A DNA stretch of 64,000 bases from Asterias rubens (Eukaryota). The number at the start of each line of letters is the position of its first letter. Within the stretch, counting starts at the first letter, position 1. Below the pieces are notes generated by a model. The model searched no databases. It was not told the origin of the DNA and worked only from the letters and a program-made list of their open reading frames with translations. This document shows positions 1-64,000 of this stretch, in pieces. The stretch lies in assembly GCF_902459465.1 (NCBI RefSeq), contig NW_022985740.1, forward strand, positions 1 through 64,000. Direction: 5' to 3'. The translations under genes and the position numbers were made by a program.

Positions 1-411
1 TGGTACTTTTTATTATGAGGGTCATTGTGTTTTTTACATTGAATGAGAAAATGTCAACGCCCTAAAGTGTGGTTGCCTATACAGCCAAGGTCAATGCTAC
101 TGTACAACTCTACACTAGTCTGGTCCCTGACCAAAGATTCCTTGACATCTCTTGTTAAATTCGACAGAGCCTAGTCAGAGATTTTCGGGTCTGGGAACCA
201 GACTAACTCTACAATGGGGAAATACACAGCACAGTTTAATAACAACCAGGGCTGATACATGGTGCTACATGTCCAAGACTCCTTCTTCCTATGTACATGT
301 ATGGATGTTTTTTGTGTGTGCAATAAACCAACTCGAAGTCGACAACAATGAACTCATGATAATTCATCTGGAGATCTGTATTAACTGACCCATTTAAAAA
401 GGTTATACCAG

Positions 412-776
412 GTGAGTAGGGAAATTGCAAGTTTTTGTTTAAATCGTTGTTAATGTTTAAAATTTGTATTTCAGTATAAGAAGAGTGTGTGTTTTCTATG
501 TTTTAATTTCTTAATAGACTGCTAAGGTGTTGAGTAAGTAATAACTTTAATTTTAAACAAAAAACAGTGAGAATATATTCAGAATTTGTACTGGTTTTTT
601 TTAAACAGAAGTTATATAGCGATGCTTGTTTTAGTGTTTCCTTATTTTGAAGGCAAGCAGACTTTGAATGTTTTCTTTGAAAAAACAAGTGATACAATGT
701 AGGTAGAAAACATCTCAAAAGTGTGGTTTAATTTAGCAAAACTGAATGTATTACTATTTTTTTCTTTGTTTCTAAG
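412..776 (+). other. Predicted 5'UTR intron of the MYND-DUF4470 gene (equivalent intron upstream of all 8 copies)
   Basis: CAG|GTGAGT donor at 411/412 and pyrimidine tract + TAAG| acceptor at 776, 8 nt before the ATG. GTGAGT donors also follow 16152, 24299, 32432, 39018, 47196, 53239 and 61333, each with an AG acceptor 8 nt before its ATG. Confidence 0.65.
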
Positions 777-784
777 CAATAAAC

Positions 785-3365
785 ATGGACGTTCAGCGTG
801 GACATTGCTGACGTTGTAAGGTTCAACTGGAACAGACCATTCACTGTCCTGATTGCAAGATGGCGGAGTATTGTAGCTCAATATGTGAAGAAGGAGACAG
901 AGCTAGACATATGAGTAGAGAGTGCCCATTATTTGGAACAAGATCATGCAAGAAATGCAAAAAGAAGGGTACAATGAAAGATGTATGTCTGCTTTAATTT
1001 CCATCATTATCCCCTAATCATTTACAAAAAAGGCAATTTACATATAATGCTCTGTTGATTTTGTTGCAAAAGAGAGGAATCATTCTCTAAATGTATTGTA
1101 AAACGAAACTTGGCAAATTGTTTTACTATGTTTCTTACTTAAAGGCAGTGGACACTATTAGTAATTACTCAAAATAATTATTATCATAAAACCTCACTTG
1201 GTAATGAGTAATGGGGAGAGATATTGATAGTATAAAACATTGTGAGAAAGGGCTCCCTCTGAAGTGACAAAGTTTTCGAGAAAGACGTAATTTTCCATAA
1301 ATTTGATTTCGAGACCTCAAGTTTAGAATTTGAGGTCTCGAAATCAAGCATCTGAAAGCACACAACTTCGTCTGACAAGGGTTTTTTGTTTTTTCATAGT
1401 TACCTCGCAACTTTGACGACCAATTGAGCTTGAATGTTCACAGGTGTGTTATTTTATGTTAATGTTGAGATACACAAAGTGAGAAGACTGGTCTTTGACA
1501 ATTACCAATAGTGTCCACTGTTTTTAAGAAATGTTGTTGTCTCTTGCATGCATGTCATGTAAAAGCTAGAAGAGACTATAATCAGAGTTCTAGAGGTACA
1601 CTTGCACAAAAACTAGGAGGAGGATTCATAACGAAGAGATTTAAAATTACACATGGAAAAGTAACAAATTCTCCAACAGAGAGTTGATATATTTTATTCT
1701 GCTATAATGTCTTTTCAGTGTTCAGGTTGCAACCATGCATGGTACTGTAACAGTGAGTGTCAAACAAGTGATTGGGCCAATCATGAGGAGGAATGCAAGG
1801 AGAAAAAGGCAAGAACAAAAAGAGCAGCAGAAGATTTAATAGAAGAATACATTGGTATGCGTACTGACAGACTTGATGATTTCCCTTATTATTTTGGAAA
1901 CTGCATCGCCAAAGACTTCCTTCAACTTGATAACAATGAATGGTCTGATGGGTCAATATAGAAAACTGACTTGAACAGAGATTTTCATATTTTGTCAGCT
2001 GGTTGCGGAGACTTACGCAACACTGTTTTGACTATTGCTTCCCTTCCTGCCAAGTACCAGGGAAGTCTTTACATCACTCTCAATGACTTTGACCCTTTTG
2101 TCATGGCAAGGAATGTCTTATTTCTCTTTATGTTGGTTCGGTTTGCAGACACTGAGGGAATTGAGAGCAGTCTGACTACCATCTGGTACTCAGTTCACAT
2201 TGCTAAGAAAGAGTATGACTTGATCAAGACCAGCTTAGATGAGCTCATTCAGATGACCCCTCAAAGTCTCACAGAGGACTCTCAGATGACCCCTCAAAGT
2301 CTCACAGAGGTCACTCAAGGGTTGGTCAAAGTTAAAGATAAAGATCTTTCAGTTATGAGTCAAGTTTGGAACAAATGGAGATCACTAGAATGCCAACGAG
2401 GGGAACCATCCTCAATCAATCTCAGACAACAAAGACAAACTGTACTTGATGAATCAAAAAAAAAAATTGAACAAGAGCAGGGTAAGGGCAATCATTTAGA
2501 GTCATCCAGTGTTGAAAAGCAAATTGAAGAATGGTTTGACCATGGGATGTTCCTCCCCAAAGAAGAAAAACAAGAACTAATGTCATTTGATAATCCGACA
2601 CTAACAGGGCGTGAAGTTGATCACGATATCACTAAAAACCTGAGCCCAAAGGATCATGCCTTTGTGTACTGTGTCCAAGCAGTTTTACATCCCTTCAGAG
2701 TGTGGGATTGCTTGAGAGTGAGGAAGTTTGATACCAAACCCTACCCAACCCCTATGGAAATGTACCACAATTATATCACAAATCTCCTAAAGAAGGTAAA
2801 AAGTTTCATCCAGAATCGAAGACTTTTTATTCAAGTGTCACTGGCCAATTGTATGGACTTTCCTTCAGTACATAATGCTCTGAAGATGCCAAACTATGAT
2901 CGCATCTTCACATCCAATATTGCCGACTATGTTGGGCTTGCCAAGCTCCTGCAAGACTTCAAACCACTTCTTAATTCTAGTAATCACTACTCAGTACTTA
3001 TTACTGAGACAATGATCTGGGCACAATTTCTATTTAAATCATACTGCCTGCACACAGGCATGAATTATGATGACCTTAAGAAAAATTTGGGACTCCATAA
3101 CTGGATGGACTACTTAGATAATGCCCCTTACTTTGTTGGCTATCTGCGTGCACAAATCATGGCAGGGGGTCTTGGGATACTACCATTGACTAATGTGCCA
3201 TCATTTGAAGACGTGATGAAGTACAATGGTCTAGAAATGCGTGACTTTCGTAAGAAGCAGAATCGTCTTGTTCCATTTCAGTATCGAGTGAATAATCGTG
3301 ATTTGACCCTGATCAATGTAAATGACAGAGCAGTGGAGTGGTGTCTGCCACACACTGATGGCTAA
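785..3365 (+). pseudogene. Copy 1 (type A): double-MYND Zn finger + DUF4470-like gene, pseudogene
   Basis: Exons 785-982 (GAT|GT) and 1719-3365 (CAG|TGT), phase 0. TGG>TGA at 809-811 (W9*) and AAG>TAG at 1959-1961 relative to paralogs. In-frame 33-nt duplication near 2249-2310. Confidence 0.9.
1143..1523. mobile_element. MITE family A (Kolobok/piggyBac-like, TTAA target) in copy 1 intron
   Basis: TIR AGGCAGTGGACACTATT(A/G)GTAATT, TTAA on both sides, internal hairpin GATTTCGAGACCTCAA...TTGAGGTCTCGAAATC. Confidence 0.85.
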
Positions 3366-3485
3366 GTTCAAAGAAGTTTGACATTTAACTTAGATCGATA
3401 TCTAATCTAATCTAATCAGGTGCATGGACAATGTAGATCTAACTTGACTGACATAACTGTCAAGGAATATTTAATGAGGATTTAA

Positions 3486-3834
3486 AGCCATTGGACCCTT
3501 TCTGTACAGAAAAAAAAAATTCACAGATTTACAAATAACTTACAGGGTTTACAGAAGGTAGTGGTGAAAGACTTCTTTTGAAATATTATACCATGAAATG
3601 CTTTACTTTTTGAGAAACAGTCAAACAATATCAATTCTCGTATGGATTTATTTTAAACACATGTCATGACACAGCGAAACGTGCGGATACAAGGGTGGGT
3701 TTTCCCGTTATTTTCTCCCGACTCCAATGACCGATTGAGCCTAAATTTTCACAGGATTGTTATTTGATATAGAAGTTGTGATACACAAAGTGTGGGCCTT
3801 GGACAATACTGTTTACCGAAAGTGTCCAATGGCT
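3486..3834. mobile_element. MITE family B (TTAA target)
   Basis: TIR AGCCATTGGAC(C/A)CTTTC, TTAA flanks. Homologous empty site at ~8630 (AGGATTGAAGTGGTAAATG). Confidence 0.85.
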
Positions 3835-4170
3835 TTAAGTGGTAAATGTGGATTGAAGTAGTTTTTAGCTTTAAATATAGATATAGAGCTTGTAAGTGCT
3901 TAGCACACAAATCAAATTGTGTTTCCATCCAAAAGCCTCAAAAGTATGCATGGCACCTGGGTCATTCAGTCACATGCAAGTTAAAATTTCAGCCAGCTAA
4001 TTGTTTGATTGTTTTGGGGGTTTTACTAAGAAGCATTTGTGTGTTTGATTGTTTTTCAGTTGATTGCTCAACTGTTTTGGGGGTTTTCAAAGCATTTTAT
4101 TGTTTTATACAAAATGTTTAAAGGCAAAGTATACTTTTAAAAAGTATACTTTGCTATTAAATATTTTGTA

Positions 4171-4276
4171 ACAATAACATCAAAGTCTTATATAGCGCAC
4201 GTACCAACCAAACAAGGTACTCAAGGCGCTGAGTATATACAAACTTTCAGAAAGATAGGTTATTGCAGTGATGAAT
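4171..4276 (-). mobile_element. Short L2/CR1-like or SINE 3' tail (also near 36200-36310 and 56970-57080)
   Basis: Minus strand reads CAGCGCCTTGAGTACC...GGTACGTGCGCTATATAAGA with a TGTTAT tail. Absent from the homologous flank at ~13650. Confidence 0.4.
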
Positions 4277-6119
4277 AGCAATATCAAATCGTTCCTGTAC
4301 ATTAGTTGAAAGAACTTGATTCATTACTGTTAGCTTAAGTTACAAACACTGCTTGTATGTAAGTAAATACATGTATTAACGCTTTATTTGGAATAAACAA
4401 AGAATTTTGTAAGAATGTGTAAAAAAGAATGCATCATGTACAATCAAAATAAAAGCTGATCAAAGAATTAATACATTGCAGCTGTTAAAATTTTGTGACA
4501 ATTGTGCCATTCCATCTTGTTCACCAAAAGTGTATATGCATATATATTAAAACAATATTCATAAATACCAAGGATCCATTCTGTATGGTCGAGAGGAGAT
4601 CACATGGGCATGTTTAAATGTGTGAAATAAACATTGTGAGAAGTGTTTCAACATAATGCGTGGCATGCAAGAATTTACAGGTGCTTATACTTTGCTTCAT
4701 GCCATCAATACAGACTGGTACTCTGTACTTGGTAAGCATCGAGTATCACATTTAATTTGACCAATTTCAAAGTGGTGTCCAAGGATGCGACAGAAAATGA
4801 AATTGTACAGTTTTTCTTTTTTGGGGGGGGTGGGGGGGGATTTTCTATCATTACCACACTTTTTAATAAAAAGAACAATTATGAATGGAAATAAAAAAAG
4901 TGGTGCCACAGTACTTACTAGCCGTTTAAGAACCTGCAGGCTCATGGCTAGGGATAAAGGAACTTGCCTTCAACTTGGTCCGTTATGAAATGGCTATGAC
5001 CCTGTTGTTTTAAATGGTTTGAACCCCACTCTTTTATTACCATATTAAACAAAAATAAGATCAAATGGGAACTGTTTTGCAACCCTAGGTGGCAGCAGAC
5101 TTACCAGGTGAATCCATTGTTCTAGACAAATATATAAGCATGCTCAGAACTACATAAACAATGGAAGTTTACCCAGTAAATCCGCTGCCCTCTACCATCT
5201 CAAATTAACATTCAGCCTATCACAGAATTCTTTTTCAATTATACTAAAATTCTAAATGGCTATTGAGGATGGCTTCAAAACTGTAAAAATCATTTATTAA
5301 TTGCTGTGAACTACTTGTAAATGAATGTGCAGTACCCGGTAGGCCTTCTCCTAGTACTTTTCAAACACTACACAGAACAGTGAACTTGAAAGTGCTAACT
5401 TTACTGCTGGAAAAAAAAATTGACAACAAAATGAAGAATGTGTTTGGTAATGGACAGTTACCCTACTGTGGCCTACTTCGAAACCATAAGCCCTTTTGAG
5501 GTATGGCGGAAGTGATTTGGTTTGTGTGTAGCACGAGCGTCACCCGCGGCGACTGATGCCACGCTCACCATGTTGGTGGGCAATAGGTTTACGTTCTATT
5601 TCTATGGTCAATAGACCAATCTAGGCACGCACCGTTGAGCACCAGTTCAACTTTTGTTGTTGTTGCTGGATTAAAAACATTGACAACAAAGTGAAAAATG
5701 TGTTTACTTCGAAACCATGGCTTGGCTTCAGCTATCACGTAGGATCACTCAGTTATTTTGAAAACATGCCATTTCAGTATGGAACTTCAAATAGGCAGGC
5801 AGAGCACTGCAGCCAGAGCCAAAGCCATATGTTTATATTATATTAAAAGCCATTGACTCCAAAAATGGTGCATCAAGATTATTGTGATGATGACATCAGT
5901 TGCCACCCTTGGCTAGAGGTAAAAAAGAAGGCTGCTCCTGAAGTGTTTGAGTTACATTTGCTGGAAGTGTTCATGCCAGCTTCTAACTTCTTGTGTTTAA
6001 CTTGATTATTCATATCTTGTGTTGTATTTCCTGTAAGTGAATTTGCTTCAATTTTGATTTGTGAATCAAATTACTTTATTTTGTGGTTTTAAATACTGGA
6101 ATAAAAGGGTAGCAACAAG

Positions 6120-6233
6120 TTCTTAATCGGCCTTTTAAAACCAACTGGGTCGTGGCCATGCGATAAAGGCCCAAGCCGTGGGCCTTTATCACACGGCCAC
6201 AACCCTGCAAGGTTTTAAACGGCCGGTTAAGAA
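6120..6233. repeat. ~114-bp foldback/hairpin element
   Basis: Outer arms TTCTTAA(T/C)CGGCC(T/G)TTTAAAACC and inner arms GATAAAGGCCCA/TGGGCCTTTATC. Second copy at 58949-59062. Confidence 0.75.
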
Positions 6234-7324
6234 TGAGTCACTACTCTTTTATTCCCATTCATGAATCCATGTGCGAGTCCTGGTACTGACAGCCCTAACT
6301 TTGCAAGCTTTGCTTCTAAATTGTCACGGTGTATGTAAGAAGGACTGTTTAATGGTTTGTTTTGATTCTCAATGAAGAGTTTTTCACTAATTGATCTTTG
6401 AACTACTGTGTAGTGTGTTTTAGTTCAGATCAGTTTTGGGTTTGCTTTAAGTTTGTTTTATAAGAATCATCTATTTGAATAAAAGTCTTTGAACAGTAGG
6501 AAATCAAAACAGACAATAATTTTGTGTGCATCTGTAGTGTCGTTTAAGTTTACCCTCTATTGATCTCTGTGTGAAACCACACCAAATATCCAGAGGTTGG
6601 ATTATACAACATTATTATTATTATTTCACTTAACCACAGCATGCAAAAGAAAGATCAAAACTTCTTTTGTGCCTTTACCTCCTAGAGTCAGGCAATTTCA
6701 AAATGCGGGACACTTACATGATGAGATCATGTTTTAAACAAACGCCTTGCGTGCAGGAGCTAACTTACATGTATGCACAAAGCAGTCAATACATAGGCTG
6801 GTTGTCAAATTGAAAATCTGTTAGTATGCATGCGCGCGCATGCACAGCCGTAGTTGTAGCATGCAGTAGACCCTTCGCAAAACAGAGCCAGAAGAAGCGA
6901 CAGAAAATGAAATTGACAGGAAAGTTTTGAAGATTTTTTCATCATTATTACGCTTTTTAACATAAAGGGTTTTATGAATGGGGAAAAGAGTAGTAATTCT
7001 GTATAACCGGACGTTTAAAACTTTGCAGGGTCATCCCTACAAGAGAGGAACTCACTGTTCAAATGGAAACCTTTTCGCAACACTAGGTGGCAGCAGACTT
7101 ATTAGGTAATTCCATTATTCTAGACAGAGTGTGCACATGCTCAGAGCTACAGAAACAACGGAATACTACCTGGTATGACTGCTGCCAGGTACCATCCCAA
7201 AGTTACATTGAGCCTAGCAGAGAAATTATTCTAAATTATATTTCAAACTGTCTAAATCACTGCCTCAATAAATTCAAATGTATTTTCCTGAAGTGGATTT
7301 CTTAAAAAAGAAAGAACAAACTAT

Positions 7325-7610
7325 TTGAGCGTTCAGGTTTTTCGAGGACATTGCTGGCTTTGTAAGGTTTATGTTGAACAGACCATTCATCATCCTGATT
7401 GCGGAGATGTGCAATTCAGTGTCTTAACTGCAACATGTCTTTCATTAATTTGCGTACAGTTTAAAACCAAAGGTCATTACCAGATAAAATTGATCCTTTG
7501 CATATGGGCAATTCCATGCATTTCAGTATCGAGTGAATGCTCGTGATTTGACCCTGATCAGTGCAACTGACAGAGCAGTGGAGTGGTCTCTGCCACACAC
7601 TGATGGCTAA
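7325..7610 (+). pseudogene. Fused relic: degenerate exon-1 start (7325-7411) and the last 92 nt of exon 2 (7519-7610)
   Basis: Translates as VQVFRGHCWLCKVYVEQTIHHPDC and FQYRVNARDLTLISATDRAVEWSLPHTDG*. Followed by a type-A-like 3' flank. Confidence 0.85.
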
Positions 7611-7649
7611 GTTCAATGAAGTGTGAGATTTAAGATCAATATAGCCTAA

Positions 7650-8542
7650 AGTCACCTGGAAGTGGTATTTTGTCAAAATATAGCTTTTGTCACTAAAATA
7701 TGTGTTTTGATGAGTGGAATATGAATAAACAATTAACTAAGGTACTTAAAAATTAGTTTCCATTTTATTTACCAATTTAAAAGCAGGCCAGACCCGAGAG
7801 GGCGTCAATCGAGGCGCGATATTTGAAGAGAAATGTGTAGTCTGGCCCCGTACACTACGTCTGGATACCTGATCGTATGATGCTTACATACAGAACTACG
7901 GTCACGGAGCAGACAGCACGCACTGTATGGCTGCTGTGCGGACGGTCCACTCGGATTACCCAGCACGGTGAATCGCATGCAGTGCCAACACAAGATAGTG
8001 ACGCTTGGCGCAAGCTAAAAACATGCCCTCAACGTTGAAACAATACCGAATTGTTTTCAAGTTTTCAGGCAAATGCTCCTTTAGGTTCGTCACGTCTTTC
8101 AGGTACCTTCTTCGACTTCCCACTAGCTGCAAAAAATTGTTGGGATGGCGTCATGTTTTAGAAAAGATCTTTTCTCTTCATGTCAAAATGGGTGGCATGA
8201 CAGCTTTGCAAACTGACCCCATCTTTAGTTGTTTTGCTGCATCCAGCAGCAATACACCTGGTCGACATTGCCGGCAAAATGCAAGAAAAAAAAACTTTTT
8301 TGAAACGTACAAACTCACGACTAAGACTTGCATGTACTTGCACCTACGTGTGTTCAATGTTCGATCGAGGCAAAGTCTGCCTGGATTGACGTCACAAAAG
8401 AGGTAGGCGTAGTCACCCCCAAACAACTTTAATTTTTTGTTTACATTTAAATCGTTAAAAACAATTACTAACAAAATTATTTTATTGTTCTTAAACAATA
8501 TACTCTAATTTTTGGAGAAACAAATTCTATTTCCAGGAGACT
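7650..8542 (-). mobile_element. Internally deleted Kolobok-like DNA transposon with a THAP-domain remnant
   Basis: TIRs AGTC(A/T)CCTGGAA, flanks CTAA/TTAA. Minus strand encodes MSTRCIAAGCSKTTKDGVSL (THAP N-terminus) and, after a frameshift, LKHDAIPTIF (THAP AVPTIF-like motif). Confidence 0.7.
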
Positions 8543-8858
8543 TTAATCTAATCAGGTCCATGTACAATGTAGATCTTACTTCTCACTGTAAAAGTTATAC
8601 TGCGCAAAACTGTTAATGAATATTTAATTAGGATTGAAGTGGTAAATGTGGATTGATGTAGTTTTTAGCTTTAATTATAAATACACGTATGGAGCTTGCA
8701 AATTCCTCACAAAGTGTTCCCACAAAAGAGCTGGCAAAACTGATGACCAAAAGTTAATATGTTCACATGTTTCAACAAGGGTAAGATAAATATATATACA
8801 GAGTGACCAGCTGAAGACAAACTAATTATAATGATTTCTACACAAACCCACTGCTTAA

Positions 8859-9212
8859 AGGCAGTGGACACTATTGGTAATTGTCAAAGACTAGCCTTCA
8901 CAGTTGGTGTATCTCAACATATGCATAAAATAATAAACCTGTGAAAGTTTGAGCTCAATCGGTCATCGAACTTGTGAGATAATAATGAAAGGAAAAACAC
9001 CCTTGTCACACGAAGTTGTGTGCGTTTAGATGGTTGATTTCGAGACCTCAAGTTCTAAATCTGAGGTCTCGAAATCAAATTCGTGAAAACTATGGCACTT
9101 CAGAGGGAGCCAATTCTCACAATGTTTTATACCATCAACCTCTCCCCTTTACTCATCACCAAGTAAGGTTTAATGCTAATAATTAATTAATTACCAATAG
9201 TGTCCACTGCCT
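8859..9212. mobile_element. MITE family A
   Basis: 25-bp TIR AGGCAGTGGACACTATTGGTAATT, TTAA at 8855-8858 and 9213-9216. Opposite orientation to the copy at 1143. Confidence 0.85.
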
Positions 9213-10246
9213 TTAAGGGAGTTTTCCCATATGTTCCTACAAGGGAGACATAAATGTATGGAAATACAGAGTGACAAGTTAATTATAGCACTTTCTATGT
9301 AAGCTCATTGTGTTAAGGGAGTTTTCGAGAAAAAAAACTACATGTACTTCCTTATTGCCACATATTCTCTTGTTCAAGTGGAAGGGATTAGTGTCCCTCT
9401 AAGACTGCTAGTCTCCAGCCGTGGCCTTTTCAGTGATTTTATGGGTCAAGTTGAAATAAGTTGAGATATATTGAGTTATACAAGGAGAAATTCCTTTGTC
9501 AGCAAAGAAATATTGAGGTACATCACCACAGGATCGGTGACCAATATCAAAGACAAAGAAAGTGATGAACAGACCAATAGTAATCATCAAATTCAAACTT
9601 AGTTGTATAAATATTCAGTGAACTTTTGAACTAACCAATCTCGTCTGGCATCAGTGACCAGCAAAAGTTAAGGCTTTAAAAGTCATGCACAGTATAGGCA
9701 TCAGGAGTCATTCCAAATTGATGAGCACAGTGGTAAACCTGTGAGATGGAAGATCGGGTTCACCATAGCCATAGCTTTGGGTGAGTTTTTGATCTTTGAT
9801 GTTATAAGTTGTAGTTTTAACAGTCAGTTATTTTGGAATTGATATTACCGTATTGGTTGTAGTATTTCTTGTGTTTATGTGAGTTTACTATAATACAAAA
9901 TGTATAACTCTTCCTCAAGAACTTTTGTTCCATCCAAATATCTAGAATATTGTGACTGTGATTATGTTAACCTTTTTTTACAATCAGGGAAAACAATGTA
10001 GGTTTCATTGATGTGGAACTGATTGTATTCATTGTCTCATGCTTCATTTATATTGAGAGTTACTCCATTTTATTATTATCTTAAATATCGGTCTGAGTTT
10101 GGTCATACTGATGAGTTGTAAGAGTAACATTTGCTGAAAGCTTCCGTCTTCTTGTTTCACATGTTTGTCTTGTATTTCTGCTAATTTAAAATGTTTTACA
10201 GTTGAAGTCTATTTTGGGAGAAGTGGTTTCGATTGAGAATTGTTAA

Positions 10247-10599
10247 AGGGTGTATGTAACTTTTGTAGGACAAAAAGCACAATGTCCACAGATTTACACT
10301 AAACTTACACAGTTTGAAGATAATGATAGTAGAAAGCTTCCCTGAAAATATTACGTGCTGAGGTGCTGTAGTTTTGGGGAAATGAGTAAAACAATGTCAT
10401 GGTAATAATTTTCGTCTCATGAGACGAAAATTATTTTAAGCATTACAAATGTATTTTCATGACATTTATTTACTAATTTCTCAAAAACTACAGCACCTCA
10501 GTAAGTAATATTTGAAGGGAAGCTTTCCACTATCATTATCTTCAAACCCTGTAAGTTTAATGTAAATCTATGGACATTTTGAAAAGGTACCCAAATCCT
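10247..10599. mobile_element. MITE family C (TTAA target)
   Basis: TTAA flanks; imperfect TIR AGGGTGTATGTAACTTTT / AGGATTTGGGTACCTTTT. Related fragment at ~52552. Confidence 0.65.
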
Positions 10600-11090
10600 T
10601 TAAATCAAATTGCTTAATTTTGTGGTTATAACGTTAATGTTGATTGTATCACACAGCACTATAGTTCAAAGAGTTGTAATCATTCGCATCACAATGTCTT
10701 TATTTTGGCCTCGTGCATGTATGTAGTATTGCATAAATCCATCTGTGAGTCCAGTCCTGGGTTTTGAGAACAAGGACAAAGCTCTAACAACTATCCAAGT
10801 TTGCTAATAAGACTGCTTTATGATTTGTTTTGATTCCTAATGAAGGTTGTTCACAAAGTGACCTTTGAACTACAGTGTTTATCTCAGTTTATGGTAATAA
10901 AGATGTGTATTCTAAACACTTGTTCTCTATTTACTCTCTATTAACAGGGGCCTGTTTTCCGCAGTTAGAGTCTGTTTTGAAAGACTCTGCTTTTCACACT
11001 AAGGTCGGCTTGAGTCTATTTTCTATTTTAGGTTGTTTTGAATATCGATTTCGTCTAGTTCAGATCTAATTCTAGATCTGTATCAGTTTA

Positions 11091-12106
11091 TGTCATCTCC
11101 CACCGGTGATGTGTGTTTACTGTTGCTACTTTTTTGAATGTTTCTCTTCTGTTTTTAGTTCATCCTTTTTTGCATATGTCACAAATCAGTGACCACAGCA
11201 AATTACCTGCTGGCATCTTAGGAATTTTGTTTAGGGTGTGGCAAGACTCTTTTTCAACACAGGTACCTTGCTGTCGGTATTTCTTATCTCTTCTCTTTCT
11301 GGTTCCGTTTGCCGTATTTTCCGCAGTCAACCCCAGCTAGTTTGTCATTGACAATTTCGTAAGTAGTATATTTCTACATTGTATAATATTTAATGTCACT
11401 TATTTCAATTGTATAAATGTATTGGTTATGGTAAAATTACTTCCTGTCTATTTCGATGATTTGGGCCATTAGAAGTTATTTTTCTGTACCACTGGCAAAG
11501 TTGTTTTATTCTTCAAAGTCTTATTTTGGACACAAAATGTTTGTTTCTTAAATTACGTTTATTATACTGTTTGTATTTCCAAACAGTTTTGTTCTATCCT
11601 ATCCCAGTTCTATTCTAAACTCCCGTAAACCTCTGTACATAACCGTTACGTCTCAAAGTGTGGATTGAAGTGATTTTCCCCGGTAACAATTTGTAAGTGT
11701 TAAATAAGTTTGGTCTATAATTGTATTAATTGTTCATCGTTTGTTATCGAATTGGTTCAAAGTAGATTTGATGAAGCCTTTAATAATTGCTTTCTTTAAT
11801 CAATCTGGAAACCCACAATTGCTCATTTTCTTTAATCTTTTTGGAGGGTATTGACTGTTTATTTTCTTATAATCTTTCCGGAAACCTTCAATTGCATTTT
11901 CTTTAATATTTCTGAAACCTCTGATTGCTTGTTTTCTCTCAATACCCTTCATGTATTTTTGATTTGATAATTGAGTAAATTAATTACCTATTTCATTATT
12001 TGTTATTTTAGTTCACCTGCTCCTCGCCGAGTTATAAAATAAACTACCAAGTCGATTTAAACAATTTGTCTACCGACTGTTCATTGTTTGCGTCAACACG
12101 ATGACA
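11091..12106 (+). mobile_element. Solo LTR (1016 bp), 5-bp TSD
   Basis: Starts TGTCAT and ends ATGACA. GTTTA is duplicated at 11086-11090 and 12107-12111. AATAAA near the 3' end. Flanks resemble the uninterrupted region at ~6420-6540. Strand is inferred from the AATAAA only. Confidence 0.7.
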
Positions 12107-12384
12107 GTTTAAGTCTATTTGGATGAAGTCTTTGAACAGTAGTCAGAACAACTATTTTGTGTGCATCTGTAGAGTTGTATTGAGATTACCCATTGAAACC
12201 CAGTGTGAAACCACACTAAACACCAATCATCTGAGAGGTTTGAATATTATACATAAATAACGCTTTATTTGAAAATATTTAAAGGAATCATTTTGTGATG
12301 TGTAAAAAGAATGCATCATGTATAATGAAAATAAAGATGGAAAAGCTGATCCATTGCAGCTAGTGGTTTTTGTGACAATTGTGC

Positions 12385-12608
12385 AATAGACCCTTCCCAT
12401 GAAATATGTAAATTGCACATAGCGTGTGCGCACTAACGTTTTGGTTGGCAAAATGAGGGAACATCGCGCTGTTTTGTACACGGCTAATGGGTGCGTGACG
12501 CAGACGCGATTGCGCGTCTGCTTAGTGCACAACTCTATGGTGTTTGCCAACCAACAGGGTCTGTACGCATGCGTGAATGTAATTAACATTTCAGGGGATG
12601 GGTCCATT
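12385..12608. mobile_element. ~220-bp MITE
   Basis: Imperfect TIR AAT(A/G)GACCC(T/A)TCCC(A/C)TGAAAT. Homologous flanks at 4500 and 13900 lack it (TTGTGCCATT(G/C)CATC). Confidence 0.6.
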
Positions 12609-12976
12609 GCATCTTGTTCACCAAAAGCGTATAAGCATTTTACAATAATATTCATAAATACACGGGATAGTTTATCTATTCTGATTGGTCGAGAAAAAAT
12701 CACACGGGCATGTTGAAATGTGCAACAATGGTGGGAAGTGCATTTTAACAATGGATGGTATGCAAGAATTTGCAGGTGCTTATTTATGCTTCATGCAATC
12801 AATACAGATTGGTACTCTATTATTAGTAAGCGTTGAGCATCGCATTTAATTTGACCATTCTCAAAATGGTGCCCAATGATGTGACAGAAAATGAAAATGT
12901 ACACTCAGACTTCATGCTCCCCCTTATTATTTTGGAAACTGCATTGGTTTTTTTAAAAGCATTCTATAGGTGTTTT

Positions 12977-13450
12977 GGTCTTAGAAGCATTAGATTGTTT
13001 GATTTGGGTTTTATTTTTGTTGTAGAAGCATTCAATTGTTTTTGGGGTCTTAGAAGCATTAGATTGTTTGATTTGGGTTTTATTTTTGTTTTAGAAGCAT
13101 TCAATTGTTTTGGGGGTCTTAGAAGCATTAGATTGTTTGATTTGGGTTTTATTTTTGTTTTAGAAGCATTCAATTGTTTTTGGGGTCTTAGAAGCATTAG
13201 ATTGTTTGATTTGGGTTTTATTTTTGTTTTAGGAGCATTCAATTGTTTTGGGGGTCTTAGAAGCATTACATTGTTTGATTTGGGTTTTATTTTTGTTTTA
13301 GAAGCATTCAATTGTTTTTGGGGTCTTAGAAGCATTAGATTGTTTGATTTGGGTTTTATTTTTGTTTTAGAAGCATACAATTGTTTTTGGGGTCTTAGAA
13401 GCATAAGATTGTTTGATTTTTGTTTTTGATTTTTGTTTTGAAGCATTTGA
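12977..13450. repeat. 69-bp minisatellite, ~6.5 copies
   Basis: Unit GGTCTTAGAAGCATTAGATTGTTTGATTTGGGTTTTATTTTTGTTTTAGAAGCATTCAATTGTTTTTGG. Its 23-codon period explains the two spurious ORFs here. Confidence 0.95.
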
Positions 13451-13977
13451 TTGGTTGATTTTTCGTCTATTGATTGTTTGATTTTTTTTTTTTTTTTGGG
13501 GGGGGGGGGTTCACTTAGAAGCATTCATGTGTTTGATTGTTTTTCTGTTGATTGTTCAACTGTTTTGGGGTTTAGAAGCATTTAATTTGGTTCCATTGTT
13601 TTAATCCAATAAAAATGTTTGAACGCAAAGTATACTTTTGAAAAGTATTCTTTGCCTTTAAACATTTTGTATCAATATGAAATCATTCATCATACCTGTA
13701 CACTTGTTAGAACAAACTTGATTCCTAACTTTTAACTGAAGTTACAAACACTGCTTGTTTGTAAGTAAATGACGTTTTACTTGGAAATACTTTTAATTTT
13801 GTAAGAAAGTGTAATAGAGAATGCATCATGTATTTTGAAAATAAAAGATGGAAAAGCTGATCAAAGAATTAATACATTGCAGCGGTTAAATTTTTGTGAC
13901 AATTGTGCCATTGCATCTTGTTCACCAAAAGCGTATATATATATATTGTGGTTTATTATTTTATATATATATATATA

Positions 13978-14159
13978 CAGTGACTAGGGTGACAGCTATT
14001 GGAGAGAAGGTACTGGTGGGTGTCGGTGGGTTTACTGTAAACATCTGTGACAAGGCCATTAGGAGACTTGGTTATTGTCACATCTAGAAAGTTCACACTG
14101 GTGAGAGATTGTTCGGTAGTGAACTTTATGGTGGGGTGAAATGAGTTGATATGGGCAAT
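13978..14159 (-). mobile_element. Penelope-like element reverse-transcriptase fragment
   Basis: Minus strand translates IAHINSFHPTIKFTTEQSLTSVNFLDVTITKSPNGLVTDVYSKPTDTHQYLLSNSCHPSH, with the hallmark PLE RT motifs (IKFT, FLDV, KPTDT.QYL, SCHP). Bounded by (TA)n. Confidence 0.9.
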
Positions 14160-14189
14160 AATATATATATATCAAATAATATATATATA

Positions 14190-14478
14190 TCAAATAATAA
14201 ACCACAAGGGAAACTGACTGGGAACATTTTTAAATGATTTTGGATTGAACAAAGAAAAATTGACTAGAGCGGGATTTGAACCAACGACCTCCGGTTTAAT
14301 GTGCCGTCGCTCTACCAACTGAGCTATCTAGCCCTATGTTGGTGGTCTCCAAATTTTGTCAATATCTTTGTTCGGGGGTGCCTGTCAGAAGCCATTAAAC
14401 CGCAAACTGCCGTGTAGCCAGGGATCACACCCGGGTAACGATACAACCTAGGAAGCGGCAGACAGGGGATCACCTGTC
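14190..14478 (-). mobile_element. tRNA-derived SINE-like repeat with a ~140-nt 5' leader
   Basis: tRNA-like segment at 14260-14334 (A box TAGCTCAGTTGG, B box GGTTCAAATCC). Homologous to 40952-41187 and 16336-16411. Confidence 0.75.
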
Positions 14479-14496
14479 TATATATATATATATATA

Positions 14497-15289
14497 ATGA
14501 ATAGGGTAGATGGCCTTAGCTTTCGATCCAATCCGGACCTTCTTCAGAGGCATAAAACAAGTACAAACAAATACATATCCATTTATAGAAAAAGAGAGGG
14601 GGAAAGGGATTAAGGAAAGGATCCAGAAAGAAGCGGGAAAATAACAGCCAATCAAAGTTTCTATTTCAGAGACAATATTGGTGGCTATGAACCAATAGGA
14701 GTGAAGTGGCGAGGACAAAGTATGTTTAGAATGAAAGGATGGGTTACTGGACCATAAAAGTGGTAAATGTATTGTTCGACAACAATGCAGGGAGACATGA
14801 AAGGGTAGGATCAGAGAGCAAGTTGCATCATGATGCAAGTAACAATGGTCAATTAATAAGAATAGCAAGATCAAAGGTATGATGATTTTAAAAATAGGTA
14901 TGAGGGACCTGTGGAAAAAAAGTGGGGGGGTGTTACTTACATCAGATAGTTACAGTGATGAATTTATAAAAACAACTTTAAACTAGATTAATTTATACTT
15001 TATGTACAGAATATATACAACATATAAGTTCTTAGGCAGAAGTGAAGTGGAGGGTAATGAGAAGTTATTTAACACCAGTGTTTATGTTAAGTCCAAAGGG
15101 TTTGACTGTCTTGAGTTGGTGAATCCAGTGTGATTCTCTATTCTTACGGTGTGTGTCATCACCATTGCAAGCTTCAATCACCAGAAGTTCAACATCAATG
15201 ACACTATGATTGGGGCTGTTGAAGTGGATAGAGACTGGGTACGGTTTCTTAGTCTTTATGGAAGAGACATGATTCGCAAAGCGAAGACT
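14497..15289 (-). mobile_element. 5'-truncated Penelope element: GIY-YIG endonuclease C-terminus plus pseudo-LTR
   Basis: 15289-15065 is open for 74 aa: SLRFANHVSSIKTKKPYPVSIHFNSPNHSVIDVELLVIEACNGDDTHRKNRESHWIHQLKTVKPFGLNINTGVK*. A pyrimidine-rich pLTR follows, with ATTGG and TATAAAT, ending in a hammerhead motif and (TA)n. Confidence 0.9.
14511..14552 (-). ncRNA. Minimal type I hammerhead ribozyme in the Penelope pLTR
   Basis: UGCCU-CUGAAGA-A-GGUCC(GGAUU)GGAUC-GAAA-GC-UA-AGGC: core CUGANGA/GAAA/UH, helix I GCCU:AGGC, helix II, and palindromic AGCU helix III. One extra A follows the core. Confidence 0.7.
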
Positions 15290-16335
15290 AATATATATAT
15301 ATATATATATATATTAAAAAAATATTCATACCAAGGGTCCATTCTGTATGGTCGAGAGGAGATCATATTGGCATGTTTAAATGTGCGAAATAAACATGGT
15401 GAGAAGTGTTTCAACATAATGCATGGCATGCAAGAATTTACAGGTGCTTATTAAATCAGGTAATGATTGCTGACAAACAATTGAAAATGTATGTACAGTA
15501 CTACTTGTACTTTTCATACATTACAAAGTACAGTGAACTTGAAAGCGTAAACTTTTGTTGTTGTTGCTGGATTAAAAACATTGACAACAAAGTGAAAAAT
15601 GCGTTTACTTCGAAACCATGGCTTGGCTAATGGCTTCAGCTACCACGTAGGATCACTCAGTTATTTTGAAAACATGCCATTTCAGTAAGGGACTTCAATT
15701 AGGCAGGCAGAGCACTGTTGCCAGAGCCAAAACCATAGGTTTTAAGCATGAATGTGACACTCTGAAAGACTGGCATCCAGACCGAGATTACTGTTCATTG
15801 CGTGACTAGGTACATTTGTAAAGGTAGGAGGAAATAACATGCGTGGGTGTTTTTGTTCAAAATCAATTCATGCTAGAATATGCAAACTCATAAAATGAGG
15901 TTGTTTTGTCTGAATGGCTTGACATCACTAGTGAAGTATGCCATTTCTCATCAAGGGAACCCCCTTTTGGGAATAGATTGAGCAATAGCAGCTGAACTTT
16001 TACATAAAAAAGACCAACAGACTTTATAACTTTCAGAATTTCATCCAGACTTCTACACTGACAACAGAAAGGAAAATTAACTTCGAATAGTAACTCAAAA
16101 ACATCTCTAAACATTTAGGATTGGTTTATGAAAACAGTACTTTGACTTCAAGGTGAGTATTAAGTGTTAAAAAAGCAAAGAACTAACTTTAAACCACTAA
16201 ATAAATTCAAATAGATTTTCCTAAAGTGGATTAAATCAACTACCAGATGTAGCCAATTGTGGATGAATTAAAAAGAAAACACAAAGGAAGCTGACTAGCT
16301 AAATTTCAACTAATTTTGAATTGAACAAAGAAAAG

Positions 16336-16411
16336 TTGACTAGAGCAGGATTTGAACCTGTGACCTCCGGATTATCATGCCAGTGAGTTTACCAACTGAG
16401 CTATCCAGCCC
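16336..16411 (-). mobile_element. Degenerate tRNA-like head of the SINE-like repeat, in the 5'UTR intron of copy 2
   Basis: GGGCTGGATAGCTCAGTTGGTAAA...GGTTCAAATCCTGCTCTAGTCAA followed by the same CTTTGTTCAA tail. Confidence 0.7.
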
Positions 16412-16535
16412 TGTGTTGAAGATCTCATGCACATTTAGTTTTTTCCTTGACGTTATATACCCTGACTTACGGACATTGCCGAGTATCAAGTTAATTCAGT
16501 TAATTTTGTTTCTTTATTGTTACTTAGAAATAAAC

Positions 16536-19500
16536 ATGGATGTTCAGCGTGGACATTGCTGGCGTTGTGAAGTTCAACTGGAACAGACCATTCACTGTCC
16601 TGATTGCAAGATGGCGGAGTATTGTAGCTCAACATGTGAACACAGAGACAGAGTTAGACATAGGAGTAGAGAGTGCCCGTTATTTGGAACAAGATCATGC
16701 AACAAATGCAATAAGAAGGGTACAATGAAACAGGTAGGATGTATGTTGGCTTCTCCATGTAGCCCTACTTGAAGGTAAAACCCACAAATCTTTTCGAAAA
16801 AGCCCATTCTTATATGTGGTTTCCCCACCATTGTGGTTTCCCCACCACTGGTCAGGGCAGAAACCACTAAAATCTGACATTTTGGGGGAAAAATACCACC
16901 TTTTTGGTAAAAATATGTCATAACCATGTCAATTCTCATCACACATATGCAAATTTGGTATCAAAATGATGAGAATTGCATGCTGAAATCAATTCTTTTG
17001 TCAAAAATAAATTTTCTGAAATGTAAGTCACTGTAATTTTTATTATGTTATCGTGACCTTTGACCCAGTTTTTAAAATAATGTATCATTCCAAAAATCAT
17101 TGAAATAAAATCACTTAATAGAGCATGTCTTCCTCTATCAGAATCCACTAAGAAACAGTTGGGCTCTTTAAAATTTACAACTTTATGACTATTTTTGTAC
17201 AAGTCACCATGATCTTTAATATGTTGTCGTGACCTTTGACCCAATTTTTGAAACAAAACACCATTCCAAAAATCAACAAAATAAAAATCACTTGATAGAG
17301 CATGTCTTCCTCTATCAGAATCAACCAAGAAACAACTTGGCTCTTCAAAATTTACAATTTTATGACTATTTTTGTACAGTTGTTAGGTTACAAATTAGTC
17401 AATTTATATACTTACATAATAAATCCACCAACAAAACTCACTCTTCTGTTTTTAAAGTTACTTAAAGTGTTCATGGTGTGATTTTTGTCTTGTTGATGGC
17501 TGATGTGGTTTAACCAGAACCAGAATTTAAATTATCAGCAGTGACGCACCCAGGATTTTTTATTTTGGGGGGTGGGCCATATTTTCCCCAAATATTTCTT
17601 TCGAAGATTGTAAAATCAAAAATCAAAACAAATCAAACAAACAAATTGAATACCTTGGAGGGCTGGGATCAATCCCCAAAAAGGTGGTATTTTACCCTAA
17701 AAATGTCAGATTTTAGTGGTTTCTGCCCTGACCACATGGTAAGTCCGATCGGGCTAAAAATTTGTGTGCATTCATTGCTCATTAGGACCTACAAGCACAG
17801 CAATTTTTATCCAAATCGGAAGACATGAGGTAAAAAAGTGTGTCGGTCTGACATGGAATGACCCATTTAGAAAAAAGTGTTACCTTCAGGCACTATCAGT
17901 ATCCCTATTTTACATCTTTTTGGTTCAAATCTAGGAATCACAAAAACATAATTTCCAAAATCAAGGTTTATATATTAAATCATTCATTCATTCTTTTCAG
18001 TGTGGAGGTTGCAACTACGCATGGTACTGTGACAAGGAATGTCAAAGAAGTGATCGGGCCAATCATAAGAAGTTATGCAAGAAGACAAAGGCAACTACAA
18101 CAACAGCAGCAGCTAAACTAACACAAAAACACATTTTGATGCGTACCGATAGACTTGGTGGTGCCCCTTATTATTTTGGAAACTGCATTGCTGAAGACTT
18201 CTTGCAACTTGCTAACAATGAATGGTCTGATGGGTCAATAAAGAAAACTGACTTGAACAGAGATTATCATATATTGTCAGCTGGTTGCGGAGACTTACGC
18301 AACACTGTCTTAACAGCAGCTTCCCTTCCTGCCAGGTACCAAGGAAGTCTTTACATCACTCTCAATGACTTTGACCCTTTTGTCATGGCAAGGAATGTCT
18401 TGTTTCTCTTTATGTTGGTTCGGTTTGCAGACACTGAGGGAATTGAGAGCAGTCTGACTACCATCTGGTACTCAGTTCACATTACAAAGAAAGAGTATGA
18501 CCTGATCAAGACCAGCTTGGATGAGCTCATTCAGATGACCCCTCAAAGCCTCCAAGAGGTCACTCAAGGGTTGGTCAAAGTTCAAGGTGGAGATCTTGCA
18601 GTCATGAGTCAAGTTTGGGACAAATGGAGATCACTAGAATGCCAACGAGGGAAACCATCCTCAATAAATCTCAGAAAACAAAGAAAAACTGCATTTGATC
18701 AATGTAATAAAGAAATTGGTAAGGGAAGGAAATTCATTCACACAAATTATTTAGAGTCATCCAGTGTTGAAAAGCAAATTGAAGAATGGTTTGACCATGG
18801 GATGTTCCTCCCCAAAGAAGAAAAACAAGAACTAATGTCATTTGATAACCCAACACTAACAGGGCGTGAAGCTGACATACCTCAGGGTTGTATAACTGAA
18901 ATGAAATTCTCAGTCACTCAAAATATAAGCCCAAAGGATTATGCCTTTGTGTACTGTATCAAAACATATTTACATCCCTTCAAAGTGTGGGATTGCTTGA
19001 GAGTGAGGGAGTCCGAGACCAGACCCTGCTCATCCCCTATGGTGATGTACCACAACTACATCACAAAACTCCTCCAGAAATTCAAACATCTCATCCAGCA
19101 ACAACGGCTTTCTTTCCAAATTTCTCTGGCTAACTGTATGGACTTTCCTTCGATTCATAAGTCTCTTAAAATGTCAAACTATGACAGGATATTCACATCC
19201 AATCTCAGTGACTACATCGGCTTTGCCAAGCTCCTGCAAAACTTCAAACCCCTTCTTAACCAAAGTAACCGCTCCTCAGTAATTGTTACTGAGACGATAA
19301 ACTGGATTGAATTTTTCCCTAGCGACACATCTGACAAAGTTGAACTAATTGCTGAATCATACTTAAAGGACACAGGCAGGAATCCTGCCACCCTTCTTGC
19401 AAACCTAACTGACGTAGCACCGCCTACCTGGTTAGAGTACTTCGACAATGCCCCTTACTTCATTGCATATCTGCGTGCACAAATCATGGCAGGGGGTCTT

Positions 19501-19701
19501 GGGATACCACCATTGACTTATTTGCCATCATTTGGTGAAGTGATGAAGTACAATGGTCTAGAAATGCGTGACTTTCGTAAGAAGCTGAATCGTCTTGTCC
19601 CATTTCAGTATCGAACCAATGCTCGTGACTTGACCAGAATAAATGCAACTGACAGAGCAGTAGAGTGGTATCTGCCACATCATCTCATCATCATCATCTA
19701 G
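16536..19701 (+). CDS. Copy 2 (type B): tandem MYND Zn-finger / DUF4470-like putative SAM-binding protein, 632 aa
   Basis: Exons 16536-16733 and 18001-19701, phase-0 GT-AG intron, no stops. Motifs CxxC..CxxC..YCxxxC..HxxxC, ILSAGCGDLRN, LNDFDPFVMARN, DRIFTSNLSDY. The last codons come from the LINE tail. Confidence 0.85.
16853..17730. mobile_element. Non-autonomous DNA transposon in copy 2 intron
   Basis: ~55-bp TIR beginning CAGGGCAGAAACCACTAAAATCTGACATTT. Flanking direct repeat ACCAC(A)TGGT. Internal ~176-bp tandem duplication (units begin 17053 and 17229). Confidence 0.75.
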
Positions 19702-21271
19702 GCATTGTCCATCCACTGCAGGATGTAGCCCTCTGTCAGATCTTTCCAGGTATGCCGTTCCTTTGCTATCCTTGTCCAGGTCCCCCCCACCAACGTTGTT
19801 ATGTCATCCCTCCATCTTTTCTTCGGTCTGCCCCTGGATCTTTTTCCTACTCGGGGTTGCCATTCTGTGGTTCTTATGGTCCATCTGTTATCTGTCATTC
19901 TTGACACATGGCCTGCCCACTTCCATTTCATTGTGCTGACATATTGGATAATGTCTTTGACTTTTGTTATATCCCTAATTGCTTGGTTGGGTATCCGGTC
20001 TTGCAGTTTAATCCCTAGCATCCTTCTTTCCATTGCTCTCTGCGTGGTGGCTAATTTCTTGTTTATCTGTTTGGTAGTTGACCATGTTTGGCATCCATAT
20101 GTTATTGTTGGGAGTACACATAGGTCAAACATTCTTCTCTTCAGGGAAATTGGTAGTTGTTTGTCGCATAAGATTTCTTTGTATCTTCCAAAGAGACCCC
20201 ATCCTGATTTGATTCTTATGGATACTTCTTCTTTGGTTGTGTCTTGCATTTTTAATGTTTGGCCAAGATACTTGTATTCATGCACTTTCTCTATAATGTC
20301 GTTATCGATTCTGACAAGACTTTGGGAGTCGATGTTGGTCATATATTTTGTCTTTCCTTTGTGCATTTTAAGTCCCAGTCGGTTGCTTTCTTTGTGGAGC
20401 CTGTTAAATTGTCTTTCCAGGCTTTCGATGGAGCTAGCGAATATAGCCACATCATCTGCAAATCGTAGGTTTGACAGCATCTCTCCATTGATGTTTATTC
20501 CTTCCTCCTCCATCTCTGCTTTCTTGAAAACTTCTTCAAGAGTAGCGTTGAAGAGTTTTGGAGACAGTGGGTCGCCTTGTCGGACCCCTCTGGATATCTT
20601 GATTTCGGTTGATATTTCATTGTCAAGATGAATTTTAGCTGTAGCATCTGAATATATATCTTCAAGGAGGTTGATGTAGGTTTCATTTATTCCTATGTTC
20701 CTTAATGCTCTAAACATTGCTGGATGTTCTATGGAGTCAAAGGCCTTTTCGAAGTCCACAAAGCCGATGTATAGTGGTAAGTTGTATTCGTTTGTCTTCT
20801 CTATGATCTGGTTAATTGCTTGCATGTGGTCTGTTGTTGAGTATCCCTTCCTGAATCCTGCTTGATCTCTTGGTTGATTCTCATCTAAGATCCTTTCTAT
20901 TCTGTTGTGTATTACTCTTATGAATATTTTGTACTGGTGCGAAAGAAGGCTTATTGGCCTATAGTTCTTAACTTCGCTTTTGTCTCCCTTCTTGAAAAGT
21001 ATGATAATTTTCGCTTCCTTCCAGTCTTTTGGAATCCTTGTTTTGTTCAGAATGTCATTGAATAAGGTGACCATTTCTTGAATGATTACTTCCCCACCTA
21101 CTACCATTATATCAGTTGTCACTTGATCAGTGCCTGGAGCTTTGTTTCTTTTCATTTGGTTTATAGCTGTTTGGACTTCCGAATGTAGAATTGGTGGTAT
21201 TTCTATTGCATCCGGGCTTGGTATATTTGTATCTTCTCCTGTCTCTACTTCTATTTTTGAAGCGTACAGTT
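19681..21271 (-). mobile_element. 5'-truncated RTE-clade LINE
   Basis: Intact RT frame, stop directly followed by an (ATG)n-type tail. The empty site CCACATACTGATCACTAA is seen at ~29270. Confidence 0.95.
19698..21269 (-). CDS. RTE-type reverse transcriptase (partial, 5'-truncated)
   Basis: Motifs KAPGTD, NYRPISLL, QAGFR, FVDFEKAFDS, GVRQGDPLSP, FADD, YKYLG, KWKWAGH, RSRGRPKKRW. The frame stays open upstream of the listed Met to the truncation point. Confidence 0.9.
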   Translation of the reverse strand: MYASKIEVETGEDTNIPSPDAIEIPPILHSEVQTAINQMKRNKAPGTDQVTTDIMVVGGEVIIQEMVTLFNDILNKTRIPKDWKEAKIIILFKKGDKSEVKNYRPISLLSHQYKIFIRVIHNRIERILDENQPRDQAGFRKGYSTTDHMQAINQIIEKTNEYNLPLYIGFVDFEKAFDSIEHPAMFRALRNIGINETYINLLEDIYSDATAKIHLDNEISTEIKISRGVRQGDPLSPKLFNATLEEVFKKAEMEEEGININGEMLSNLRFADDVAIFASSIESLERQFNRLHKESNRLGLKMHKGKTKYMTNIDSQSLVRIDNDIIEKVHEYKYLGQTLKMQDTTKEEVSIRIKSGWGLFGRYKEILCDKQLPISLKRRMFDLCVLPTITYGCQTWSTTKQINKKLATTQRAMERRMLGIKLQDRIPNQAIRDITKVKDIIQYVSTMKWKWAGHVSRMTDNRWTIRTTEWQPRVGKRSRGRPKKRWRDDITTLVGGTWTRIAKERHTWKDLTEGYILQWMDNA

Positions 21272-21604
21272 CTGATCACTAAATTATAGTAAGCAAGAGC
21301 AGGTTGACATTACATCATTAAGAGTCGTTATATAAAAATGACTTTCCAAACTGTCACCTGTAAGTGTTACCAAAATCAATAATCAAAGAAATAGCTTAGT
21401 TTCAACAAAAGGAAAAATGTCTATGTTGGAAAATTGATGATTAAATCATCGGACTAAGCATTTAGATTTAAATACCAACTTGGTTTTGAGGCAATTTTGT
21501 AATCCACTTTAACTTGAGGTAACTTAAAAATGTTTACACTTCATGCTTATGTATATATTACATAAACTGACAATCATTTCAAAGATAGATGGTATCACCC
21601 TAAT

Positions 21605-21805
21605 GTACCATCATTTGGTGAAATGATTAGGTAATGGTCTACAAATGCGTGACTTTTGTAAGAAGCTAAATGTGTGACTTTCGTAAGAAGCTGAATCTTC
21701 TTGTTCCAGTATTGAGCCAATGTTCATGACTTGACTCCAGTAATAAAAATGCAACTGGCAGAGCAGTGGAGTGGTATGTCCCACGTCCCACATACTGATG
21801 GCTAA
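21605..21805 (+). pseudogene. Degenerate duplicate of the exon-2 3' end
   Basis: CCATCATTTGGTGAAATG...GCAGTGGAGTGGTATG...CATACTGATGGCTAA with indels and an internal duplication. Confidence 0.85.
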
Positions 21806-22741
21806 CACAAAAAGAAGTTTGACTTAAGTTCAATATAGCTTATTCTGATTGGGTACATGTATATCGTACTGTAAAGAATCATACTACCCAACATTTTTAT
21901 GGAATATTTAATGAGGATTGAAGTGGTGTATTTACTCTTAAGTTTTTAGCATTAATTATTAATACGGATTTGCAAGCACCTCGTACATAAACTAAAGTTG
22001 TATAATGCCGCATAAATATAAGTAAGTTTTTTGCTTTCAAATGTAAATAACCATACAATTAAATACACAAGTATTGGTAAAGAGATCGTAAGTCAGTAAC
22101 CAAGTAAATTGATGTATAGCACCTGGGTCAACTTTTGTTCATTCAGTCAAAAAGTTGCGTAACTTGTAGGAAGGTTATGAAGAGTGCATTCTACTTGTGT
22201 CATTTTAACTTGGAGTATAGAGCGATCAAACACACCCCTTTAAACATTAGAGACCTAAATTGCTTGTATGACTCAGCGACCAGTAAAAAAAAACCACTCT
22301 AATATAATTGTAGCTTTAATAACAATCTGATCAAAGCCAGATTTTAAGTTATAGTATTTAGACTGTAGGAACATTTTCAGTTACAAAGCAGGGTCTAATC
22401 TCTGTGGACAAACAATGAGTACAATTGAAACTTTATGAAGAAGTTGTTGGCCTTCGTAGCCTACAATGTTTATGCAAATAAATATGCCTTGCATGCTTTA
22501 GTAATTAATAACAATGCATTTTGTGGTGAAGGGTCAAACACAGTAACTAATTTTGACTGTCTGTCAGATATTTTATGCTTTATTATCCAAACTGCTTGTT
22601 AATATTTGATGGTGATGGGCTATTATTAATGTTGGAACTAAGAGAGTTATTGTAATTAATTTTATTTGTTTATTTGTTTCAATGATGATTATAATTATAA
22701 CTTTATTAGCACTTTTTATAAAATCAATAAAAAGCGCTTAA

Positions 22742-23120
22742 AGGCAGTGGACACTATTGGTAATTGTCAAAGACTAGCCATCACAGTTGGTGTATCTCAA
22801 CATATGCATAAAATAACTAACCTGTGAAAATTTGAGCTCAATCGGTCATCGAAGTTGCGAGATAATAATGAAAGAAAAAATTACCACTGTCACACGAAGT
22901 TGTGTGCGTTTAGATGGTTGATTTCGAGACCTCAAGTTCAAAATCTGAGGTCTCGAAATCAAATTCGTTGAAAATTACATCTTTCTCGAAAACTATGGCA
23001 CTTCAGAGGGAGCCGTTTCTCACATTGTTTTATACCATCAACCTCTCCCCATTACTCGTTACCAAGTAAAGTTTTATGCCAATAATTATTTTGAGTAATT
23101 ACCAATAGTGTCCACTGCCT
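22742..23120. mobile_element. MITE family A
   Basis: Perfect TIRs and TTAA flanks. Same site is filled at 45736 and empty at 31291. Confidence 0.9.
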
Positions 23121-24644
23121 TTAAGAAATACAAACGCAACCAAACAAAAGGGGTACAAAAACTACCCGTTTTTACAAACAATAACAATGCAATGTGTTTG
23201 AATTACAATCTAATACAAACAATCTTAAGACTGAAACTGTTTGTGTGCAAAGACGGTCTTACTTATTAACCACAATTATTGTCTACTTTTTAGTTGCAGT
23301 GAAATAGGAACAGTTAAACTAAAGGCTTGTTATTGTGAGCTTTGAACAGGACCCCCAAGTGTATGAATTGAAATCTTCCCCAAACCAATGGTGTAAAATA
23401 TGTTGTTGTTATTGTAGTAAACCGGATTCATCAGTCAATTACATGTCAATACTTGATCAAAGTTACTTTACTTCCTCATTTAGGAAGAAGTTACATGCAT
23501 GCTAGATAGAGCTAAAGTTTGAACTATGCGCAGAAACAATTTTTCCCCTGATAATTGTATACTAAAAAGGCGTTCAAAGATTGATAAAGATGAAATGACT
23601 GCTGAGTTTAAGAGAATAAAATATCAAGGTCTTTGGCAAATATATTTCAGTTTCCTTGGTTGTTCATTCAGGCTCAACTTTGTTGAGCCCTCCCATAAAA
23701 AATACTCTACAAGATTTTTTGAATAATAAAAAGCTAACGATATAAGCCTAGAATGCTGAATTAATCTTTTCAAAATTAAATTCAATAGTAAATTTGACAC
23801 TGAACAAAGTTTGTATTTTTATAAGAATATATAAGAATGACAATGAATAGTGTGTTATCAAAGCCCTAAATATTTGTTCAGCAACATGGTACTTTTTATT
23901 ATGAGGGTCATTGTGTTGTTTACATTGAATGAGAAAATGTCAACGCTCTAAAGTGTGGTGGCGCTATACAGCCAAGGTCAATGCTACTGTACAACTCTAC
24001 ACTAGTCTGGTTCAATGACCAAAGATTCCTTGACGTCTCTTGTTAAATTTGACAGAGCCTAGTTGGAGATTTTTGGGTCTGGGAACCAGACTAACTCTAC
24101 AATGGGGAAATACCCAGCACAGTGCAATAACAACCAGGGCTGATACATGGTGCTACATGTCCAAGACTCCTTCTTCCTATGTACATGTATGGATGTTTTT
24201 TTTGTGTGCAATAAACCAACTAGAAGTCGACAACAATGAACTCATGATAATTCATCTGGATATCTGTATTAACTGACCCATTTAAAAATATTATACCAGG
24301 TGAGTAGGAAAATTGCAAGTTTTTGTTTAAATCGTTGTTAATGTGTAAAATTTGTATTTCAGTATAAGAAGAGTGTGTGTTTTCTATTTTTTTAATTTTT
24401 TTATTAAATGAATGCTAAGGTGTTGAATAACTTATAACTTTAATTTTAAACAAAAAACAGTGAGAATATATTCAGAATTTGTACTCAGTGCCATTTTTTA
24501 TACAGAAGTTATTATCGAGATGCTTGTTTTAGTGTTTACTTATTCTTAAGGCAAGACAGACTTTGAATGTTTTCTTTGAAAAAACAAGTGATACAATGTA
24601 GGTAGAAAACATCTCAAAAGTGTGGTTTAATTTAGCAAAACTAA

Positions 24645-24884
24645 GGCCTGCGCTAAACGTCGCACTTTTGCCGAGCCGAACTCTAATGTTTTCAAATCGA
24701 TTTGGCAAGAGCGCGACGTATGTCACCGCGTCGAGCCGTACCGTGTAGCACGATAAGGCTTGCCGTGCTACACGGCAGTGCCGAACTTAGGTTTGTGCTA
24801 AACGTCCCTCTTTTGTCTAATTTTTTTCCTAATTTTACAACTGTTTGAGTCGACACGACAAAAGTGCGACGTTTAGCGCAGGCC
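24645..24884. mobile_element. PIF/Harbinger-like MITE in the 5'UTR intron of copy 3
   Basis: Perfect 26-bp TIR GGCCTGCGCTAAACGTCGCACTTTTG, flanks TAA/TTA. The empty site AAAACTGAATG (~738, ~32766) fits a 3-bp TSD. Confidence 0.8.
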
Positions 24885-24928
24885 TTAATGTTTTACTATT
24901 TTTTTGTCTTTGTTTCTAAGAAATAAAC

Positions 24929-27900
24929 ATGGACGTTCAGCGTGGACATTGCTGGCGTTGTGAAGTTCAACTGGAACAGACCATTCACTGTCCTGATTGC
25001 AAGATGGCGGAGTATTGTAGCTCAACATGTGAACACAGAGACAGAGTTAGACATAGGAGTAGAGAGTGTCCGTTATTTGGAACAAGATCATGCAACAAAT
25101 GCAATAAGAAGGGTACAATGAAAGAGGTATGTTGTGAATTTGGAAAGTTCAAGACAAGATTCTCACATATTGTCATGAATGCTGAATATAAGTCAAGCTC
25201 AATTCCTTACATCATAAAACTTAATGTGATGAATTGGGGACTATGGGCCACTAGGTGGCAGCAGACATACCAGAGTCTAATAATTTACATTGTTAAAACA
25301 CTGGGTAGATTTTTGCTGTTTATACACAGAGAGCAAGTTCTAGTGCGCACATTTAGCCGACTACTGACCAGAAACGACCATGCGCAGTGATGCACTCACT
25401 CGAAAGACTCGTTTGGAACCTTAGTCAACCATCGGTACCACTGTATTCAACACTCCATTGCCTTCTGTGTTTTCGCTATAGTACCACTGGTTCCCTTCTG
25501 CCCTTTACACATATTAGTATGGAACAGGCTGTTGGGACCAAGGAAGAAACCATGGGCATGAGGCTGGTTCCAAAAATGGTCTACCACAGCAGTCAACCAA
25601 TGGTCGACCAGCCTGGTTTTAGTAAAAAAAAGTCAATCTTTAGTTAACCTTGGTGCACAATCGAACTTGCTCATAGCCTTGGTAGAACGCCAGTATTCTC
25701 AAAACTACAACTAACACCCTCAGAATAAAGGCAACAAATGTTATAAAACATTTTTTCATTGGTTTACCTCATTGAAACTGAATCTTCGTTCACGTTCCTT
25801 GAATATCATACTTGCAGACTGTCTGGTTGAACAAATCTTTAAAATGTTTTGAGCACACTTTATTTTCATAAATAAAGTGAGAATTGGAGGGTTTTAAGAC
25901 ATCTATCAAAAACGTCTATTTTTATGACTCTTTTTTTAATTTAAGAAGTGTATCAAACATTCTCTATATCCTATCTAATGCGCTGCGTTCTTGACGTAGT
26001 GGCACTATACAAATGCCCTATATGTATGTTTGTATGTATGAATCTGTGTGTAAATTAATATTATGTGCATCTAATTCATGTGCATGCTAAAAAATATGCA
26101 CAACAATGCGAAAAAAGGGCACAGTCTAGAAGAATGTTTCAAAAACTTTTCAAGCACCAAGAAAAGATTTGTTTGAAGGATCGTTTTTGTCAAACCTTAT
26201 ACTTTGATAGCTTTGAAATACTGCATTGAAACTTCTTTTTTACAGTGGGGAGGTTGCAACAATACATGGTGCTATTGTTTAATGTTTTCTCTGGTTTTGA
26301 TAAATAACAATTGTGATTTTTTATTGGAAAAAAATGAATACACTAACCACTTCAAAATACTATCTATTTCTTTCAGTGTGCAGGTTGCAACATAGCATGG
26401 TACTGTAACAGAGAGTGTCAAAGTAGTGATTGGGTCAACCATAAAGCTTTTTGCATCAAGGCCAAGGAAGACATCAAATCAACAGCAGCTCAAATTGGAC
26501 TATTAAACTTCAGAATGCAAAAAGACAGACAGGGTGGTTCCCCTTATTATTTGGGAAACACTATTGCCAAAGACTTCTTGCAACTTGATAACAATGAATG
26601 GTCTGATGGGTCAATAAAGAAAACTGACTTGAACAGGGACTATCATATATTGTCAGCTGGTTGCGGAGACTTACGCAATACTGTCTTGACAGCAGCTTCC
26701 CTCCCTGCCAGGTACCAGGGAAGTCTTTACATCACTCTCAATGACTTTGACCCTTTTGTCATGGCAAGGAATGTCTTGTTTCTCTTTATGTTGGTTCGGT
26801 TTGCAGACACTGAGGGAATTGAGAGCAGTCTGACTACCATCTGGTACTCAGTTCACATTACAAAGAAAGAGTATGACTTGATCAAGACCAGCTTGGATGA
26901 GCTCATTCAGATGACCCCTCAAAGTCTCACAGAGGTCACTCAAGGGTTGGTCAAAGTTCAAGGTAAAGATCTTGCAGTCATGAGTCAAGTTTGGGACAAA
27001 TGGAGATCACTAGAATGCCAACGAAAGATACAATCCTCAATAAATCTCAGAAAACAAAGACAAACTGCATTTGAGAAATTTAGACAAAAGCATGGGGATA
27101 GTGTGAAGTATTGCTATACCAATCCTTCACAGTCACCTGCTGTTAAAAAGCAAACTGAAGAATGGTTTGACCATGGTTTGTTCCTCCCCAAAGAGACGAA
27201 ACAAGGGACAATGTCATTTGATAACCCAACACTAACCGGACGTGGAGCTTCAACGGATCCAGGTTTTGACATGGTGATTTTGAAAAATCAAAATGCAAGC
27301 CCAAAGGATTATGCCTTTGATTACTGTGTCAGACCAGATTCACATCCCTTCAGAGTGTGGGATTGCTTGAGAGTGAGGGAGTCTGAGACCAGACCCTACG
27401 CAACCCCTATGGTGATGTACCACAACTACATCACAAACCTGATACAGAAAGTCAAACATCTAATTCAGCAGAGAAGACTTTATATGCAAGTTTCTCTGGC
27501 CAACTCTATGGATTTTCCTTCAATTCACAAGTCTCTTAAGATGTCCAACTATGACCGCATCTTCACATCCAATCTTGCTGACTATATTGGTTTTGGGAAG
27601 CTTTTACAAACATTTAAACCCCTTCTAAACCAAAGTAACTGCTCCTCAGTAATTGTTACTGAAACAATAAACTGGGCTGAATTTCTACCTCAGGCTGTCT
27701 GTAAACCTGAGCACAAAGAATACAAAAGATGTATTGTAGCATATTGTCTGGATACAGGCAGAGATTTAAAAAATCTACTACGTAAATTTGATATTGGACT
27801 TCATACCTGGATGGACTACTTTGATAGTTCCGCTTACTTTCTTGCATATCTGCGTGCACAAATTATGGGCGGGGGTTTCGGGGTACCACCATTGACTAAA

Positions 27901-28071
27901 GTGCCTTCATTTGGCGAAGTGATGAAGTACAATGGTCTAGAAATGCGTGACTTTCGTAAGAAGCTGAATCGTCTTGTACCATTTCAGTATCGAGTCAATG
28001 CTCGTGATTTGAACGTTATAACTGCAACTGACAGAGCAGTGGAGTGGTGTCTGCCACACACTGATGGCTAA
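24929..28071 (+). CDS. Copy 3 (type C): tandem MYND / DUF4470-like protein, 630 aa
   Basis: Exons 24929-25126 and 26377-28071, phase 0, open throughout. Confidence 0.87.
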
Positions 28072-28731
28072 GTTTAACAAACTTGGTGTATATTTATTGT
28101 TGATTTCTGATGTAAATCTTATTTTAATACCCTTGAAAGATGCACCGTCACATAACAAGCAGTGATTGAGTGGGACTTTTGAAAATCAGATAAGTCTTGT
28201 ACACAGGAAATTACGATAGCTAATATAATTTGACTGAATGAAACCTGTATCAACAACTACAGTAAAAAAAAAAGTAGAGTCGAATCTCTGCAACAAAATA
28301 GCTGTAGACTTGAATTTTTGTTTTGAAGTTTTTGGCTTTTGGAGAAATACAATGATGTATGCGTAATAAATTAGTATGCCTGATGAATAGTGTCATTAAT
28401 TGCAATTGCCTCATTAATTGCAATTGCTTAATAAAAAATTGTATTAAATTATAGATTTGGTAGCCGATTCAATACTAAATTAAGCTACACTTACTCAGAA
28501 TTTGTGTTGATTGGGAGTGTAATGACGTGGCAACTGAAATAGTTTTTGGACTTGATTTGTTTATTTGCTCTATGTAAAATACTTGTTTACAATGAGTTTT
28601 TTAATTATTAACCATGATCATTTATTAATATTAAATTGTAGTGAAATGAAAATAGTTTTACTCGGGCCGCACTGCCATGCTTTTTATGGCACCGGCCACA
28701 TTTACAAATTTGAGTTTTAAAAATCAATCAA

Positions 28732-29286
28732 GACTTTCCTTCAGTACATAATTCTCTAAAGATGCCAAACTATGATCGCATCTTCACATCCAATATTGCT
28801 GACTATGTTGGGTTTGCCAAGCTCTTGCAAGACTTCAAACCACTTCTTAATTCTAGTAATCACTACTCAGTACTTGTTACTGAGACAATAAACTGGTATA
28901 GACTTTTCATTCAGCCTGGGAATGAACTACAAGTTCAACTTTGTACTGAAGCTTACATTCAGGACACAGGCAGGAATTTAGCTGATCTTCTTGTGCTTGA
29001 CACTGATGTAGCACCTTCTACCTTGTTAGAGTACTTTGATAATGCCCCTCACTTTGTTGGCTATCTGCGTGCACAAATCATGGCAGGGGGTCTTGGGATA
29101 CCACCATTGACTTATTTGCCATCAAATGGTGAAGTGATGAAGTACAATGGTCTAGAAATGCGTGACTTTCGTAAGAAGCTGAATCGTCTTGTCCCATTTC
29201 AGTATCGAACCAATGCTCGTGACTTGACCAGAATAACTGCAACTGACAGAGCAGTAGAGTGGTATCTGCCACATACTGATCACTAA
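28732..29286 (+). pseudogene. 5'-deleted mosaic fragment of exon 2
   Basis: Starts abruptly at GACTTTCCTTCAG, fused to the copy-3 3' flank (the same flank continues differently at 51619). Type-A-like 5' part, unique variable segment, type-B-like end ...LPHTDH*. Confidence 0.88.
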
Positions 29287-29607
29287 ATTATAGTAAGCAA
29301 GAGCAGGTTGACATTACATCATTAAGAGTCGTTATATAAAAATGACTTTCCAAACTGTCACCTGTAAGTGTTACCAAAATCAATAATCAAAGAAATAGCT
29401 TAGTTTCAACAAAAGGAAAAATGTCTATGTTGGAAAATTGATGATTAAATCATCGGACTAAGCATTTAGATTTAAATACCAACTTGGTTTTGAGGCAATT
29501 TTGTAATCCACTTTAACTTGAGGTAACTTAAAAATGTTTACACTTCATGCTTATGTATATATTACATAAACTGACAATCATTTCAAAGATAGATGGTATC
29601 ACCCTAA

Positions 29608-29809
29608 TGTACCATCATTTGGTGAAATGATTAGGTAATGGTCTACAATTGCGTGACTTTTGTCAGAAGCTAAATGCGTGACTTTCGTAAGAAGCTGAAT
29701 CTTCTTGTTCCAGTATTGAGCCAATGTTCATGACTTGACTCCAGTAATAAAAATGCAACTGGCAGAGCAGTGGAGTGGTATGTCCCACGTCCCACATACT
29801 GATGGCTAA
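29608..29809 (+). pseudogene. Degenerate duplicate of the exon-2 3' end
   Basis: Near-identical to 21605-21805. Confidence 0.85.
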
Positions 29810-30260
29810 CACAAAAAGAAGTTTGACTTAAGTTCAATATAGCTTATTCTGATTGGGTACATGTATATCGTACTGTAAAGAATCATACTACCCAACATTT
29901 TTATGGAATATTTAATGAGGATTGAAGTGGTGTATTTACTCTTAAGTTTTTAGCATTAATTATTAATACGGATTTGCAAGCACCTTGTACATAAACTAAA
30001 GTTGTATTTTCCTTTAAAAATGCCGCATAAATATAAGTAAGTTTTTTGCTTTCAAATGTAAATAACCATACAATTAAATACACAAGTATTGGTAAAGAGA
30101 TCGTAAGTTAACCAAGTAAATTGATGTATAGCACCTGGGTCAACTTTTGTTCATTCAGTCAAAAAGTTGCATAACTTGTAGGAAGGTTATGAAGAGTGCA
30201 TTCTACTTGCTCCATTTTAACTTGGAGTACAGAGCGATCAAACACACCCCTTTAAACATT

Positions 30261-30775
30261 TAAGCAGCATGGCTCATCGCTAGATCAAAGAAGCAGAACC
30301 ACATCACCCCCATTCTACAAGAAGTCCATTGACTTCCTGTCAGCGATCGCATACAGTACAAAGTCCTGCTCCTCACGTTCAATGCTGTCCATGGTCTCTC
30401 CCCTCATTACATCTCCGAAACTGATAACGCCATACACCCCGACAAGGTCCCTCAGATCCTCTTCACAGCTTCTCCTACAAGTTTCCCCATACAGAACAAA
30501 AACGTACGGTAAAAGAGCACTTGCCTTCAGCACACCCACCCTTTGGAACTCTCTTCCTGCTACACTCCGTTCTCAAGTAAACCCCGTCATCTTCAAATCA
30601 CATCTCAAAACCCACATGTTCACTCAATCTTGTTTGTTATCTTATATTGTTTAGCTTATTTGTTGCTTTCTCTTATATAAATTTGTTTATTCGTTTGTAT
30701 AGCTCATTGAGAGTACTTGCAGTTCTGAATTGCACTATATAAGTATTTCTTCTTCTTCTTTTTCTTATTATAATT
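30261..30775 (+). mobile_element. L2-clade LINE 3' fragment
   Basis: Translates HITPILQEVH*LPVSDRIQYKVLLL.../YTPTRSLRSS...YGKRALAF...LWNSLP...FKSHLKTHMF (one stop, one frameshift), with a (CTT)n/TTA tail. Absent at the homologous sites ~22250 and ~45240. Confidence 0.9.
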
Positions 30776-32811
30776 CAAGACCTAAAATTAATCTTGATCA
30801 TGTGCTTGTATGACTCAGCGACCAGTAAAAAAAAAAAAGACTCCAATATAATTGTTGCTTTAATAACAATCTGATAAAAGCCAGATTTCAAGTTTTAGTA
30901 TTTAGACTGAATTTAACCTGCAGGAACATTTTCAGTTACAAAGCAGAGTCTAATCTTTGTGGACAAACGACTGTAGAAATGAAACTTTATGAAGAAGTTG
31001 CTGGCTTTTGTAGCCTACAATGTTTATGCAAATAAATATGCATTGCATGCTTTAGTAATTAATAGATGCATTTTGTGGTGAAGGGTCAAATACAGTAACT
31101 AATTTTGACTGTCTGTCAGATATTTTAATGCTTTATATCAAAACTGCTTGTTCATACTTGATGGTGATGGGCTATTAATGTTGGAACTAAGAGAGTTATT
31201 GTAATTAATTTTATTTGTTTATTTGTTAGTTTCAATAAAGATTATAATTATAACCTTATAAGCACTTTTTATAAAATCGATACAAAGCGCTTATTAAGAA
31301 TTACAAAAGCAACCAAACAAAAGGGGTACAAAAACTACCAGTTTTTACAAACAATAACAATGCAATGTGTTTGAATTACAATCTGATAAGAACAATCTTA
31401 AGAATGAAACTGTTTGTGTGCAAAGAAGGTCTTACTTATTAACCACAGTTATGGCCTACTTTTTAGTTGCAGTGAAATAGGAACAGTTAAACTAAAGGCT
31501 TGTTATTGTGAGCTTGGAACAGGACCCCCAAGTGTATGAATTGAAATCTTCCCTAAACCACTAGTGTAAAATATGTTTTTGTTATTGTAGTCAATTGAAT
31601 GTCAATACTTGATCAAAGTTACTTTACTTCCTCATTTAGGAAGAAGTTTCACGCATACTAGATAGAGCTAAAGTTTGAACTATACGCAGAAACAATTTTT
31701 CCCCCTTTAAATTGTATACTGAAAAGGCGTTCACAGATGAATAAAGATGAAATGAAAAACTGCTCTTTGGCAAACATATTTCAGTTTCCTTGGTTGTTCA
31801 TTCAGGCTCAACTTTGTTAAGCCCTCCCATAAAAAATACTCTACATGATATTTTGAATAATAAAAAGCTAACGATATAAGCCTAGAATGCTGAATTAGAT
31901 CTTTTCAAAATTAAATTCAATAGTAAATTTGACACTGAACAAAGTTTGTATTTTTATAAGAATCTATGAGAATGACAATGAATAGTGCGTTATCAACGCC
32001 CTAAATATTTGTTCAGCAACATGGTACTTTTTATTATGAGGGTCATTGTGTTTTTTACATTGAATGAGAAAATGTCAACGCCCTAAAGTGTGGTTGCCTA
32101 TACAGCCAAGGTCAATGCTACTGTACAACTCTACACTAGTCTGGTCCCTGACCAAAGATTCCTTGACATCTCTTGTTAAATTCGACAGAGCCTAGTCAGA
32201 GATTTTCGGGTCTGGGAACCAGACTAACTCTACAATGGGGAAATACACAGCACAGTTTAATAACAACCAGGGCTGATACATGGTGCTACATGTCCAAGAC
32301 TCCTTCTTCCTATGTACATGTATGGATGTTTTTTGTGTGTGCAATAAACCAACTCGAAGTCGACAACAATGAACTCATGATAATTCATCTGGAGATCTGT
32401 ATTAACTGACCCATTTAAAAAGGTTATACCAGGTGAGTAGGGAAATTGCAAGTTTTTGTTTAAATCGTTGTTAATGTTTAAAATTTGTATTTCAGTATAA
32501 GAAGAGTGTGTGTTTTCTATGTTTTAATTTCTTAATAGACTGCTAAGGTGTTGAGTAAGTAATAACTTTAATTTTAAACAAGAAACAGAGAGAATATATT
32601 CAGAATTTGTACTCAGTGCTGTTTTTTTTTAAACAGAAGTTATATAGCGATGCTTGTTTTAGTGTTTCCTTATTTTGAAGGCAAGCAGACTTTGAATGTT
32701 TTCTTGAAAACACAAGTGATACAATGTAGGTAGAAAACATCTCAAAAGTGTGGTTTAATTTAGCAAAACTGAATGTATTACTATTTTTTTCTTTGTTTCT
32801 AAGCAATAAAC

Positions 32812-35403
32812 ATGGACGTTCAGCGTGGACATTGCTGGCGTTGTAAAGTTAAACTGGAACAGACCATTCACTGTCCTGATTGCAAGATGGCGGAGTATTG
32901 TAGCTCAACATGTGAAAACAGAGACAGAGTTAGACATAGGAGTAGAGAGTGCCCGTTATTTGGAACAAGATCATGCAACAAATGCAACAAGAAGGGTACA
33001 ATGAAAGAGGTATGTCTGCTTTAATTTCCATCATTATCCCCTAATCATTTACAAAAAAGGCAATTTACATATAATGCTCTGATGATTTTGTTGCAAAAGA
33101 GAGGAATCATTCTCTAAATGTATTGTAAAACGAAACTTGGCAAATTGTTTTACTATGTTTCTTACTTAAAGGCAGTGGACACTATTAGTAATTACTCAAA
33201 ATAATTATTATCATAAAACCCCACTTGGTAATGAGTAATGGGGAGAGATATTGATAGTATAAAACATTGTGAGAAAGGGCTCCCTCTGAAGTGACAAAGT
33301 TTTCGAGAAAGACGTAATTTTCCATAAATTTGATTTCGAGACCTCAAGTTTAGAATTTGAGGTCTCGAAATCAAGCATCTGAAAGCACACAACTTCGTCT
33401 GACAAGGATTTTTGTTTTTTCATAGTTACCTCGCAACTTTGATGACCAATTGAGCTTGAATGTTCACAGGTGTGTTATTTTATGTTAATGTTGAGATACA
33501 CAAAGTGAGAAGACTGGTCTTTGACAATTACCAATAGTGTCCACTGTTTTTAAGAAATGTTGTTGTCTCTTGCATGCATGTCATGTAAAAGCTAGAAGAG
33601 ACTATAATCAGAGTTCTAGAGGTACACTTGCACAAAAACTAGGAGGAGGATTCATAACGAAGAGATTTAAAATTACACATGGAGAAGTAACAAATTCTCT
33701 AACAGAGAGTTGATATATTTTATTCTGCTATAATGTCTTTTCAGTGTGCAGGTTGCAACTATGCATGGTACTGTAACCAGGAATGTCAAAGAAGTGATTG
33801 GGCCAATCATATGAAGGAATGCAAGGAGAAAAAGGCAAGAACAAAAAGAGCAGCAGATGAATTAAGAAAAGAATACATTTCAATGCGTACTGACAGACTT
33901 AATGATTTCCCTTATTATTTTGGAAACTGCATTGCTAAAGACTTCTTGCAACTTGATAACAATGAATGGTCTGATGGGTCAATAAAGAAAACTGACTTGA
34001 ACAAAGATTATCATATATTGTCAGCTGGTTGCGGAGACTTACGCAATACTGTCTTGACAGCAGCTTCCCTTCCTGCCAGGTACCAGGGAAGTCTGTACAT
34101 CACTCTCAATGACTTTGACCCTTTTGTCATGGCAAGGAATGTCTTGTTTCTCTTTATGTTGGTTCGGTTTGCAGACACTGAGGGAATTGAGAGCAGTCTG
34201 ACTACCATCTGGTACTCAGTTCACATTACAAAGAAAGAGTATGACCTGATCAAGACCAGCTTGGATGAGCTCATTCAGATGACCCCTCAAAGTCTCACAG
34301 AGGTCACTCAAGGGTTGGTCAAAGTTCAAGGTAAAGATCTTGCAGTTATGAGTCAAGTTTGGAACAAATGGAGATCACTAGAATGCCAACGAGGGGAACC
34401 ATCCTCAATCAATCTCAGAAAACAAAGAAAAACTGTACTTGATGAATCCCAAAAAAAATATGAACAAAAGTGTGGTAAGGGCAATAAATTCCGTTATACA
34501 AATCCTTTAGAGTCACCCAGTGCTAAAAAGCAATTTGAAGAATGGTTTGACCATGGGATGTTCCTCCCCAAAGAAGAAAAACAAGAAACAATGTAATTTG
34601 ATAATCCGACACTAACAGGGCGTGAAGTTGATCTCCATTCCACTAAAAAGCCGAGCCCAAAGGATCATGCCTTTGTGTACTGTGTCCAAGCAGTTTTACA
34701 TCCCTTCAGAGTATGGGATTGCTTGAGAGTGAGGGAGTCTGAGAGGGAGTCTGAGAGGGAGTCTGAGACCAGACCCTACCCAACCCCTATGGTGATGTAC
34801 CACAACTACATCACAAAATTCCTCAAGACGGTAAAAAGCTTCATCCAGAATGGAAGACTTTTTATTCAAGTGTCACTAGCCAATTGTATGAACTTTCTTT
34901 CAGAACATATTTCTCTAAAGATGCCAAACTATGATCGCATCTTCACATCCAATATTGCCGACTATGTTGGGTTTGCCAAGCTCCTGCAAGACTTCAAACC
35001 ACTTCTTAATTCTAGTAATCACTACTCAGTACTTATTACTGAGACAATGATCTGGGCAGAAATTCTATCTAAACTGGAGAACACAGACTATAAACCTTGC
35101 ATTACATCATACTGCCGTGAAAATGGTGACATCCATAACTGGATGGAATACTTTGATAATGCCCCTCACTTTGTTGGCTATCTGCGTGCACAAATCATGG
35201 CAGGGGGTCCTGGGGTACAGTCATTGACTAATGTGCCATCGTTTGGTGAAGTGATGAAACACAATGGTCTACAAATGCGTAACTTTCGTAGGAAGCTGAA
35301 TCGTCTTGTTCCATTTCAGTATCGAGTGAATAATCGTGATTTGACCCTGATCAATTTAAATGACAGAGCAGTGGAGTGGTGTCTGCCACACACTGATGGC
35401 TAA
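32812..35403 (+). pseudogene. Copy 4 (type A): one premature stop (would give 349 aa)
   Basis: Exons 32812-33009 and 33745-35403. TCA>TAA at 34594-34596; the frame is otherwise intact. Triplicated 12-nt unit at 34731-34766. Confidence 0.85.
33170..33549. mobile_element. MITE family A in copy 4 intron
   Basis: Same site and orientation as the copy at 1143. Confidence 0.85.
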
Positions 35404-35523
35404 GTTCAAAGAAGTTTGACATTTAACTTAGATCGATATCTAATCTAATCTAATCAGGTGCATGGACAATGTAGATCTAACTTGACTTACATAACTGTCA
35501 AGGAATATTTAATGAGGATTTAA

Positions 35524-35871
35524 AGCCATTGGACCCTTTCTGTACAGAAAAAGAAATTCACAGATTTACAAATAACTTACAGGGTTTACAGAAGGTAGTG
35601 GTGAAAGACTTCTTTTGAAATATTATACCATGAAATGCTTTACTTTTTGAGAAACAGTCAAACAATATCAATTCTCGTATGGATTTATTTTAAACACATG
35701 TCATGACACAGCGAAACGTGCGGATACAAGGGTGGGTTTTCCCGTTATTTTCTCCCGACTCCGATGACCGATTGAGCCTAAATTTTCACAGGTTTGTTAT
35801 TTTATATAGAAGTTGTGATACACAAAGTGTGGGTCTTGGACAATACTGTTTACCGAAAGTGTCCAATGGCT
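35524..35871. mobile_element. MITE family B
   Basis: Same site as the copy at 3486; TTAA flanks. Confidence 0.85.
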
Positions 35872-38170
35872 TTAAGTGGTAAATGTGGATTGAAGTAGTT
35901 TTTAGCTTTAAATATAGATATAGAGCTTGTAAGTGCTTAGCACACAAAACAAATTGTGTTTCCATCCAAAAGCCTCAAAAATATGCATGGTACCTGGGTC
36001 AACTTTTTTCCATTCAGTCACATGCAAGTTAAAATTTCAGCCAGCTAATTGTTTGATTGTTTTGGGGGTTTTACTAAGAAGCATTTGTGTGTTTGATTGT
36101 TTTTCAGTTGATTGCTCAACTGTTTTTGGGGTTTTCGAAGCATTTTATTGTTTTATACAAAATGTTTAAAGGCAAAGTATACTTTGCTATTAAATATTTT
36201 GTAACAATAACATCAAAGTCTTATATAGCGCACGTACCAACCAAACAAGGTACTCAAGGCGCTGAGTATATACAAACTTTCAGAAAGATAGGTTATTGCA
36301 GTGATGAATAGCAATATCAAATCATTCCTGTACATTAGTTGAAAGAACTTGATTCATTACTGTTAGCTTAAGTTACAAACACTGCTTGTATGTAAGTAAA
36401 TACATGTATTAACGCTTTATTTGGAATAAACAAAGAATTTTGTAAGAATGTGTAAAAAAGAATGCATCATGTACAATAAAAATAAAAGCTGATCAAAGAA
36501 TTAATACATTGCAGCTGTTACAATTTTGTGACAATTGTGCCATTCCATCTTGTTCACCAAAAGTGTATATGCATATATATTAAAACAATATTCATAAATA
36601 CCAAGGATCCATTCTGTATGGTCGAGAGGAGATCACATGGGCATGTTTAAATGTGTGAAATAAACATTGTGAGAAGTGTTTCAACATAATGCGTGGCATG
36701 CAAGAATTTACAGGTGCTTATACTATGCTTCATGCCATCAATACAGACTGGTACTCTGTACTTGGTAAGCATCGAGTATCACATTTAATTTGACCAATTT
36801 CAAAGTGGTGCCCAAGGATGCGACAGAAAATGAAATTGTACAGTTTTTTTTTTTTGGGGGGGGGAGGGGGGGATTTTCTATCATTACCACACTTTTTAAT
36901 AAAAAGAACAATTATGAATGGAAATAAAAAGTGGTGCCACAGTACTTACTAGCCGTTTAAGAACCTGCAGGCTCATGGCTAGGGATAAAGGAACTTGCCT
37001 TCAACTTGGTCCGTTATGAAATGGCTATGACCCTGTTGTTTTAAATGGTTTGAACCCCACTCTTTTATTACCATATTAAACAAAAATAAGATCAAATGGG
37101 AACTGTTTTGCAACCCTAGGTGGCAGCAGACTTACCAGGTGAATCCATTGTTCTAGACAAATATATAAGCATGCTCAAAACAACATAAACAATGGAAGTT
37201 TACCCAGTAAATCCGCTGCCCTCTACCATCTCAAATTAACATTCAGCCTATCACAGAATTCTTTTTCAATTATACTAAAATTCAAAACGGCTATTGAGGA
37301 TGGCCTCAAAACTGTTAAAATCATTTATTAATTGCTGTGAACTACTTGTAAATGAATGTGCAGTACCCGGTAGGCCTTCTCCTAGTACTTTTCAAACATT
37401 ACACAGAACAGTGAACTTGAAAGTGCTAACTTTACTGCTGGACAAAAACTTTGACAACAAAGTGAAAAATATGTTTGGTAACGGACAGTTACCCTACTGT
37501 GGCCTACTTCAAAACCATAAGCCCTTTTGAGGTATGGCGGAAGTGGTTTGGTTTGTGTGTAGCGCGCGCGTCACCCGCGGCGACTGATGCCACGCTCACC
37601 ATGTTGGTGGGCAATAGGTTTACGTTCTATTTCTATGGTCAATAGACCAATCCAGGCACGCACCGGGCGCGCAAGTGTTGAGCACCAGTTCAACTTTTGT
37701 TGTTGTTGCTGGATTAAAAACATTGACAACAAAGTGAAAAATGTGTTTACTTCGAAACCATAGCTTGGCTTCAGCTACCACGTAGGATCACTCAGTTATT
37801 TTGAAAACATGCCATTCCAGTATGGGACTTCAACTAGAGCACTGCAGCCAGAGCCAAAGCCATAGGTTTATATTATATTAAAAGCCATTGACTCCCAAAA
37901 TGGTGCATCAAGATTATTTTGATGAAAACATCAGTTGAATGGGGTCAATGCGTATGCCACCCTTGGCTAGAGGTAAAAAAGAAGGCTGCTCCTTCGCCTA
38001 TTCTGTGTGCCACAAGTAAATAGATGTGCCTCACATTGTTTCATTATTGTTTTAGTTCTATAAGATGGCGACATGATGACTTCATTCCATAACGGTTTAC
38101 TTAGCTGTTTTTGAAACCCTTAGGTTTATGTATGTTGTACTGCACAGCAACAATAAATTAAAGGAGTTAA

Positions 38171-38537
38171 AGTCATTGGACACTTTCGGTACAGAAAAAA
38201 AAATTAAAAGTTCACAGATTTACAAATAACTAACACGGTTTACAGAAGGTAATGGTGAAAGACTTCTCTTGAAATATTATTCCATGAAATGCTTTACTTT
38301 TTGAGAAAACATTAAAACAATATCAATTCTCGATATCGAGAATTACAGATTTATTTTAAACACATGTCATGACACGGGGAAATGTGCGGAAACAAGGGTG
38401 GGTTTTCCCGTTATTTTCTCCCGACTCCGATGACCGATTGAGCCTAAATTTTCACAGGTTTTTTATTTCATATAGAAGTTGTGATACACGAAGTGTGGGC
38501 CTTGGACAATACTGTTTACCGAAAGTGTCCAATGGCT
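38171..38537. mobile_element. MITE family B
   Basis: TIR AG(T/C)CATTGGACACTTTCGGTA, TTAA flanks. Confidence 0.85.
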
Positions 38538-39429
38538 TTAAACAGAACTTTGGGAGTATTCTTGTTCTTGATTATTTTATTCTTATATTGTGCAATTCAG
38601 TTTCTCATCTGCAACACTGATGTTTTTCAATAATTTGAATAAAATTGAAAACGAAAGGTCATGAACTGATCTTTTGCATATGAATCCTTTACGCAACGTT
38701 GATCAAACACTTGGGAACCCTTTCATTTCACATCTGGGAAAAACCCCTCACATTGCAATCTACATTATGTTGATCAATACATCCCGACACCATTATCCTT
38801 ACCAAATGAACAGAGTATTATTCACACTTGACAAAACATTTTTGTCTGTGCAAGGTGGTGGTAATAGGTAAGATCAAGGTCTAATTTTTGCAGCAATGCA
38901 TGATAGTGTTTAATCTAGACGGAGACAGAACATATCACAGTGATAACCGGACAGAGCTGATGTAGGATCCCTTTGTGGATTTACTCCAAAGAACTACCGT
39001 TAGTGGTTATTTTAAAGGGTGAGTTTCACTGTAATCTAAAATTGATTATGACTAACAACTTGTCTCTAGTCCCACCAAGTTACCTATCTTTCAAAAATGT
39101 TTTTCATACAAACTATTAACATAATCCTTCATGTTAACATTTTAAGCAAGATGCAGTGCCTAATACGCAATAATTTTGTGTTTTTACGACAGTGATACAG
39201 TACGGTTCGAAACTCGCATGTTTTTGCCTTTTGCGTTTTCATGAAGTGACTTATCTGTCAGATATAATGAAGTGTAGCGTTTCCATGAAGTGCAAGTGAC
39301 TGTCTTACTACCTAAGTGCATTACCGTCTCTCAATTTAAAAAGTCTTGGAGAAAAAAGGAAAAAAAAAACGTTAATTAAGTGATTATTTATCTTCTTTTT
39401 GTCTCGATCTTTGGTTCTTAGATATAAAC

Positions 39430-42400
39430 ATGGATGTTCAGCGAGGACATTGCTGGCGCTGTGAAGTTTCACTGGAACAGACCATTCACTGTCCTGATTG
39501 CAAGATGGCGGAGTATTGTAGCTCAACATGTGAACACAGAGACAGAGTTAGACATAGGAGTAGAGAGTGCCCGTTATTTAGAACAAGATCATGCAACAAA
39601 TGCAAAAATAAGGGTACAATGAAAGAGGTATATCTGCTTTTATTTCAATCATTATCCCCTATTCATTTTAAAGCCATTATACACTTTCGGTACAGGGGGG
39701 GAAAAAAAGTTTTACAAATAGGGTTTACAGAAGGTAATGGTGAAAGACTTCTCTTGAAATATTGTTTCATAAAATGCTTTACTTTTTGAGAAAACATTAA
39801 AACAATATATATTCTAGATAGCGAGAATTACGAATTTATTATAAACACATGTCATGACACGACGTAACGCGCGAAAACAGAAGTGTGTTTTCCCGTTATT
39901 TTCTCCCAACTCCGATGACTGATTGAGCCTAATTTTTAACAGGTTTGTTATTTTATAAATAAGTTGTGATACACGAAGTGTGGGACTTGGACAATACTGT
40001 ATACCGAAAGTGTATAATGGCTTTAAAAAGAAAATTTACATAATGCTCTGTTGATTTTGTTGCAAAAGAGGGGAATAATTCAAACAAAACTTGGCAAATT
40101 ATTTTCCTCTATTATGTTGCTTAAGGCCCTGTCATTCCTTGACGTAAACAAATTTCTCTAAAACGTTGGCATACGCTGACCTATCGATAGATTTTTCAAT
40201 TTTGAGAGCGTATACAAAGCGTATTCATAACGAGTTCGACGTATGCATACCGTATTAGTAACTTACATAAAACGTTTCCAAAACGAATGCTTAGCGTGTT
40301 GCCGGCGTTCACAACTTATGTCCTACGATAGTGTAACTACTGCATAGCGCGCAACAGCGTATTGCCGACGATCATATGTATTAGCCTACAAAGTGGGTGT
40401 CTCTCTGCTGTGAACCCAGTTTGTATTTACCGATTCACATAAACGCTCCCAATACGCCATAATACGGAAGCTGTAAGTTAGAAACACGTTCAGTAAGTTC
40501 TGTGGTTGTCCGAAATACGTCAAATACGTTCGACATAGGTTAAAAGGACGTTACAGATGGGTTAGAAATACGTTTTAGGTACGCTAGACATTATCTCGAC
40601 GTATGTCAACTTATGATTAACTTACAAGTAACGTGTGTGAACGTGTGGCAACAATCTTATAACTTACCTACAACTTATGCGGAACTTCTGAGCCACACGC
40701 TGGCATATGTCGAAAATTTGTGTGCATGCACAACATTTCTCGACGCATGCCTTACTTCGATGTATATCAGCGTGTTTCAGCTTGCTCTTAACTTATACAA
40801 AACTTACCCATAAATTATTCGACGTACGCCAGCGTAATTGCCTAAATTTTCATACGTCGGCATACGCTGGCTTAAGCGTCAAGGTGTGACAGGGCCTTTA
40901 CTTTAAATTATGTCTATTGCATGCATGGCATGTAAAAGTCGCATCCCCTTAAGCTGATTCCCTGGCTGCCGCTTCCCATGTTGTATCGTAATTTGGGTGT
41001 GATCCCTGGCTACACGGCAGTTAACGGTTGTATGGCTTCTGACTGGCACCCCCGAACAAAGATATTGACAAAATAGGGACACCGCCAACATAGGGCTAGA
41101 TAGCTCAGTTGGTAGAGTGCCGGCACGTTAGTCCGGAGATCGTTGGTTCGAACACACTCTTCAATTCTTTGTTCAACCCCAAAAATCATATTTCATTTTG
41201 CTATTATTATTTTTCAGTGTGCACGTTGCAACTACGCATGGTACTGTAACCAGGAATGTCAAAGAAGTGATTGGGCCAATCATAAGGAGTTATGCAAGAA
41301 GACAAAGGCAACTACAACAACAGCAGCTGATAAACTAACACAAAAACACATTTTTATGCGTACCGATAGACTTGGTGGTGCCCCTTATTATTTTGGAAAC
41401 TGCATTGCTGAAGACTTCTTGCAACTTGCTAACAATGAATGGTCTGATGGGTCAATAAAGAAAACTGACTTGAACAGAGATTATCATATATTGTCAGCTG
41501 GTTGCGGAGACTTACGCAACACTGTCTTGACAGCAGCTTCCCTTCCTGCCAGGTACCAGGGAAGTCTGTACATCACTCTCAATGACTTTGACCCTTTTGT
41601 CATGGCAAGGAATGTCTTGTTTCTCTTTATGTTGGTTCGGTTTGCAGACACTGAGGGAATTGAGAGCAGTCTGACTACCATCTGGTACTCAGTTCACATT
41701 ACAAAGAAAGAGTATGACTTGATCAAGACCAGCTTGGATGAGCTCATTCAGATGACCCCTCAAAGTCTCACAGAGGTCACTCAAGGGTTGGTCAAAGTTC
41801 AAGGTGAAGATCTTGCAGACATGAGTCAAGTTTGGGACAAATGGAGATCACTAGAATGCCAACGAAAGAAACAATCCTCAATAAATCTCAGAAAACAAAG
41901 AAAAACTGTGTTTGATCAATATAATAAAGAAATTGAACAAAACATTGGTAAGGGAAGGGAATTCGTTCACACAAATCAGTTAGAGTCATCCAGTGCTGAA
42001 AAGCAATTTGAAGAATGGTTTGACCATGGGATGTTCCTCCCCAAAGAAGAAAAACAAGAACTAATGTCATTTGATAACCCGACACTAACAGGGCGTGAAG
42101 CTGACATACCTTTTGGTTGTATAACTGAAATTAAATTCTCAATCAATCAAAATATAAGCCCAAAGGATTATACCTTTGTGTACTGCATCAAACAAGATTC
42201 ACATCCCTTCAAAGTGTGGGATTGCTTGAGAGTGAGGGAGTCTGAGACCAGACCCTGCTCATCCCCGATGGTGATTTACCACAACTACATCACAAACCTC
42301 CTCCAGAAATTCAAACATCTCATCCAGCAACAACGGCTTTCTTTCCAAATTTCTCTGGCTAACTGTATGGACTTTCCTTCGATTCATAAGTCTCTTAAAA

Positions 42401-42957
42401 TGTCAAACTATGACAGGATATTCACATCCAATCTCAGTGACTACATCGGCTTTGCCAAGCTCCTGCAAAACTTCAAACCCCTTCTTAACCAAAGTAACCG
42501 CTCCTCAGTAATTGTTACTGAGACGATAAACTGGATTGAATTTTTGCCTAGCGACACATCTGACAATTTTAAACTAAGTGCTGAATCATACTTAAAGGAT
42601 ACAGACAGGAATCCTGCCACCCTTCTTGCAAACCTAACTGACGTAGCACCGACTACCTGGTTAGAGTACTTCGACAATGCCCCTTACTTCATTGCATATC
42701 TGCGTGCACAAATCATGGCAGGGGGTCTTGGGATACCACCATTGACTTATTTGCCATCATTTGGTGAAGTGATGAAGTACAATGGTCTAGAAATGCGTGA
42801 CTTTCGTAAGAAGCTGAATCGTCTTGTTCCATTTCAATATCGAGTCAATGCTCGTGACTTGACCAGAATAACTGCAACTGACAGAGCAGTGGAGTGGTAT
42901 CTGCCACATAATGAGCACTTGGGCCCCGGTCCCACTGGACCCAGCCTTGATCTCTAA
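39430..42957 (+). CDS. Copy 5 (type B): tandem MYND / DUF4470-like protein, 645 aa
   Basis: Exons 39430-39627 and 41218-42957, phase 0, open. The C-terminal GPGPTGPSLDL* is read from an inserted element. Confidence 0.85.
39672..40022. mobile_element. MITE family B variant in copy 5 intron
   Basis: Both TIRs carry the same variant AGCCATTATACACTTTCGGTA; TTAA flanks. Confidence 0.85.
40124..40897. mobile_element. PIF/Harbinger-like non-autonomous element (774 bp)
   Basis: TIR AGGCCCTGTCA(TT/CA)CCTTGACG. Exact TTA TSD at 40121-40123 and 40898-40900. CpG-rich interior. Confidence 0.85.
40952..41187 (+). mobile_element. tRNA-derived SINE-like repeat with 5' leader
   Basis: tRNA-like segment 41093-41164 (loop AC-GTT-AG). 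The leader matches the minus-strand copy at 14335-14478. Ends ~30 nt before the copy-5 acceptor. Confidence 0.75.
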
Positions 42958-44210
42958 AATCGAGAAAAGGGCGATCACGACCCCGCAATTTCGGGAAAGG
43001 GGCGATCAAAGGGAAATAAGCGTAAGTGGGAATGCGAGGGCGATCAGGATCTGACCCTGCAATTTTAATCAACCTCGGGAATAGGATTAAAGCGGGATCT
43101 GATCGCCCTTGTGGGTTAAAAGGGTGATCAACGTCTAGTGGGAACGCAAAGGGGGGATCAGGACCCCGCAATTTGAGATCGAACATCCGGTGGGCTCGAA
43201 TGGCGCAAAAAATTGACACTTGCGTGATTGTTCTCTACCTGTTGACTTCCATGGGGAAGAAACATCACAAATTATTGCCATAGAAAAAACACACGTCGTC
43301 TACGTGCCGAGTACGAAGCTCATCTAAAAGCTATTATTGTCTGACAATTTTAGAGACGTAGTTTGCACAAAACAATCCTCCTTCCCCATACAAACGCGAC
43401 ACACGCACTGTGGGACGGTGGCATCATGCACTAATCGGTACGAAATTGTAACACAAACACTCAATGACGCAGTGTATAAGTGACCAAAAAAAACACATTT
43501 CTCATTCCGATTCTCTGTGAATTTAAAAATAGAACTGCTGCAAACTTCAAACAAAGCATGTTTCTTTGCATGTGCATTATGTAAGCTACTCTACAAGTCA
43601 ACTTGTAAATTTCTTCAACAAAACTATAATTATCCAGTGGCAAAGAAAACATGCCTCATTTTAGTCGGGATCCTGGTAGCGTTTTCTGCAACATGCCATG
43701 TGGAAGCGGAAAAGGTAATCACGTCTTTTTCTTCGTTGCAAAATCGGAAACATGCGGGGAGGGACGGCGCAATTTGATTTTGTTCGTACTAACAACAAAT
43801 GCGGTGGATCAAGCCGTAAAACACAGTACTTATGCAACCTATTTAACTGTCGGTCTTCGGTACATTAAGCACCGTTTTTGGCGCCATCCTTTAACTGATA
43901 TATCGAGTATACTCGATATTGAATTTCCGATATTTTGGGGTTATTATCGACAGACAAAATAATGGTGGCTGACGACGTCCCATGCAGAGCTCGAGCAGGC
44001 TGCGGAAAAGTCGCCATCGATGGGTACTTTGTACATGTACATATGCGAGCTGCACACTTGAATGACTTTTCATTAGTCAACTCCCGTTTCCAAAAGGCGG
44101 ATCAATGCGCGATCATACTCAAGTGGGAATGCAACAGCTATTTCACGTCTGCGACTAATCCTTTTGTGGGATCATGATCTCGCAATTGTGGACCAGTGGG
44201 AACGCAGTCT
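42921..44210. mobile_element. Harbinger-like element inserted at the copy-5 stop codon
   Basis: Imperfect TIRs GGGCCCCGGTCCCACTGG / AGACTGCGTTCCCACTGG and multiple subterminal GGGCGATC repeats. No clean TSD. Confidence 0.6.
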
Positions 44211-44213
44211 GTA

Positions 44214-44215
44214 TC

Positions 44216-44248
<33 letters not shown>

Positions 44249-44300
44249 GCATTTATAAAGTGCCATATATCCAAAAGATTGCTCAAAGGCGCTGAAAGGT
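44214..44300 (-). mobile_element. L2-like 3' tail with (TTA)n microsatellite
   Basis: Minus strand CAGCGCCTTTGAGCAATC...ATATGGCACTTTATAAATGCTG followed by ~10 TTA repeats. Confidence 0.55.
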
Positions 44301-44624
44301 AAAGAGATGCATACAGTTATTAGCAAGAGATGTTTGAGATTAAAGTAGTAAGAGTTGTTGTCTAAAAATTACTTCAAAACTGTGCATTTGTGAACAATAG
44401 CAATAACACAAAATAGTTTTTACAAAAAGAAAAATGTCTATGCTGGAAAACTGCTGATTAAATTTTTTCGGACTAAGCATTTAGATTTTAAATACCAACT
44501 AGGTTGTCGGGCAATTGTGTAATCCACTTTAACTTGAGGTAACTTGAACATTGTTACACTTCTTGCTTATGTATATATTACATAAACTGACAATCATTTC
44601 AAAGATAGATGGCATCACCGTAAA

Positions 44625-44795
44625 GCGCCATCATTTTGTGAAGTGATGAAATACAATGGTCTAGAAACGTGTGACTTTCGTAAGGAGCTGAATTGTCTTG
44701 TCCCATTTCAGTATCGAGTGAATGCTCTTGATTTGAACGTTATAACTGCAACTGATAGAGCAGTGGAGTGGTATCTGCCACATACTGCATGATAG
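44625..44795 (+). pseudogene. Degenerate duplicate of the exon-2 3' end
   Basis: GCCATCATTTTGTGAAGTGATGAAATACAATGG...GAGTGGTATCTGCCACATACT. Less decayed than the 21605 and 29608 relics. Confidence 0.85.
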
Positions 44796-45735
44796 CCAAC
44801 ACCAAAAGAAGTTTGACTCAAATTTAATATAGCTTAATCCAATTATTCACTGTAAAGAATCACACTACCCAACATTTGTTTGACTATTTAATGAGGATTA
44901 AAGTGGTAAGTGTGTATGTACTCTAAAGTTTTTAGCATTATTAATAATACGAAACTTGCAAGCACCTTCTACACAAACAAAAGTTGTATTTTCCTTTAAA
45001 AATGCCGCATAAATACAAGTAAGTTTTTTGCTTTCAAATGTAAATAACCATACAATTAAATACACAAGTATTGGTAAAGAGATCGTAAGTTAACCAAGTA
45101 AATTGATGTATAGCACCTGGGTCAACTTTTGTTCATTCAGTCAAAAAGTTGCATAACTTGTAGGAAGGTTATGAAGAGTGCATTCTACTTGTGTCATTTT
45201 AACTTGGAGTATAGAGCGATCAAACACACCCCTTTAAACATTAGAGACCTAAATTGCTTGTATGACTCAGCGACCAGTAAAAAAAAAACACTCTAATATA
45301 ATTGTAGCTTTAATAACAATCTGATCAAAGCCAGATTTTAAGTTATAGTATTTAGACTGTAGGAACATTTTCAGTTACAAAGCAGGGTCTAATCTCTGTG
45401 GACAAACAATGTGTAGAAATGAAACTTTATGAAGAAGTTGCTGGCTTTTGTAGCCTACAATGTTTATGCAAATAAATATGCATTGCATGCTTTAGTAATT
45501 AATAGATGCATTTTGTGGTGAAGGGTCAAGTACAGTAACTAATTTTGACTGTCTGTCAGATATTTTATGCTTTATTATCCAAACTGCTTGTTAATATTTG
45601 ATGGTGATGGGCTATTATTAATGTTGGAACTAAGAGAGTTATTGTAATTAATTTTATTTATTTTTTTTTGTTTCAATGATGATTATAATTATAACCTTAT
45701 TAGCACTTTTTATAAAATCAATAAAAAGCGCTTAA

Positions 45736-46115
45736 AGGCAGTGGACACTATTGGTAATTGTCAAAGGCTAGCCTTCACAGTTGGTGTATCTCAACATATG
45801 CATAAAATAACTAACCTGTGAAAATTTGAGCTCAATCGGTCATCGAAGTTGCGAGATAATAATGAAAGAAAAAAATTACCACTGTCACACGAAGTTGTGT
45901 GCGTTTAGATGGTTGATTTCGAGACCTCAAGTTCAAAATCTGAGGTCTCGAAATCAAATTCTTTGAAAATTACTTCTTTCTCGAAAACTATGGCACTTCA
46001 GAGGGAGCCGTTTCTCACATTGTTTTATACCATCAACCTCTCCCCATTACTCGTTACCAAGTAAAGTTTTATGCCAATAATTATTTTGAGTAATTACCAA
46101 TAGTGTCCACTGCCT
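45736..46115. mobile_element. MITE family A
   Basis: Same site as the copy at 22742. Confidence 0.9.
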
Positions 46116-47537
46116 TTAAGAAATACAAACGCAACCAAACAAAAGGGGTACAAAAACTACCCGTTTTTACAAACAATAACAATGCAATGTGTTTGAATTA
46201 CAATCTGATAAAAGCAATCTTAAGACTGAAACTGTTTGTGTGCAAAGACGGTCTTACTTATTAACCACAATTATTGTCTACTTTTTAGTTGCAGTGAAAT
46301 AGGAACAGTTAAACTAAAGGCTTGTTATTGTGAGCTTTGAACAGGACCCCCAAGTGTATGAATTGAAATCTTCCCCAAACCAATGGTGTAAAATATGTTG
46401 TTGTTATTGTAGTAAACCGGATTCATCAGTCAATTACATGTCAATACTTGATCAAAGTTACTTTACTTCCTCATTTAGGAAGAAGTTACATGCATGCTAG
46501 ATAGAGCTAAAGTTTGAACTATGCGCAGAAACAATTTTTCCCCTGAAAATTGTATACTAAAAAGGCGTTCAAAGATTGATAAAGATGAAATGAAAAACTG
46601 CTGAGTTTAAGAGAATAAAATATCAAGGTCTTTGGCAAATATATTTCAGTTTCCTTGGTTGTTCATTCAGGCTCAACTTTGTTAAGCCCTCCCATAAAAA
46701 ATACTCTACACGATTTTTTGAATAATAAAAAGCTAATAATATAAGCCTAGAATGTTGAATTAGATCTTTTCAAAATTAAATTCAATAGTAACTGAACAAA
46801 ATTTGTATTTTTATAAGAATCTATGAGAATGACAATGAATAGTGCGTTATCAACACCCTAAATATTTGTTCAGCAACATGGTACTTTTTATTATGAGGGT
46901 CATTGTGTTGTTTACATTGCATGAGAAAATGTCAACACTCTAAAGTGTGGTGGCGCTATACAGCCAAGGTCAATGTTACTGTACAACTCTACAATGGGGA
47001 AATACCCAGCACAGTGCAATAACAACCAGGGCTGATACATGGTGCTACATGTCCAAGACTCCTTCTTCCTACATGTATGTACATGTATGGATGTTTTTTT
47101 GTGTGCAATAAACCAACTAGAAGTCGACAACAATGAACTCATGATTATTCATCTGGAGATCTGTATTAACTGACCCCTTTAAAAATATTATACCAGGTGA
47201 GTAGGAAAATTGCAAGTTTTTGTTTAAATCGTTGTTAATGTGTAAAATTTGTATTTCAGTATAAGAAGAGTGTGTGTTTTCTATTTTTTAAATTTTTTTA
47301 TTAAATGAATGCTAAGGTGTTGAATAACTAATAACTTTAATTTTAAACAAAAAACAGTGAACATATATTCAGAATTTGTACTCAGTGCCATTTTTTATAC
47401 AGAATTATAGCGATGCTTGGTTTAGTGATTCCTTATTCTTAAGGCAAGACAGACTTTGAATGTTTTCTTTGAAAAAACAAGTGATACAATGTAGGTAGAA
47501 AACATCTCAAAAGTGTGGTTTAATTTAGCAAAACTAA

Positions 47538-47778
47538 GGCCTGCGCTAAACGTCGCACTTTTGCCGAGCCGAACTTGAATGTTTTCAATTCGATTCGGCA
47601 AGAGCGCGCAGTTGTCACCGCGTCGTGCCACTACCGTGTAGCACGGTAGGGCTTGCCGTGCTACACGGCAGTGCCGAACTTAGGTTTGCGCTAACCGTCG
47701 CTCTTTTGTCGATTTTTTTTCCTAATTTTACAACTGTTTGAGTTCGACACGACAAAAGTGCGACGTTTAGCGCAGGCC
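47538..47778. mobile_element. PIF/Harbinger-like MITE
   Basis: Same site and TIRs as the copy at 24645. Confidence 0.8.
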
Positions 47779-47822
47779 TTAATGTATTACTATTTTTTTT
47801 TCTTTGTTTCTAAGAAATAAAC

Positions 47823-50800
47823 ATGGATGTTCAGCGTGGACATTGCTGGCGTTGTGAAGTTCAACTGGAACAGACCATTCACTGCCCTGATTGCAAGATG
47901 GCGGAGTATTGTAGCTCAATATGTGAACACAGAGACAGAGTTAGACATAGGAGTAGAGAGTGCCCGTTATTTGGAACAAGATCATGCAACACATGCAATA
48001 AGAAGGGTACAATGAAAGAGGTATGTTGTGAATTTGGAAAGTTCAAGACAAGATTCTCACATATTGTCATGAATGCTGAATATAAGTCAAGCTCAATTCC
48101 TTACATCATAAAACTTAATGTGATGAATTGGGGACTATGGGCCACTAGGTGGCAGCAGACATACCAGAGTCTAATAATTTACATTGTTAAAACACTGGGT
48201 AGATTTTTGCTGTTTATACACAGAGAGCAAGTTCTAGTGCAGACATTTAGCCGACTACTGACCAGAAACGAACATGCGCAGTGACGCACTCACTCGAAAG
48301 ACTCGTTTGGAACCTTAGTCAACCATCGGTACCACTGTATTCAACACTCCATTGCCTTCTGTGTTTTCGCTATAGTACCACTGGTTCCCTTCTGCCCTTT
48401 ACACATATTAGTATGGAACAGGCTGTTGGGACCAAGGAAGAAACCATGGGCATGAGGCTGGTTCCAAAAATGGTCTACCACAGCAGTCAACCAATGGTCG
48501 ACCAGCCTGGTTTTAGTAAAAAAAAGTCAATCTTTAGTTAACCTTGGTGCACAATCGAACTTGCTCATAGCCTTGGTAGAACGCCAGTATTCTCAAAACT
48601 ACAACTAACACCCTCAGAATAAAGGGAACAAAAGTTATAAACATTTTTTCATTGGTTTACCTCATTGAAACTGAATCTTCGTTCACGTTCCTTGAATATC
48701 ATACTTGCAGACTGTCTGGTTGAACAAATCTTTAAAATGTTTTGAGCACACTTTATTTTCATAAATAAAGTGAGAATTGGAGGGTTTTAAGACATCTATC
48801 AAAAACGTCTATTTTGATGACTCTTTTTTTAATTTAAGAAGTGTATCAAACATTCTCTATATCCTATCTAATGCGCTGCTTTCTTGACGTAGTGGCACTA
48901 TACAAATGCCCTATATGTATGTTTGTATGTATGACTCTGTGTGTAAATTAATATTATGTGCATCTAATTCATGTGCATGCTAAAAAATATGCACAACAAT
49001 GCGAAAAAAGGGCACAGTCTAGAAGAATGTTTCAAAAACTTTTCAAGCACCAAGAAAAGATTTGTTTGAAGGATCGTTTTTGTCAAACCTTATACTTTGA
49101 TAGCTTTGAAATACTGCATTGAAACTTCTTTTTTACAGTGGGGAGGTTGCAACATTACATGGTGCTATTGTTTAATGTTTTCTCTGGTTTTGATAAATAA
49201 CAATTGTGATTTTTTATTGGAAAAAAATGAATACACTAACCACTTCAAAATACTATCTATTTCTTTCAGTGTGGAGGTTGCAACATAGCATGGTACTGTA
49301 ACAGAGAGTGTCAAAGTAGTGATTGGGTCAACCATAAAGCTTTTTGCATCAAGGCCAAGGAAGACATCAAATCAACAGCAGCTCAAATTGGACTATTAAA
49401 CTTCAGAATGCAAAAAGAGGGTGGTTCCCCTTATTATTTGGGAAACACTATTGCCAAAGACTTCTTGCAACTCTCTAACAATGAGTGGTCTGATGGGTCA
49501 ATAAAGAAAACTGACTTGAATAAAGATTATCATATATTGTCAGCCGGTTGCGGAGACTTACGCAACACTGTCTTGACAGCAGCTTCCCTTCCTGCCAGGT
49601 ACCAAGGAAGTCTTTACATCACTCTCAATGACTTTGACCCTTTTGTCATGGCAAGGAATGTCTTGTTTCTCTTTATGTTGGTTCGGTTTGCAGACACTGA
49701 GGGAATTGAGAGCAGTCTGACTACCATCTGGTACTCAGTTCACATTACAAAGAAAGAGTATGACCTGATCAAGACCAGCTTGGATGAGCTCATTCAGATG
49801 ACCCCTCAAAGTCTCACAGAGGTCACTCAAGGGTTGGTCAAAGTTCAAGGTAAAGATCTTGCAGACATGAGTCAAGTTTGGGACAAATGGAGATCACTAG
49901 AATGCCAACGAAAGATACAATCCTCAATAAATCTCAGAAAACAAAGACAAACTGCATTTGAGAAATTTAAACAAAAGCATGGGGATAATGTGAGGTATTG
50001 TTATACCAATCCTTTACAGTCACCTGCTGTTAAAAAGCAAACTGAAGAATGGTTTGACCATGGTTTGTTCCTCCCCAAAGAGACGAAACAAGGGACAATG
50101 TCATTTGATAACCCAACACTAACGGGACGTGGAGCTTCAGCAGCTCCAGGTTATGAAACGCTAGTTAGGGATTGGAATGCACCAAAGGCAAGCCCAAAAG
50201 ATTTTGCCTTTGAGTACTGCATCAGACCAGATTCACATCCTTTCAAAGTGTGGGATTGCTTGAGAGTGAGGGAGTCCGAGACCAGACCCTACCCAACCCC
50301 TATGGTGATGTATCACAACTACATCACAAACCTGATACAGAAAGTCAAACATCTAATTCAGCAGAGAAGACTTTATATCCAAGTTTCTCTGGCCAATTCT
50401 ATGGACTTTCCTTCAATTCATAAGTCTCTTAAGATGTCCAACTATGACCGCATCTTCACATCCAATCTTGCTGACTATATTGGTTTTGGGAAGCTTCTAC
50501 AAACATTTAAACCCCTTCTAAACCAAAGTAACTGCTCCTCAGTAATTGTTACTGAAATAATAAACTGGATTGCATTTCTACCTCAGGCTCTCTGTAAACC
50601 TGAGCACAAAGAATATCAAAGATGTATTGTAGCATATTGTCTGGATACTGGCAGAGATTTAAAAAATCTTATGCGTAAATTTGATATTGGACTCCATACC
50701 TGGATGGACTACTATGATAGTTCCCCTTACTTTCTTGCATATCTGCGTGCACAAATTATGGGCGGGGGTTTCGGGGTACCACCATTGACTAAAGTGCCTT

Positions 50801-50964
50801 CATTTGGTGAAGTGATGAAGTACAATGGTCTAGAAATGCGTGACTTTCGTAAGAAGCTGAATCGTCTTGTTCCATTTCAGTATCGAGTCAATGCTCGTGA
50901 TTTGAACATTATAACTGCAACTGACAGAGCAGTGGAGTGGTATCTACCACACACTGATGGCTAA
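47823..50964 (+). CDS. Copy 6 (type C): tandem MYND / DUF4470-like protein, 630 aa
   Basis: Exons 47823-48020 and 49270-50964, phase 0, open. Confidence 0.87.
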
Positions 50965-52551
50965 GTTTAACAAAGCTTGGCGTATATTTATTGTTGATTT
51001 CTGATGTAAATCTTATTTTAATACCCCTTAAAAGATGCACCGTCACATAACAAGCAGTGATTGAGTGGGACTTTTGAAAATCAGATAAGTCTTATACACA
51101 GGAAATTACGGTAGCTAATATAATTTGACTAAATGAAACCTGTATCAACAACTACAGTAAAAAAAAAAGTCGAATCTCTGCAACAAAATAGCTGTAGACT
51201 TGAATTTTTGTTTTGAAGTTTTTGGCTTTTGGAGAAATACAATGATGTATGCGTAATACATTAGTATGCCTGATGAATAGTGTCATTAATTGCAATTGCC
51301 TCATTAATTGCAATTGCTTAATAAAAAATTGTATTAAATTATAGATTTGGTAGCCGATTCAATACTAAATTAAGCTACACTTACTCATAATTTGTGTTGA
51401 TTGGGAGTGTAATGACGTGGCAACTGAAATAGTTTTTGGACTTGATTTGTTTATTTGCTCTATGTAAAATACTTGTTTACAATGAGTTTTTTAACTATTA
51501 ACCATGATCATTTATTAATATTAAATTGTAGTGAAATGAAAATAGTTTTACTCTGGCCGCACTGCCATGCTTTTTATGGCACCGGCCACATTTACAAATT
51601 TGAGTTTTAAAAATCAATCTGCCAAGCTTTTCTCCCAACTTTTTTTTTTAAGTTCATGCATTTTATGAGTGTTCAAATGCAATCTTTATAATTATTGGTA
51701 AAAATAGTCAGGAGGAAAAGGCAAAAAGGAACATCTCAGAACATCACCATGATCACAAAGCATGTCCAAGCAATATTTTTGTGGCCCTTAGGCAGGCCCT
51801 GGACCCCACAGAGGCACCCCCTCCCTCCCCCATCCCTTCAGTGCCGGCCAAGCTTAAATTTCTAAAACACAGAGCAAGTGGCAGAACTCATCAATTTCTT
51901 TATAGGTGCCAATGGACCAACTTCAAAGCTGAATTCATAAATACTTTTTGTTCAATACAAGAAATAGAAGAAATGACAAATGAAAACAAAGACTTTTTTC
52001 CCTTCAGATTTTCTCTTAGAAACGCTATGTCAAGCAACAAAGCAACGCTCAGTAGCATGCCTCTATCAGTGATAACCAACAATCGGATGTGGTATTGAAG
52101 CAGCATATGAGATTAATTCACATCTCTTGAACACATCTGACTCTTTTCTATGAATCTGTTGTAGTTTTTTCCTTTAAAAACAACAATAATTTGACTTTTT
52201 CCACTCAAAACCAATGATGTACCATCCCTTTAGAATCTTTCATTGTTATTGTAGTAAATTATATGGAATCAGCAGTCAATTACATGTCAATATTTTGAAT
52301 AGAAATTATTCTCATGAGACGCAAGTTACAAGCATGCTTGAATGTTTGCATAAAATTACGTAGGAAAAATATTTTGTTCAGAAAAAGTAATTATTTAAGG
52401 AATTAATAAATTAGACTGTGTAATAAGAAGGCAGTCAGTTATTGATGAGGATAAAGTGAGAAGCTGCTGAATATATGAGAATAAAATATAAAGGTCTTTG
52501 TCAATCAATTAACAATTTTCTTGATTGTTCATTCTGGCTCGACTTTGTCAA

Positions 52552-52815
52552 AGAATTTGGGTACTTTTTGTAGGACACAAAACACATACCAGTTCTGGTA
52601 AACACATTGTAAGCTAAAACATTATTTTCATCTCACTGAGACGCAAACTAATTTTGTCACATTGTTTTACTCATTTCTCAAACACTACAGCACCTCAGCG
52701 AGTTATAATTTAAGGAAAGCTTTCTACCATTATATCTTCAAGCCGTGCAAGTTTAATGTAAATCTGTGGACATTGTGTTTTGTGTTCCAAAAGTACCCTC
52801 AAAGAGTATGTTTGA
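52552..52815. mobile_element. MITE family C-related fragment
   Basis: AGAATTTGGGTACTTTTTGTAGGACA... and ...AATGTAAATCTGTGGACATT... match the element at 10247. Right end uncertain. Confidence 0.5.
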
Positions 52816-53001
52816 AACGTTACATAAACATATCAACAAAACGGCAAAAACCAAGCTTTGGTGATAATGTAGCATTTACTTTTCAAAAGTCAATTTGACA
52901 CTAATAACAACTCCTTATTTGGGTACAGATTATGACTGGGGTGGCAGTATTAAATTGTCCATGGTGGCGCTATACAGTCCAGATGGTAAATTATACTGAA
53001 A

Positions 53002-53085
53002 GGGGAATTCCCAGCACAGTGCAATGGCATTGTGCAATAAATGTGCAATAAATGTGCAATGGCATTGTGCAATAAATGTGCAACA
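53002..53085 (+). promoter_or_regulatory. Candidate kappaB site plus C/EBP-like repeats upstream of copy 7
   Basis: GGGGAATTCCC at 53002-53012; ATTGTGCAAT at 53029 and 53064 within a TGTGCAAT tandem array. Motif match only. Confidence 0.4.
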
Positions 53086-53625
53086 ATTTCCCAGTCACAC
53101 AAGGGAACTTCACGACATGTGTGAAGCTTCAATTCCATTTGCCACACCCTTGACATTCTGTTCAGTTCTCATTTAAACCAAACATAGACTTCTCTGATTT
53201 GAGGACTCAACTCCAGTTTTGTTTAAAGAATCATAAAAGGTGAGTACAATTTTTTTTAAACATTCGTTTTGAGGTTTTATTTTATTTTAATTAACGACTG
53301 CTGAATGTTGAATTACTTTAACTAATACAAAAATATTTGAACATATTTTCAGAATTTCTGAACTTGTATCAGAACCATACATCGAACAGTAAATCTTTTT
53401 AAAAACCTTTTGGTACTGGCAGGTAAATTTCCATTATTCCTGATCAAGATATACATAACATTAAATCTTCTAAAAAACAACTGAGAAAATATTTCAAAAC
53501 TCTGATTGATAAAATAACAATAAAACTTTACAAAATGGCCAACCAGTGACAAAGAACCAAATTTATCCTTCCAATATAGAGATATTTTGCTCAATTTCCC
53601 CTATCTTTGTTTCTTAGAAATAAAC

Positions 53626-56156
53626 ATGGACGTTCAGTGTGGACATTGCTGGCGTTGTGAAGTTCAACTGGAACAGACCATTCAATGCCCCGATTGCAAG
53701 ATGGCAGAGTATTGTAGCACAACATGTGAACACAGAGACAGAGTTAGACATAGGAGTAGAGAGTGCCCGTTATTTGGAACAAGATCATGCAACAAATGCA
53801 AAAAGAAGGGTACAATGAAAGAGGTATGTCTGCTTTAATTTCCATCATTATCCCCTAATCATTTACAAAAAAGGCAATTTACATATAATGCTCTGTTGAT
53901 TTTGTTGCAAAAGAGAGGAATCATTCTCTAAATGTATTGTAAAACGAAACTTGGCAAACTGTTTTACTATGTTTCTTACTAAAGGCAGTGGACACTATTA
54001 GTAATTACTCAAAATAATTATTATCATAAAACCTCACTTGGTAATGAGTAATGGGGAGAGATGTTGATAGTATAAAACATTGTGAGAAAGGGCTCCCTCT
54101 GAAGTGACAAAGTTTTTGAGAAAGACGTAATTTTCCATAAATTTGATTTCGAGACCTCAAGTTTAGAATTTGAGGTCTCGAAATCAAGCATCTGAAAGCA
54201 CACAACTTCGTCTGACAAGGGTTTTTTGTTTTTTCATAGTTATCTCGCAACTTTGACGACCAATTGAGCTTGAATGTTCACAGGTGTGTTATTTTATGTT
54301 AATGTTAAGATACAAAAAGTGAGAAGACTGGTCTTTGACAATTACCAATAGTGTCCACTGTTTTTAAGAAATGTTGTTGTCTCTTGCACAAAAACTAGGA
54401 GGAGGATTCATAACAAAGAGATTTAAAATTACACATGGAAAAGTAACAAATTCTCTAACAAAGAGTTGATATATTTTATTCTGCTATAATGTCTTTTCAG
54501 TGTGCACGTTGCAACTATGCATGGTACTGTAACAGAGAGTGTCAAACAAGTGATTGGGCCAATCATAAGGCGGAATGCAAGGAGACAAAGGCAACAAATA
54601 AAAAATTAGCAGCTCTTTTAAGAGAAGAATACACTTCAATGCGTACTGACAGACTTGATAATTTCCCTTATTATTTTGGAAACTGCATTGCTAAAGACTT
54701 CTTGCAACTTGCTAACAATGAATGGTCTGATGGGTCAATAAAGGAAACTGACAGGGATTTTCATATATTGTCAGCTGGTTGCGGAGACTTACGCAACACT
54801 GTCTTGACAGCAGCTTCCCTCCCTGCCAGGTACCAGGGAAGTCTTTACATCACTCTCAATGACTTTGACCCTTTTGTCATGGCAAGGAATGTCTTGTTTC
54901 TCTTTATGTTGGTTCGGTTTGCAGACACTGAGGGAATTGAGAGCAGTCTGACTACCATCTGGTACTCAGTTCACATTACAAAGAAAGAGTATGACTTGAT
55001 CAAGACCAGCTTGGATGAGCTCATTCAGATGACCCCTGAAGGTCTCCAAGAGGTCACTCAAGGGTTGGTCAAAGTTCAAGGTGAAGATCTTGCAGTCATG
55101 AGTCAAGTTTGGGACGAATGGAGATCACTTGAATGCCAACGAGGGAAACGATCCTCAATCAATCTCAGAAAACAAAGACAAACTGTACTTGATAAATCGA
55201 AAAAAGAAATTGAACAAGAGCATGGTAAGGGCCAAGTATTACGTTATACAAATCATTTAGAGTCATCCAGTGCTGAAAAGCAATTTGAAGAATGGTTTGA
55301 CCATGGGATGTTCCTCCCCAAAAAAGAAAAACAAGAACTAATGTCATATGATAATCCGACACTAACAGGGCGTGAAGCTGATCTCCCAATCACTAAAAAG
55401 CAGAGCCCAAAGGATTATGCCTTTGTGTACTGTATCAGCACGTTTTTCCATCCCTTCAGAGTGTGGGATTGCTTGAGAGTGAGGGAGTCTGAGACCAGAC
55501 CCTACCCAACCCCTATGGAAATGTACCACAATTATATCACAAAACTACTAAAGAAGGTAAAAAGTTTCATCCAGAATGGAAGACTTTTTATTCAAGTCTC
55601 ACTGGCCAATTGTATGGACTTTCCTTCAGTACATAATGCTCTGAAGATGCCAAACTATGATCGTATCTTCACATCCAATATTGCCGACTATGTTGGGTTT
55701 GCCAAGCTCCTGCAAGACTTCAAACCACTTCTTAATTCTAGTAATCACTACTCAGTACTTATTACTGAGACAATGAACTGGGCAGATTTTATACATGAAC
55801 CTAAGGACACAACAGACTATAAACCTTGCATGAAATCATACTGCCTGGATACAGACCGGGATTATAATGACCTTAACACTGGACCTTTCATCTGGATGGA
55901 ATACTTTGATAATTCCCCTATCTTTCTTGCATATCTGCGTGCACAAATCATGGCAGGGGGTGTTGGGGTGCAGCCATTGACTTATTTGCCATCATTTGGT
56001 GAAGTGATGAAGTACAATGGCCTAGAAATGCGTGACTTTCGTAAGAAGCTGAATCGTCTTGTCCCATTTCATCATCGAGTGAATAATCGTGATTTGACCC
56101 TGATCAATGTAACAGACAGAGCAGTGGAGTGGTGTCTGCCACATTCTGATGGCTAA
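53626..56156 (+). CDS. Copy 7 (type A): tandem MYND / DUF4470-like protein, 617 aa
   Basis: Exons 53626-53823 and 54501-56156, phase 0, open. The only intact type-A copy. Confidence 0.88.
53983..54363. mobile_element. MITE family A in copy 7 intron
   Basis: Same site as the copies at 1143 and 33170; left flank CTAA. Confidence 0.85.
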
Positions 56157-56276
56157 GTTCAAAGAAGTTTGACATTTAACTTAGATCGATATCTAATCTA
56201 ATCTAATCAGGTGCATGGACAATGTAGATCTAACTTGACTCACATAACTGTCAAGGAATATTTAATGAGGATTTGA

Positions 56277-56626
56277 AGCCATTGGACCCTTTCTGTACAG
56301 AAAAAAAAAATTCACAGATTTACAAATAACTTACAGGGTTTACAGAAGGTAGTGGTGAAAGACTTCTTTTGAAATATTATTCCATGAAATGCTTTACTTT
56401 TTGAGAAAACAGTCAAACAATATCAATTCTCGTATGGATTTATTTTAAACACATGTCATGACACGGTGAAACGTGCGGATACAAGGGTGGGTTTTCCCGT
56501 TATTTTCTCCCGACTCCGATGACCGATTGAGCCTAAATTTTCACAGGATTGTTATTTGATATAGAAGTTGTGATACACAAAGTGTGGGCCTTGGACAATA
56601 CTGTTTACCGAAAGTGTCCAATGGCT
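56277..56626. mobile_element. MITE family B
   Basis: Same site as the copies at 3486 and 35524. Confidence 0.85.
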
Positions 56627-58948
56627 TTAAGTGGTAAATGTGGATTGAAGTAGTTTTTAGCTTTAAATATAGATATAGAGCTTGTAAGCGCTTAGCACAC
56701 AAATCAAATTGTGTTTCCATCCAAAAGCCTCAAAAGTATGCATGGCACCTGGGTCTTTTTTTCCATTCAGTCACATGCAAGTTAAAATTTCAGCCAGCTA
56801 ATTGTTTGATTGTTTTGGGGGTTTTACTAAGAAGCATTTGTGTGTTTGATTGTTTTTCAGTTGATTGCTCAACTGTTTTGGGTGTTTTCGAAGCATTTTA
56901 TTGTTTTATACAAAATGTTTAAAGGCAAAGTATACTTTTGAAAAGTAAACTTTGCTATTAAATATTTTGTAACAATAACATCAAAGTCTTATATAGTGCA
57001 CGTATCTACCAAACAAGGTACTCAAGGCGCTGAGTATATACAAACTTTCAGAAAGATAGGTTATTGCAGTGATGAATAGCAATATCAAATCATTCCTGTA
57101 CATTAGTTGAAAGAACTTGATTCATTACTGTTAGCTTAAGTTACAAACACTGCTTGTATGTAAGTAAATACATGTATTAACGCTTTATTTGGAATAAACA
57201 AAGAATTTTGTAAGAATGTGTAAAAAAGAATGCATCATGTACAATAAAAATAAAAGCTGATCAAAGAATTAATACATTGCAGCTGTTACAATTTTGTGAC
57301 AATTGTGCCATTCCATCTTGTTCACCAAAAGTGTATATGCATATATATTAAAACAATATTCATAAATACCAAGGATCCATTCTGTATGGTCGAGAGGAGA
57401 TCACATGGGCATGTTTAAATGTGTGAAATAAACATTGTGAGAAGTGTTTCAACATAATGCGTGGCATGCAAGAATTTACAGGTGCTTATACTATGCTTCA
57501 TGCCATCAATACAAACTGGTACTCTGTACTTGGTAAGCATCGAGTATCACATTTAATTTGACCAATTTCAAAGTGGTGCCCAAGGATGCGACAGAAAATG
57601 AAATTGTACAGTTTTTTTTTTTTTTGGGGGGGAGGGGGGGATTTTCTATCATTACCACACTTTTTAATAAAAAGAACAATTATGAATGGAAATAAAAAGT
57701 GGTGCCACAGTACTTACTAGCCGTTTAAGAACCTGCAGGCTCATGGCTAGGGATAAAGGAACTTGCCTTCAACTTGGTCCGTTATGAAATGGCTATGACC
57801 CTGTTGTTTTAAATGGTTTGAACCCCACTCTTTTATTACCATATTAAACAAAAATAAGATCAAATGGGAACTGTTTTGCAACCCTAGGTGGCAGCAGACT
57901 TACCAGGTGAATCCATTGTTCTAGACAAATATATAAGCATGCTCAGAACTACATAAACAATGGAAGTTTACCCAGTAAATCCGCTGCCCTCTACCATCTC
58001 AAATTAACATTCAGCCTATCACAGAATTCTTTTTCAATTATACTAAAATTCAAAACGGCTATTGAGGATGGCTTCAAAACTGTTAAAATCATTTATTAAT
58101 TGCTGTGAACTACTTGTAAATGTATGTGCAGTACCCGGTAGGCCTTCTCCTAGTACTTTTCATACATTACACAGAACAGTGACCTTGAAAGTGCTAACTT
58201 TACTGCTGGAAAAAAACTTTGACAACAAAGTGAAAAATATGTTTGGTAACGGACAGTTACCCTTCTGTGGCCTACTTCGGAACCATAAGCCTTTTGAGGT
58301 ATGGCGGAAGTGATTTGGTTTGTGTGTAGCGCGCGCGTCACCCGCGGCGACTGATGCCACGCTCACCATGTTGGTGGGCAATAGGTTTACGTTCTATTTC
58401 TATGGTCAATAGACCAATCTAGGCACGCACCGGGCGCGCAAGTGTTGAGCACCAGTTCAACTTTTGTTGTTGTTGCTGGATTAAAAACATTGACAACAAA
58501 GTGAAAAATGTGTTTACTTCGAAACCATAGCTTGGCTTCAGCTACCACGTACGATCACTCAGTTATTTTGAAAACATGCCATTTTAGTATGGGACTTCAA
58601 ATAGGCAGGCAGAGCACTGCAGCCAGAGCCAAAGCCATATGTTTATATTATATTAAAAGCCATTGACTCCCAAAATGGTGCATCAAGATTATTGTGATGA
58701 TGACATCAGTTGAATGGGGTCAATGCGTATGCCACCCTTGGCTAGAGGTAAAAAAGAAGGCTGCTCCTGAAGTGTTTGAGTTACATTTGCTGGAAGTGTT
58801 CATGCCAGCTTCTAACTTCTTGTGTTTAACTTGATTATTCATATCTTGTGTTGTATTTCCTGTAAGTGAATTTGCTTCAATTTTGATTTGTGAATCAAAT
58901 TACTTTATTTTGTGGTTTTAAATACTGGAATAAAAGGGTAGCAACAAG

Positions 58949-59062
58949 TTCTTAATCGGCCTTTTAAAACCAACTGGGTCGTGGCCATGCGATAAAGGCC
59001 CAAGCCGTGGGCCTTTATCACACGGCCACAACCCTGCAAGGTTTTAAACGGCCGGTTAAGAA
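58949..59062. repeat. ~114-bp foldback element
   Basis: Copy of 6120-6233 in the duplicated flank. Confidence 0.75.
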
Positions 59063-60248
59063 TGAGTCACTACTCTTTTATTCCCATTCATGAATCCATG
59101 TGCGAGTCCTGGTACTGACAGCCCTAACTTTGCAAGCTTTGCTTCTAAATTGTCACGGTGTATGTAAGAATGACTGTTTAATGTATTTTGGTTTTTTTTC
59201 CTAATGAAGAGTTATTTACTAAGTGATCTTTGAACTACGGTGTAGTGTGTTTAGCTCAGTTTTTAGTCTATTTTTTTAATAGTTGGGACTGGTTTTTATT
59301 TTATTTTTTAGTTCAGATCAGTTTTGGGTATGCTTTAAGTTTGTTTTATAAGAATCATCTATTTGAATAAAAGTCTTTGAACAGCAGGAAATCAGAACAG
59401 ACAATAATTTTGTGTGCATCTGTAGTGTCGTTTAAGTTTACCCTCTGTTGAACTCTGTGTGAAACCACACCAAATATCCAGAGGCTGGATTATACAGCAT
59501 TATTATTATTATTTCATTTAACCACAGCATGCAAAGGAAGATCAAAATTTCTTTTGTGCCTTTACCTCCTAGAGTCAGGCAATGTTAAAATGCGGGATAC
59601 TTACATGATGAGATCATGTTTTAAACAAACGCCTTGCGTGCAGGAGCTAACTTACATGTATGCACAAAGCAGTCAATACATAGGCTGGTTGTCAAATTAA
59701 AAATCTGTTAGTATGCGCGCGCATGCACAGCCGTAGTTGTAGCATGCAGTTAGACCCTTCGCAAAACAGAGCCAGAGGAAGCGACAGAAAATGAAATTTA
59801 CAGGAAAGTTTTGAAGATTTTTTCATCATTATTACGCCTTTTAACATAAAGGGTTTTATGAATGGGAAATAAAGAGTAGTAATTCTGTATAACCGGACAT
59901 TTAAAACTTTGCAGGGTCATCGCTACAAGAGAGGAACTCACCTTTTGTCTGTTTAAAACTGCTGGTATAAGAATGAGTTCAAATGGAAACCTTTTCGCAA
60001 CACTAGGTGGCAGCAGACTTATCAGGTAAATCCATTATTCTAGACAGAGTGTGCACATGCTCAGAGCTACAGAAACAACGGAATACTACCTGGTATGTCT
60101 CCTGCCAGGTACCGTCCCAAAGTTACATTGAGCCTAGCAGAGAAACTATTTTAAATTATATTTCAAATTGTCTAAATCACTGCCTCAATAAATTCAAATG
60201 TATTTTCCTGAAGTGGATTTCTTAAAAAAGAAAGAAAGAACAAATTAT

Positions 60249-60335
60249 TTGAGCGTTCAGGTTTTTCGAGGACATTGCTGGCTTTGTAAGGTTTATGTTG
60301 AACAGACCATTCATCATCCTGATTGCGGAGATGTG
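60249..60335 (+). pseudogene. Degenerate exon-1 relic
   Basis: Matches 7325-7411 (VQVFRGHCWLCKVYVEQTIHHPDC). Confidence 0.8.
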
Positions 60336-60429
60336 CAATTCAGTGTCTTAACTGCAACATGTCTTTCATTAATTTGCGTACAGTTTAAAACCAAAGGTCA
60401 TTACCAGATAAAATTGATCCTTTGCATAT

Positions 60430-60810
60430 GGGCAATTCCATGGTCAGTCGCATTACACTTTTCTGTGTCATTTTTTGATCTTGGTGCTAATAGTTCTATG
60501 TGAGATACTATTTCCACTAAGTTTAAAGACTGATTTGTACTTGACACCCATGGCTTTGAATTGATGATATTAGAAATGTTGTGGGCTTTGTGCTCTGGGT
60601 GTTATAACATTGTAAAAAGCGGTCAGTCGCATTACACAAAAAGAACATGGTAAAAAATACACTAGTTACAATTCAAAAGTTTCCTCTAACTAAACTCTTA
60701 TACATGAGTATCCAACAGGATACTTATAAATGGTCAGGAACTTGAACTTTTAGGAATACATGGGAAAACCATGGTCAGTCGCATTACCGTCAGTCGCATT
60801 ACAGTTTTCC
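60430..60810. mobile_element. Probable DNA-transposon end with 14-bp repeats
   Basis: Begins GGGCAATTCCATG; GTCAGTCGCATTAC occurs at 60443, 60622, 60774 and 60789. Other end not found. Confidence 0.45.
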
Positions 60811-61462
60811 AGACAATGTAGCCACGCCTACAGCCCAAGCTGAGTTCTTATTTGGCAAAATTGGGTTCATTCCTTGTCAACAACTAAAAAATAAACTGGT
60901 TTCATATGTTACCTATAACTTCTAAGTGGAAAGAAAGTTGTGACAAAAATTTTATTTTTTGGTGTCATGTCCATGTTTGCTTGGAATTGCCCATATGAAT
61001 CCTTTATGCAACTTGATCAAACACTTCAAAGTGTATTTCACATCTGGGAACTTCCCTTCACATTGCAAATACATTTATGCATTGTTAATAATTAGATCTC
61101 TGACACTTAGATCCGCTATCCTCACAAAACAAATAGAGAGTTCTTCACACTTGACAAAACATTTTTGTGTGTGCAAGGCAGTGGCAACAGGTAAGATCAA
61201 GGTCTAATTTTTGCAGCAATGTATTTAATGTAGACGGAGACAGAACATATCACAGTGATAACCGGACAGAGCTGATGTAGGATCCCTTTGTGGATTTACT
61301 CCAAAGAACTACCGTTAGTGGTTATTTTAAAGGGTGAGTTTCACTGTAATCTAAAATTGATTATGGCTAACAACTTGTCTCTAGTCCCACGAAGTGACCT
61401 ATCTTTAAAAAAAAAAATTATAAAAACTGTTAACATAATCCTTCATGTTAACATTTTTAGCA

Positions 61463-61641
61463 AGCTGGTTTATACTAACTGAGAATGCGATGCGAATTTG
61501 ACGTGAATTTGACCTCACAACTCTATTTTCGCAGCGATATTGGCAAGAGAATTGAGCGCACCGCAACTGCTGCGAATTATTCGTTGCGAATATGTGACGT
61601 CAACATTCATATTGCATTCGCAGGAAGTATGAACCAGGCTT
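61463..61641. mobile_element. ~180-bp MITE
   Basis: TIR AG(C)CTGGTT(T/C)ATACT. Absent from the homologous region upstream of copy 5 (~39145). Confidence 0.6.
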
Positions 61642-62194
61642 TATACGCAATAATTTTGTGTTCCTACGAAGTAATCTATCATAACACGTCCTTTCACTTA
61701 TGACTTACTAGTGCTACAGTACAGTTCGAAACTCGCATGTTTGACTTTCGTGTTTTCATGAAGTGACATATCTGTCAGATATATTGAAGTGTAGTGTTTC
61801 CATTAAGTGCAAGTGACTATGTGAGTGCATTGGAGTCTCTCTATTTACAAAGTCTAGGGGGGAAAAAAATATATAAAAAAATCAACATTATTTGAGTGAT
61901 TAATTATGTTCATTTTGTTTCTCTCTTGTATGTTAGAAACAAACATGGATGTTCAGCGAGGACATTGCTGGCGCTGCGAAGTTCAACTGGAACAGACCGT
62001 TCACTGTCCTGATTGCAAGATGGCAACGTATTGTAGCTCAATATGTGAACACAGAGACAGAGAAAGACATAGGAGTAGAGAGTGCCCGTTATTTGCAATA
62101 AATGCAATAAGGAGGGTATCATGAAAGAGGTATGTCTGCTCAAACCTCTATCCGCACTTCTTATTTTAAAAAGAAAATTAATAACATTGCTTAA

Positions 62195-62349
62195 AGCCAT
62201 TGGACCCTTTCGGTAAACAGTATTGTCCAAGGCCCACACTTCGTGTATCACAACTTATATATAAAATAACAAACCTGTGAAAATTTAGGCTCAATTGGTC
62301 ATCAGAGTCGGGAGAAAATTAACGGGAAAACCCACCCTTGTTTCCGCAC
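62195..62349. mobile_element. Truncated MITE family B in copy 8 intron
   Basis: TTAA + AGCCATTGGACCCTTTCGGTAAACAG..., reverse orientation, breaks off near 62349. Confidence 0.75.
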
Positions 62350-62715
62350 GGATATGACTCCTGGCCAATTAAAACTGTGGTTTATCTCTGCATTTCTCAT
62401 GAACAAGCTCCTTTTCAACACCCATGTTAGGCCATGAATACTATTCTTTACATCTATTCTTGATAATCTTATAGTCTTATCTGAAGGCAAAACAAAATAC
62501 ACTCTTCGAGTAAATGTAAATATAGCTTTAAAAACAATGAAATTATCACATAAAAGCTTATAAAATGTAACATTTTACTGTTCAATTTTTTTTAATCTAA
62601 AAAGTCATGGTTTCCAAGAGGATGCACCAGGGTGAGGGGGGGCAAGTTCATTAACTGGGCGTACACATTGAGTAAGCTAGGGAAGGGTGGTCAACACCTG
62701 ACCATCCCGCTGTCC

Positions 62716-62732
62716 ATTATTATTATTATTAA

Positions 62733-62776
<44 letters not shown>

Positions 62777-62817
62777 GCAACGACAACGACAACGACAACG
62801 ACAACAACAACAACAAC
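62716..62817. repeat. Compound microsatellite (ATT)5-(AAC/GAC)n
   Basis: Directly visible; mostly AACGAC hexamers. Confidence 0.95.
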
Positions 62818-64000
62818 ATGCGTTTTATTTACACAAAGTGTTAACCCATATACAAGCAATCATTCGTTTATTCTTTCCAGTGTGGAGGCTGCAACAACGC
62901 ATGGTACTGTAACAAGGATTGCCAGAGAAGTGATTGGGCAAATCATAAGTCGTCATGCGACAAAACAAAGGCAGCTATAGTGACAGTTGCAGCTCAATTA
63001 AGGGAGTTATATTGTACAATGCAAACGGACACACTTGGTGGTTCCCCTTATTATTTTGGAAACACTATTGCCGAAGACTTCCTTCAACTTGACAATAATG
63101 AATGGTCTGATGGGTCCATGAAGAAAACTGACTTGAACAGGGATTATCATATTTTGTCAGCTGGTTGCGGAGACTTACGCAACACTGTCTTGACAGCAGC
63201 TTCCCTTCCTGCCAGGTACCAGGGAAGTCTTTACATCACTCTCAATGACTTTGACCCTTTTGTCATGGCAAGGAATGTCTTGTTTCTCTTTATGTTGGTT
63301 CGGTTTGCAGACACTGAGGGAATTGAGAGCAGTCTGACTACCATCTGGTACTCAGTTCACATTACAAAGAAAGAGTATGACCTGATCAAGACCAGCTTGG
63401 ATGAGCTCATTCAGATGACCCCTCAAAGTCTCACAGAGGTCACTCAAGGGTTGGTCAAAGTTCAAGGTAAAGATCTTGCAGACATGAGTCAAGTTTGGGA
63501 CAAATGGAGATCACTAGAATGCCAACGAAAGAAACAATCCTCAATTAATCTCAGAAAACAAAGACAAACTGCGTTTGAGAAATTTAAACAGCAGCATGGG
63601 GAGGGCGTTAAGCATTGCTATACAAATCTTTCACAGTCACCTGCTAGTAAAAAGCAAACTGAAAAATGGTTTGACCATGGGTTATTCCTCCCCAAAGAGA
63701 CAAAACATATAGCAGTGACATTTGATAACCCAACCCTAACAGGACGTAAAGCTGTAGCAGCTCCTGGTTACGATGTTGTACCTGTACCGTGGGCTGGCCC
63801 CAAAAAGCCAAAGGATTATGCCTTTGAGTACTGCATCAGACCAGATTCACATCCTTTCATAGTGTGGGATTGCTTGAGAGTGAGGGAGTCCGAGACCAGA
63901 CCCTACCCAACCCCCTATGGTGATGTATCACAACTACATCACAAAACTCCTCAAGAAGGTAAAAAGCTTCATCCAGAATGGAAGACTTTTTATTCAAGTG

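Follow-up and report, generated by a model that had tools for sequence, protein, structure and literature searches.

The available text of Sakato-Antoku et al. 2024 (PMC10835030) describes DNAAF3, or PF22, a protein that combines the domains DUF4470 and DUF4471, as structurally related to SAM methyltransferases and required for dynein heavy-chain methylation, a modification lost in pf22. The features it assigns to DNAAF3 are a Rossmann core, a large insert after strand 2, a Gly-rich loop, which varies among orthologues, and an acidic residue; neither direct SAM binding nor in vitro activity is reported in that text. DNAAF3 has also been reviewed as the sole dynein assembly factor with enzymatic activity. 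The idea of a methyltransferase relative is thus already published for DNAAF3 (PMC10835030), and the view of an earlier note on the locus studied here, namely that DUF4470 has no assigned function, is outdated. The DUF4470 paralogues that are fused to MYND fingers, to which this locus belongs, are uncharacterised everywhere.

We examined, by tblastn and splice-site reading, a window that takes up the initial 64 kb of an unplaced scaffold of 86,197 bp from Asterias rubens (NW_022985740.1, here C70). The window contains a tandem array of eight two-exon copies of one gene, c1 to c8, all on the plus strand and all on a single contig without N. Five are intact (617-645 aa) and three are pseudogenes, exactly as the earlier note had counted them. 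The common exon layout and the protein lengths that it gave also hold; the spliced models of the intact copies measure 632, 630, 645, 630 and 617 aa. Exon 1 of a typical copy has 198 nt, encodes a first MYND finger (MYND1) and the first half of a second (MYND2), and ends in phase 0 with ...ATGAAAGAG, followed by GTATGT. The intron ranges from 677 to 1590 nt among copies, and is followed by one large exon 2, which starts with TGT after TTTCAG and by itself encodes the whole enzyme-like domain. Intron length, blastn blocks and a tree agree on three types, i.e., A (c1, c4 and c7), B (c2 and c5) and C (c3 and c6), which together make up a higher-order A-B-C unit, about 22.9 kb long and itself duplicated. 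The proposed division into three types is therefore sound for c1 to c7, but does not extend to c8, which is 84-87% identical in nucleotide sequence to each type and fits none of them.

Two of the type A copies, c1 (785..3365; exon 1, 785-982; intron, 983-1718; exon 2, 1719-3365) and c4 (32812..35403; exon 1, 32812-33009; exon 2, 33745-35403), are pseudogenes. The frame of c1 is broken by two in-frame stops, TGA in codon 9 (809-811) and TAG in codon 147 (1959-1961), and the copy also has an internal 33-nt duplication at 2249-2317; the lesion in c4 is a TAA at 34594-34596 (codon 350). The third, c7 (53626..56156; exon 1, 53626-53823; exon 2, 54501-56156), is intact and encodes 617 aa. Its exons are also represented in contigs from independent runs, where each stretch of about 200 bases has 0-4 mismatches; a spliced transcript was not directly seen in these contigs. 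None of the retrieved database proteins corresponds to this copy, which may lack annotation.

The type B copies have open frames of 632 aa (c2, 16536..19701; exon 1, 16536-16733; exon 2, 18001-19701) and 645 aa (c5, 39430..42957; exon 1, 39430-39627; exon 2, 41218-42957). In c2, MYND2 carries a Trp to Arg replacement, and homology to the other copies stops at 19680. Its last codons and stop lie within an inserted LINE sequence, whose reverse-transcriptase ORF (485 aa, 19698..21155, minus strand; Pfam RVT_1, E 1.2e-37) directly abuts the end of the coding sequence. The c5 protein is 99% identical to P0003, and its tail beyond about 42915 is dispersed-repeat sequence. In both type B frames, the last three to four codons have been swapped for transposon-derived sequence. 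The type C copies, c3 (24929..28071; exon 1, 24929-25126; exon 2, 26377-28071) and c6 (47823..50964; exon 1, 47823-48020; exon 2, 49270-50964), are intact and encode 630 aa each, and the spliced model of c3 reproduces RefSeq LOC117306597 (P0010, 630 aa) exactly. The untyped c8 (61945..64000; exon 1, 61945-62129; exon 2 from 62881) is a pseudogene cut by the end of the window, its exon 2 extending on the scaffold to about 64570; its lesions are the loss of 13 nt from exon 1 and one inserted nucleotide near 63911.

In addition to the eight copies, tblastn located seven gene fragments in the window, where at least six had been noted before. A MYND1 fragment (7331-7417) and a C-terminal fragment (7521-7607) lie on the plus strand, and a relic homologous to the former is found at 60255-60326. 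Another C-terminal fragment lies downstream of c2 (21633-21786, plus strand), with matching relics at 29635-29790 and 44628-44786. The largest fragment, at 28732..29286 on the plus strand (28732-29280 by tblastn), is the 3′ third of a copy and remains open for 174 aa, starting with MPNYDRIFTSN.

The number of copies could be inflated if C70 were an alternative haplotype, or an unplaced part, of a second array at 14.09-14.12 Mb on chromosome C12, in which case some copies would be alleles. The unplaced status of C70 is consistent with this idea, as are a 500-N gap in the C12 array (14106767-14107266) that interrupts a type-B-like copy, one 920-bp block that C70 and C12 share at 99.9% identity, and the gene-conversion island described below, which ties the two together. 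However, the best long blocks common to C70 and C12 reach an identity of just 95-96%, which does not exceed the 96.7% found from unit to unit within C70, and the order of types differs between them. Moreover, the window copies lie on one N-free contig, each with different lesions and transposon insertions, C12 by itself has 6-7 tandem copies, and A. amurensis carries orthologues of several types. We regard such an inflation as unlikely, and the tandem array stands even if C70 is a haplotype or an unplaced part of C12.

All copies tested against Pfam contain zf-MYND and DUF4470. The latter (PF14737, E about 4e-19) is matched by c5, c6 and c7 at E 3.8e-19 to 6.1e-19 and by 45 of 45 homologues. 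MYND zinc fingers are protein-protein interaction modules. MYND2 matches PF01753 with 36.9-38 bits even though its first 12 positions, encoded in exon 1, were left out; MYND1 clears the cut-off of 22.7 with 22.9-24.8 bits, and retains all eight ligands, with H-x4-C in place of H-x3-C. Across 51 sequences, the zinc ligands (C4-C2HC) are invariant or at least 90% conserved, and both fingers are modelled at pLDDT 90-97 in an AF2 model of full-length c3. A MYND finger is likewise joined to a methyltransferase in SMYD1-3, the SET-domain lysine methyltransferases, to whose fingers MYND2 is similar (45-sequence profile; SMYD1, E 1.9e-9; SMYD2, about 9e-9). The likeness ends there: the SMYD enzymes have a SET fold rather than a Rossmann fold, sequence matches in the PDB are confined to the MYND finger (query residues 1-34), and Pfam detects no SET domain in the window proteins. 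We also rejected an identity with MSS51/ZMYND17, the label of an amphioxus homologue (P0107) that contains only zf-MYND and DUF4470; zf-Mss51 (PF13824) is touched by 2 of 45 family members, with a best E of 0.0055.

The similarity to DNAAF3 goes beyond DUF4470, which both share at the N-terminal side by sequence (E about 4e-19). AF2 models of c7 exon 2 (pLDDT 87.8, pTM 0.91) and of full-length c3 (pLDDT 90.5, pTM 0.92) were compared with known structures. Both models are confident. In Swiss-Prot, the top ten Foldseek matches are all DNAAF3 proteins, of species that range from human to Chlamydomonas (TM 0.38-0.55; E 2.6e-11 to 2.3e-6; query residues from about 44 to 450, or up to 551); that is, the whole predicted globular fold, with the helical insert that follows strand 2, appears to be shared over about 400 residues at best E 2.6e-11. 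The array proteins differ from DNAAF3 in having two N-terminal MYND fingers, and in lacking its disordered C-terminal tail and any Pfam match to DUF4471 (PF14740). Their genes are multi-copy, encode the enzyme-like domain in one exon and specify a canonical xGxG loop. The array genes are not the DNAAF3 orthologue, since a multi-exon DNAAF3 lies elsewhere in the A. rubens genome, at 12.594-12.603 Mb on C12, and the architecture of the array genes differs; a whole-genome scan of A. rubens for PF14740 gave that locus (12.594-12.601 Mb) as its sole match.

An exhaustive VIA search of 48,161 PDB chains points to a methyltransferase fold. Its best 50 rows were class I SAM methyltransferases without exception (50/50), with alignments of 149-225 residues that span model residues 27-551 and Z-scores of 8.1-9.8, modestly higher than the tool's stated background of 7-8. 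Foldseek returned nothing from the PDB at E <= 0.001, and the weaker rows were mostly methyltransferases. The earlier suggestion of a SAM-type fold is thus supported by the models, which indicate a class I (Rossmann-type) SAM-methyltransferase fold for the exon-2 domain. In the model of c7 exon 2, the motifs named from the DNA fall where that fold would place them: strand 1 (residues 87-92) leads into the Gly-rich loop A92-G93-C94-G95, strand 2 (residues 115-121) closes with D121, and FDRIFTSN occupies the position of strand 4. Helices at 124-358 separate strand 2 from the next core strand. The array proteins therefore resemble class I enzymes (for example Methyltransf_11/12/23, mRNA cap N7-MTase, NTMT1, COMT and UbiG) in predicted fold, and their motif I and post-I acidic residue agree with those of the enzymes in position and chemistry; the FD.I.s...l.h motif of Methyltransf_11 also resembles the FD.I..SN of strand 4. 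They differ from these enzymes in that about 240 inserted residues separate strand 2 from strand 3, and the starfish proteins have no significant sequence-profile match to them. Against starfish Methyltransf_11 proteins, hhalign gives weak alignments, colinear and in the right register, of motif I (E 0.0012, probability 20%) and of strands 4-5 (E 0.21). At E <= 1, 0 of 45 members, window proteins included, match a methyltransferase family of Pfam; a distant homologue, P0177, touches Methyltransf_11 with 22.4 bits against a cut-off of 21.2.

Because the catalytic residues cannot be assigned and the Pfam methyltransferase families are not matched, the domain might be a pseudoenzyme, i.e., a methyltransferase fold that perhaps binds SAM without catalysis and serves as a MYND scaffold or co-chaperone-like adaptor. 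The loop has a bearing on this question. Among 45 animal sequences, G93 and D121 are invariant and G95 is at least 90% conserved; when fungal homologues are added, G95, R98, N120, D121, R388 and N393 are invariant, and G93, the first glycine of the loop, is replaced by Ala, Ser or Cys in the fungal proteins. The replacement agrees with a loss of catalysis, as do the variable loop of DNAAF3 orthologues and the lack of in vitro enzymology in the available text of PMC10835030. Yet the (near-)invariance of D121, G95, R98 and the FDRI..SN block from fungi to echinoderms is hard to explain without a selected ligand pocket, and the same text reports that loss of DNAAF3 abolishes dynein methylation. 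A pseudoenzyme is, in our judgement, somewhat unlikely.

The fungal proteins belong to a group of entries named 'MYND-type' or 'DUF4470 domain-containing' (Agaricomycetes, Fusarium, prawn and an amphioxus BTB fusion) that are of the same family as the array proteins, with profile E of 1e-37 to 1e-50, fold E of 1e-13 to 1e-29 and shared invariant residues; the fungal members differ in having one MYND finger and an N-terminal extension. Since all these entries are hypothetical or uncharacterised, they add no functional knowledge. The presence of homologues in fungi without cilia makes a cilia-specific role unlikely.

An active enzyme might instead act on a small molecule or a nucleic acid, with the MYND fingers serving for localisation only. 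Methyltransferases for cap guanine-N7, tRNA/rRNA, natural products and small molecules are among the nearest solved folds, and one of the fold relatives carries a fused terpene synthase. We consider such a substrate quite improbable: MYND is a protein-binding module that also occurs in the SET protein methyltransferases SMYD1-3, and no other relative comes nearly as close as DNAAF3, which the available text of PMC10835030 ties to protein Lys/Arg methylation.

The history of the array combines two processes. Segmental duplicates within it are 92-97% identical, and comparison of the copies shows that it grows by A-B-C segmental duplication and decays through stops, frameshifts, truncation and transposon insertion. 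For c6 and c3, dS is 0.093 and dN/dS is 0.32; the youngest duplicates have a dN/dS of about 0.8, which suggests that some 'intact' copies may already be decaying. In the tree, the three types are older than the split between A. rubens and A. amurensis. Near-identical duplicates, pseudogenes, fragments, transposons and types that pre-date the species thus bear out the birth-and-death evolution claimed earlier. Pure birth-and-death is, however, an incomplete account, because a gene-conversion island homogenises the core. In c7, this island lies at 54801..55100 on the plus strand and encodes a stretch from the last part of helix A, through strand 2 and its D121, to the initial helices of the inserted subdomain. 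Its synonymous difference is 0-0.08, versus 0.3-0.6 outside, and its nucleotide identity is 95-98% in all copies of C70 and of C12 at 14.09-14.42 Mb, 86-93% in copies of C12 at 10.47-10.76 Mb and 69% in an unlinked copy on chromosome C7. A core of about 300 nt that is this uniform among linked paralogues, and not in the unlinked one, points to gene conversion on top of birth-and-death. To judge from these comparisons, the tract is sharply bounded and confined to the cofactor-binding core, and its strength drops with genomic distance; the MYND-to-enzyme linker and several loops diverge almost neutrally.

Rapid turnover of this kind would circumstantially fit a defence or stress effector family, as would pN near pS in several segments and the tandem expansions of particular lineages, which comprise at least 24 loci in A. 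rubens and dozens in Patiria and Amphiura. Against this, no window along the copies has pN clearly above pS, Pfam searches of the family proteins revealed none of the domains that characterise immune receptors or effectors, and a literature search found no link. A defence or stress role is very unlikely in our estimation. An improbable further reading is that the copies are diversifying, MYND-guided protein methyltransferases, in which conversion would keep the SAM core uniform and the fast-drifting linker and loops would give each copy a different client.

The best explanation, to which we assign a probability of roughly 0.6, is that the window holds part of a lineage-expanded array of MYND-targeted, DNAAF3-like, SAM-dependent protein methyltransferases, shaped by birth-and-death and gene conversion; SAM binding, catalysis, substrates and MYND targeting are inferred. 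In such proteins, a predicted long helix links the two MYND fingers to a DNAAF3-like domain of about 500 residues. The fingers would dock the protein onto partners bearing proline motifs, and the DNAAF3-like domain would bind SAM and methylate the docked partners, most probably on Lys or Arg side chains, by analogy with what has been proposed for DNAAF3. Gene conversion among linked copies holds about 300 nt of the cofactor-binding core near-identical.

With their more canonical SAM-binding loop, near-single-exon coding and spread from fungi to echinoderms, the MYND-fused paralogues may suit tests of SAM binding and methyl transfer by the DUF4470/DNAAF3 fold, and may help to learn what a MYND finger targets this fold to. 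Entries now named 'uncharacterized protein' could become 'DNAAF3-like methyltransferase-fold proteins'. The array also illustrates cleanly how whole-gene birth-and-death and a bounded conversion tract can act within one family. If the copies do diversify by client, the echinoderm expansions would represent a lineage-specific regulatory or defence-related methylation system without a vertebrate counterpart.

Eight copies of a gene encoding MYND fingers and a DUF4470 domain, c1 to c8 from 5' to 3', were identified in the window by tblastn with the longest ORFs and subsequent reading of the splice sites. All are on the + strand and share a single structure. Exon 1, 198 nt counted from the ATG, codes for MYND1 and for the first CxxC pair of MYND2; it closes with ...ATGAAAGAG, and GTATGT opens the intron. 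This intron is in phase 0 and 677-1590 nt long, and leads through TTTCAG into a single large exon 2 that begins with TGT. Five copies are open, namely c2 (632 aa), c3 and c6 (630 aa each), c5 (645 aa) and c7 (617 aa); the exon 1/exon 2 junctions of the gene models are 25126/26377 in c3, 39627/41218 in c5, 48020/49270 in c6 and 53823/54501 in c7. Three copies are broken: c1 by a TGA at codon 9 and a TAG at codon 147, c4 by a TAA at codon 350, and c8, which extends beyond the window end, by the loss of 13 nt from exon 1 and the gain of 1 nt near 63911. Seven gene fragments, remnants of further copies, are also present. The only domains that a Pfam scan detected in the window copies are zf-MYND and DUF4470 (E about 4e-19). 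The earlier note, based on the sequence alone, was thus correct in its copy counts (eight, five open and three broken), lengths (617-645 aa) and exon structure, and its minimum of six fragments holds as well.

The best support for this exon structure comes from the spliced c3 model, which matches the Asterias rubens RefSeq protein LOC117306597 (P0010), itself a model, residue for residue; c5 is 99% identical to LOC117306596 (P0003). For c7 (53626-56156), a search of 5.8 billion proteins returned no identical or >80% identical protein, the best match being 78% identical, and public databases may lack an annotation of this intact 617-aa gene. Pieces of c7-specific sequence are present in sequencing runs from separate studies. 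The four runs compared with c7 consist of short unitigs whose RNA origin is only guessed, and none of the matches listed covers the exon 1-exon 2 joint. Contigs in two runs, X1 and X2, match c7 up to the final base of exon 1 (53823) and no further, continuing with 23 and 35 letters that differ from the c7 intron; we regard this as only a hint of splicing and do not count it as proof.

Self-comparison of the window shows that the segmental duplicates take in introns and intergenic DNA. The type A units (c1, c4, c7), at 1-7518, 32022-37993 and 53604-60442, are 91-97% identical; the type B units (c2, c5), at 17994-19680 and 41211-42909, are 95.7% identical, and the DNA downstream of them, at 21292-24001 and 44322-46993, is 91.6% identical; the type C units (c3, c6), at 24093-28729 and 46985-51619, are 96.7% identical. 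Copy c8 falls outside all three types. The order along the window is A-B-C, A-B-C, A, and then c8, and we therefore conclude that an A-B-C unit of ~22.9 kb was duplicated in tandem.

Both type B copies have lost their original ends to repeats, the family homology stopping 3-4 codons short of the normal stop. A LINE fragment lies directly at the coding 3' end of c2 and provides its last codons and stop; the LINE reverse-transcriptase ORF (485 aa; Pfam RVT_1, E 1.2e-37) is at 19698-21155 on the - strand. The C-terminal tail of c5 derives from a dispersed ~390-bp repeat, whose two halves (42924-43175 and 44080-44210) are split by an insertion of ~900 bp, and which has at least 40 genomic copies on many chromosomes at 80-86% identity. 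The converse possibility, that the array genes are themselves the cargo of mobile elements, was rejected, because several types have orthologues in Asterias amurensis and what is repeated here is a segment duplicated in tandem.

Other repeats are scattered through the window. Very high-copy repeats lie in the type A intron (53905-54409) and downstream of c7 (56228-56400), with a summed contig depth of 1e4-1e6, versus tens to hundreds over the c7 exons. A 69-bp tandem repeat at 12951-13447 (7.2 copies, 94% matches) accounts for spurious ORFs there on both strands. The c2 intron contains two copies of a 177-bp repeat (17025-17378), and the c8 intron an (AACGAC) microsatellite of 14.5 copies (62731-62817). 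Two tRNA-like sequences on the - strand, one identified as tRNA-Ile(GAT) by ARAGORN at 16337-16410, 126 bp upstream of the c2 start codon, and the other matched by Rfam only (47 bits) at 14261-14333, may represent either tRNA genes or the heads of SINEs.

The A. rubens genome, 150 contigs with a total of 417.6 Mb, has about 24 DUF4470 loci of the MYND type. Ten copies are on C70, the scaffold whose first 64,000 bases form the window, i.e., c1-c8 and two past the window end, with fragments besides; chromosome C12 has seven at 14.088-14.122 Mb, one on the opposite strand at 14.417 Mb, and four at 10.47-10.76 Mb; and chromosomes C22 and C7 have one each. The true DNAAF3 orthologue, in contrast to the array genes, is a single separate locus with at least 7 exons (C12:12594100-12602713, - strand), which encodes DUF4470 and DUF4471 and is the only DUF4471 match in the genome. 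It is located between the two C12 clusters, and this chromosome holds 12 of the 14 MYND-DUF4470 loci that are placed.

Homologues are numerous in echinoderms (Patiria, Acanthaster, A. amurensis, the brittle star Amphiura, crinoids and a sea cucumber), and other animals with homologues include amphioxus, an octocoral and a prawn; the fungal homologues are single-MYND forms. All named entries are labelled 'uncharacterized', 'hypothetical' or 'MYND-type domain-containing'. The DNAAF3-like domain also occurs fused to BTB in amphioxus and to terpene synthase in a fungus (AlphaFold DB clusters C3YH57 and F0XDS6), with 10 tandem MYND fingers in the database protein P0142, and in proteins of 2,300-2,900 aa (P0153, P0158, P0177). 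Membership of the array proteins in SMYD or in MSS51 was rejected by domain tests.

A tree with A. amurensis proteins places several types as one-to-one orthologues in that species, and c3/c6, c2/c5 and the group c1/c4/c7 as younger, species-specific duplicates; this is the pattern of birth-and-death evolution that the earlier note proposed. Between types, dS is 0.29-0.35 and dN/dS about 0.45. Recent duplicates have a dS of 0.05-0.12; their dN/dS is 0.32 between c3 and c6 and about 0.8 in recent pairs involving pseudogenes or B copies. Evolution is fastest in the MYND-to-enzyme linker, in loops within the insert and beyond strand 5 (exon-2 residues about 15-55, 230-330 and 425-475), where pN is near pS and not above it. 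The view of the array as a defence-effector family has no support yet.

Sliding windows reveal that the synonymous difference between types is 0-0.08 at codons about 140-300, counted on the spliced alignment, versus 0.3-0.6 elsewhere. Averaged over 15 copies, nucleotide identity is 97-98% within a ~300-nt core versus 62-75% in its flanks. A genome-wide search with this core shows that identity declines with genomic distance: it is 95-98% across C70 and C12:14.09-14.42 Mb, even for paralogues only 57-64% identical as proteins, 86-93% at C12:10.47-10.76 Mb and 69% on C7, and the C22 copy gives no DNA match. An RNA element underlying the conserved island was rejected, as Rfam has no match there. 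Because identity follows linkage and not protein constraint, this pattern is the signature of localised gene conversion, a second process besides birth-and-death.

The same dependence on linkage suggests that C70, an unplaced scaffold of 86,197 bp, belongs near C12:14.1 Mb, where a type-B-like copy in the paralogous array is interrupted by a 500-N gap (C12:14106767-14107266). C70 and C12 share one 920-bp piece at 99.9% identity. A simple haplotig of the C12 array is nonetheless disfavoured, since the best of the long blocks reach only 95-96% identity over the 70 kb of C12 compared. The tandem nature of the array is independent of this placement, because the window is a gap-free contig, without N, and C12 has a tandem run of its own.

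To DUF4470 the earlier note had ascribed an S-adenosylmethionine (SAM)-binding fold, which structure prediction supports. For c7 exon 2, AlphaFold2 with an alignment of 45 homologues gives a model with a mean pLDDT of 87.8 and a pTM of 0.91; the model of full-length c3 has a pLDDT of 90.5 and a pTM of 0.92, with both MYND fingers at pLDDT 90-97. With Foldseek, DNAAF3 proteins, human to Chlamydomonas, take all ten top places among the Swiss-Prot models (E 2.6e-11 to 2.3e-6); these matches span residues about 44-450, including the Pfam DUF4471 region, which sequence search does not detect in the array proteins. Foldseek against the PDB gave no match at E <= 0.001; the first row is an uncharacterised Leptospira protein (6ulo, E 5e-3), and the weak rows are mostly SAM methyltransferases. 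Exhaustive alignment (VIA) to 48,161 PDB chains yielded SAM-dependent methyltransferases in 50 of the best 50 rows, with 149-225 aligned residues distributed over the whole length of the domain and Z values of 8.1-9.8, none of which is decisive singly because Z 7-8 is common background by the tool's own note. What counts for the predicted fold is the unanimity of this list together with the DNAAF3 match. Single-sequence and profile searches of PDB sequences matched the MYND fingers only, and not the enzyme domain.

The motifs singled out in the earlier note occupy the positions that such a fold requires. In c7 exon-2 numbering, strand 1 (87-92) is followed by A-G-C-G, and strand 2 (115-121) ends in D121; after a long helical insert (124-358) the core resumes at strand 362-368, followed by the F/Y-D-R-I-F-T-S-N block (386-393) and another strand (419-424). 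Among 45 animal sequences, neither G93 nor D121 varies; once fungal homologues are added, D121, G95, R98, N120, R388 and N393 are invariant. When 45 family members were compared with Pfam, no methyltransferase family was matched at E <= 1. Alignment with hhalign to eight starfish Methyltransf_11 proteins is colinear and in the right register, with weak support (E 0.0012 at motif I, 0.21 at the strand 4-5 block), and a distant homologue touches Methyltransf_11 at the strand 4-5 block. The sequence-profile evidence for methyltransferase kinship is thus weak but consistent.

A published study (Sakato-Antoku et al., PNAS 2024, PMC10835030) places DNAAF3/PF22 among the structural relatives of SAM methyltransferases and shows that the pf22 mutant loses most of the Lys/Arg methylation of its dynein heavy chains; a 2025 review says the same. 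The fold inference of the earlier note is therefore right, yet for DUF4470 no longer new. Our literature search (MYND genes in sea stars, DUF4470) found nothing on the MYND-fused branch. The tandem array is confirmed; duplication, decay and transposon insertion have shaped it, together with localised gene conversion. Its genes encode MYND-MYND-DNAAF3-like proteins that are predicted to adopt a class I methyltransferase fold and in which the cofactor motifs are conserved. If DNAAF3 and other proteins that combine MYND fingers with an enzyme are a guide, they would bind SAM and act catalytically on protein substrates, to which the MYND fingers may target them.

What the first reader, a model, noticed from the sequence alone, without database searches (positions are those of the whole stretch)
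18355..18501. Core of the putative catalytic domain is nucleotide-identical across divergent paralogs
Seen: ~147 nt (ITLNDFDPFVMARN...HITKKEYD) appears identical by eye, including third codon positions, in copies 2-8. The surrounding ~90-aa block is almost invariant, yet the introns of types A, B and C cannot be aligned by eye and nearby exon segments are highly divergent. Purifying selection alone would not freeze synonymous sites, so this points to repeated gene conversion or crossover confined to the core (inference).
Basis: partly seen in the sequence, partly recalled or inferred. Interest (0 to 1): 0.75.

Follow-up and report, generated by a model that had tools for sequence, protein, structure and literature searches.

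The report
Gene-conversion hotspot in starfish paralogs
Eight neighbouring copies of a starfish gene of unknown function share a 150-letter stretch that is identical letter for letter because the copies keep overwriting this piece of one another (gene conversion); the effect is real and well supported, but it is a well-known way for gene families to evolve.

Summary
The window is an unplaced 86-kb scaffold of Asterias rubens. It carries eight tandem two-exon genes encoding two MYND fingers plus a DNAAF3-like DUF4470 domain. Copies 2-8 are identical over 150 nt (18352-18501 in copy 2). Between-group synonymous divergence (pS) is 0.35-0.65 over most of the exon and 0 in the core. Of the aa-invariant degenerate codons, 0 of 46 vary in the core, against 65 of 189 outside the low-divergence zone.

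The interpretation, gene conversion, is supported by four results:
- Six Patiria miniata paralogs show the same dip (pS 0.05-0.12), but with their own synonymous codons. Asterias-Patiria core pS is 0.45-0.50.
- In Acanthaster one tandem pair has core pS 0.00. The other has 0.44-0.71 and is homogenised elsewhere.
- The divergent paralog Rch1 differs from its A. amurensis ortholog by 21 clustered changes. Nineteen of them match the array.
- Segment trees are incongruent.

Homogenisation is not confined to the core. A graded ~540-nt zone, exon 1 and two further tracts are also affected.

Polishing may have sharpened near-identity into perfect identity, and I could not fully exclude that.

Two earlier notes on this same window (s1-150192, s1-151466) reached a compatible patchwork reading. 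The scan holds nothing like it on other DNA.

This is a new member of a known kind.

The parts
18352..18501 (+). Copy 2: run invariant in copies 2-8 (150 nt). It contains the reported 147-nt core 18355-18501, which encodes strand beta2, the ARN helix and the next helix of the DUF4470 domain.
2073..2219 (+). Copy 1 core, 3 mismatches (copy 1 is a pseudogene)
26731..26877 (+). Copy 3 core, identical
34099..34245 (+). Copy 4 core, identical (copy 4 carries a premature stop at 34594-34596)
41572..41718 (+). Copy 5 core, identical
49618..49764 (+). Copy 6 core, identical
54849..54995 (+). Copy 7 core, identical
63235..63381 (+). Copy 8 core, identical (copy 8 is a pseudogene: 13-nt deletion in exon 1 and a +1 insertion near 63911)
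18166..18705 (+). Copy 2: graded low-divergence zone around the core (between-group pS 0-0.2). It is bounded on both sides by indel-rich hypervariable segments.
18001..19701 (+). Copy 2 exon 2 (second half of MYND 2, linker, DUF4470/DNAAF3-like domain)
1719..3365 (+). Copy 1 exon 2, in-frame stop at 1959-1961 and a 33-nt duplication
26377..28071 (+). Copy 3 exon 2 (product 100% identical to A. rubens LOC117306597)
33745..35403 (+). Copy 4 exon 2, nonsense codon at 34594-34596 and a 24-nt in-frame insertion
41218..42957 (+). Copy 5 exon 2
49270..50964 (+). Copy 6 exon 2
54501..56156 (+). Copy 7 exon 2
62881..64000 (+). Copy 8 exon 2, cut by the end of the window
16536..16733 (+). Copy 2 exon 1 (198 nt: MYND 1 and the first half of MYND 2). 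The other copies lie at 785-982, 24929-25126, 32812-33009, 39430-39627, 47823-48020, 53626-53823 and 61945-62129. Copies 2-7 differ by only 1.5-6.6%, and sister pairs are no closer than non-sisters.
18975..19050 (+). Copy 2: second low-pS tract (codon columns about 325-350, pS 0.11-0.17)
19575..19680 (+). Copy 2: third low-pS tract near the 3' end (codon columns about 525-560, pS about 0.10)

Best explanation
The identical core is the centre of a hotspot of interlocus (ectopic) gene conversion among tandem paralogs of a MYND + DNAAF3-like gene family in Asterias rubens. The likely mechanism, which is inferred, is homologous-recombination repair that copies short patches of about 150-600 nt from one paralog to another. 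Conversion needs a stretch of near-identity. The part of the protein under the strongest amino-acid constraint (strand beta2, the ARN helix and the following helix of the DUF4470 domain) keeps enough identity to be used again and again, so homogenisation there reinforces itself. The indel-rich loop-coding segments on either side stop the heteroduplex and diverge. The same process, with other tract positions, acts on exon 1, on two more conserved tracts, and in other starfish.
For: (1) Between-group pS is 0.35-0.65 over most of exon 2, 0.1-0.2 in columns 55-115, 0 in the core and 0.02-0.1 up to column 235. A control block with equally low pN (0.06-0.10) has pS 0.5-0.68.
(2) Inside the zone the sister pairs 2/5, 3/6 and 4/7, which are 94-97% identical including introns, are no closer than non-sisters. 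Site 18502 differs within all three sister pairs.
(3) Six Patiria miniata paralogs have pS 0.5-0.8 elsewhere but 0.05-0.12 in the same core. Asterias-Patiria core pS is 0.45-0.50. Eight of 42 same-amino-acid codons carry an Asterias codon that no Patiria copy has.
(4) In Acanthaster, the tandem pair Ap3/Ap4 has core pS 0.00. Pair Ap1/Ap2 has core pS 0.44-0.71 but 0.06 at columns 360-390 and 0-0.07 at columns 540-575. Comparisons of Acanthaster with the other species give 0.56-0.72. The core can therefore drift, and the tract position depends on the pair.
(5) Rch1, about 60% identical in protein to the window copies, has a core with 0 mismatches. Against its A. amurensis ortholog Am1 it has 21 differences clustered at 18309-18502. 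At 19 of these Rch1 matches the array majority. There are 0 differences in the 156 nt before the cluster and 1 in the 231 nt after it. This is a patch with orthologous sequence on both sides.
(6) Segment trees are incongruent (AU p from 1e-7 to 9e-4). The zone tree is about 5-7 times shallower than the trees of its two neighbouring segments. A Sawyer-type permutation test gives 30 of 153 pairs with p below 1/2000, many of them spanning the core.
(7) Copies with disabling lesions (4 and 8) still carry the identical core.
(8) GC3 is raised in the homogenised tracts: Asterias core 0.53 against 0.29-0.41 in the variable and 5' segments; Patiria core 0.64 and second tract 0.73. This fits GC-biased conversion.
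Against: Perfect identity in seven copies of one unplaced scaffold is more extreme than in the A. rubens chromosomal array (0-5 mismatches) or in A. amurensis (1-6 mismatches), so polishing may have removed a few singletons. The read test was only partial.

Asterias-Patiria core pS (0.45-0.50) is somewhat lower than in the flanks (0.65-0.85). Some synonymous constraint or codon bias is therefore not excluded.

The Sawyer-type test assumes equal rates along the gene. The AU groups were chosen after I had seen the distance matrices. GC3 is confounded with amino-acid composition. No conversion event was observed directly, and the claim that the hotspot is self-reinforcing is an inference.
Confidence: 0.85

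Rival explanations
1. Constraint at the nucleotide level: the core holds an element that works as DNA or RNA (a structured RNA, a small-RNA target that co-regulates the family, or a splicing or translation-speed signal), and selection removes synonymous changes.
For: Asterias-Patiria pS in the core (0.45-0.50) is lower than in the flanks (0.65-0.85). A shared identical 150-mer would allow one small RNA to target all copies (speculation).
Against: Eight of 42 same-amino-acid codons differ synonymously between Asterias and every Patiria copy. The Acanthaster pair Ap1/Ap2 has core pS 0.44-0.71, and Acanthaster against the other species gives 0.56-0.72. The RNA fold has z = +0.94, no better than shuffles, and Rfam gives no credible match. 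Copies with disabling lesions keep the identical core.
Confidence: 0.04
2. Assembly artefact: short reads that map to several paralogs caused polishing to overwrite copy-specific bases, so near-identity became perfect identity on this unplaced scaffold.
For: The window lies on an 86-kb unplaced scaffold. Its seven copies show 0 differences, whereas the chromosomal copies and the A. amurensis copies show 1-6. If conversion had stopped at about the age of the species split, I would expect a few synonymous singletons (my estimate).
Against: The same assembly keeps 3 differences in copy 1 and 1-5 in four of the five chromosomal copies. The dip is present in three other assemblies from different projects: A. 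amurensis, Patiria and Acanthaster. In the laid reads, the 40 best-supported variant letters in four runs include the flanking variable sites 26703 and 26878 but none inside 26731-26877. Raw RNA reads of a relative match from 26734 and up to 26913 and turn unalignable beyond those points. An artefact could only sharpen an existing near-identity.
Confidence: 0.08
3. Recent duplication of whole genes followed by very fast divergence of the flanks under positive or relaxed selection, with the core simply not yet diverged.
For: pN is high in the variable segments (0.3-0.46), close to pS there.
Against: Synonymous sites and introns of the flanks are also strongly diverged (pS 0.35-0.65; introns unalignable between groups). 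The truly recent duplicates (sister pairs) are not the closest pairs inside the zone. The divergent paralog Rch1 has an identical core.
Confidence: 0.03

Closest known systems
Interlocus gene conversion giving mosaic divergence in tandem paralogs (for example the three Arabidopsis halleri HMA4 copies, bioRxiv 10.1101/2025.10.29.685298; Caenorhabditis paralogs, PMC3966223; Drosophila duplicates, PMC2588116, known to me by title and abstract only)
   Same: Tandem copies in one orientation. Effective conversion varies within the gene. Conserved parts are homogenised and others diverge. The process depends on sequence identity.
   Different: Here the array is older and larger: at least 13 copies seen in A. 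rubens. The flanks are near synonymous saturation. The homogenised patch lies inside one exon and ignores exon-intron borders. The same domain is homogenised independently in starfish orders that separated long ago.
DNAAF3 (dynein axonemal assembly factor 3; DUF4470 + DUF4471)
   Same: The Pfam DUF4470 match is above the curated cut-off. Foldseek aligns residues 116-630 of the model to DNAAF3 of ten species, with E from 1e-11 to 2e-6 and TM 0.30-0.58.
   Different: These proteins carry two N-terminal MYND fingers, are only 11-14% identical to DNAAF3, and form large tandem families in echinoderms. DNAAF3 itself is, to my knowledge, a single-copy ciliary gene. Their function is unknown.
Sea urchin Sp185/333 (SpTransformer) mosaic gene family (from my own knowledge, not checked here)
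   Same: An echinoderm tandem family whose members are mosaics of shared sequence blocks reassorted by recombination.
   Different: The protein is unrelated. No immune role or expression pattern is known for the starfish family. Here the blocks are a folded domain plus loops, not element patterns.

Membership tests
Concerted evolution by interlocus gene conversion | Within the tract, paralogs of one species are more alike than they are to copies in other species, with species-specific synonymous states | tested here: met
   Within-species core pS is 0 in Asterias and 0.05-0.12 in Patiria, against 0.45-0.50 between them. Eight of 42 codons carry fixed synonymous differences.
Concerted evolution by interlocus gene conversion | Synonymous divergence drops locally relative to flanks under similar protein constraint | tested here: met
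   0 of 46 codons vary in the core against 19 of 35 in the control block. pS is 0 against 0.5-0.68.
Concerted evolution by interlocus gene conversion | A non-reciprocal patch: the converted tract has unconverted, orthologous sequence on both sides | tested here: met
   Rch1 against Am1: 21 clustered differences at 18309-18502, 19 of them towards the array majority, with 0 and 1 differences in the adjoining 156 and 231 nt. Which of the two lineages was converted is inferred by parsimony.
Concerted evolution by interlocus gene conversion | Trees of the tract and of its flanks disagree | tested here: met
   AU tests reject clades carried over from other segments (p from 1e-7 to 9e-4). For the zone itself one of three tests gives p = 0.03, because the zone holds few variable sites.
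Concerted evolution by interlocus gene conversion | GC-biased substitution in the tracts | tested here: inconclusive
   GC3 is higher in the homogenised tracts of both Asterias and Patiria, but amino-acid composition was not controlled and no substitution spectrum was polarised.
DUF4470 / DNAAF3-like proteins | Match to Pfam PF14737 above its gathering score | tested here: met
   68.5 and 68.8 bits against a cut-off of 25.
DUF4470 / DNAAF3-like proteins | Whole-domain fold similarity to DNAAF3, including the DUF4471 part | tested here: inconclusive
   Foldseek gives E = 1e-11 and TM 0.43-0.58 over residues 116-630, but Pfam DUF4471 was not matched at E <= 0.01. Both structures are predictions.
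   The model has strand 155-160 followed by a loop containing G-C-G-D, and strand 183-188 followed by the invariant D189. PDB matches to methyltransferases are weak (E 0.05-0.3, TM 0.2-0.3). Cofactor binding was not tested.

The most novel reading that the evidence does not exclude
The homogenised tracts (exon 1, the core zone, the tract near column 340 and the 3' end) serve as fixed recombination anchors. Between them, a small number of deep 'types' of loop-coding segments are reassorted among genes. The array would then work as a germline cassette-shuffling system that produces combinatorial diversity in an echinoderm-specific family of MYND + DNAAF3-like proteins, and selection would maintain that diversity.
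Probability: 0.12. Interest if true: 0.6.

Novelty: new member of a known kind. Interest (0 to 1): 0.35.

Why it matters
This is a clean, multi-species example of gene conversion acting on a sub-exonic patch for a very long time while the rest of the gene reaches synonymous saturation. That makes it useful as a test case for models of identity-dependent conversion and GC-biased conversion.

It is also a practical warning. Trees, dN/dS values and orthology calls for this large, uncharacterised echinoderm family will be wrong unless the genes are split into segments.

It does not reveal a new mechanism.

Tried and rejected
- Embedded structured RNA: folding 18340-18520 gave z = +0.94, and Rfam gave only a sub-threshold snoRNA-like match outside the core. 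Rejected.
- Read-level test of polishing: only Logan contigs and one raw RNA run of a relative were available, and 148 lesser variants were not listed, so the test is partial.
- Look-up of P0003 found no contig.
- A paper search for the A. rubens assembly and polishing pipeline found no genome note for this species. What I say about polishing is general reasoning.
- The full-text search for DUF4470 gave only DNAAF3 and ciliary papers, and nothing on this family.
- A. rubens versus A. amurensis cannot separate constraint from conversion. The species differ by only about 1-2% in orthologous exon segments, so I used Patiria and Acanthaster instead.
- The N run between Rch3 and Rch4 in L004 was left as it is, and the sequences were cut there.

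Full report
**What is there**

The window carries eight tandem copies, all on the + strand, of a two-exon gene.
- Exon 1 is 198 nt. It encodes a first MYND finger and half of a second.
- An intron of 0.7-1.6 kb follows.
- Exon 2 is about 1.7 kb. It encodes the rest of MYND 2, a linker and a large domain that matches Pfam DUF4470 at 68 bits against a cut-off of 25.

The product of copy 3 is 100% identical to Asterias rubens LOC117306597, which lies on an 86-kb unplaced scaffold.

Three copies carry disabling lesions:
- Copy 1 has stop codons in both exons.
- Copy 4 has a nonsense codon at 34594-34596.
- Copy 8 has a 13-nt deletion in exon 1 and a +1 insertion near 63911.

BLAST of the window against itself shows a three-gene segmental duplication. 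Copies 2/5, 3/6 and 4/7 (with copy 1) are 94-97% identical, non-coding DNA included. Between these groups, homology begins within about 10 nt of the exon 2 acceptor and ends at the stop codon.

**The observation**

The 147-nt stretch is identical in copies 2-8, and copy 1 has 3 mismatches. The fully invariant run is 150 nt (18352-18501). Shuffling the variable columns 10,000 times gave a mean longest run of 19 and a maximum of 53.

A Nei-Gojobori sliding window gave these values for between-group synonymous divergence, pS:

| Exon 2 region (codon columns) | Between-group pS |
|---|---|
| Most of the exon | 0.35-0.65 |
| 55-115 | 0.1-0.2 |
| Core, 118-167 | 0 |
| 167-235 | 0.02-0.1 |
| Just beyond 235 | 0.4-0.5 |

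An internal control block (columns 385-434) has equally low pN (0.06-0.10) but pS of 0.5-0.68. Protein-level constraint therefore does not lower pS by itself. Among amino-acid-invariant degenerate codons, 0 of 46 vary in the core, 65 of 189 vary outside the zone and 19 of 35 vary in the control block.

Further dips lie at columns 325-350 and 525-560. Exon 1 differs by only 1.5-6.6% among copies 2-7.

**Constraint or exchange?**

A. amurensis is too close to decide. Orthologous exon segments differ by only about 1-2%. Its seven copies carry cores with 1-6 mismatches to the A. rubens core.

Two more distant starfish decide it.

- **Patiria miniata.** Six paralogs have pS of 0.5-0.8 over most of the exon but 0.05-0.12 in the same core. 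Asterias-Patiria pS in the core is 0.45-0.50. In 8 of 42 codons with the same amino acid, no Patiria copy has the Asterias codon. Patiria also has a second homogenised tract (columns 344-368) where Asterias has pS of 0.33-0.55.
- **Acanthaster planci.** The tandem pair Ap3/Ap4 has core pS of 0.00. The pair Ap1/Ap2 has core pS of 0.44-0.71, yet 0.06 at columns 360-390 and 0-0.07 at columns 540-575. Comparisons between the two loci, and between Acanthaster and the other species, give 0.56-0.9 in the core.

The core can therefore accumulate synonymous changes freely. It is frozen only among particular neighbouring copies, and the frozen tract sits in different places in different pairs. That is the signature of gene conversion, not of a sequence element. 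In line with this, the RNA fold is no better than shuffles (z = +0.94) and Rfam finds nothing credible.

**Direct traces of exchange**

- **A conversion patch in Rch1.** Rch1 sits on A. rubens chromosome LR699102.1 and is about 60% identical in protein to the window copies. Its nucleotides differ from them by 44-48%, about 20% and 14-19% in the segments next to the core. Yet its core has 0 mismatches. Against its A. amurensis ortholog Am1 it shows 21 differences clustered at 18309-18502. At 19 of them Rch1 carries the array majority base. There are no differences in the preceding 156 nt and one in the following 231 nt. This is a patch of at least 194 nt with orthologous sequence on both sides. 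It is a conversion rather than a crossover, and it arose after the two species split. Which lineage was converted is a parsimony inference.
- **Sister pairs lose their kinship inside the zone.** Within-pair pS there equals or exceeds between-group pS. The identical tract around the core is only 150-159 nt for the three sister pairs but up to 310 nt for non-sisters. Site 18502 differs within all three sister pairs.
- **Segment trees disagree.** AU tests give p from 1e-7 to 9e-4. The caveat is that I chose the tested groups after seeing the distance matrices. For example, copy 8 is the ortholog of Am2/Am4 in the 5' segment (3% apart), 29% from them in the next variable segment, and 2.7% from Rch5 and Am3 further on.
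- **A Sawyer-type permutation test** gives 30 of 153 pairs with p below 1/2000. Many of these fragments span the core and others lie elsewhere. The test assumes equal rates along the gene.
- **GC3 is raised in the homogenised tracts** of both genera. This fits GC-biased conversion but is not controlled for amino-acid composition.

**Could it be an assembly artefact?**

Partly, at most. Seven copies with no difference at all is more extreme than the chromosomal array (0-5 mismatches) or A. amurensis (1-6 mismatches). Polishing with multi-mapping short reads could erase singletons.

Several results argue against a major role.
- The same assembly keeps 3 differences in copy 1 and 1-5 in four of the five chromosomal copies.
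- The dip recurs in three other assemblies from different projects.
- In four runs laid on copy 3, the 40 best-supported alternative letters include the flanking variable sites 26703 and 26878 but none inside 26731-26877.
- Raw RNA reads of a relative match from 26734 and up to 26913 and become unalignable beyond those points. This reproduces the mosaic edges without any assembly.

The read test is incomplete, because 148 lesser variants were not listed and the DNA runs were held only as contigs.

**What the domain is**

An AlphaFold model built on 39 homologs has pLDDT 87 and pTM 0.90. Foldseek aligns residues 116-630 to DNAAF3 of ten species, with E from 1e-11 to 2e-6 and TM of 0.30-0.58. 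Solved class I methyltransferases match only weakly, with E of 0.05-0.3.

The core encodes strand 183-188, the invariant D189, the helix with the invariant A196-R197-N198 and the next helix with W222 and S224. These are the most conserved residues of the whole family. The variable segments map to low-confidence loops at residues about 110-150, 300-320 and 359-368. 'Catalytic' remains a guess.

**Mechanism**

- **Shown:** local loss of synonymous divergence, species- and pair-specific tracts, a patch-like event and mosaic trees.
- **Inferred:** conversion by recombination repair among neighbouring copies, and dependence on identity. The most constrained protein segment keeps the substrate alike and is homogenised repeatedly, while the indel-rich loop segments end the tracts.

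This matches published accounts of identity-dependent interlocus conversion and mosaic divergence in tandem paralogs (10.1101/2025.10.29.685298; PMC3966223).

**Verdict**

The finding is real and well explained. It is a new example of a known process in an undescribed family. Two earlier notes on this same window (s1-150192, s1-151466) reached a compatible 'patchwork' reading, and a word search of the scan found nothing like it on other DNA.

Noticed in passing
window 785-982, 16536-16733, 24929-25126, 32812-33009, 39430-39627, 47823-48020, 53626-53823, 61945-62129: Exon 1 (MYND 1 plus half of MYND 2) is also homogenised. Copies 2-7 differ by 1.5-6.6%, and copies 2 and 3 (different groups) differ by 1.5%, less than the sisters 2/5 (4.0%) and 3/6 (2.5%). 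The introns on either side cannot be aligned between groups.
   Followed up: partly
window 2220, 18502, 26878, 34246, 41719, 49765, 54996, 63382: The first variable site after the core alternates strictly along the array: T in copies 1, 3, 5 and 7, and C in copies 2, 4, 6 and 8. This cuts across the three-gene duplication unit, so all three sister pairs differ at this site.
   Followed up: partly
window 809-811, 1959-1961, 34594-34596, near 62100 and near 63911: Single disabling lesions in otherwise open reading frames: copy 1 (two stops), copy 4 (one stop) and copy 8 (a 13-nt deletion and a +1 insertion). Either the copies are young pseudogenes or these are assembly errors.
   Followed up: partly
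window 19698-21155 (- strand) and 19801-20631 (+ strand): Long open reading frames (485 and 276 aa) lie directly after copy 2, where its 3' end departs from the other copies. This may be a mobile-element insertion that replaced the normal stop region.
   Followed up: no
window 12948-13447: An internal tandem repeat with a period of about 69 nt and 90-95% identity between copies lies in the 16-kb gap between copies 1 and 2.
   Followed up: no
L004:16332-17784 (A. rubens LR699102.1): An assembly gap (a run of N) lies between two family copies (Rch3 and Rch4). One open frame reads across it, and the NCBI model LOC117296567 with several isoforms spans this region, so it may merge two genes.
   Followed up: no
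window 26600-27060: In the same-sample DNA run, the summed contig depth over the core zone (about 5500-8900) is some 40-60 times that of single-copy pieces (about 100-140). This suggests many more family members with a similar core elsewhere in the genome. The tool warns that this depth is not a copy number.
   Followed up: no
L005 and L006 (Patiria), L007 (Acanthaster), alignment columns about 344-390: A second tract, coding for the segment after the P-M-V-M-Y-H motif, is homogenised in Patiria and in the Acanthaster pair Ap1/Ap2 but not in Asterias.
   Followed up: partly

What the first reader, a model, noticed from the sequence alone, without database searches (positions are those of the whole stretch)
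27241..27840. Three hypervariable segments diverge faster than the adjacent introns
Seen: variation concentrates after LECQR (V1), after NPTLTGR (V2) and after ET(I/M)(N/I)W (V3). Copies 3 and 6 have nearly identical introns (1250 vs 1249 nt), yet V2 reads STDPGFDMVILKNQNASPK vs SAAPGYETLVRDWNAPKASPK. Copies 1, 4 and 7 have near-identical introns and 3' flanks but V3 segments of different length and sequence. Inference: diversifying selection or cassette exchange on specificity-determining loops around a constant catalytic scaffold, as in recognition or effector families.
Basis: partly seen in the sequence, partly recalled or inferred. Interest (0 to 1): 0.85.

Follow-up and report, generated by a model that had tools for sequence, protein, structure and literature searches.

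The report
Patchwork starfish gene family, variable loops
Eight neighbouring copies of a starfish gene of unknown function differ most in three loop-coding stretches, mainly because the copies swap pieces of coding DNA and the loops are weakly constrained; a common way for gene families to evolve, with no sign here of selection for novelty.

Summary
The window is an Asterias rubens scaffold with eight tandem two-exon genes (two MYND fingers plus a DNAAF3-like, methyltransferase-fold body). V1, V2 and V3 vary in 72, 100 and 96% of columns, against 20-45% elsewhere. The introns of copies 3 and 6 are 1250 and 1249 nt and differ by 0.8%, yet V2 differs by about 30%.

The pattern is wider than reported. 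Both whole exons, synonymous sites included, are 3-10 times more diverged than introns and flanks between sister copies.

Most of these exon differences carry alleles also present in other paralogues (52 of 71 observed, 24 expected). The nearest relative switches every 60-200 nt, and a recombination test gives P<0.0005.

The V2 of copy 6 is ancestral: a chromosomal copy and three A. amurensis genes share it. Copy 3 alone carries a derived 165-nt tract.

dN/dS in V1-V3 is 0.84-1.06 and never significantly above 1. V2 is the least confident loop of the model.

Verdict: patchwork gene conversion plus weakly constrained loops. Exchange of pieces is supported; diversifying selection is not shown. 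Two earlier notes of this scan on this same window already flagged the identical core and the mosaic copies. This is an ordinary mechanism in an undescribed family.

The parts
24929..25126 (+). Copy 3, exon 1 (66 codons: first MYND finger and the first half of the second)
   Evidence: Translation and GT donor. Pfam zf-MYND, E 3e-5.
25127..26376 (+). Copy 3 intron, 1250 nt
   Evidence: Donor and acceptor read. It differs at 10 of 1249 sites from the copy 6 intron at 48021-49269.
26377..28071 (+). Copy 3, exon 2 (564 codons plus stop), intact. It equals the protein LOC117306597 of Asterias rubens.
   Evidence: 100% match to P0001. Pfam DUF4470, E 8e-19.
26542..27024 (+). Core block (exon-2 residues 56-216), homogenised in DNA across all paralogues
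   Evidence: Third-position distance is 0.01-0.11 among all array copies here, against 0.17-0.34 between subfamilies in block i2. dS is 0.04-0.11 between subfamilies. A tract extension specific to one species is seen in a distant paralogue.
27025..27144 (+). V1 of copy 3 (exon-2 residues 217-256; protein residues 283-322)
   Evidence: 72% variable columns. dN/dS 0.84. Mean pLDDT 63-69 for residues 301-320.
27244..27297 (+). V2 of copy 3 (exon-2 residues 290-307; protein residues 356-373)
   Evidence: 100% variable columns. dN/dS 1.06. Residues 363-369 have pLDDT below 50, and the segment is coil.
27237..27400 (+). Derived tract of copy 3 that spans V2 and its conserved flanks: a likely conversion tract
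   Evidence: At almost every copy 3 versus copy 6 difference in this tract, the chromosomal copy and two A. amurensis genes agree with copy 6. Positions 27286-27319 match copies 2 and 5 at 30/32 and 31/34.
27676..27804 (+). V3 of copy 3 (exon-2 residues 434-476; protein residues 500-542)
   Evidence: 96% variable columns. dN/dS 0.99. Helices 513-526 and 530-535 are modelled with confidence; residues 531-540 average pLDDT 62.
47823..50964 (+). Copy 6, sister of copy 3: exon 1 47823-48020, intron 48021-49269, exon 2 49270-50964; intact. It keeps the ancestral V2.
785..3365 (+). Copy 1 (subfamily A): exon 1 785-982, exon 2 1719-3365. A pseudogene with one stop in each exon, a 33-nt duplication and a 45-nt deletion in V3.
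32812..35403 (+). Copy 4 (subfamily A): exon 1 32812-33009, exon 2 33745-35403. It has one in-frame stop, a 24-nt repeat expansion and a 39-nt deletion in V3.
   Evidence: Patchwork painting.
53626..56156 (+). Copy 7 (subfamily A): exon 1 53626-53823, exon 2 54501-56156. The reading frame is intact, but the protein is not in the protein database.
16536..19701 (+). Copy 2 (subfamily B): exon 1 16536-16733, exon 2 18001-19701. Its last codons are replaced where a retroelement is inserted.
39430..42957 (+). Copy 5 (subfamily B): exon 1 39430-39627, exon 2 41218-42957. Exon 2 is 96% identical to copy 2, but the intron and 5' flank are unrelated to those of copy 2.
61945..64000 (+). Copy 8 (subfamily D), cut by the window end. 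It has a frameshifting deletion in exon 1 and a 1-nt insertion in exon 2.
28732..29286 (+). Orphan 3' fragment of a further copy. Its V3 equals that of a chromosomal paralogue.
   Evidence: 98.5% identical to L001:26054-27517.

Best explanation
**Origin of the array.** The array is young. A block holding three older gene types (A, B, C) was duplicated recently, leaving introns and flanks of sister copies only 1-2% apart.

**What has happened since.** The coding exons have exchanged short tracts with the other family members by non-allelic gene conversion and unequal recombination. Only the exons are similar enough between gene types to pair. This exchange does two things:
1. It keeps about 480 nt of the core nearly identical in DNA in every copy.
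2. It drops foreign patches into otherwise near-identical sister copies.

**Why V1-V3 stand out.** V1, V2 and V3 are loops or insertions of a methyltransferase-like fold under weak constraint (dN/dS about 1). They have therefore drifted far apart between gene types. Each lies between anchors conserved in DNA. When a tract spanning one of them is swapped, a sharp spike of divergence appears next to an almost unchanged intron.

**Shown versus inferred.**
- Shown: the recombination signal, the excess of shared alleles, the derived tract in copy 3, and dN/dS near 1.
- Inferred: that exchange ran into the exons rather than the introns being homogenised, and that the loops are merely tolerant of change rather than selected for it.
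For: 1. **Islands of divergence at both exons.**
   - Copies 1 and 4: 5' flank K=0.008, exon 1 0.069, intron 0.008, exon 2 0.094, 3' flank 0.017.
   - Copies 3 and 6: intron 0.008 against exon 2 0.043.
2. **Synonymous sites rise too.** dS is 0.05-0.18 in exon blocks of sister copies and 0.33-0.53 in V3 of the A copies, against 0.008-0.02 in introns.
3. **Alleles shared with other family members.** Both alleles of a sister-copy difference occur in other family members at 52/71, 74/121 and 109/155 sites. New mutation would give 24, 33 and 45. In the core the count is 10/14 against a null of 0.11, P=2e-7. The 19 private differences between copies 3 and 6 (1.1%) match the intron rate.
4. **Recombination test.** PHI P<0.0005 in three data sets. 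The nearest neighbour switches every 60-200 nt.
5. **Block-wise affiliation changes**. One A. amurensis gene has a C-type 5' half and V2 joined to an A-type middle. Copy 8 shares its N-terminus with an A. amurensis gene that has different V1 and V2.
6. **Derived tract in copy 3.** Its V2 lies in a derived tract at 27237-27400. The V2 of copy 6 recurs in the chromosomal copy and in three A. amurensis genes.
7. **Ongoing conversion into a distant paralogue.** Positions 370-579 equal the array consensus in both species. The identical tract reaches 5' to about 309 in A. rubens only, with 18 clustered differences between the orthologues.
8. **Selection measures.** dN/dS is 0.84, 1.06 and 0.99 in V1-V3, against 0.25-0.68 elsewhere.
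Against: - No donor was found for the 5' half of copy 3's V2, nor for the V3 versions of copies 1, 4 and 7. Their best matches are 42-50 of 60.
- In V2 and V3 the shared-allele test has no power, because its null is already about 0.5.
- Within-subfamily pairs give V dN/dS of 2.3-2.9 (copies 2 and 5), though not significantly.
- V2 lies between invariant motifs (N349, T351, T353 and D395), which would also suit a functional loop.
- The window is an unplaced 86-kb scaffold, and some 'paralogues' may be diverged haplotypes.
Confidence: 0.7

Rival explanations
1. Diversifying selection. V1-V3 are specificity loops around the pocket, and amino-acid change in them is favoured, as in recognition or effector families. 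Exchange of tracts only supplies the raw material.
For: - V dN/dS exceeds that of the rest of the gene 2-4 fold.
- Copies 2 and 5 with V pooled give 2.56, P=0.078.
- V2 is bracketed by invariant motifs.
- The same three zones vary across the whole echinoderm family.
- All indels in the V segments of intact copies are in frame.
Against: - dN/dS is 0.84-1.06 on 14 intact copies and never significantly above 1.
- Synonymous divergence rises equally.
- V2 is almost unchanged across four subfamily-C genes of two species.
- V2 is identical in an orthologue pair whose V dN/dS is 0.31.
- V2 is modelled as a low-confidence coil.
Confidence: 0.12
2. The reverse direction. The sister copies are old, and their introns and flanks were homogenised by conversion, while selection kept the exons different. 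I recall this being proposed for the human red and green opsin genes; I did not check that literature here.
For: Exons are more diverged than introns in every sister pair. Many exon alleles are shared with A. amurensis genes and are therefore old.
Against: - Homogenisation would have to cover many kilobases of flank and the intron while skipping a 198-nt exon and a 1.7-kb exon in each of three pairs.
- Selection on protein would not preserve synonymous differences.
- The exons are not tree-like but patchworks of several gene types.
Confidence: 0.08
3. Decay and loose constraint only. The V differences arose in place by ordinary mutation in loops that tolerate anything, helped by pseudogene decay in copies 1 and 4, without any exchange.
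For: Copies 1, 4 and 8 are broken. V dN/dS is about 1. V2 is modelled as a low-confidence coil.
Against: At the intron rate of about 0.4% per lineage, roughly 0.05 synonymous changes are expected in copy 3's V2. About 2.5 are seen, plus pure synonymous changes in the flanks of the tract. In V3 of the A copies dS is 0.33-0.53 beside introns at 1-2%.
Confidence: 0.05
4. Assembly artefact. The unplaced scaffold mixes haplotypes or collapsed paralogues, which would create false patchworks.
For: The window lies on an 86-kb unplaced scaffold. It is 96-99.9% similar to parts of the chromosomal array. The chromosomal locus holds an assembly gap inside the array.
Against: The same patchwork is seen in the chromosome-level A. 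amurensis assembly. Five copies keep long open frames. A chimeric assembly has no reason to place its divergence boundaries at exon edges.
Confidence: 0.05

Closest known systems
Dynein axonemal assembly factor 3 (DNAAF3; Pfam DUF4470 plus DUF4471)
   Same: Pfam DUF4470 match, E 8e-19. The predicted body (residues 120-630) matches the DNAAF3 models of ten species, E 1e-11 to 3e-8, TM by hit mostly 0.47-0.56 (0.30 for the alga).
   Different: - Two N-terminal MYND fingers are present.
- There is no sequence match to DUF4471.
- Identity is 12-15%.
- The gene is tandemly expanded here, with at least 12 genes in A. rubens and about 30 in Patiria. From my own knowledge, not checked here, DNAAF3 is a single-copy cilia gene.

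This is a paralogous branch, not an orthologue.
MYND-DUF4470 proteins of fungi and other eukaryotes (uncharacterised)
   Same: They share the domain architecture. The nearest Atlas clusters score 0.96 and carry zf-MYND and DUF4470; their members are mostly Ascomycota.
   Different: No function is known for any of them. Only three listed papers mention DUF4470, two of them on dynein assembly. The echinoderm expansion and its tandem patchwork are not described in the papers I could search.
Class I SAM-dependent methyltransferases
   Same: All 50 best structural matches are of this fold, Z 8.7-10.2, with 160-230 residues aligned. After the first strand lies a glycine-rich loop (G161, C162, G163), and strand 2 ends in an invariant acidic residue, D189.
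   Different: About 320 residues of insertions split the fold. No sequence-level methyltransferase family was hit. SAM binding and catalysis are untested.
SpTransformer (Sp185/333) genes of the purple sea urchin
   Same: An echinoderm family of small, tightly clustered two-exon genes, whose second exon is a mosaic and whose intron type goes with the exon-2 pattern (PMC8634487).
   Different: - There is no sequence relation.
- Exon 1 here encodes zinc fingers.
- There are no internal repeat elements.
- The protein is a folded, enzyme-like body.
- No immune link is known for this family.

Membership tests
zf-MYND (PF01753) | Profile match above the curated cut-off, and the cysteine/histidine pattern of the finger | tested here: met
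   24.4 and 36.9 bits against a cut-off of 22.7. Two fingers are present, the second split by the intron.
DUF4470 / DNAAF3-like | Profile match to PF14737 | tested here: met
   68 bits against a cut-off of 25.
DUF4470 / DNAAF3-like | Whole-body fold like DNAAF3 | tested here: met
   Foldseek E 1e-11 to 3e-8 against ten DNAAF3 models. Both sides are predictions.
DUF4470 / DNAAF3-like | C-terminal DUF4471 (PF14740) at the sequence level | tested here: not met
   No PF14740 hit at E up to 0.01.
Class I SAM-dependent methyltransferase | Rossmann-like fold of the class | tested here: met
   The 50 best chains are all of this class, Z 8.7-10.2. Foldseek alone was weak.
Class I SAM-dependent methyltransferase | Glycine-rich motif I and an acidic residue at the end of strand 2 | tested here: inconclusive
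   G161, C162 and G163 are nearly invariant and D189 is invariant, at the expected places. They were placed by eye, not by superposition.
Class I SAM-dependent methyltransferase | Binds SAM and transfers a methyl group | not testable with these tools
   This needs a binding or activity assay.
Family under diversifying selection | dN/dS significantly above 1 in the variable segments | tested here: not met
   0.84, 1.06 and 0.99. The best pair gives P=0.078. Codon site models were not run.
Family under diversifying selection | Variable segments lie on a binding surface | not testable with these tools
   Only pLDDT and secondary structure are returned. V2 is a low-confidence coil.
Tandem family evolving by gene conversion (concerted and mosaic evolution) | A significant recombination signal and tracts whose alleles are shared with non-sister paralogues | tested here: met
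   PHI P<0.0005. Shared alleles 52/71 against 24 expected. Tracts are shown.
SpTransformer-like immune mosaic genes | Sequence relation, a leader in exon 1, and repeat elements in exon 2 | tested here: not met
   Exon 1 encodes MYND fingers. No relation appears in the searches.

The most novel reading that the evidence does not exclude
The family is a combinatorial recognition system. Anchors conserved in DNA around V1, V2 and V3 act as homology arms, so that loop cassettes are reshuffled among dozens of tandem genes. This would give each starfish a varied set of MYND-tethered, methyltransferase-like binders or modifiers, an echinoderm parallel to other shuffled defence families.
Probability: 0.1. 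Interest if true: 0.75.

Novelty: new member of a known kind. Interest (0 to 1): 0.33.

Why it matters
The case shows that a sharp contrast between variable coding patches and near-identical introns does not by itself indicate selection for novelty. Here it follows from exchange that is confined to the exons, because only the exons are alike between gene types.

It also documents a large echinoderm expansion of an uncharacterised MYND plus DNAAF3-like family, with a clear example of exons that are more diverged than their introns. This is useful for annotating the family and as a caution for scans that look for hypervariable genes.

If the loops proved to be binding surfaces, the family would become a candidate recognition system.

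Tried and rejected
**Searches that found nothing**
1. Donor for copy 3's V2. A short-word BLAST of 27241-27320 against the window and two loci found only the 3' match to copies 2 and 5. None of the 85 family proteins carries the 5' half.
2. Relatives of copy 7 that might reveal its V3 donor. The best hit is only 78% identical, and no listed protein shares the V3 of copies 1, 4 or 7.
3. Literature. There is nothing on this family beyond DNAAF3 and one fungal genome paper.

**Methods that were weak or unavailable**
4. Foldseek against solved structures gave only weak hits. The fold became clear only with the AlphaFold DB and the wide structural search.
5. Codon site models (M7/M8, MEME) could not be run because no such program is installed. 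I used Nei-Gojobori pair counts and parsimony counts on region-specific trees instead.
6. The distance of V1-V3 from the putative pocket could not be computed, because model coordinates are not returned.

**Ideas rejected**
7. A compensated frameshift as the cause of the V2 difference. The DNA alignment shows substitutions and one in-frame 6-nt indel.

**Not attempted**
8. The intron of the chromosomal sister copy lies in an assembly gap (L001:16898-17397). I left the gap as it is.
Full report
**What the locus is**

The window belongs to an 86-kb unplaced scaffold of the starfish Asterias rubens. The exon-2 product of copy 3 is 100% identical to LOC117306597.

It holds eight tandem copies of one gene on the + strand, plus an orphan 3' fragment. 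Each copy has two exons.
- Exon 1 has 66 codons. It encodes one MYND zinc finger and the first half of a second, which the intron splits.
- Exon 2 has about 560 codons. It carries a DUF4470 domain and a long tail.

The copies fall into four types:
- A: copies 1, 4 and 7.
- B: copies 2 and 5.
- C: copies 3 and 6.
- D: copy 8.

The A-B-C block is repeated.

State of the copies:
- Copies 3, 5, 6 and 7 have intact frames.
- Copy 2 is intact except for its last codons, which are replaced where a reverse-transcriptase element is inserted.
- Copy 1 has a stop in each exon.
- Copy 4 has one stop.
- Copy 8 has a frameshifting deletion in exon 1 and a 1-nt insertion in exon 2.

The family is large in echinoderms. 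It has about a dozen genes in A. rubens and about thirty in Patiria miniata, with members in crown-of-thorns starfish, brittle stars, sea cucumbers and feather stars.

**The observation**

It is correct.
- The three anchors are present in every copy.
- V1, V2 and V3 vary in 72, 100 and 96% of alignment columns, against 20-45% elsewhere.
- The introns of copies 3 and 6 are 1250 and 1249 nt and differ at 10 sites (K=0.008).
- The 100-nt bin that holds V2 has 22 differences. These are substitutions plus one in-frame 6-nt indel, not a shifted frame.
- Copies 1, 4 and 7 have introns 0.8-2.0% apart and 3' flanks 1.2-2.4% apart, with V3 26-33% apart and of different lengths.

I add a fourth variable zone: the linker after the second MYND finger, which varies in 84% of columns.

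**The contrast is not specific to the V segments**

Between sister copies both exons are islands of divergence.

| Region | Copies 1 vs 4 (K) | Copies 3 vs 6 (K) |
|---|---|---|
| 5' flank | 0.008 | 0.052 |
| Exon 1 | 0.069 | 0.026 |
| Intron | 0.008 | 0.008 |
| Exon 2 | 0.094 | 0.043 |
| 3' flank | 0.017 | 0.015 |

These values come; the profile is. The 5' flank of copies 3 and 6 is an exception to the low non-coding divergence, and I did not follow it up.

Synonymous sites take part. dS is 0.05-0.18 in the non-V blocks and 0.33-0.53 in V3 of the A copies. Selection on amino acids cannot raise synonymous divergence ten-fold or more above the intron.

**Evidence for exchange of tracts**

1. 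*Shared alleles.* For most sister-copy differences in exon 2, both alleles also occur in other family members: 52 of 71, 74 of 121 and 109 of 155 sites. New mutation would give 24, 33 and 45. In the conserved blocks the excess is strong; in the core it is 10 of 14 against a null of 0.11, P=2e-7. The differences private to copy 3 or copy 6 number 19 (1.1%), close to the intron figure.
2. *Recombination test.* A pairwise homoplasy test is significant in three data sets (P<0.0005).
3. *Nearest neighbour.* It changes every 60-200 nt. Exon 2 of copy 4 is closest in turn to copy 5, copy 1, copy 7, an A. amurensis gene, a chromosomal copy, and copy 1 again, while its intron stays 99% identical to that of copy 1.
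4. *Block-wise distances.* One A. amurensis gene joins a C-type N-terminus and V2 to an A-type middle block. Copy 8 shares its N-terminus exactly at third positions with an A. amurensis gene that has different V1 and V2.
5. *Copies 2 and 5.* Their second exons are 96% identical, but their introns and 5' flanks are unrelated.
6. *Exon 1 of copy 1.* It carries a variant shared with three A. amurensis genes.

**The constant core**

About 480 nt (26542-27024 in copy 3) differ by only 1-11% at third codon positions among all array copies of both species. The next conserved block differs by 17-34% between types. dS between types is 0.04-0.11 in the core and 0.53-0.67 in that block.

A distant paralogue, 63% identical overall, equals the array consensus over positions 370-579 in both species. 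In A. rubens alone the identical tract extends 5' to about position 309, giving 18 clustered differences from its own orthologue. This shows that conversion has continued since the species split.

The core is therefore constant partly because it is homogenised in DNA, in addition to strong protein constraint (dN/dS 0.25).

**The V2 difference between copies 3 and 6**

The V2 of copy 6 recurs almost unchanged in the chromosomal C-type copy and in three A. amurensis genes. V2 is therefore stable within this gene type.

From 27237 to 27400 nearly every difference is derived in copy 3. The tract runs from the conserved NPTLTG motif to the conserved VWDCLRVRESETRP stretch and includes pure synonymous changes.

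Its 3' part matches the B type at 30 of 32 and 31 of 34 positions. No donor was found for its 5' part.

I read this as a single replacement of a tract, not as a run of selected point changes.

**Selection**

Counts of synonymous and non-synonymous changes on region-specific trees of 14 intact Asterias copies give the following dN/dS:

| Region | dN/dS |
|---|---|
| V1 | 0.84 |
| V2 | 1.06 |
| V3 | 0.99 |
| N-terminal zone | 0.68 |
| Other regions | 0.25-0.42 |

No pair is significantly above 1. The highest is copies 2 and 5 with V pooled (2.56, P=0.078). An orthologue pair of a slower family member has V dN/dS of 0.31 and an identical V2.

The second half of that criterion, divergence no higher than in introns, is not met, and exchange explains why.

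**Structure**

The model of copy 3 is confident: mean pLDDT 88.9, pTM 0.92.
- The body resembles DNAAF3 models (E 1e-11).
- All 50 best solved matches are class I SAM-dependent methyltransferases (Z 8.7-10.2).
- A glycine-rich loop after strand 1 and an invariant aspartate at the end of strand 2 lie where that fold binds SAM.

The V segments map as follows:
- V2 is the least confident stretch of the whole model (residues 363-369 below 50) and is coil.
- V1 is a helix end plus a loop (pLDDT 63-69).
- V3 contains two confidently modelled helices and one weak loop.

Coordinates are not returned, so I could not measure how far the segments lie from the pocket. V2 lies between invariant motifs, which leaves a functional role open.

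**Comparison with known systems, and verdict**

Tandem families that mix birth and death of copies with patchy gene conversion are well known. The sea urchin SpTransformer genes are an echinoderm example with two exons and a mosaic second exon (PMC8634487), but they are unrelated in sequence and in kind.

The family itself is undescribed in the papers I could search.

Two other first-reader notes on this window, on the identical core and on the mosaic copies, agree with what I found independently.

The finding is real. Its best explanation is exchange of tracts plus weakly constrained loops. Selection for diversity remains possible but has no support here.

Noticed in passing
window 19698-21155 (- strand): A 485-codon open frame with a reverse-transcriptase domain (Pfam RVT_1, E 1e-37) abuts the end of copy 2 and replaces its last codons. 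The flank of copy 2 resumes at about 21272.
   Followed up: partly
window 12833-13524: A tandem repeat with a period of about 67 nt that gives long repetitive open frames on both strands. It lies in the spacer between copies 1 and 2.
   Followed up: no
window 39662-40032; also 3544-3838, 35581-35875, 38237-38547, 56335-56630, 62191-62335: A repeat of about 310 nt occurs in the copy 5 intron and in several flanks. In copy 5 it is bounded by 31-nt inverted repeats (39662-39692 and 40002-40032), like a small non-autonomous transposon.
   Followed up: no
window 16849-16907 and 17676-17734: A 59-nt inverted repeat (95% identical) inside the intron of copy 2.
   Followed up: no
window 34800-34830 (copy 4) and 2215-2250 (copy 1); coordinates approximate: In-frame expansions: a 24-nt repeat that adds SERESERE in copy 4, and a 33-nt duplication in the core of copy 1.
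   Followed up: no
L002, L003, L004 (A. amurensis CP134965.1, 18.50-18.58 Mb): The whole A. amurensis array lies inside the span of a gene on the opposite strand whose 305-residue product has PfkB and pyridoxal-kinase-type domains. The array is thus probably nested in one large intron.
   Followed up: no
L001 (A. rubens LR699102.1, 14.09-14.12 Mb): NCBI 'isoforms' X2, X4 and X5 of LOC117296567 differ as much as separate paralogues do. X5 and X4 correspond to two different tandem second exons (L001:17430-19130 and 24938-26610). This is either read-through splicing between neighbouring copies or merged gene models.
   Followed up: partly
window 53626-56156 (copy 7): Copy 7 has an intact two-exon frame, but no protein closer than 78% identity is in the protein collection. 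It seems not to be annotated as a gene.
   Followed up: partly
window 38677-39402 versus 60992-61918: The 5' flank of copy 5 resembles that of copy 8 (80-86% identity) and not that of its exon-2 sister, copy 2. The start of copy 5's intron resembles the A-type intron. This points to a recombination junction near the intron.
   Followed up: partly
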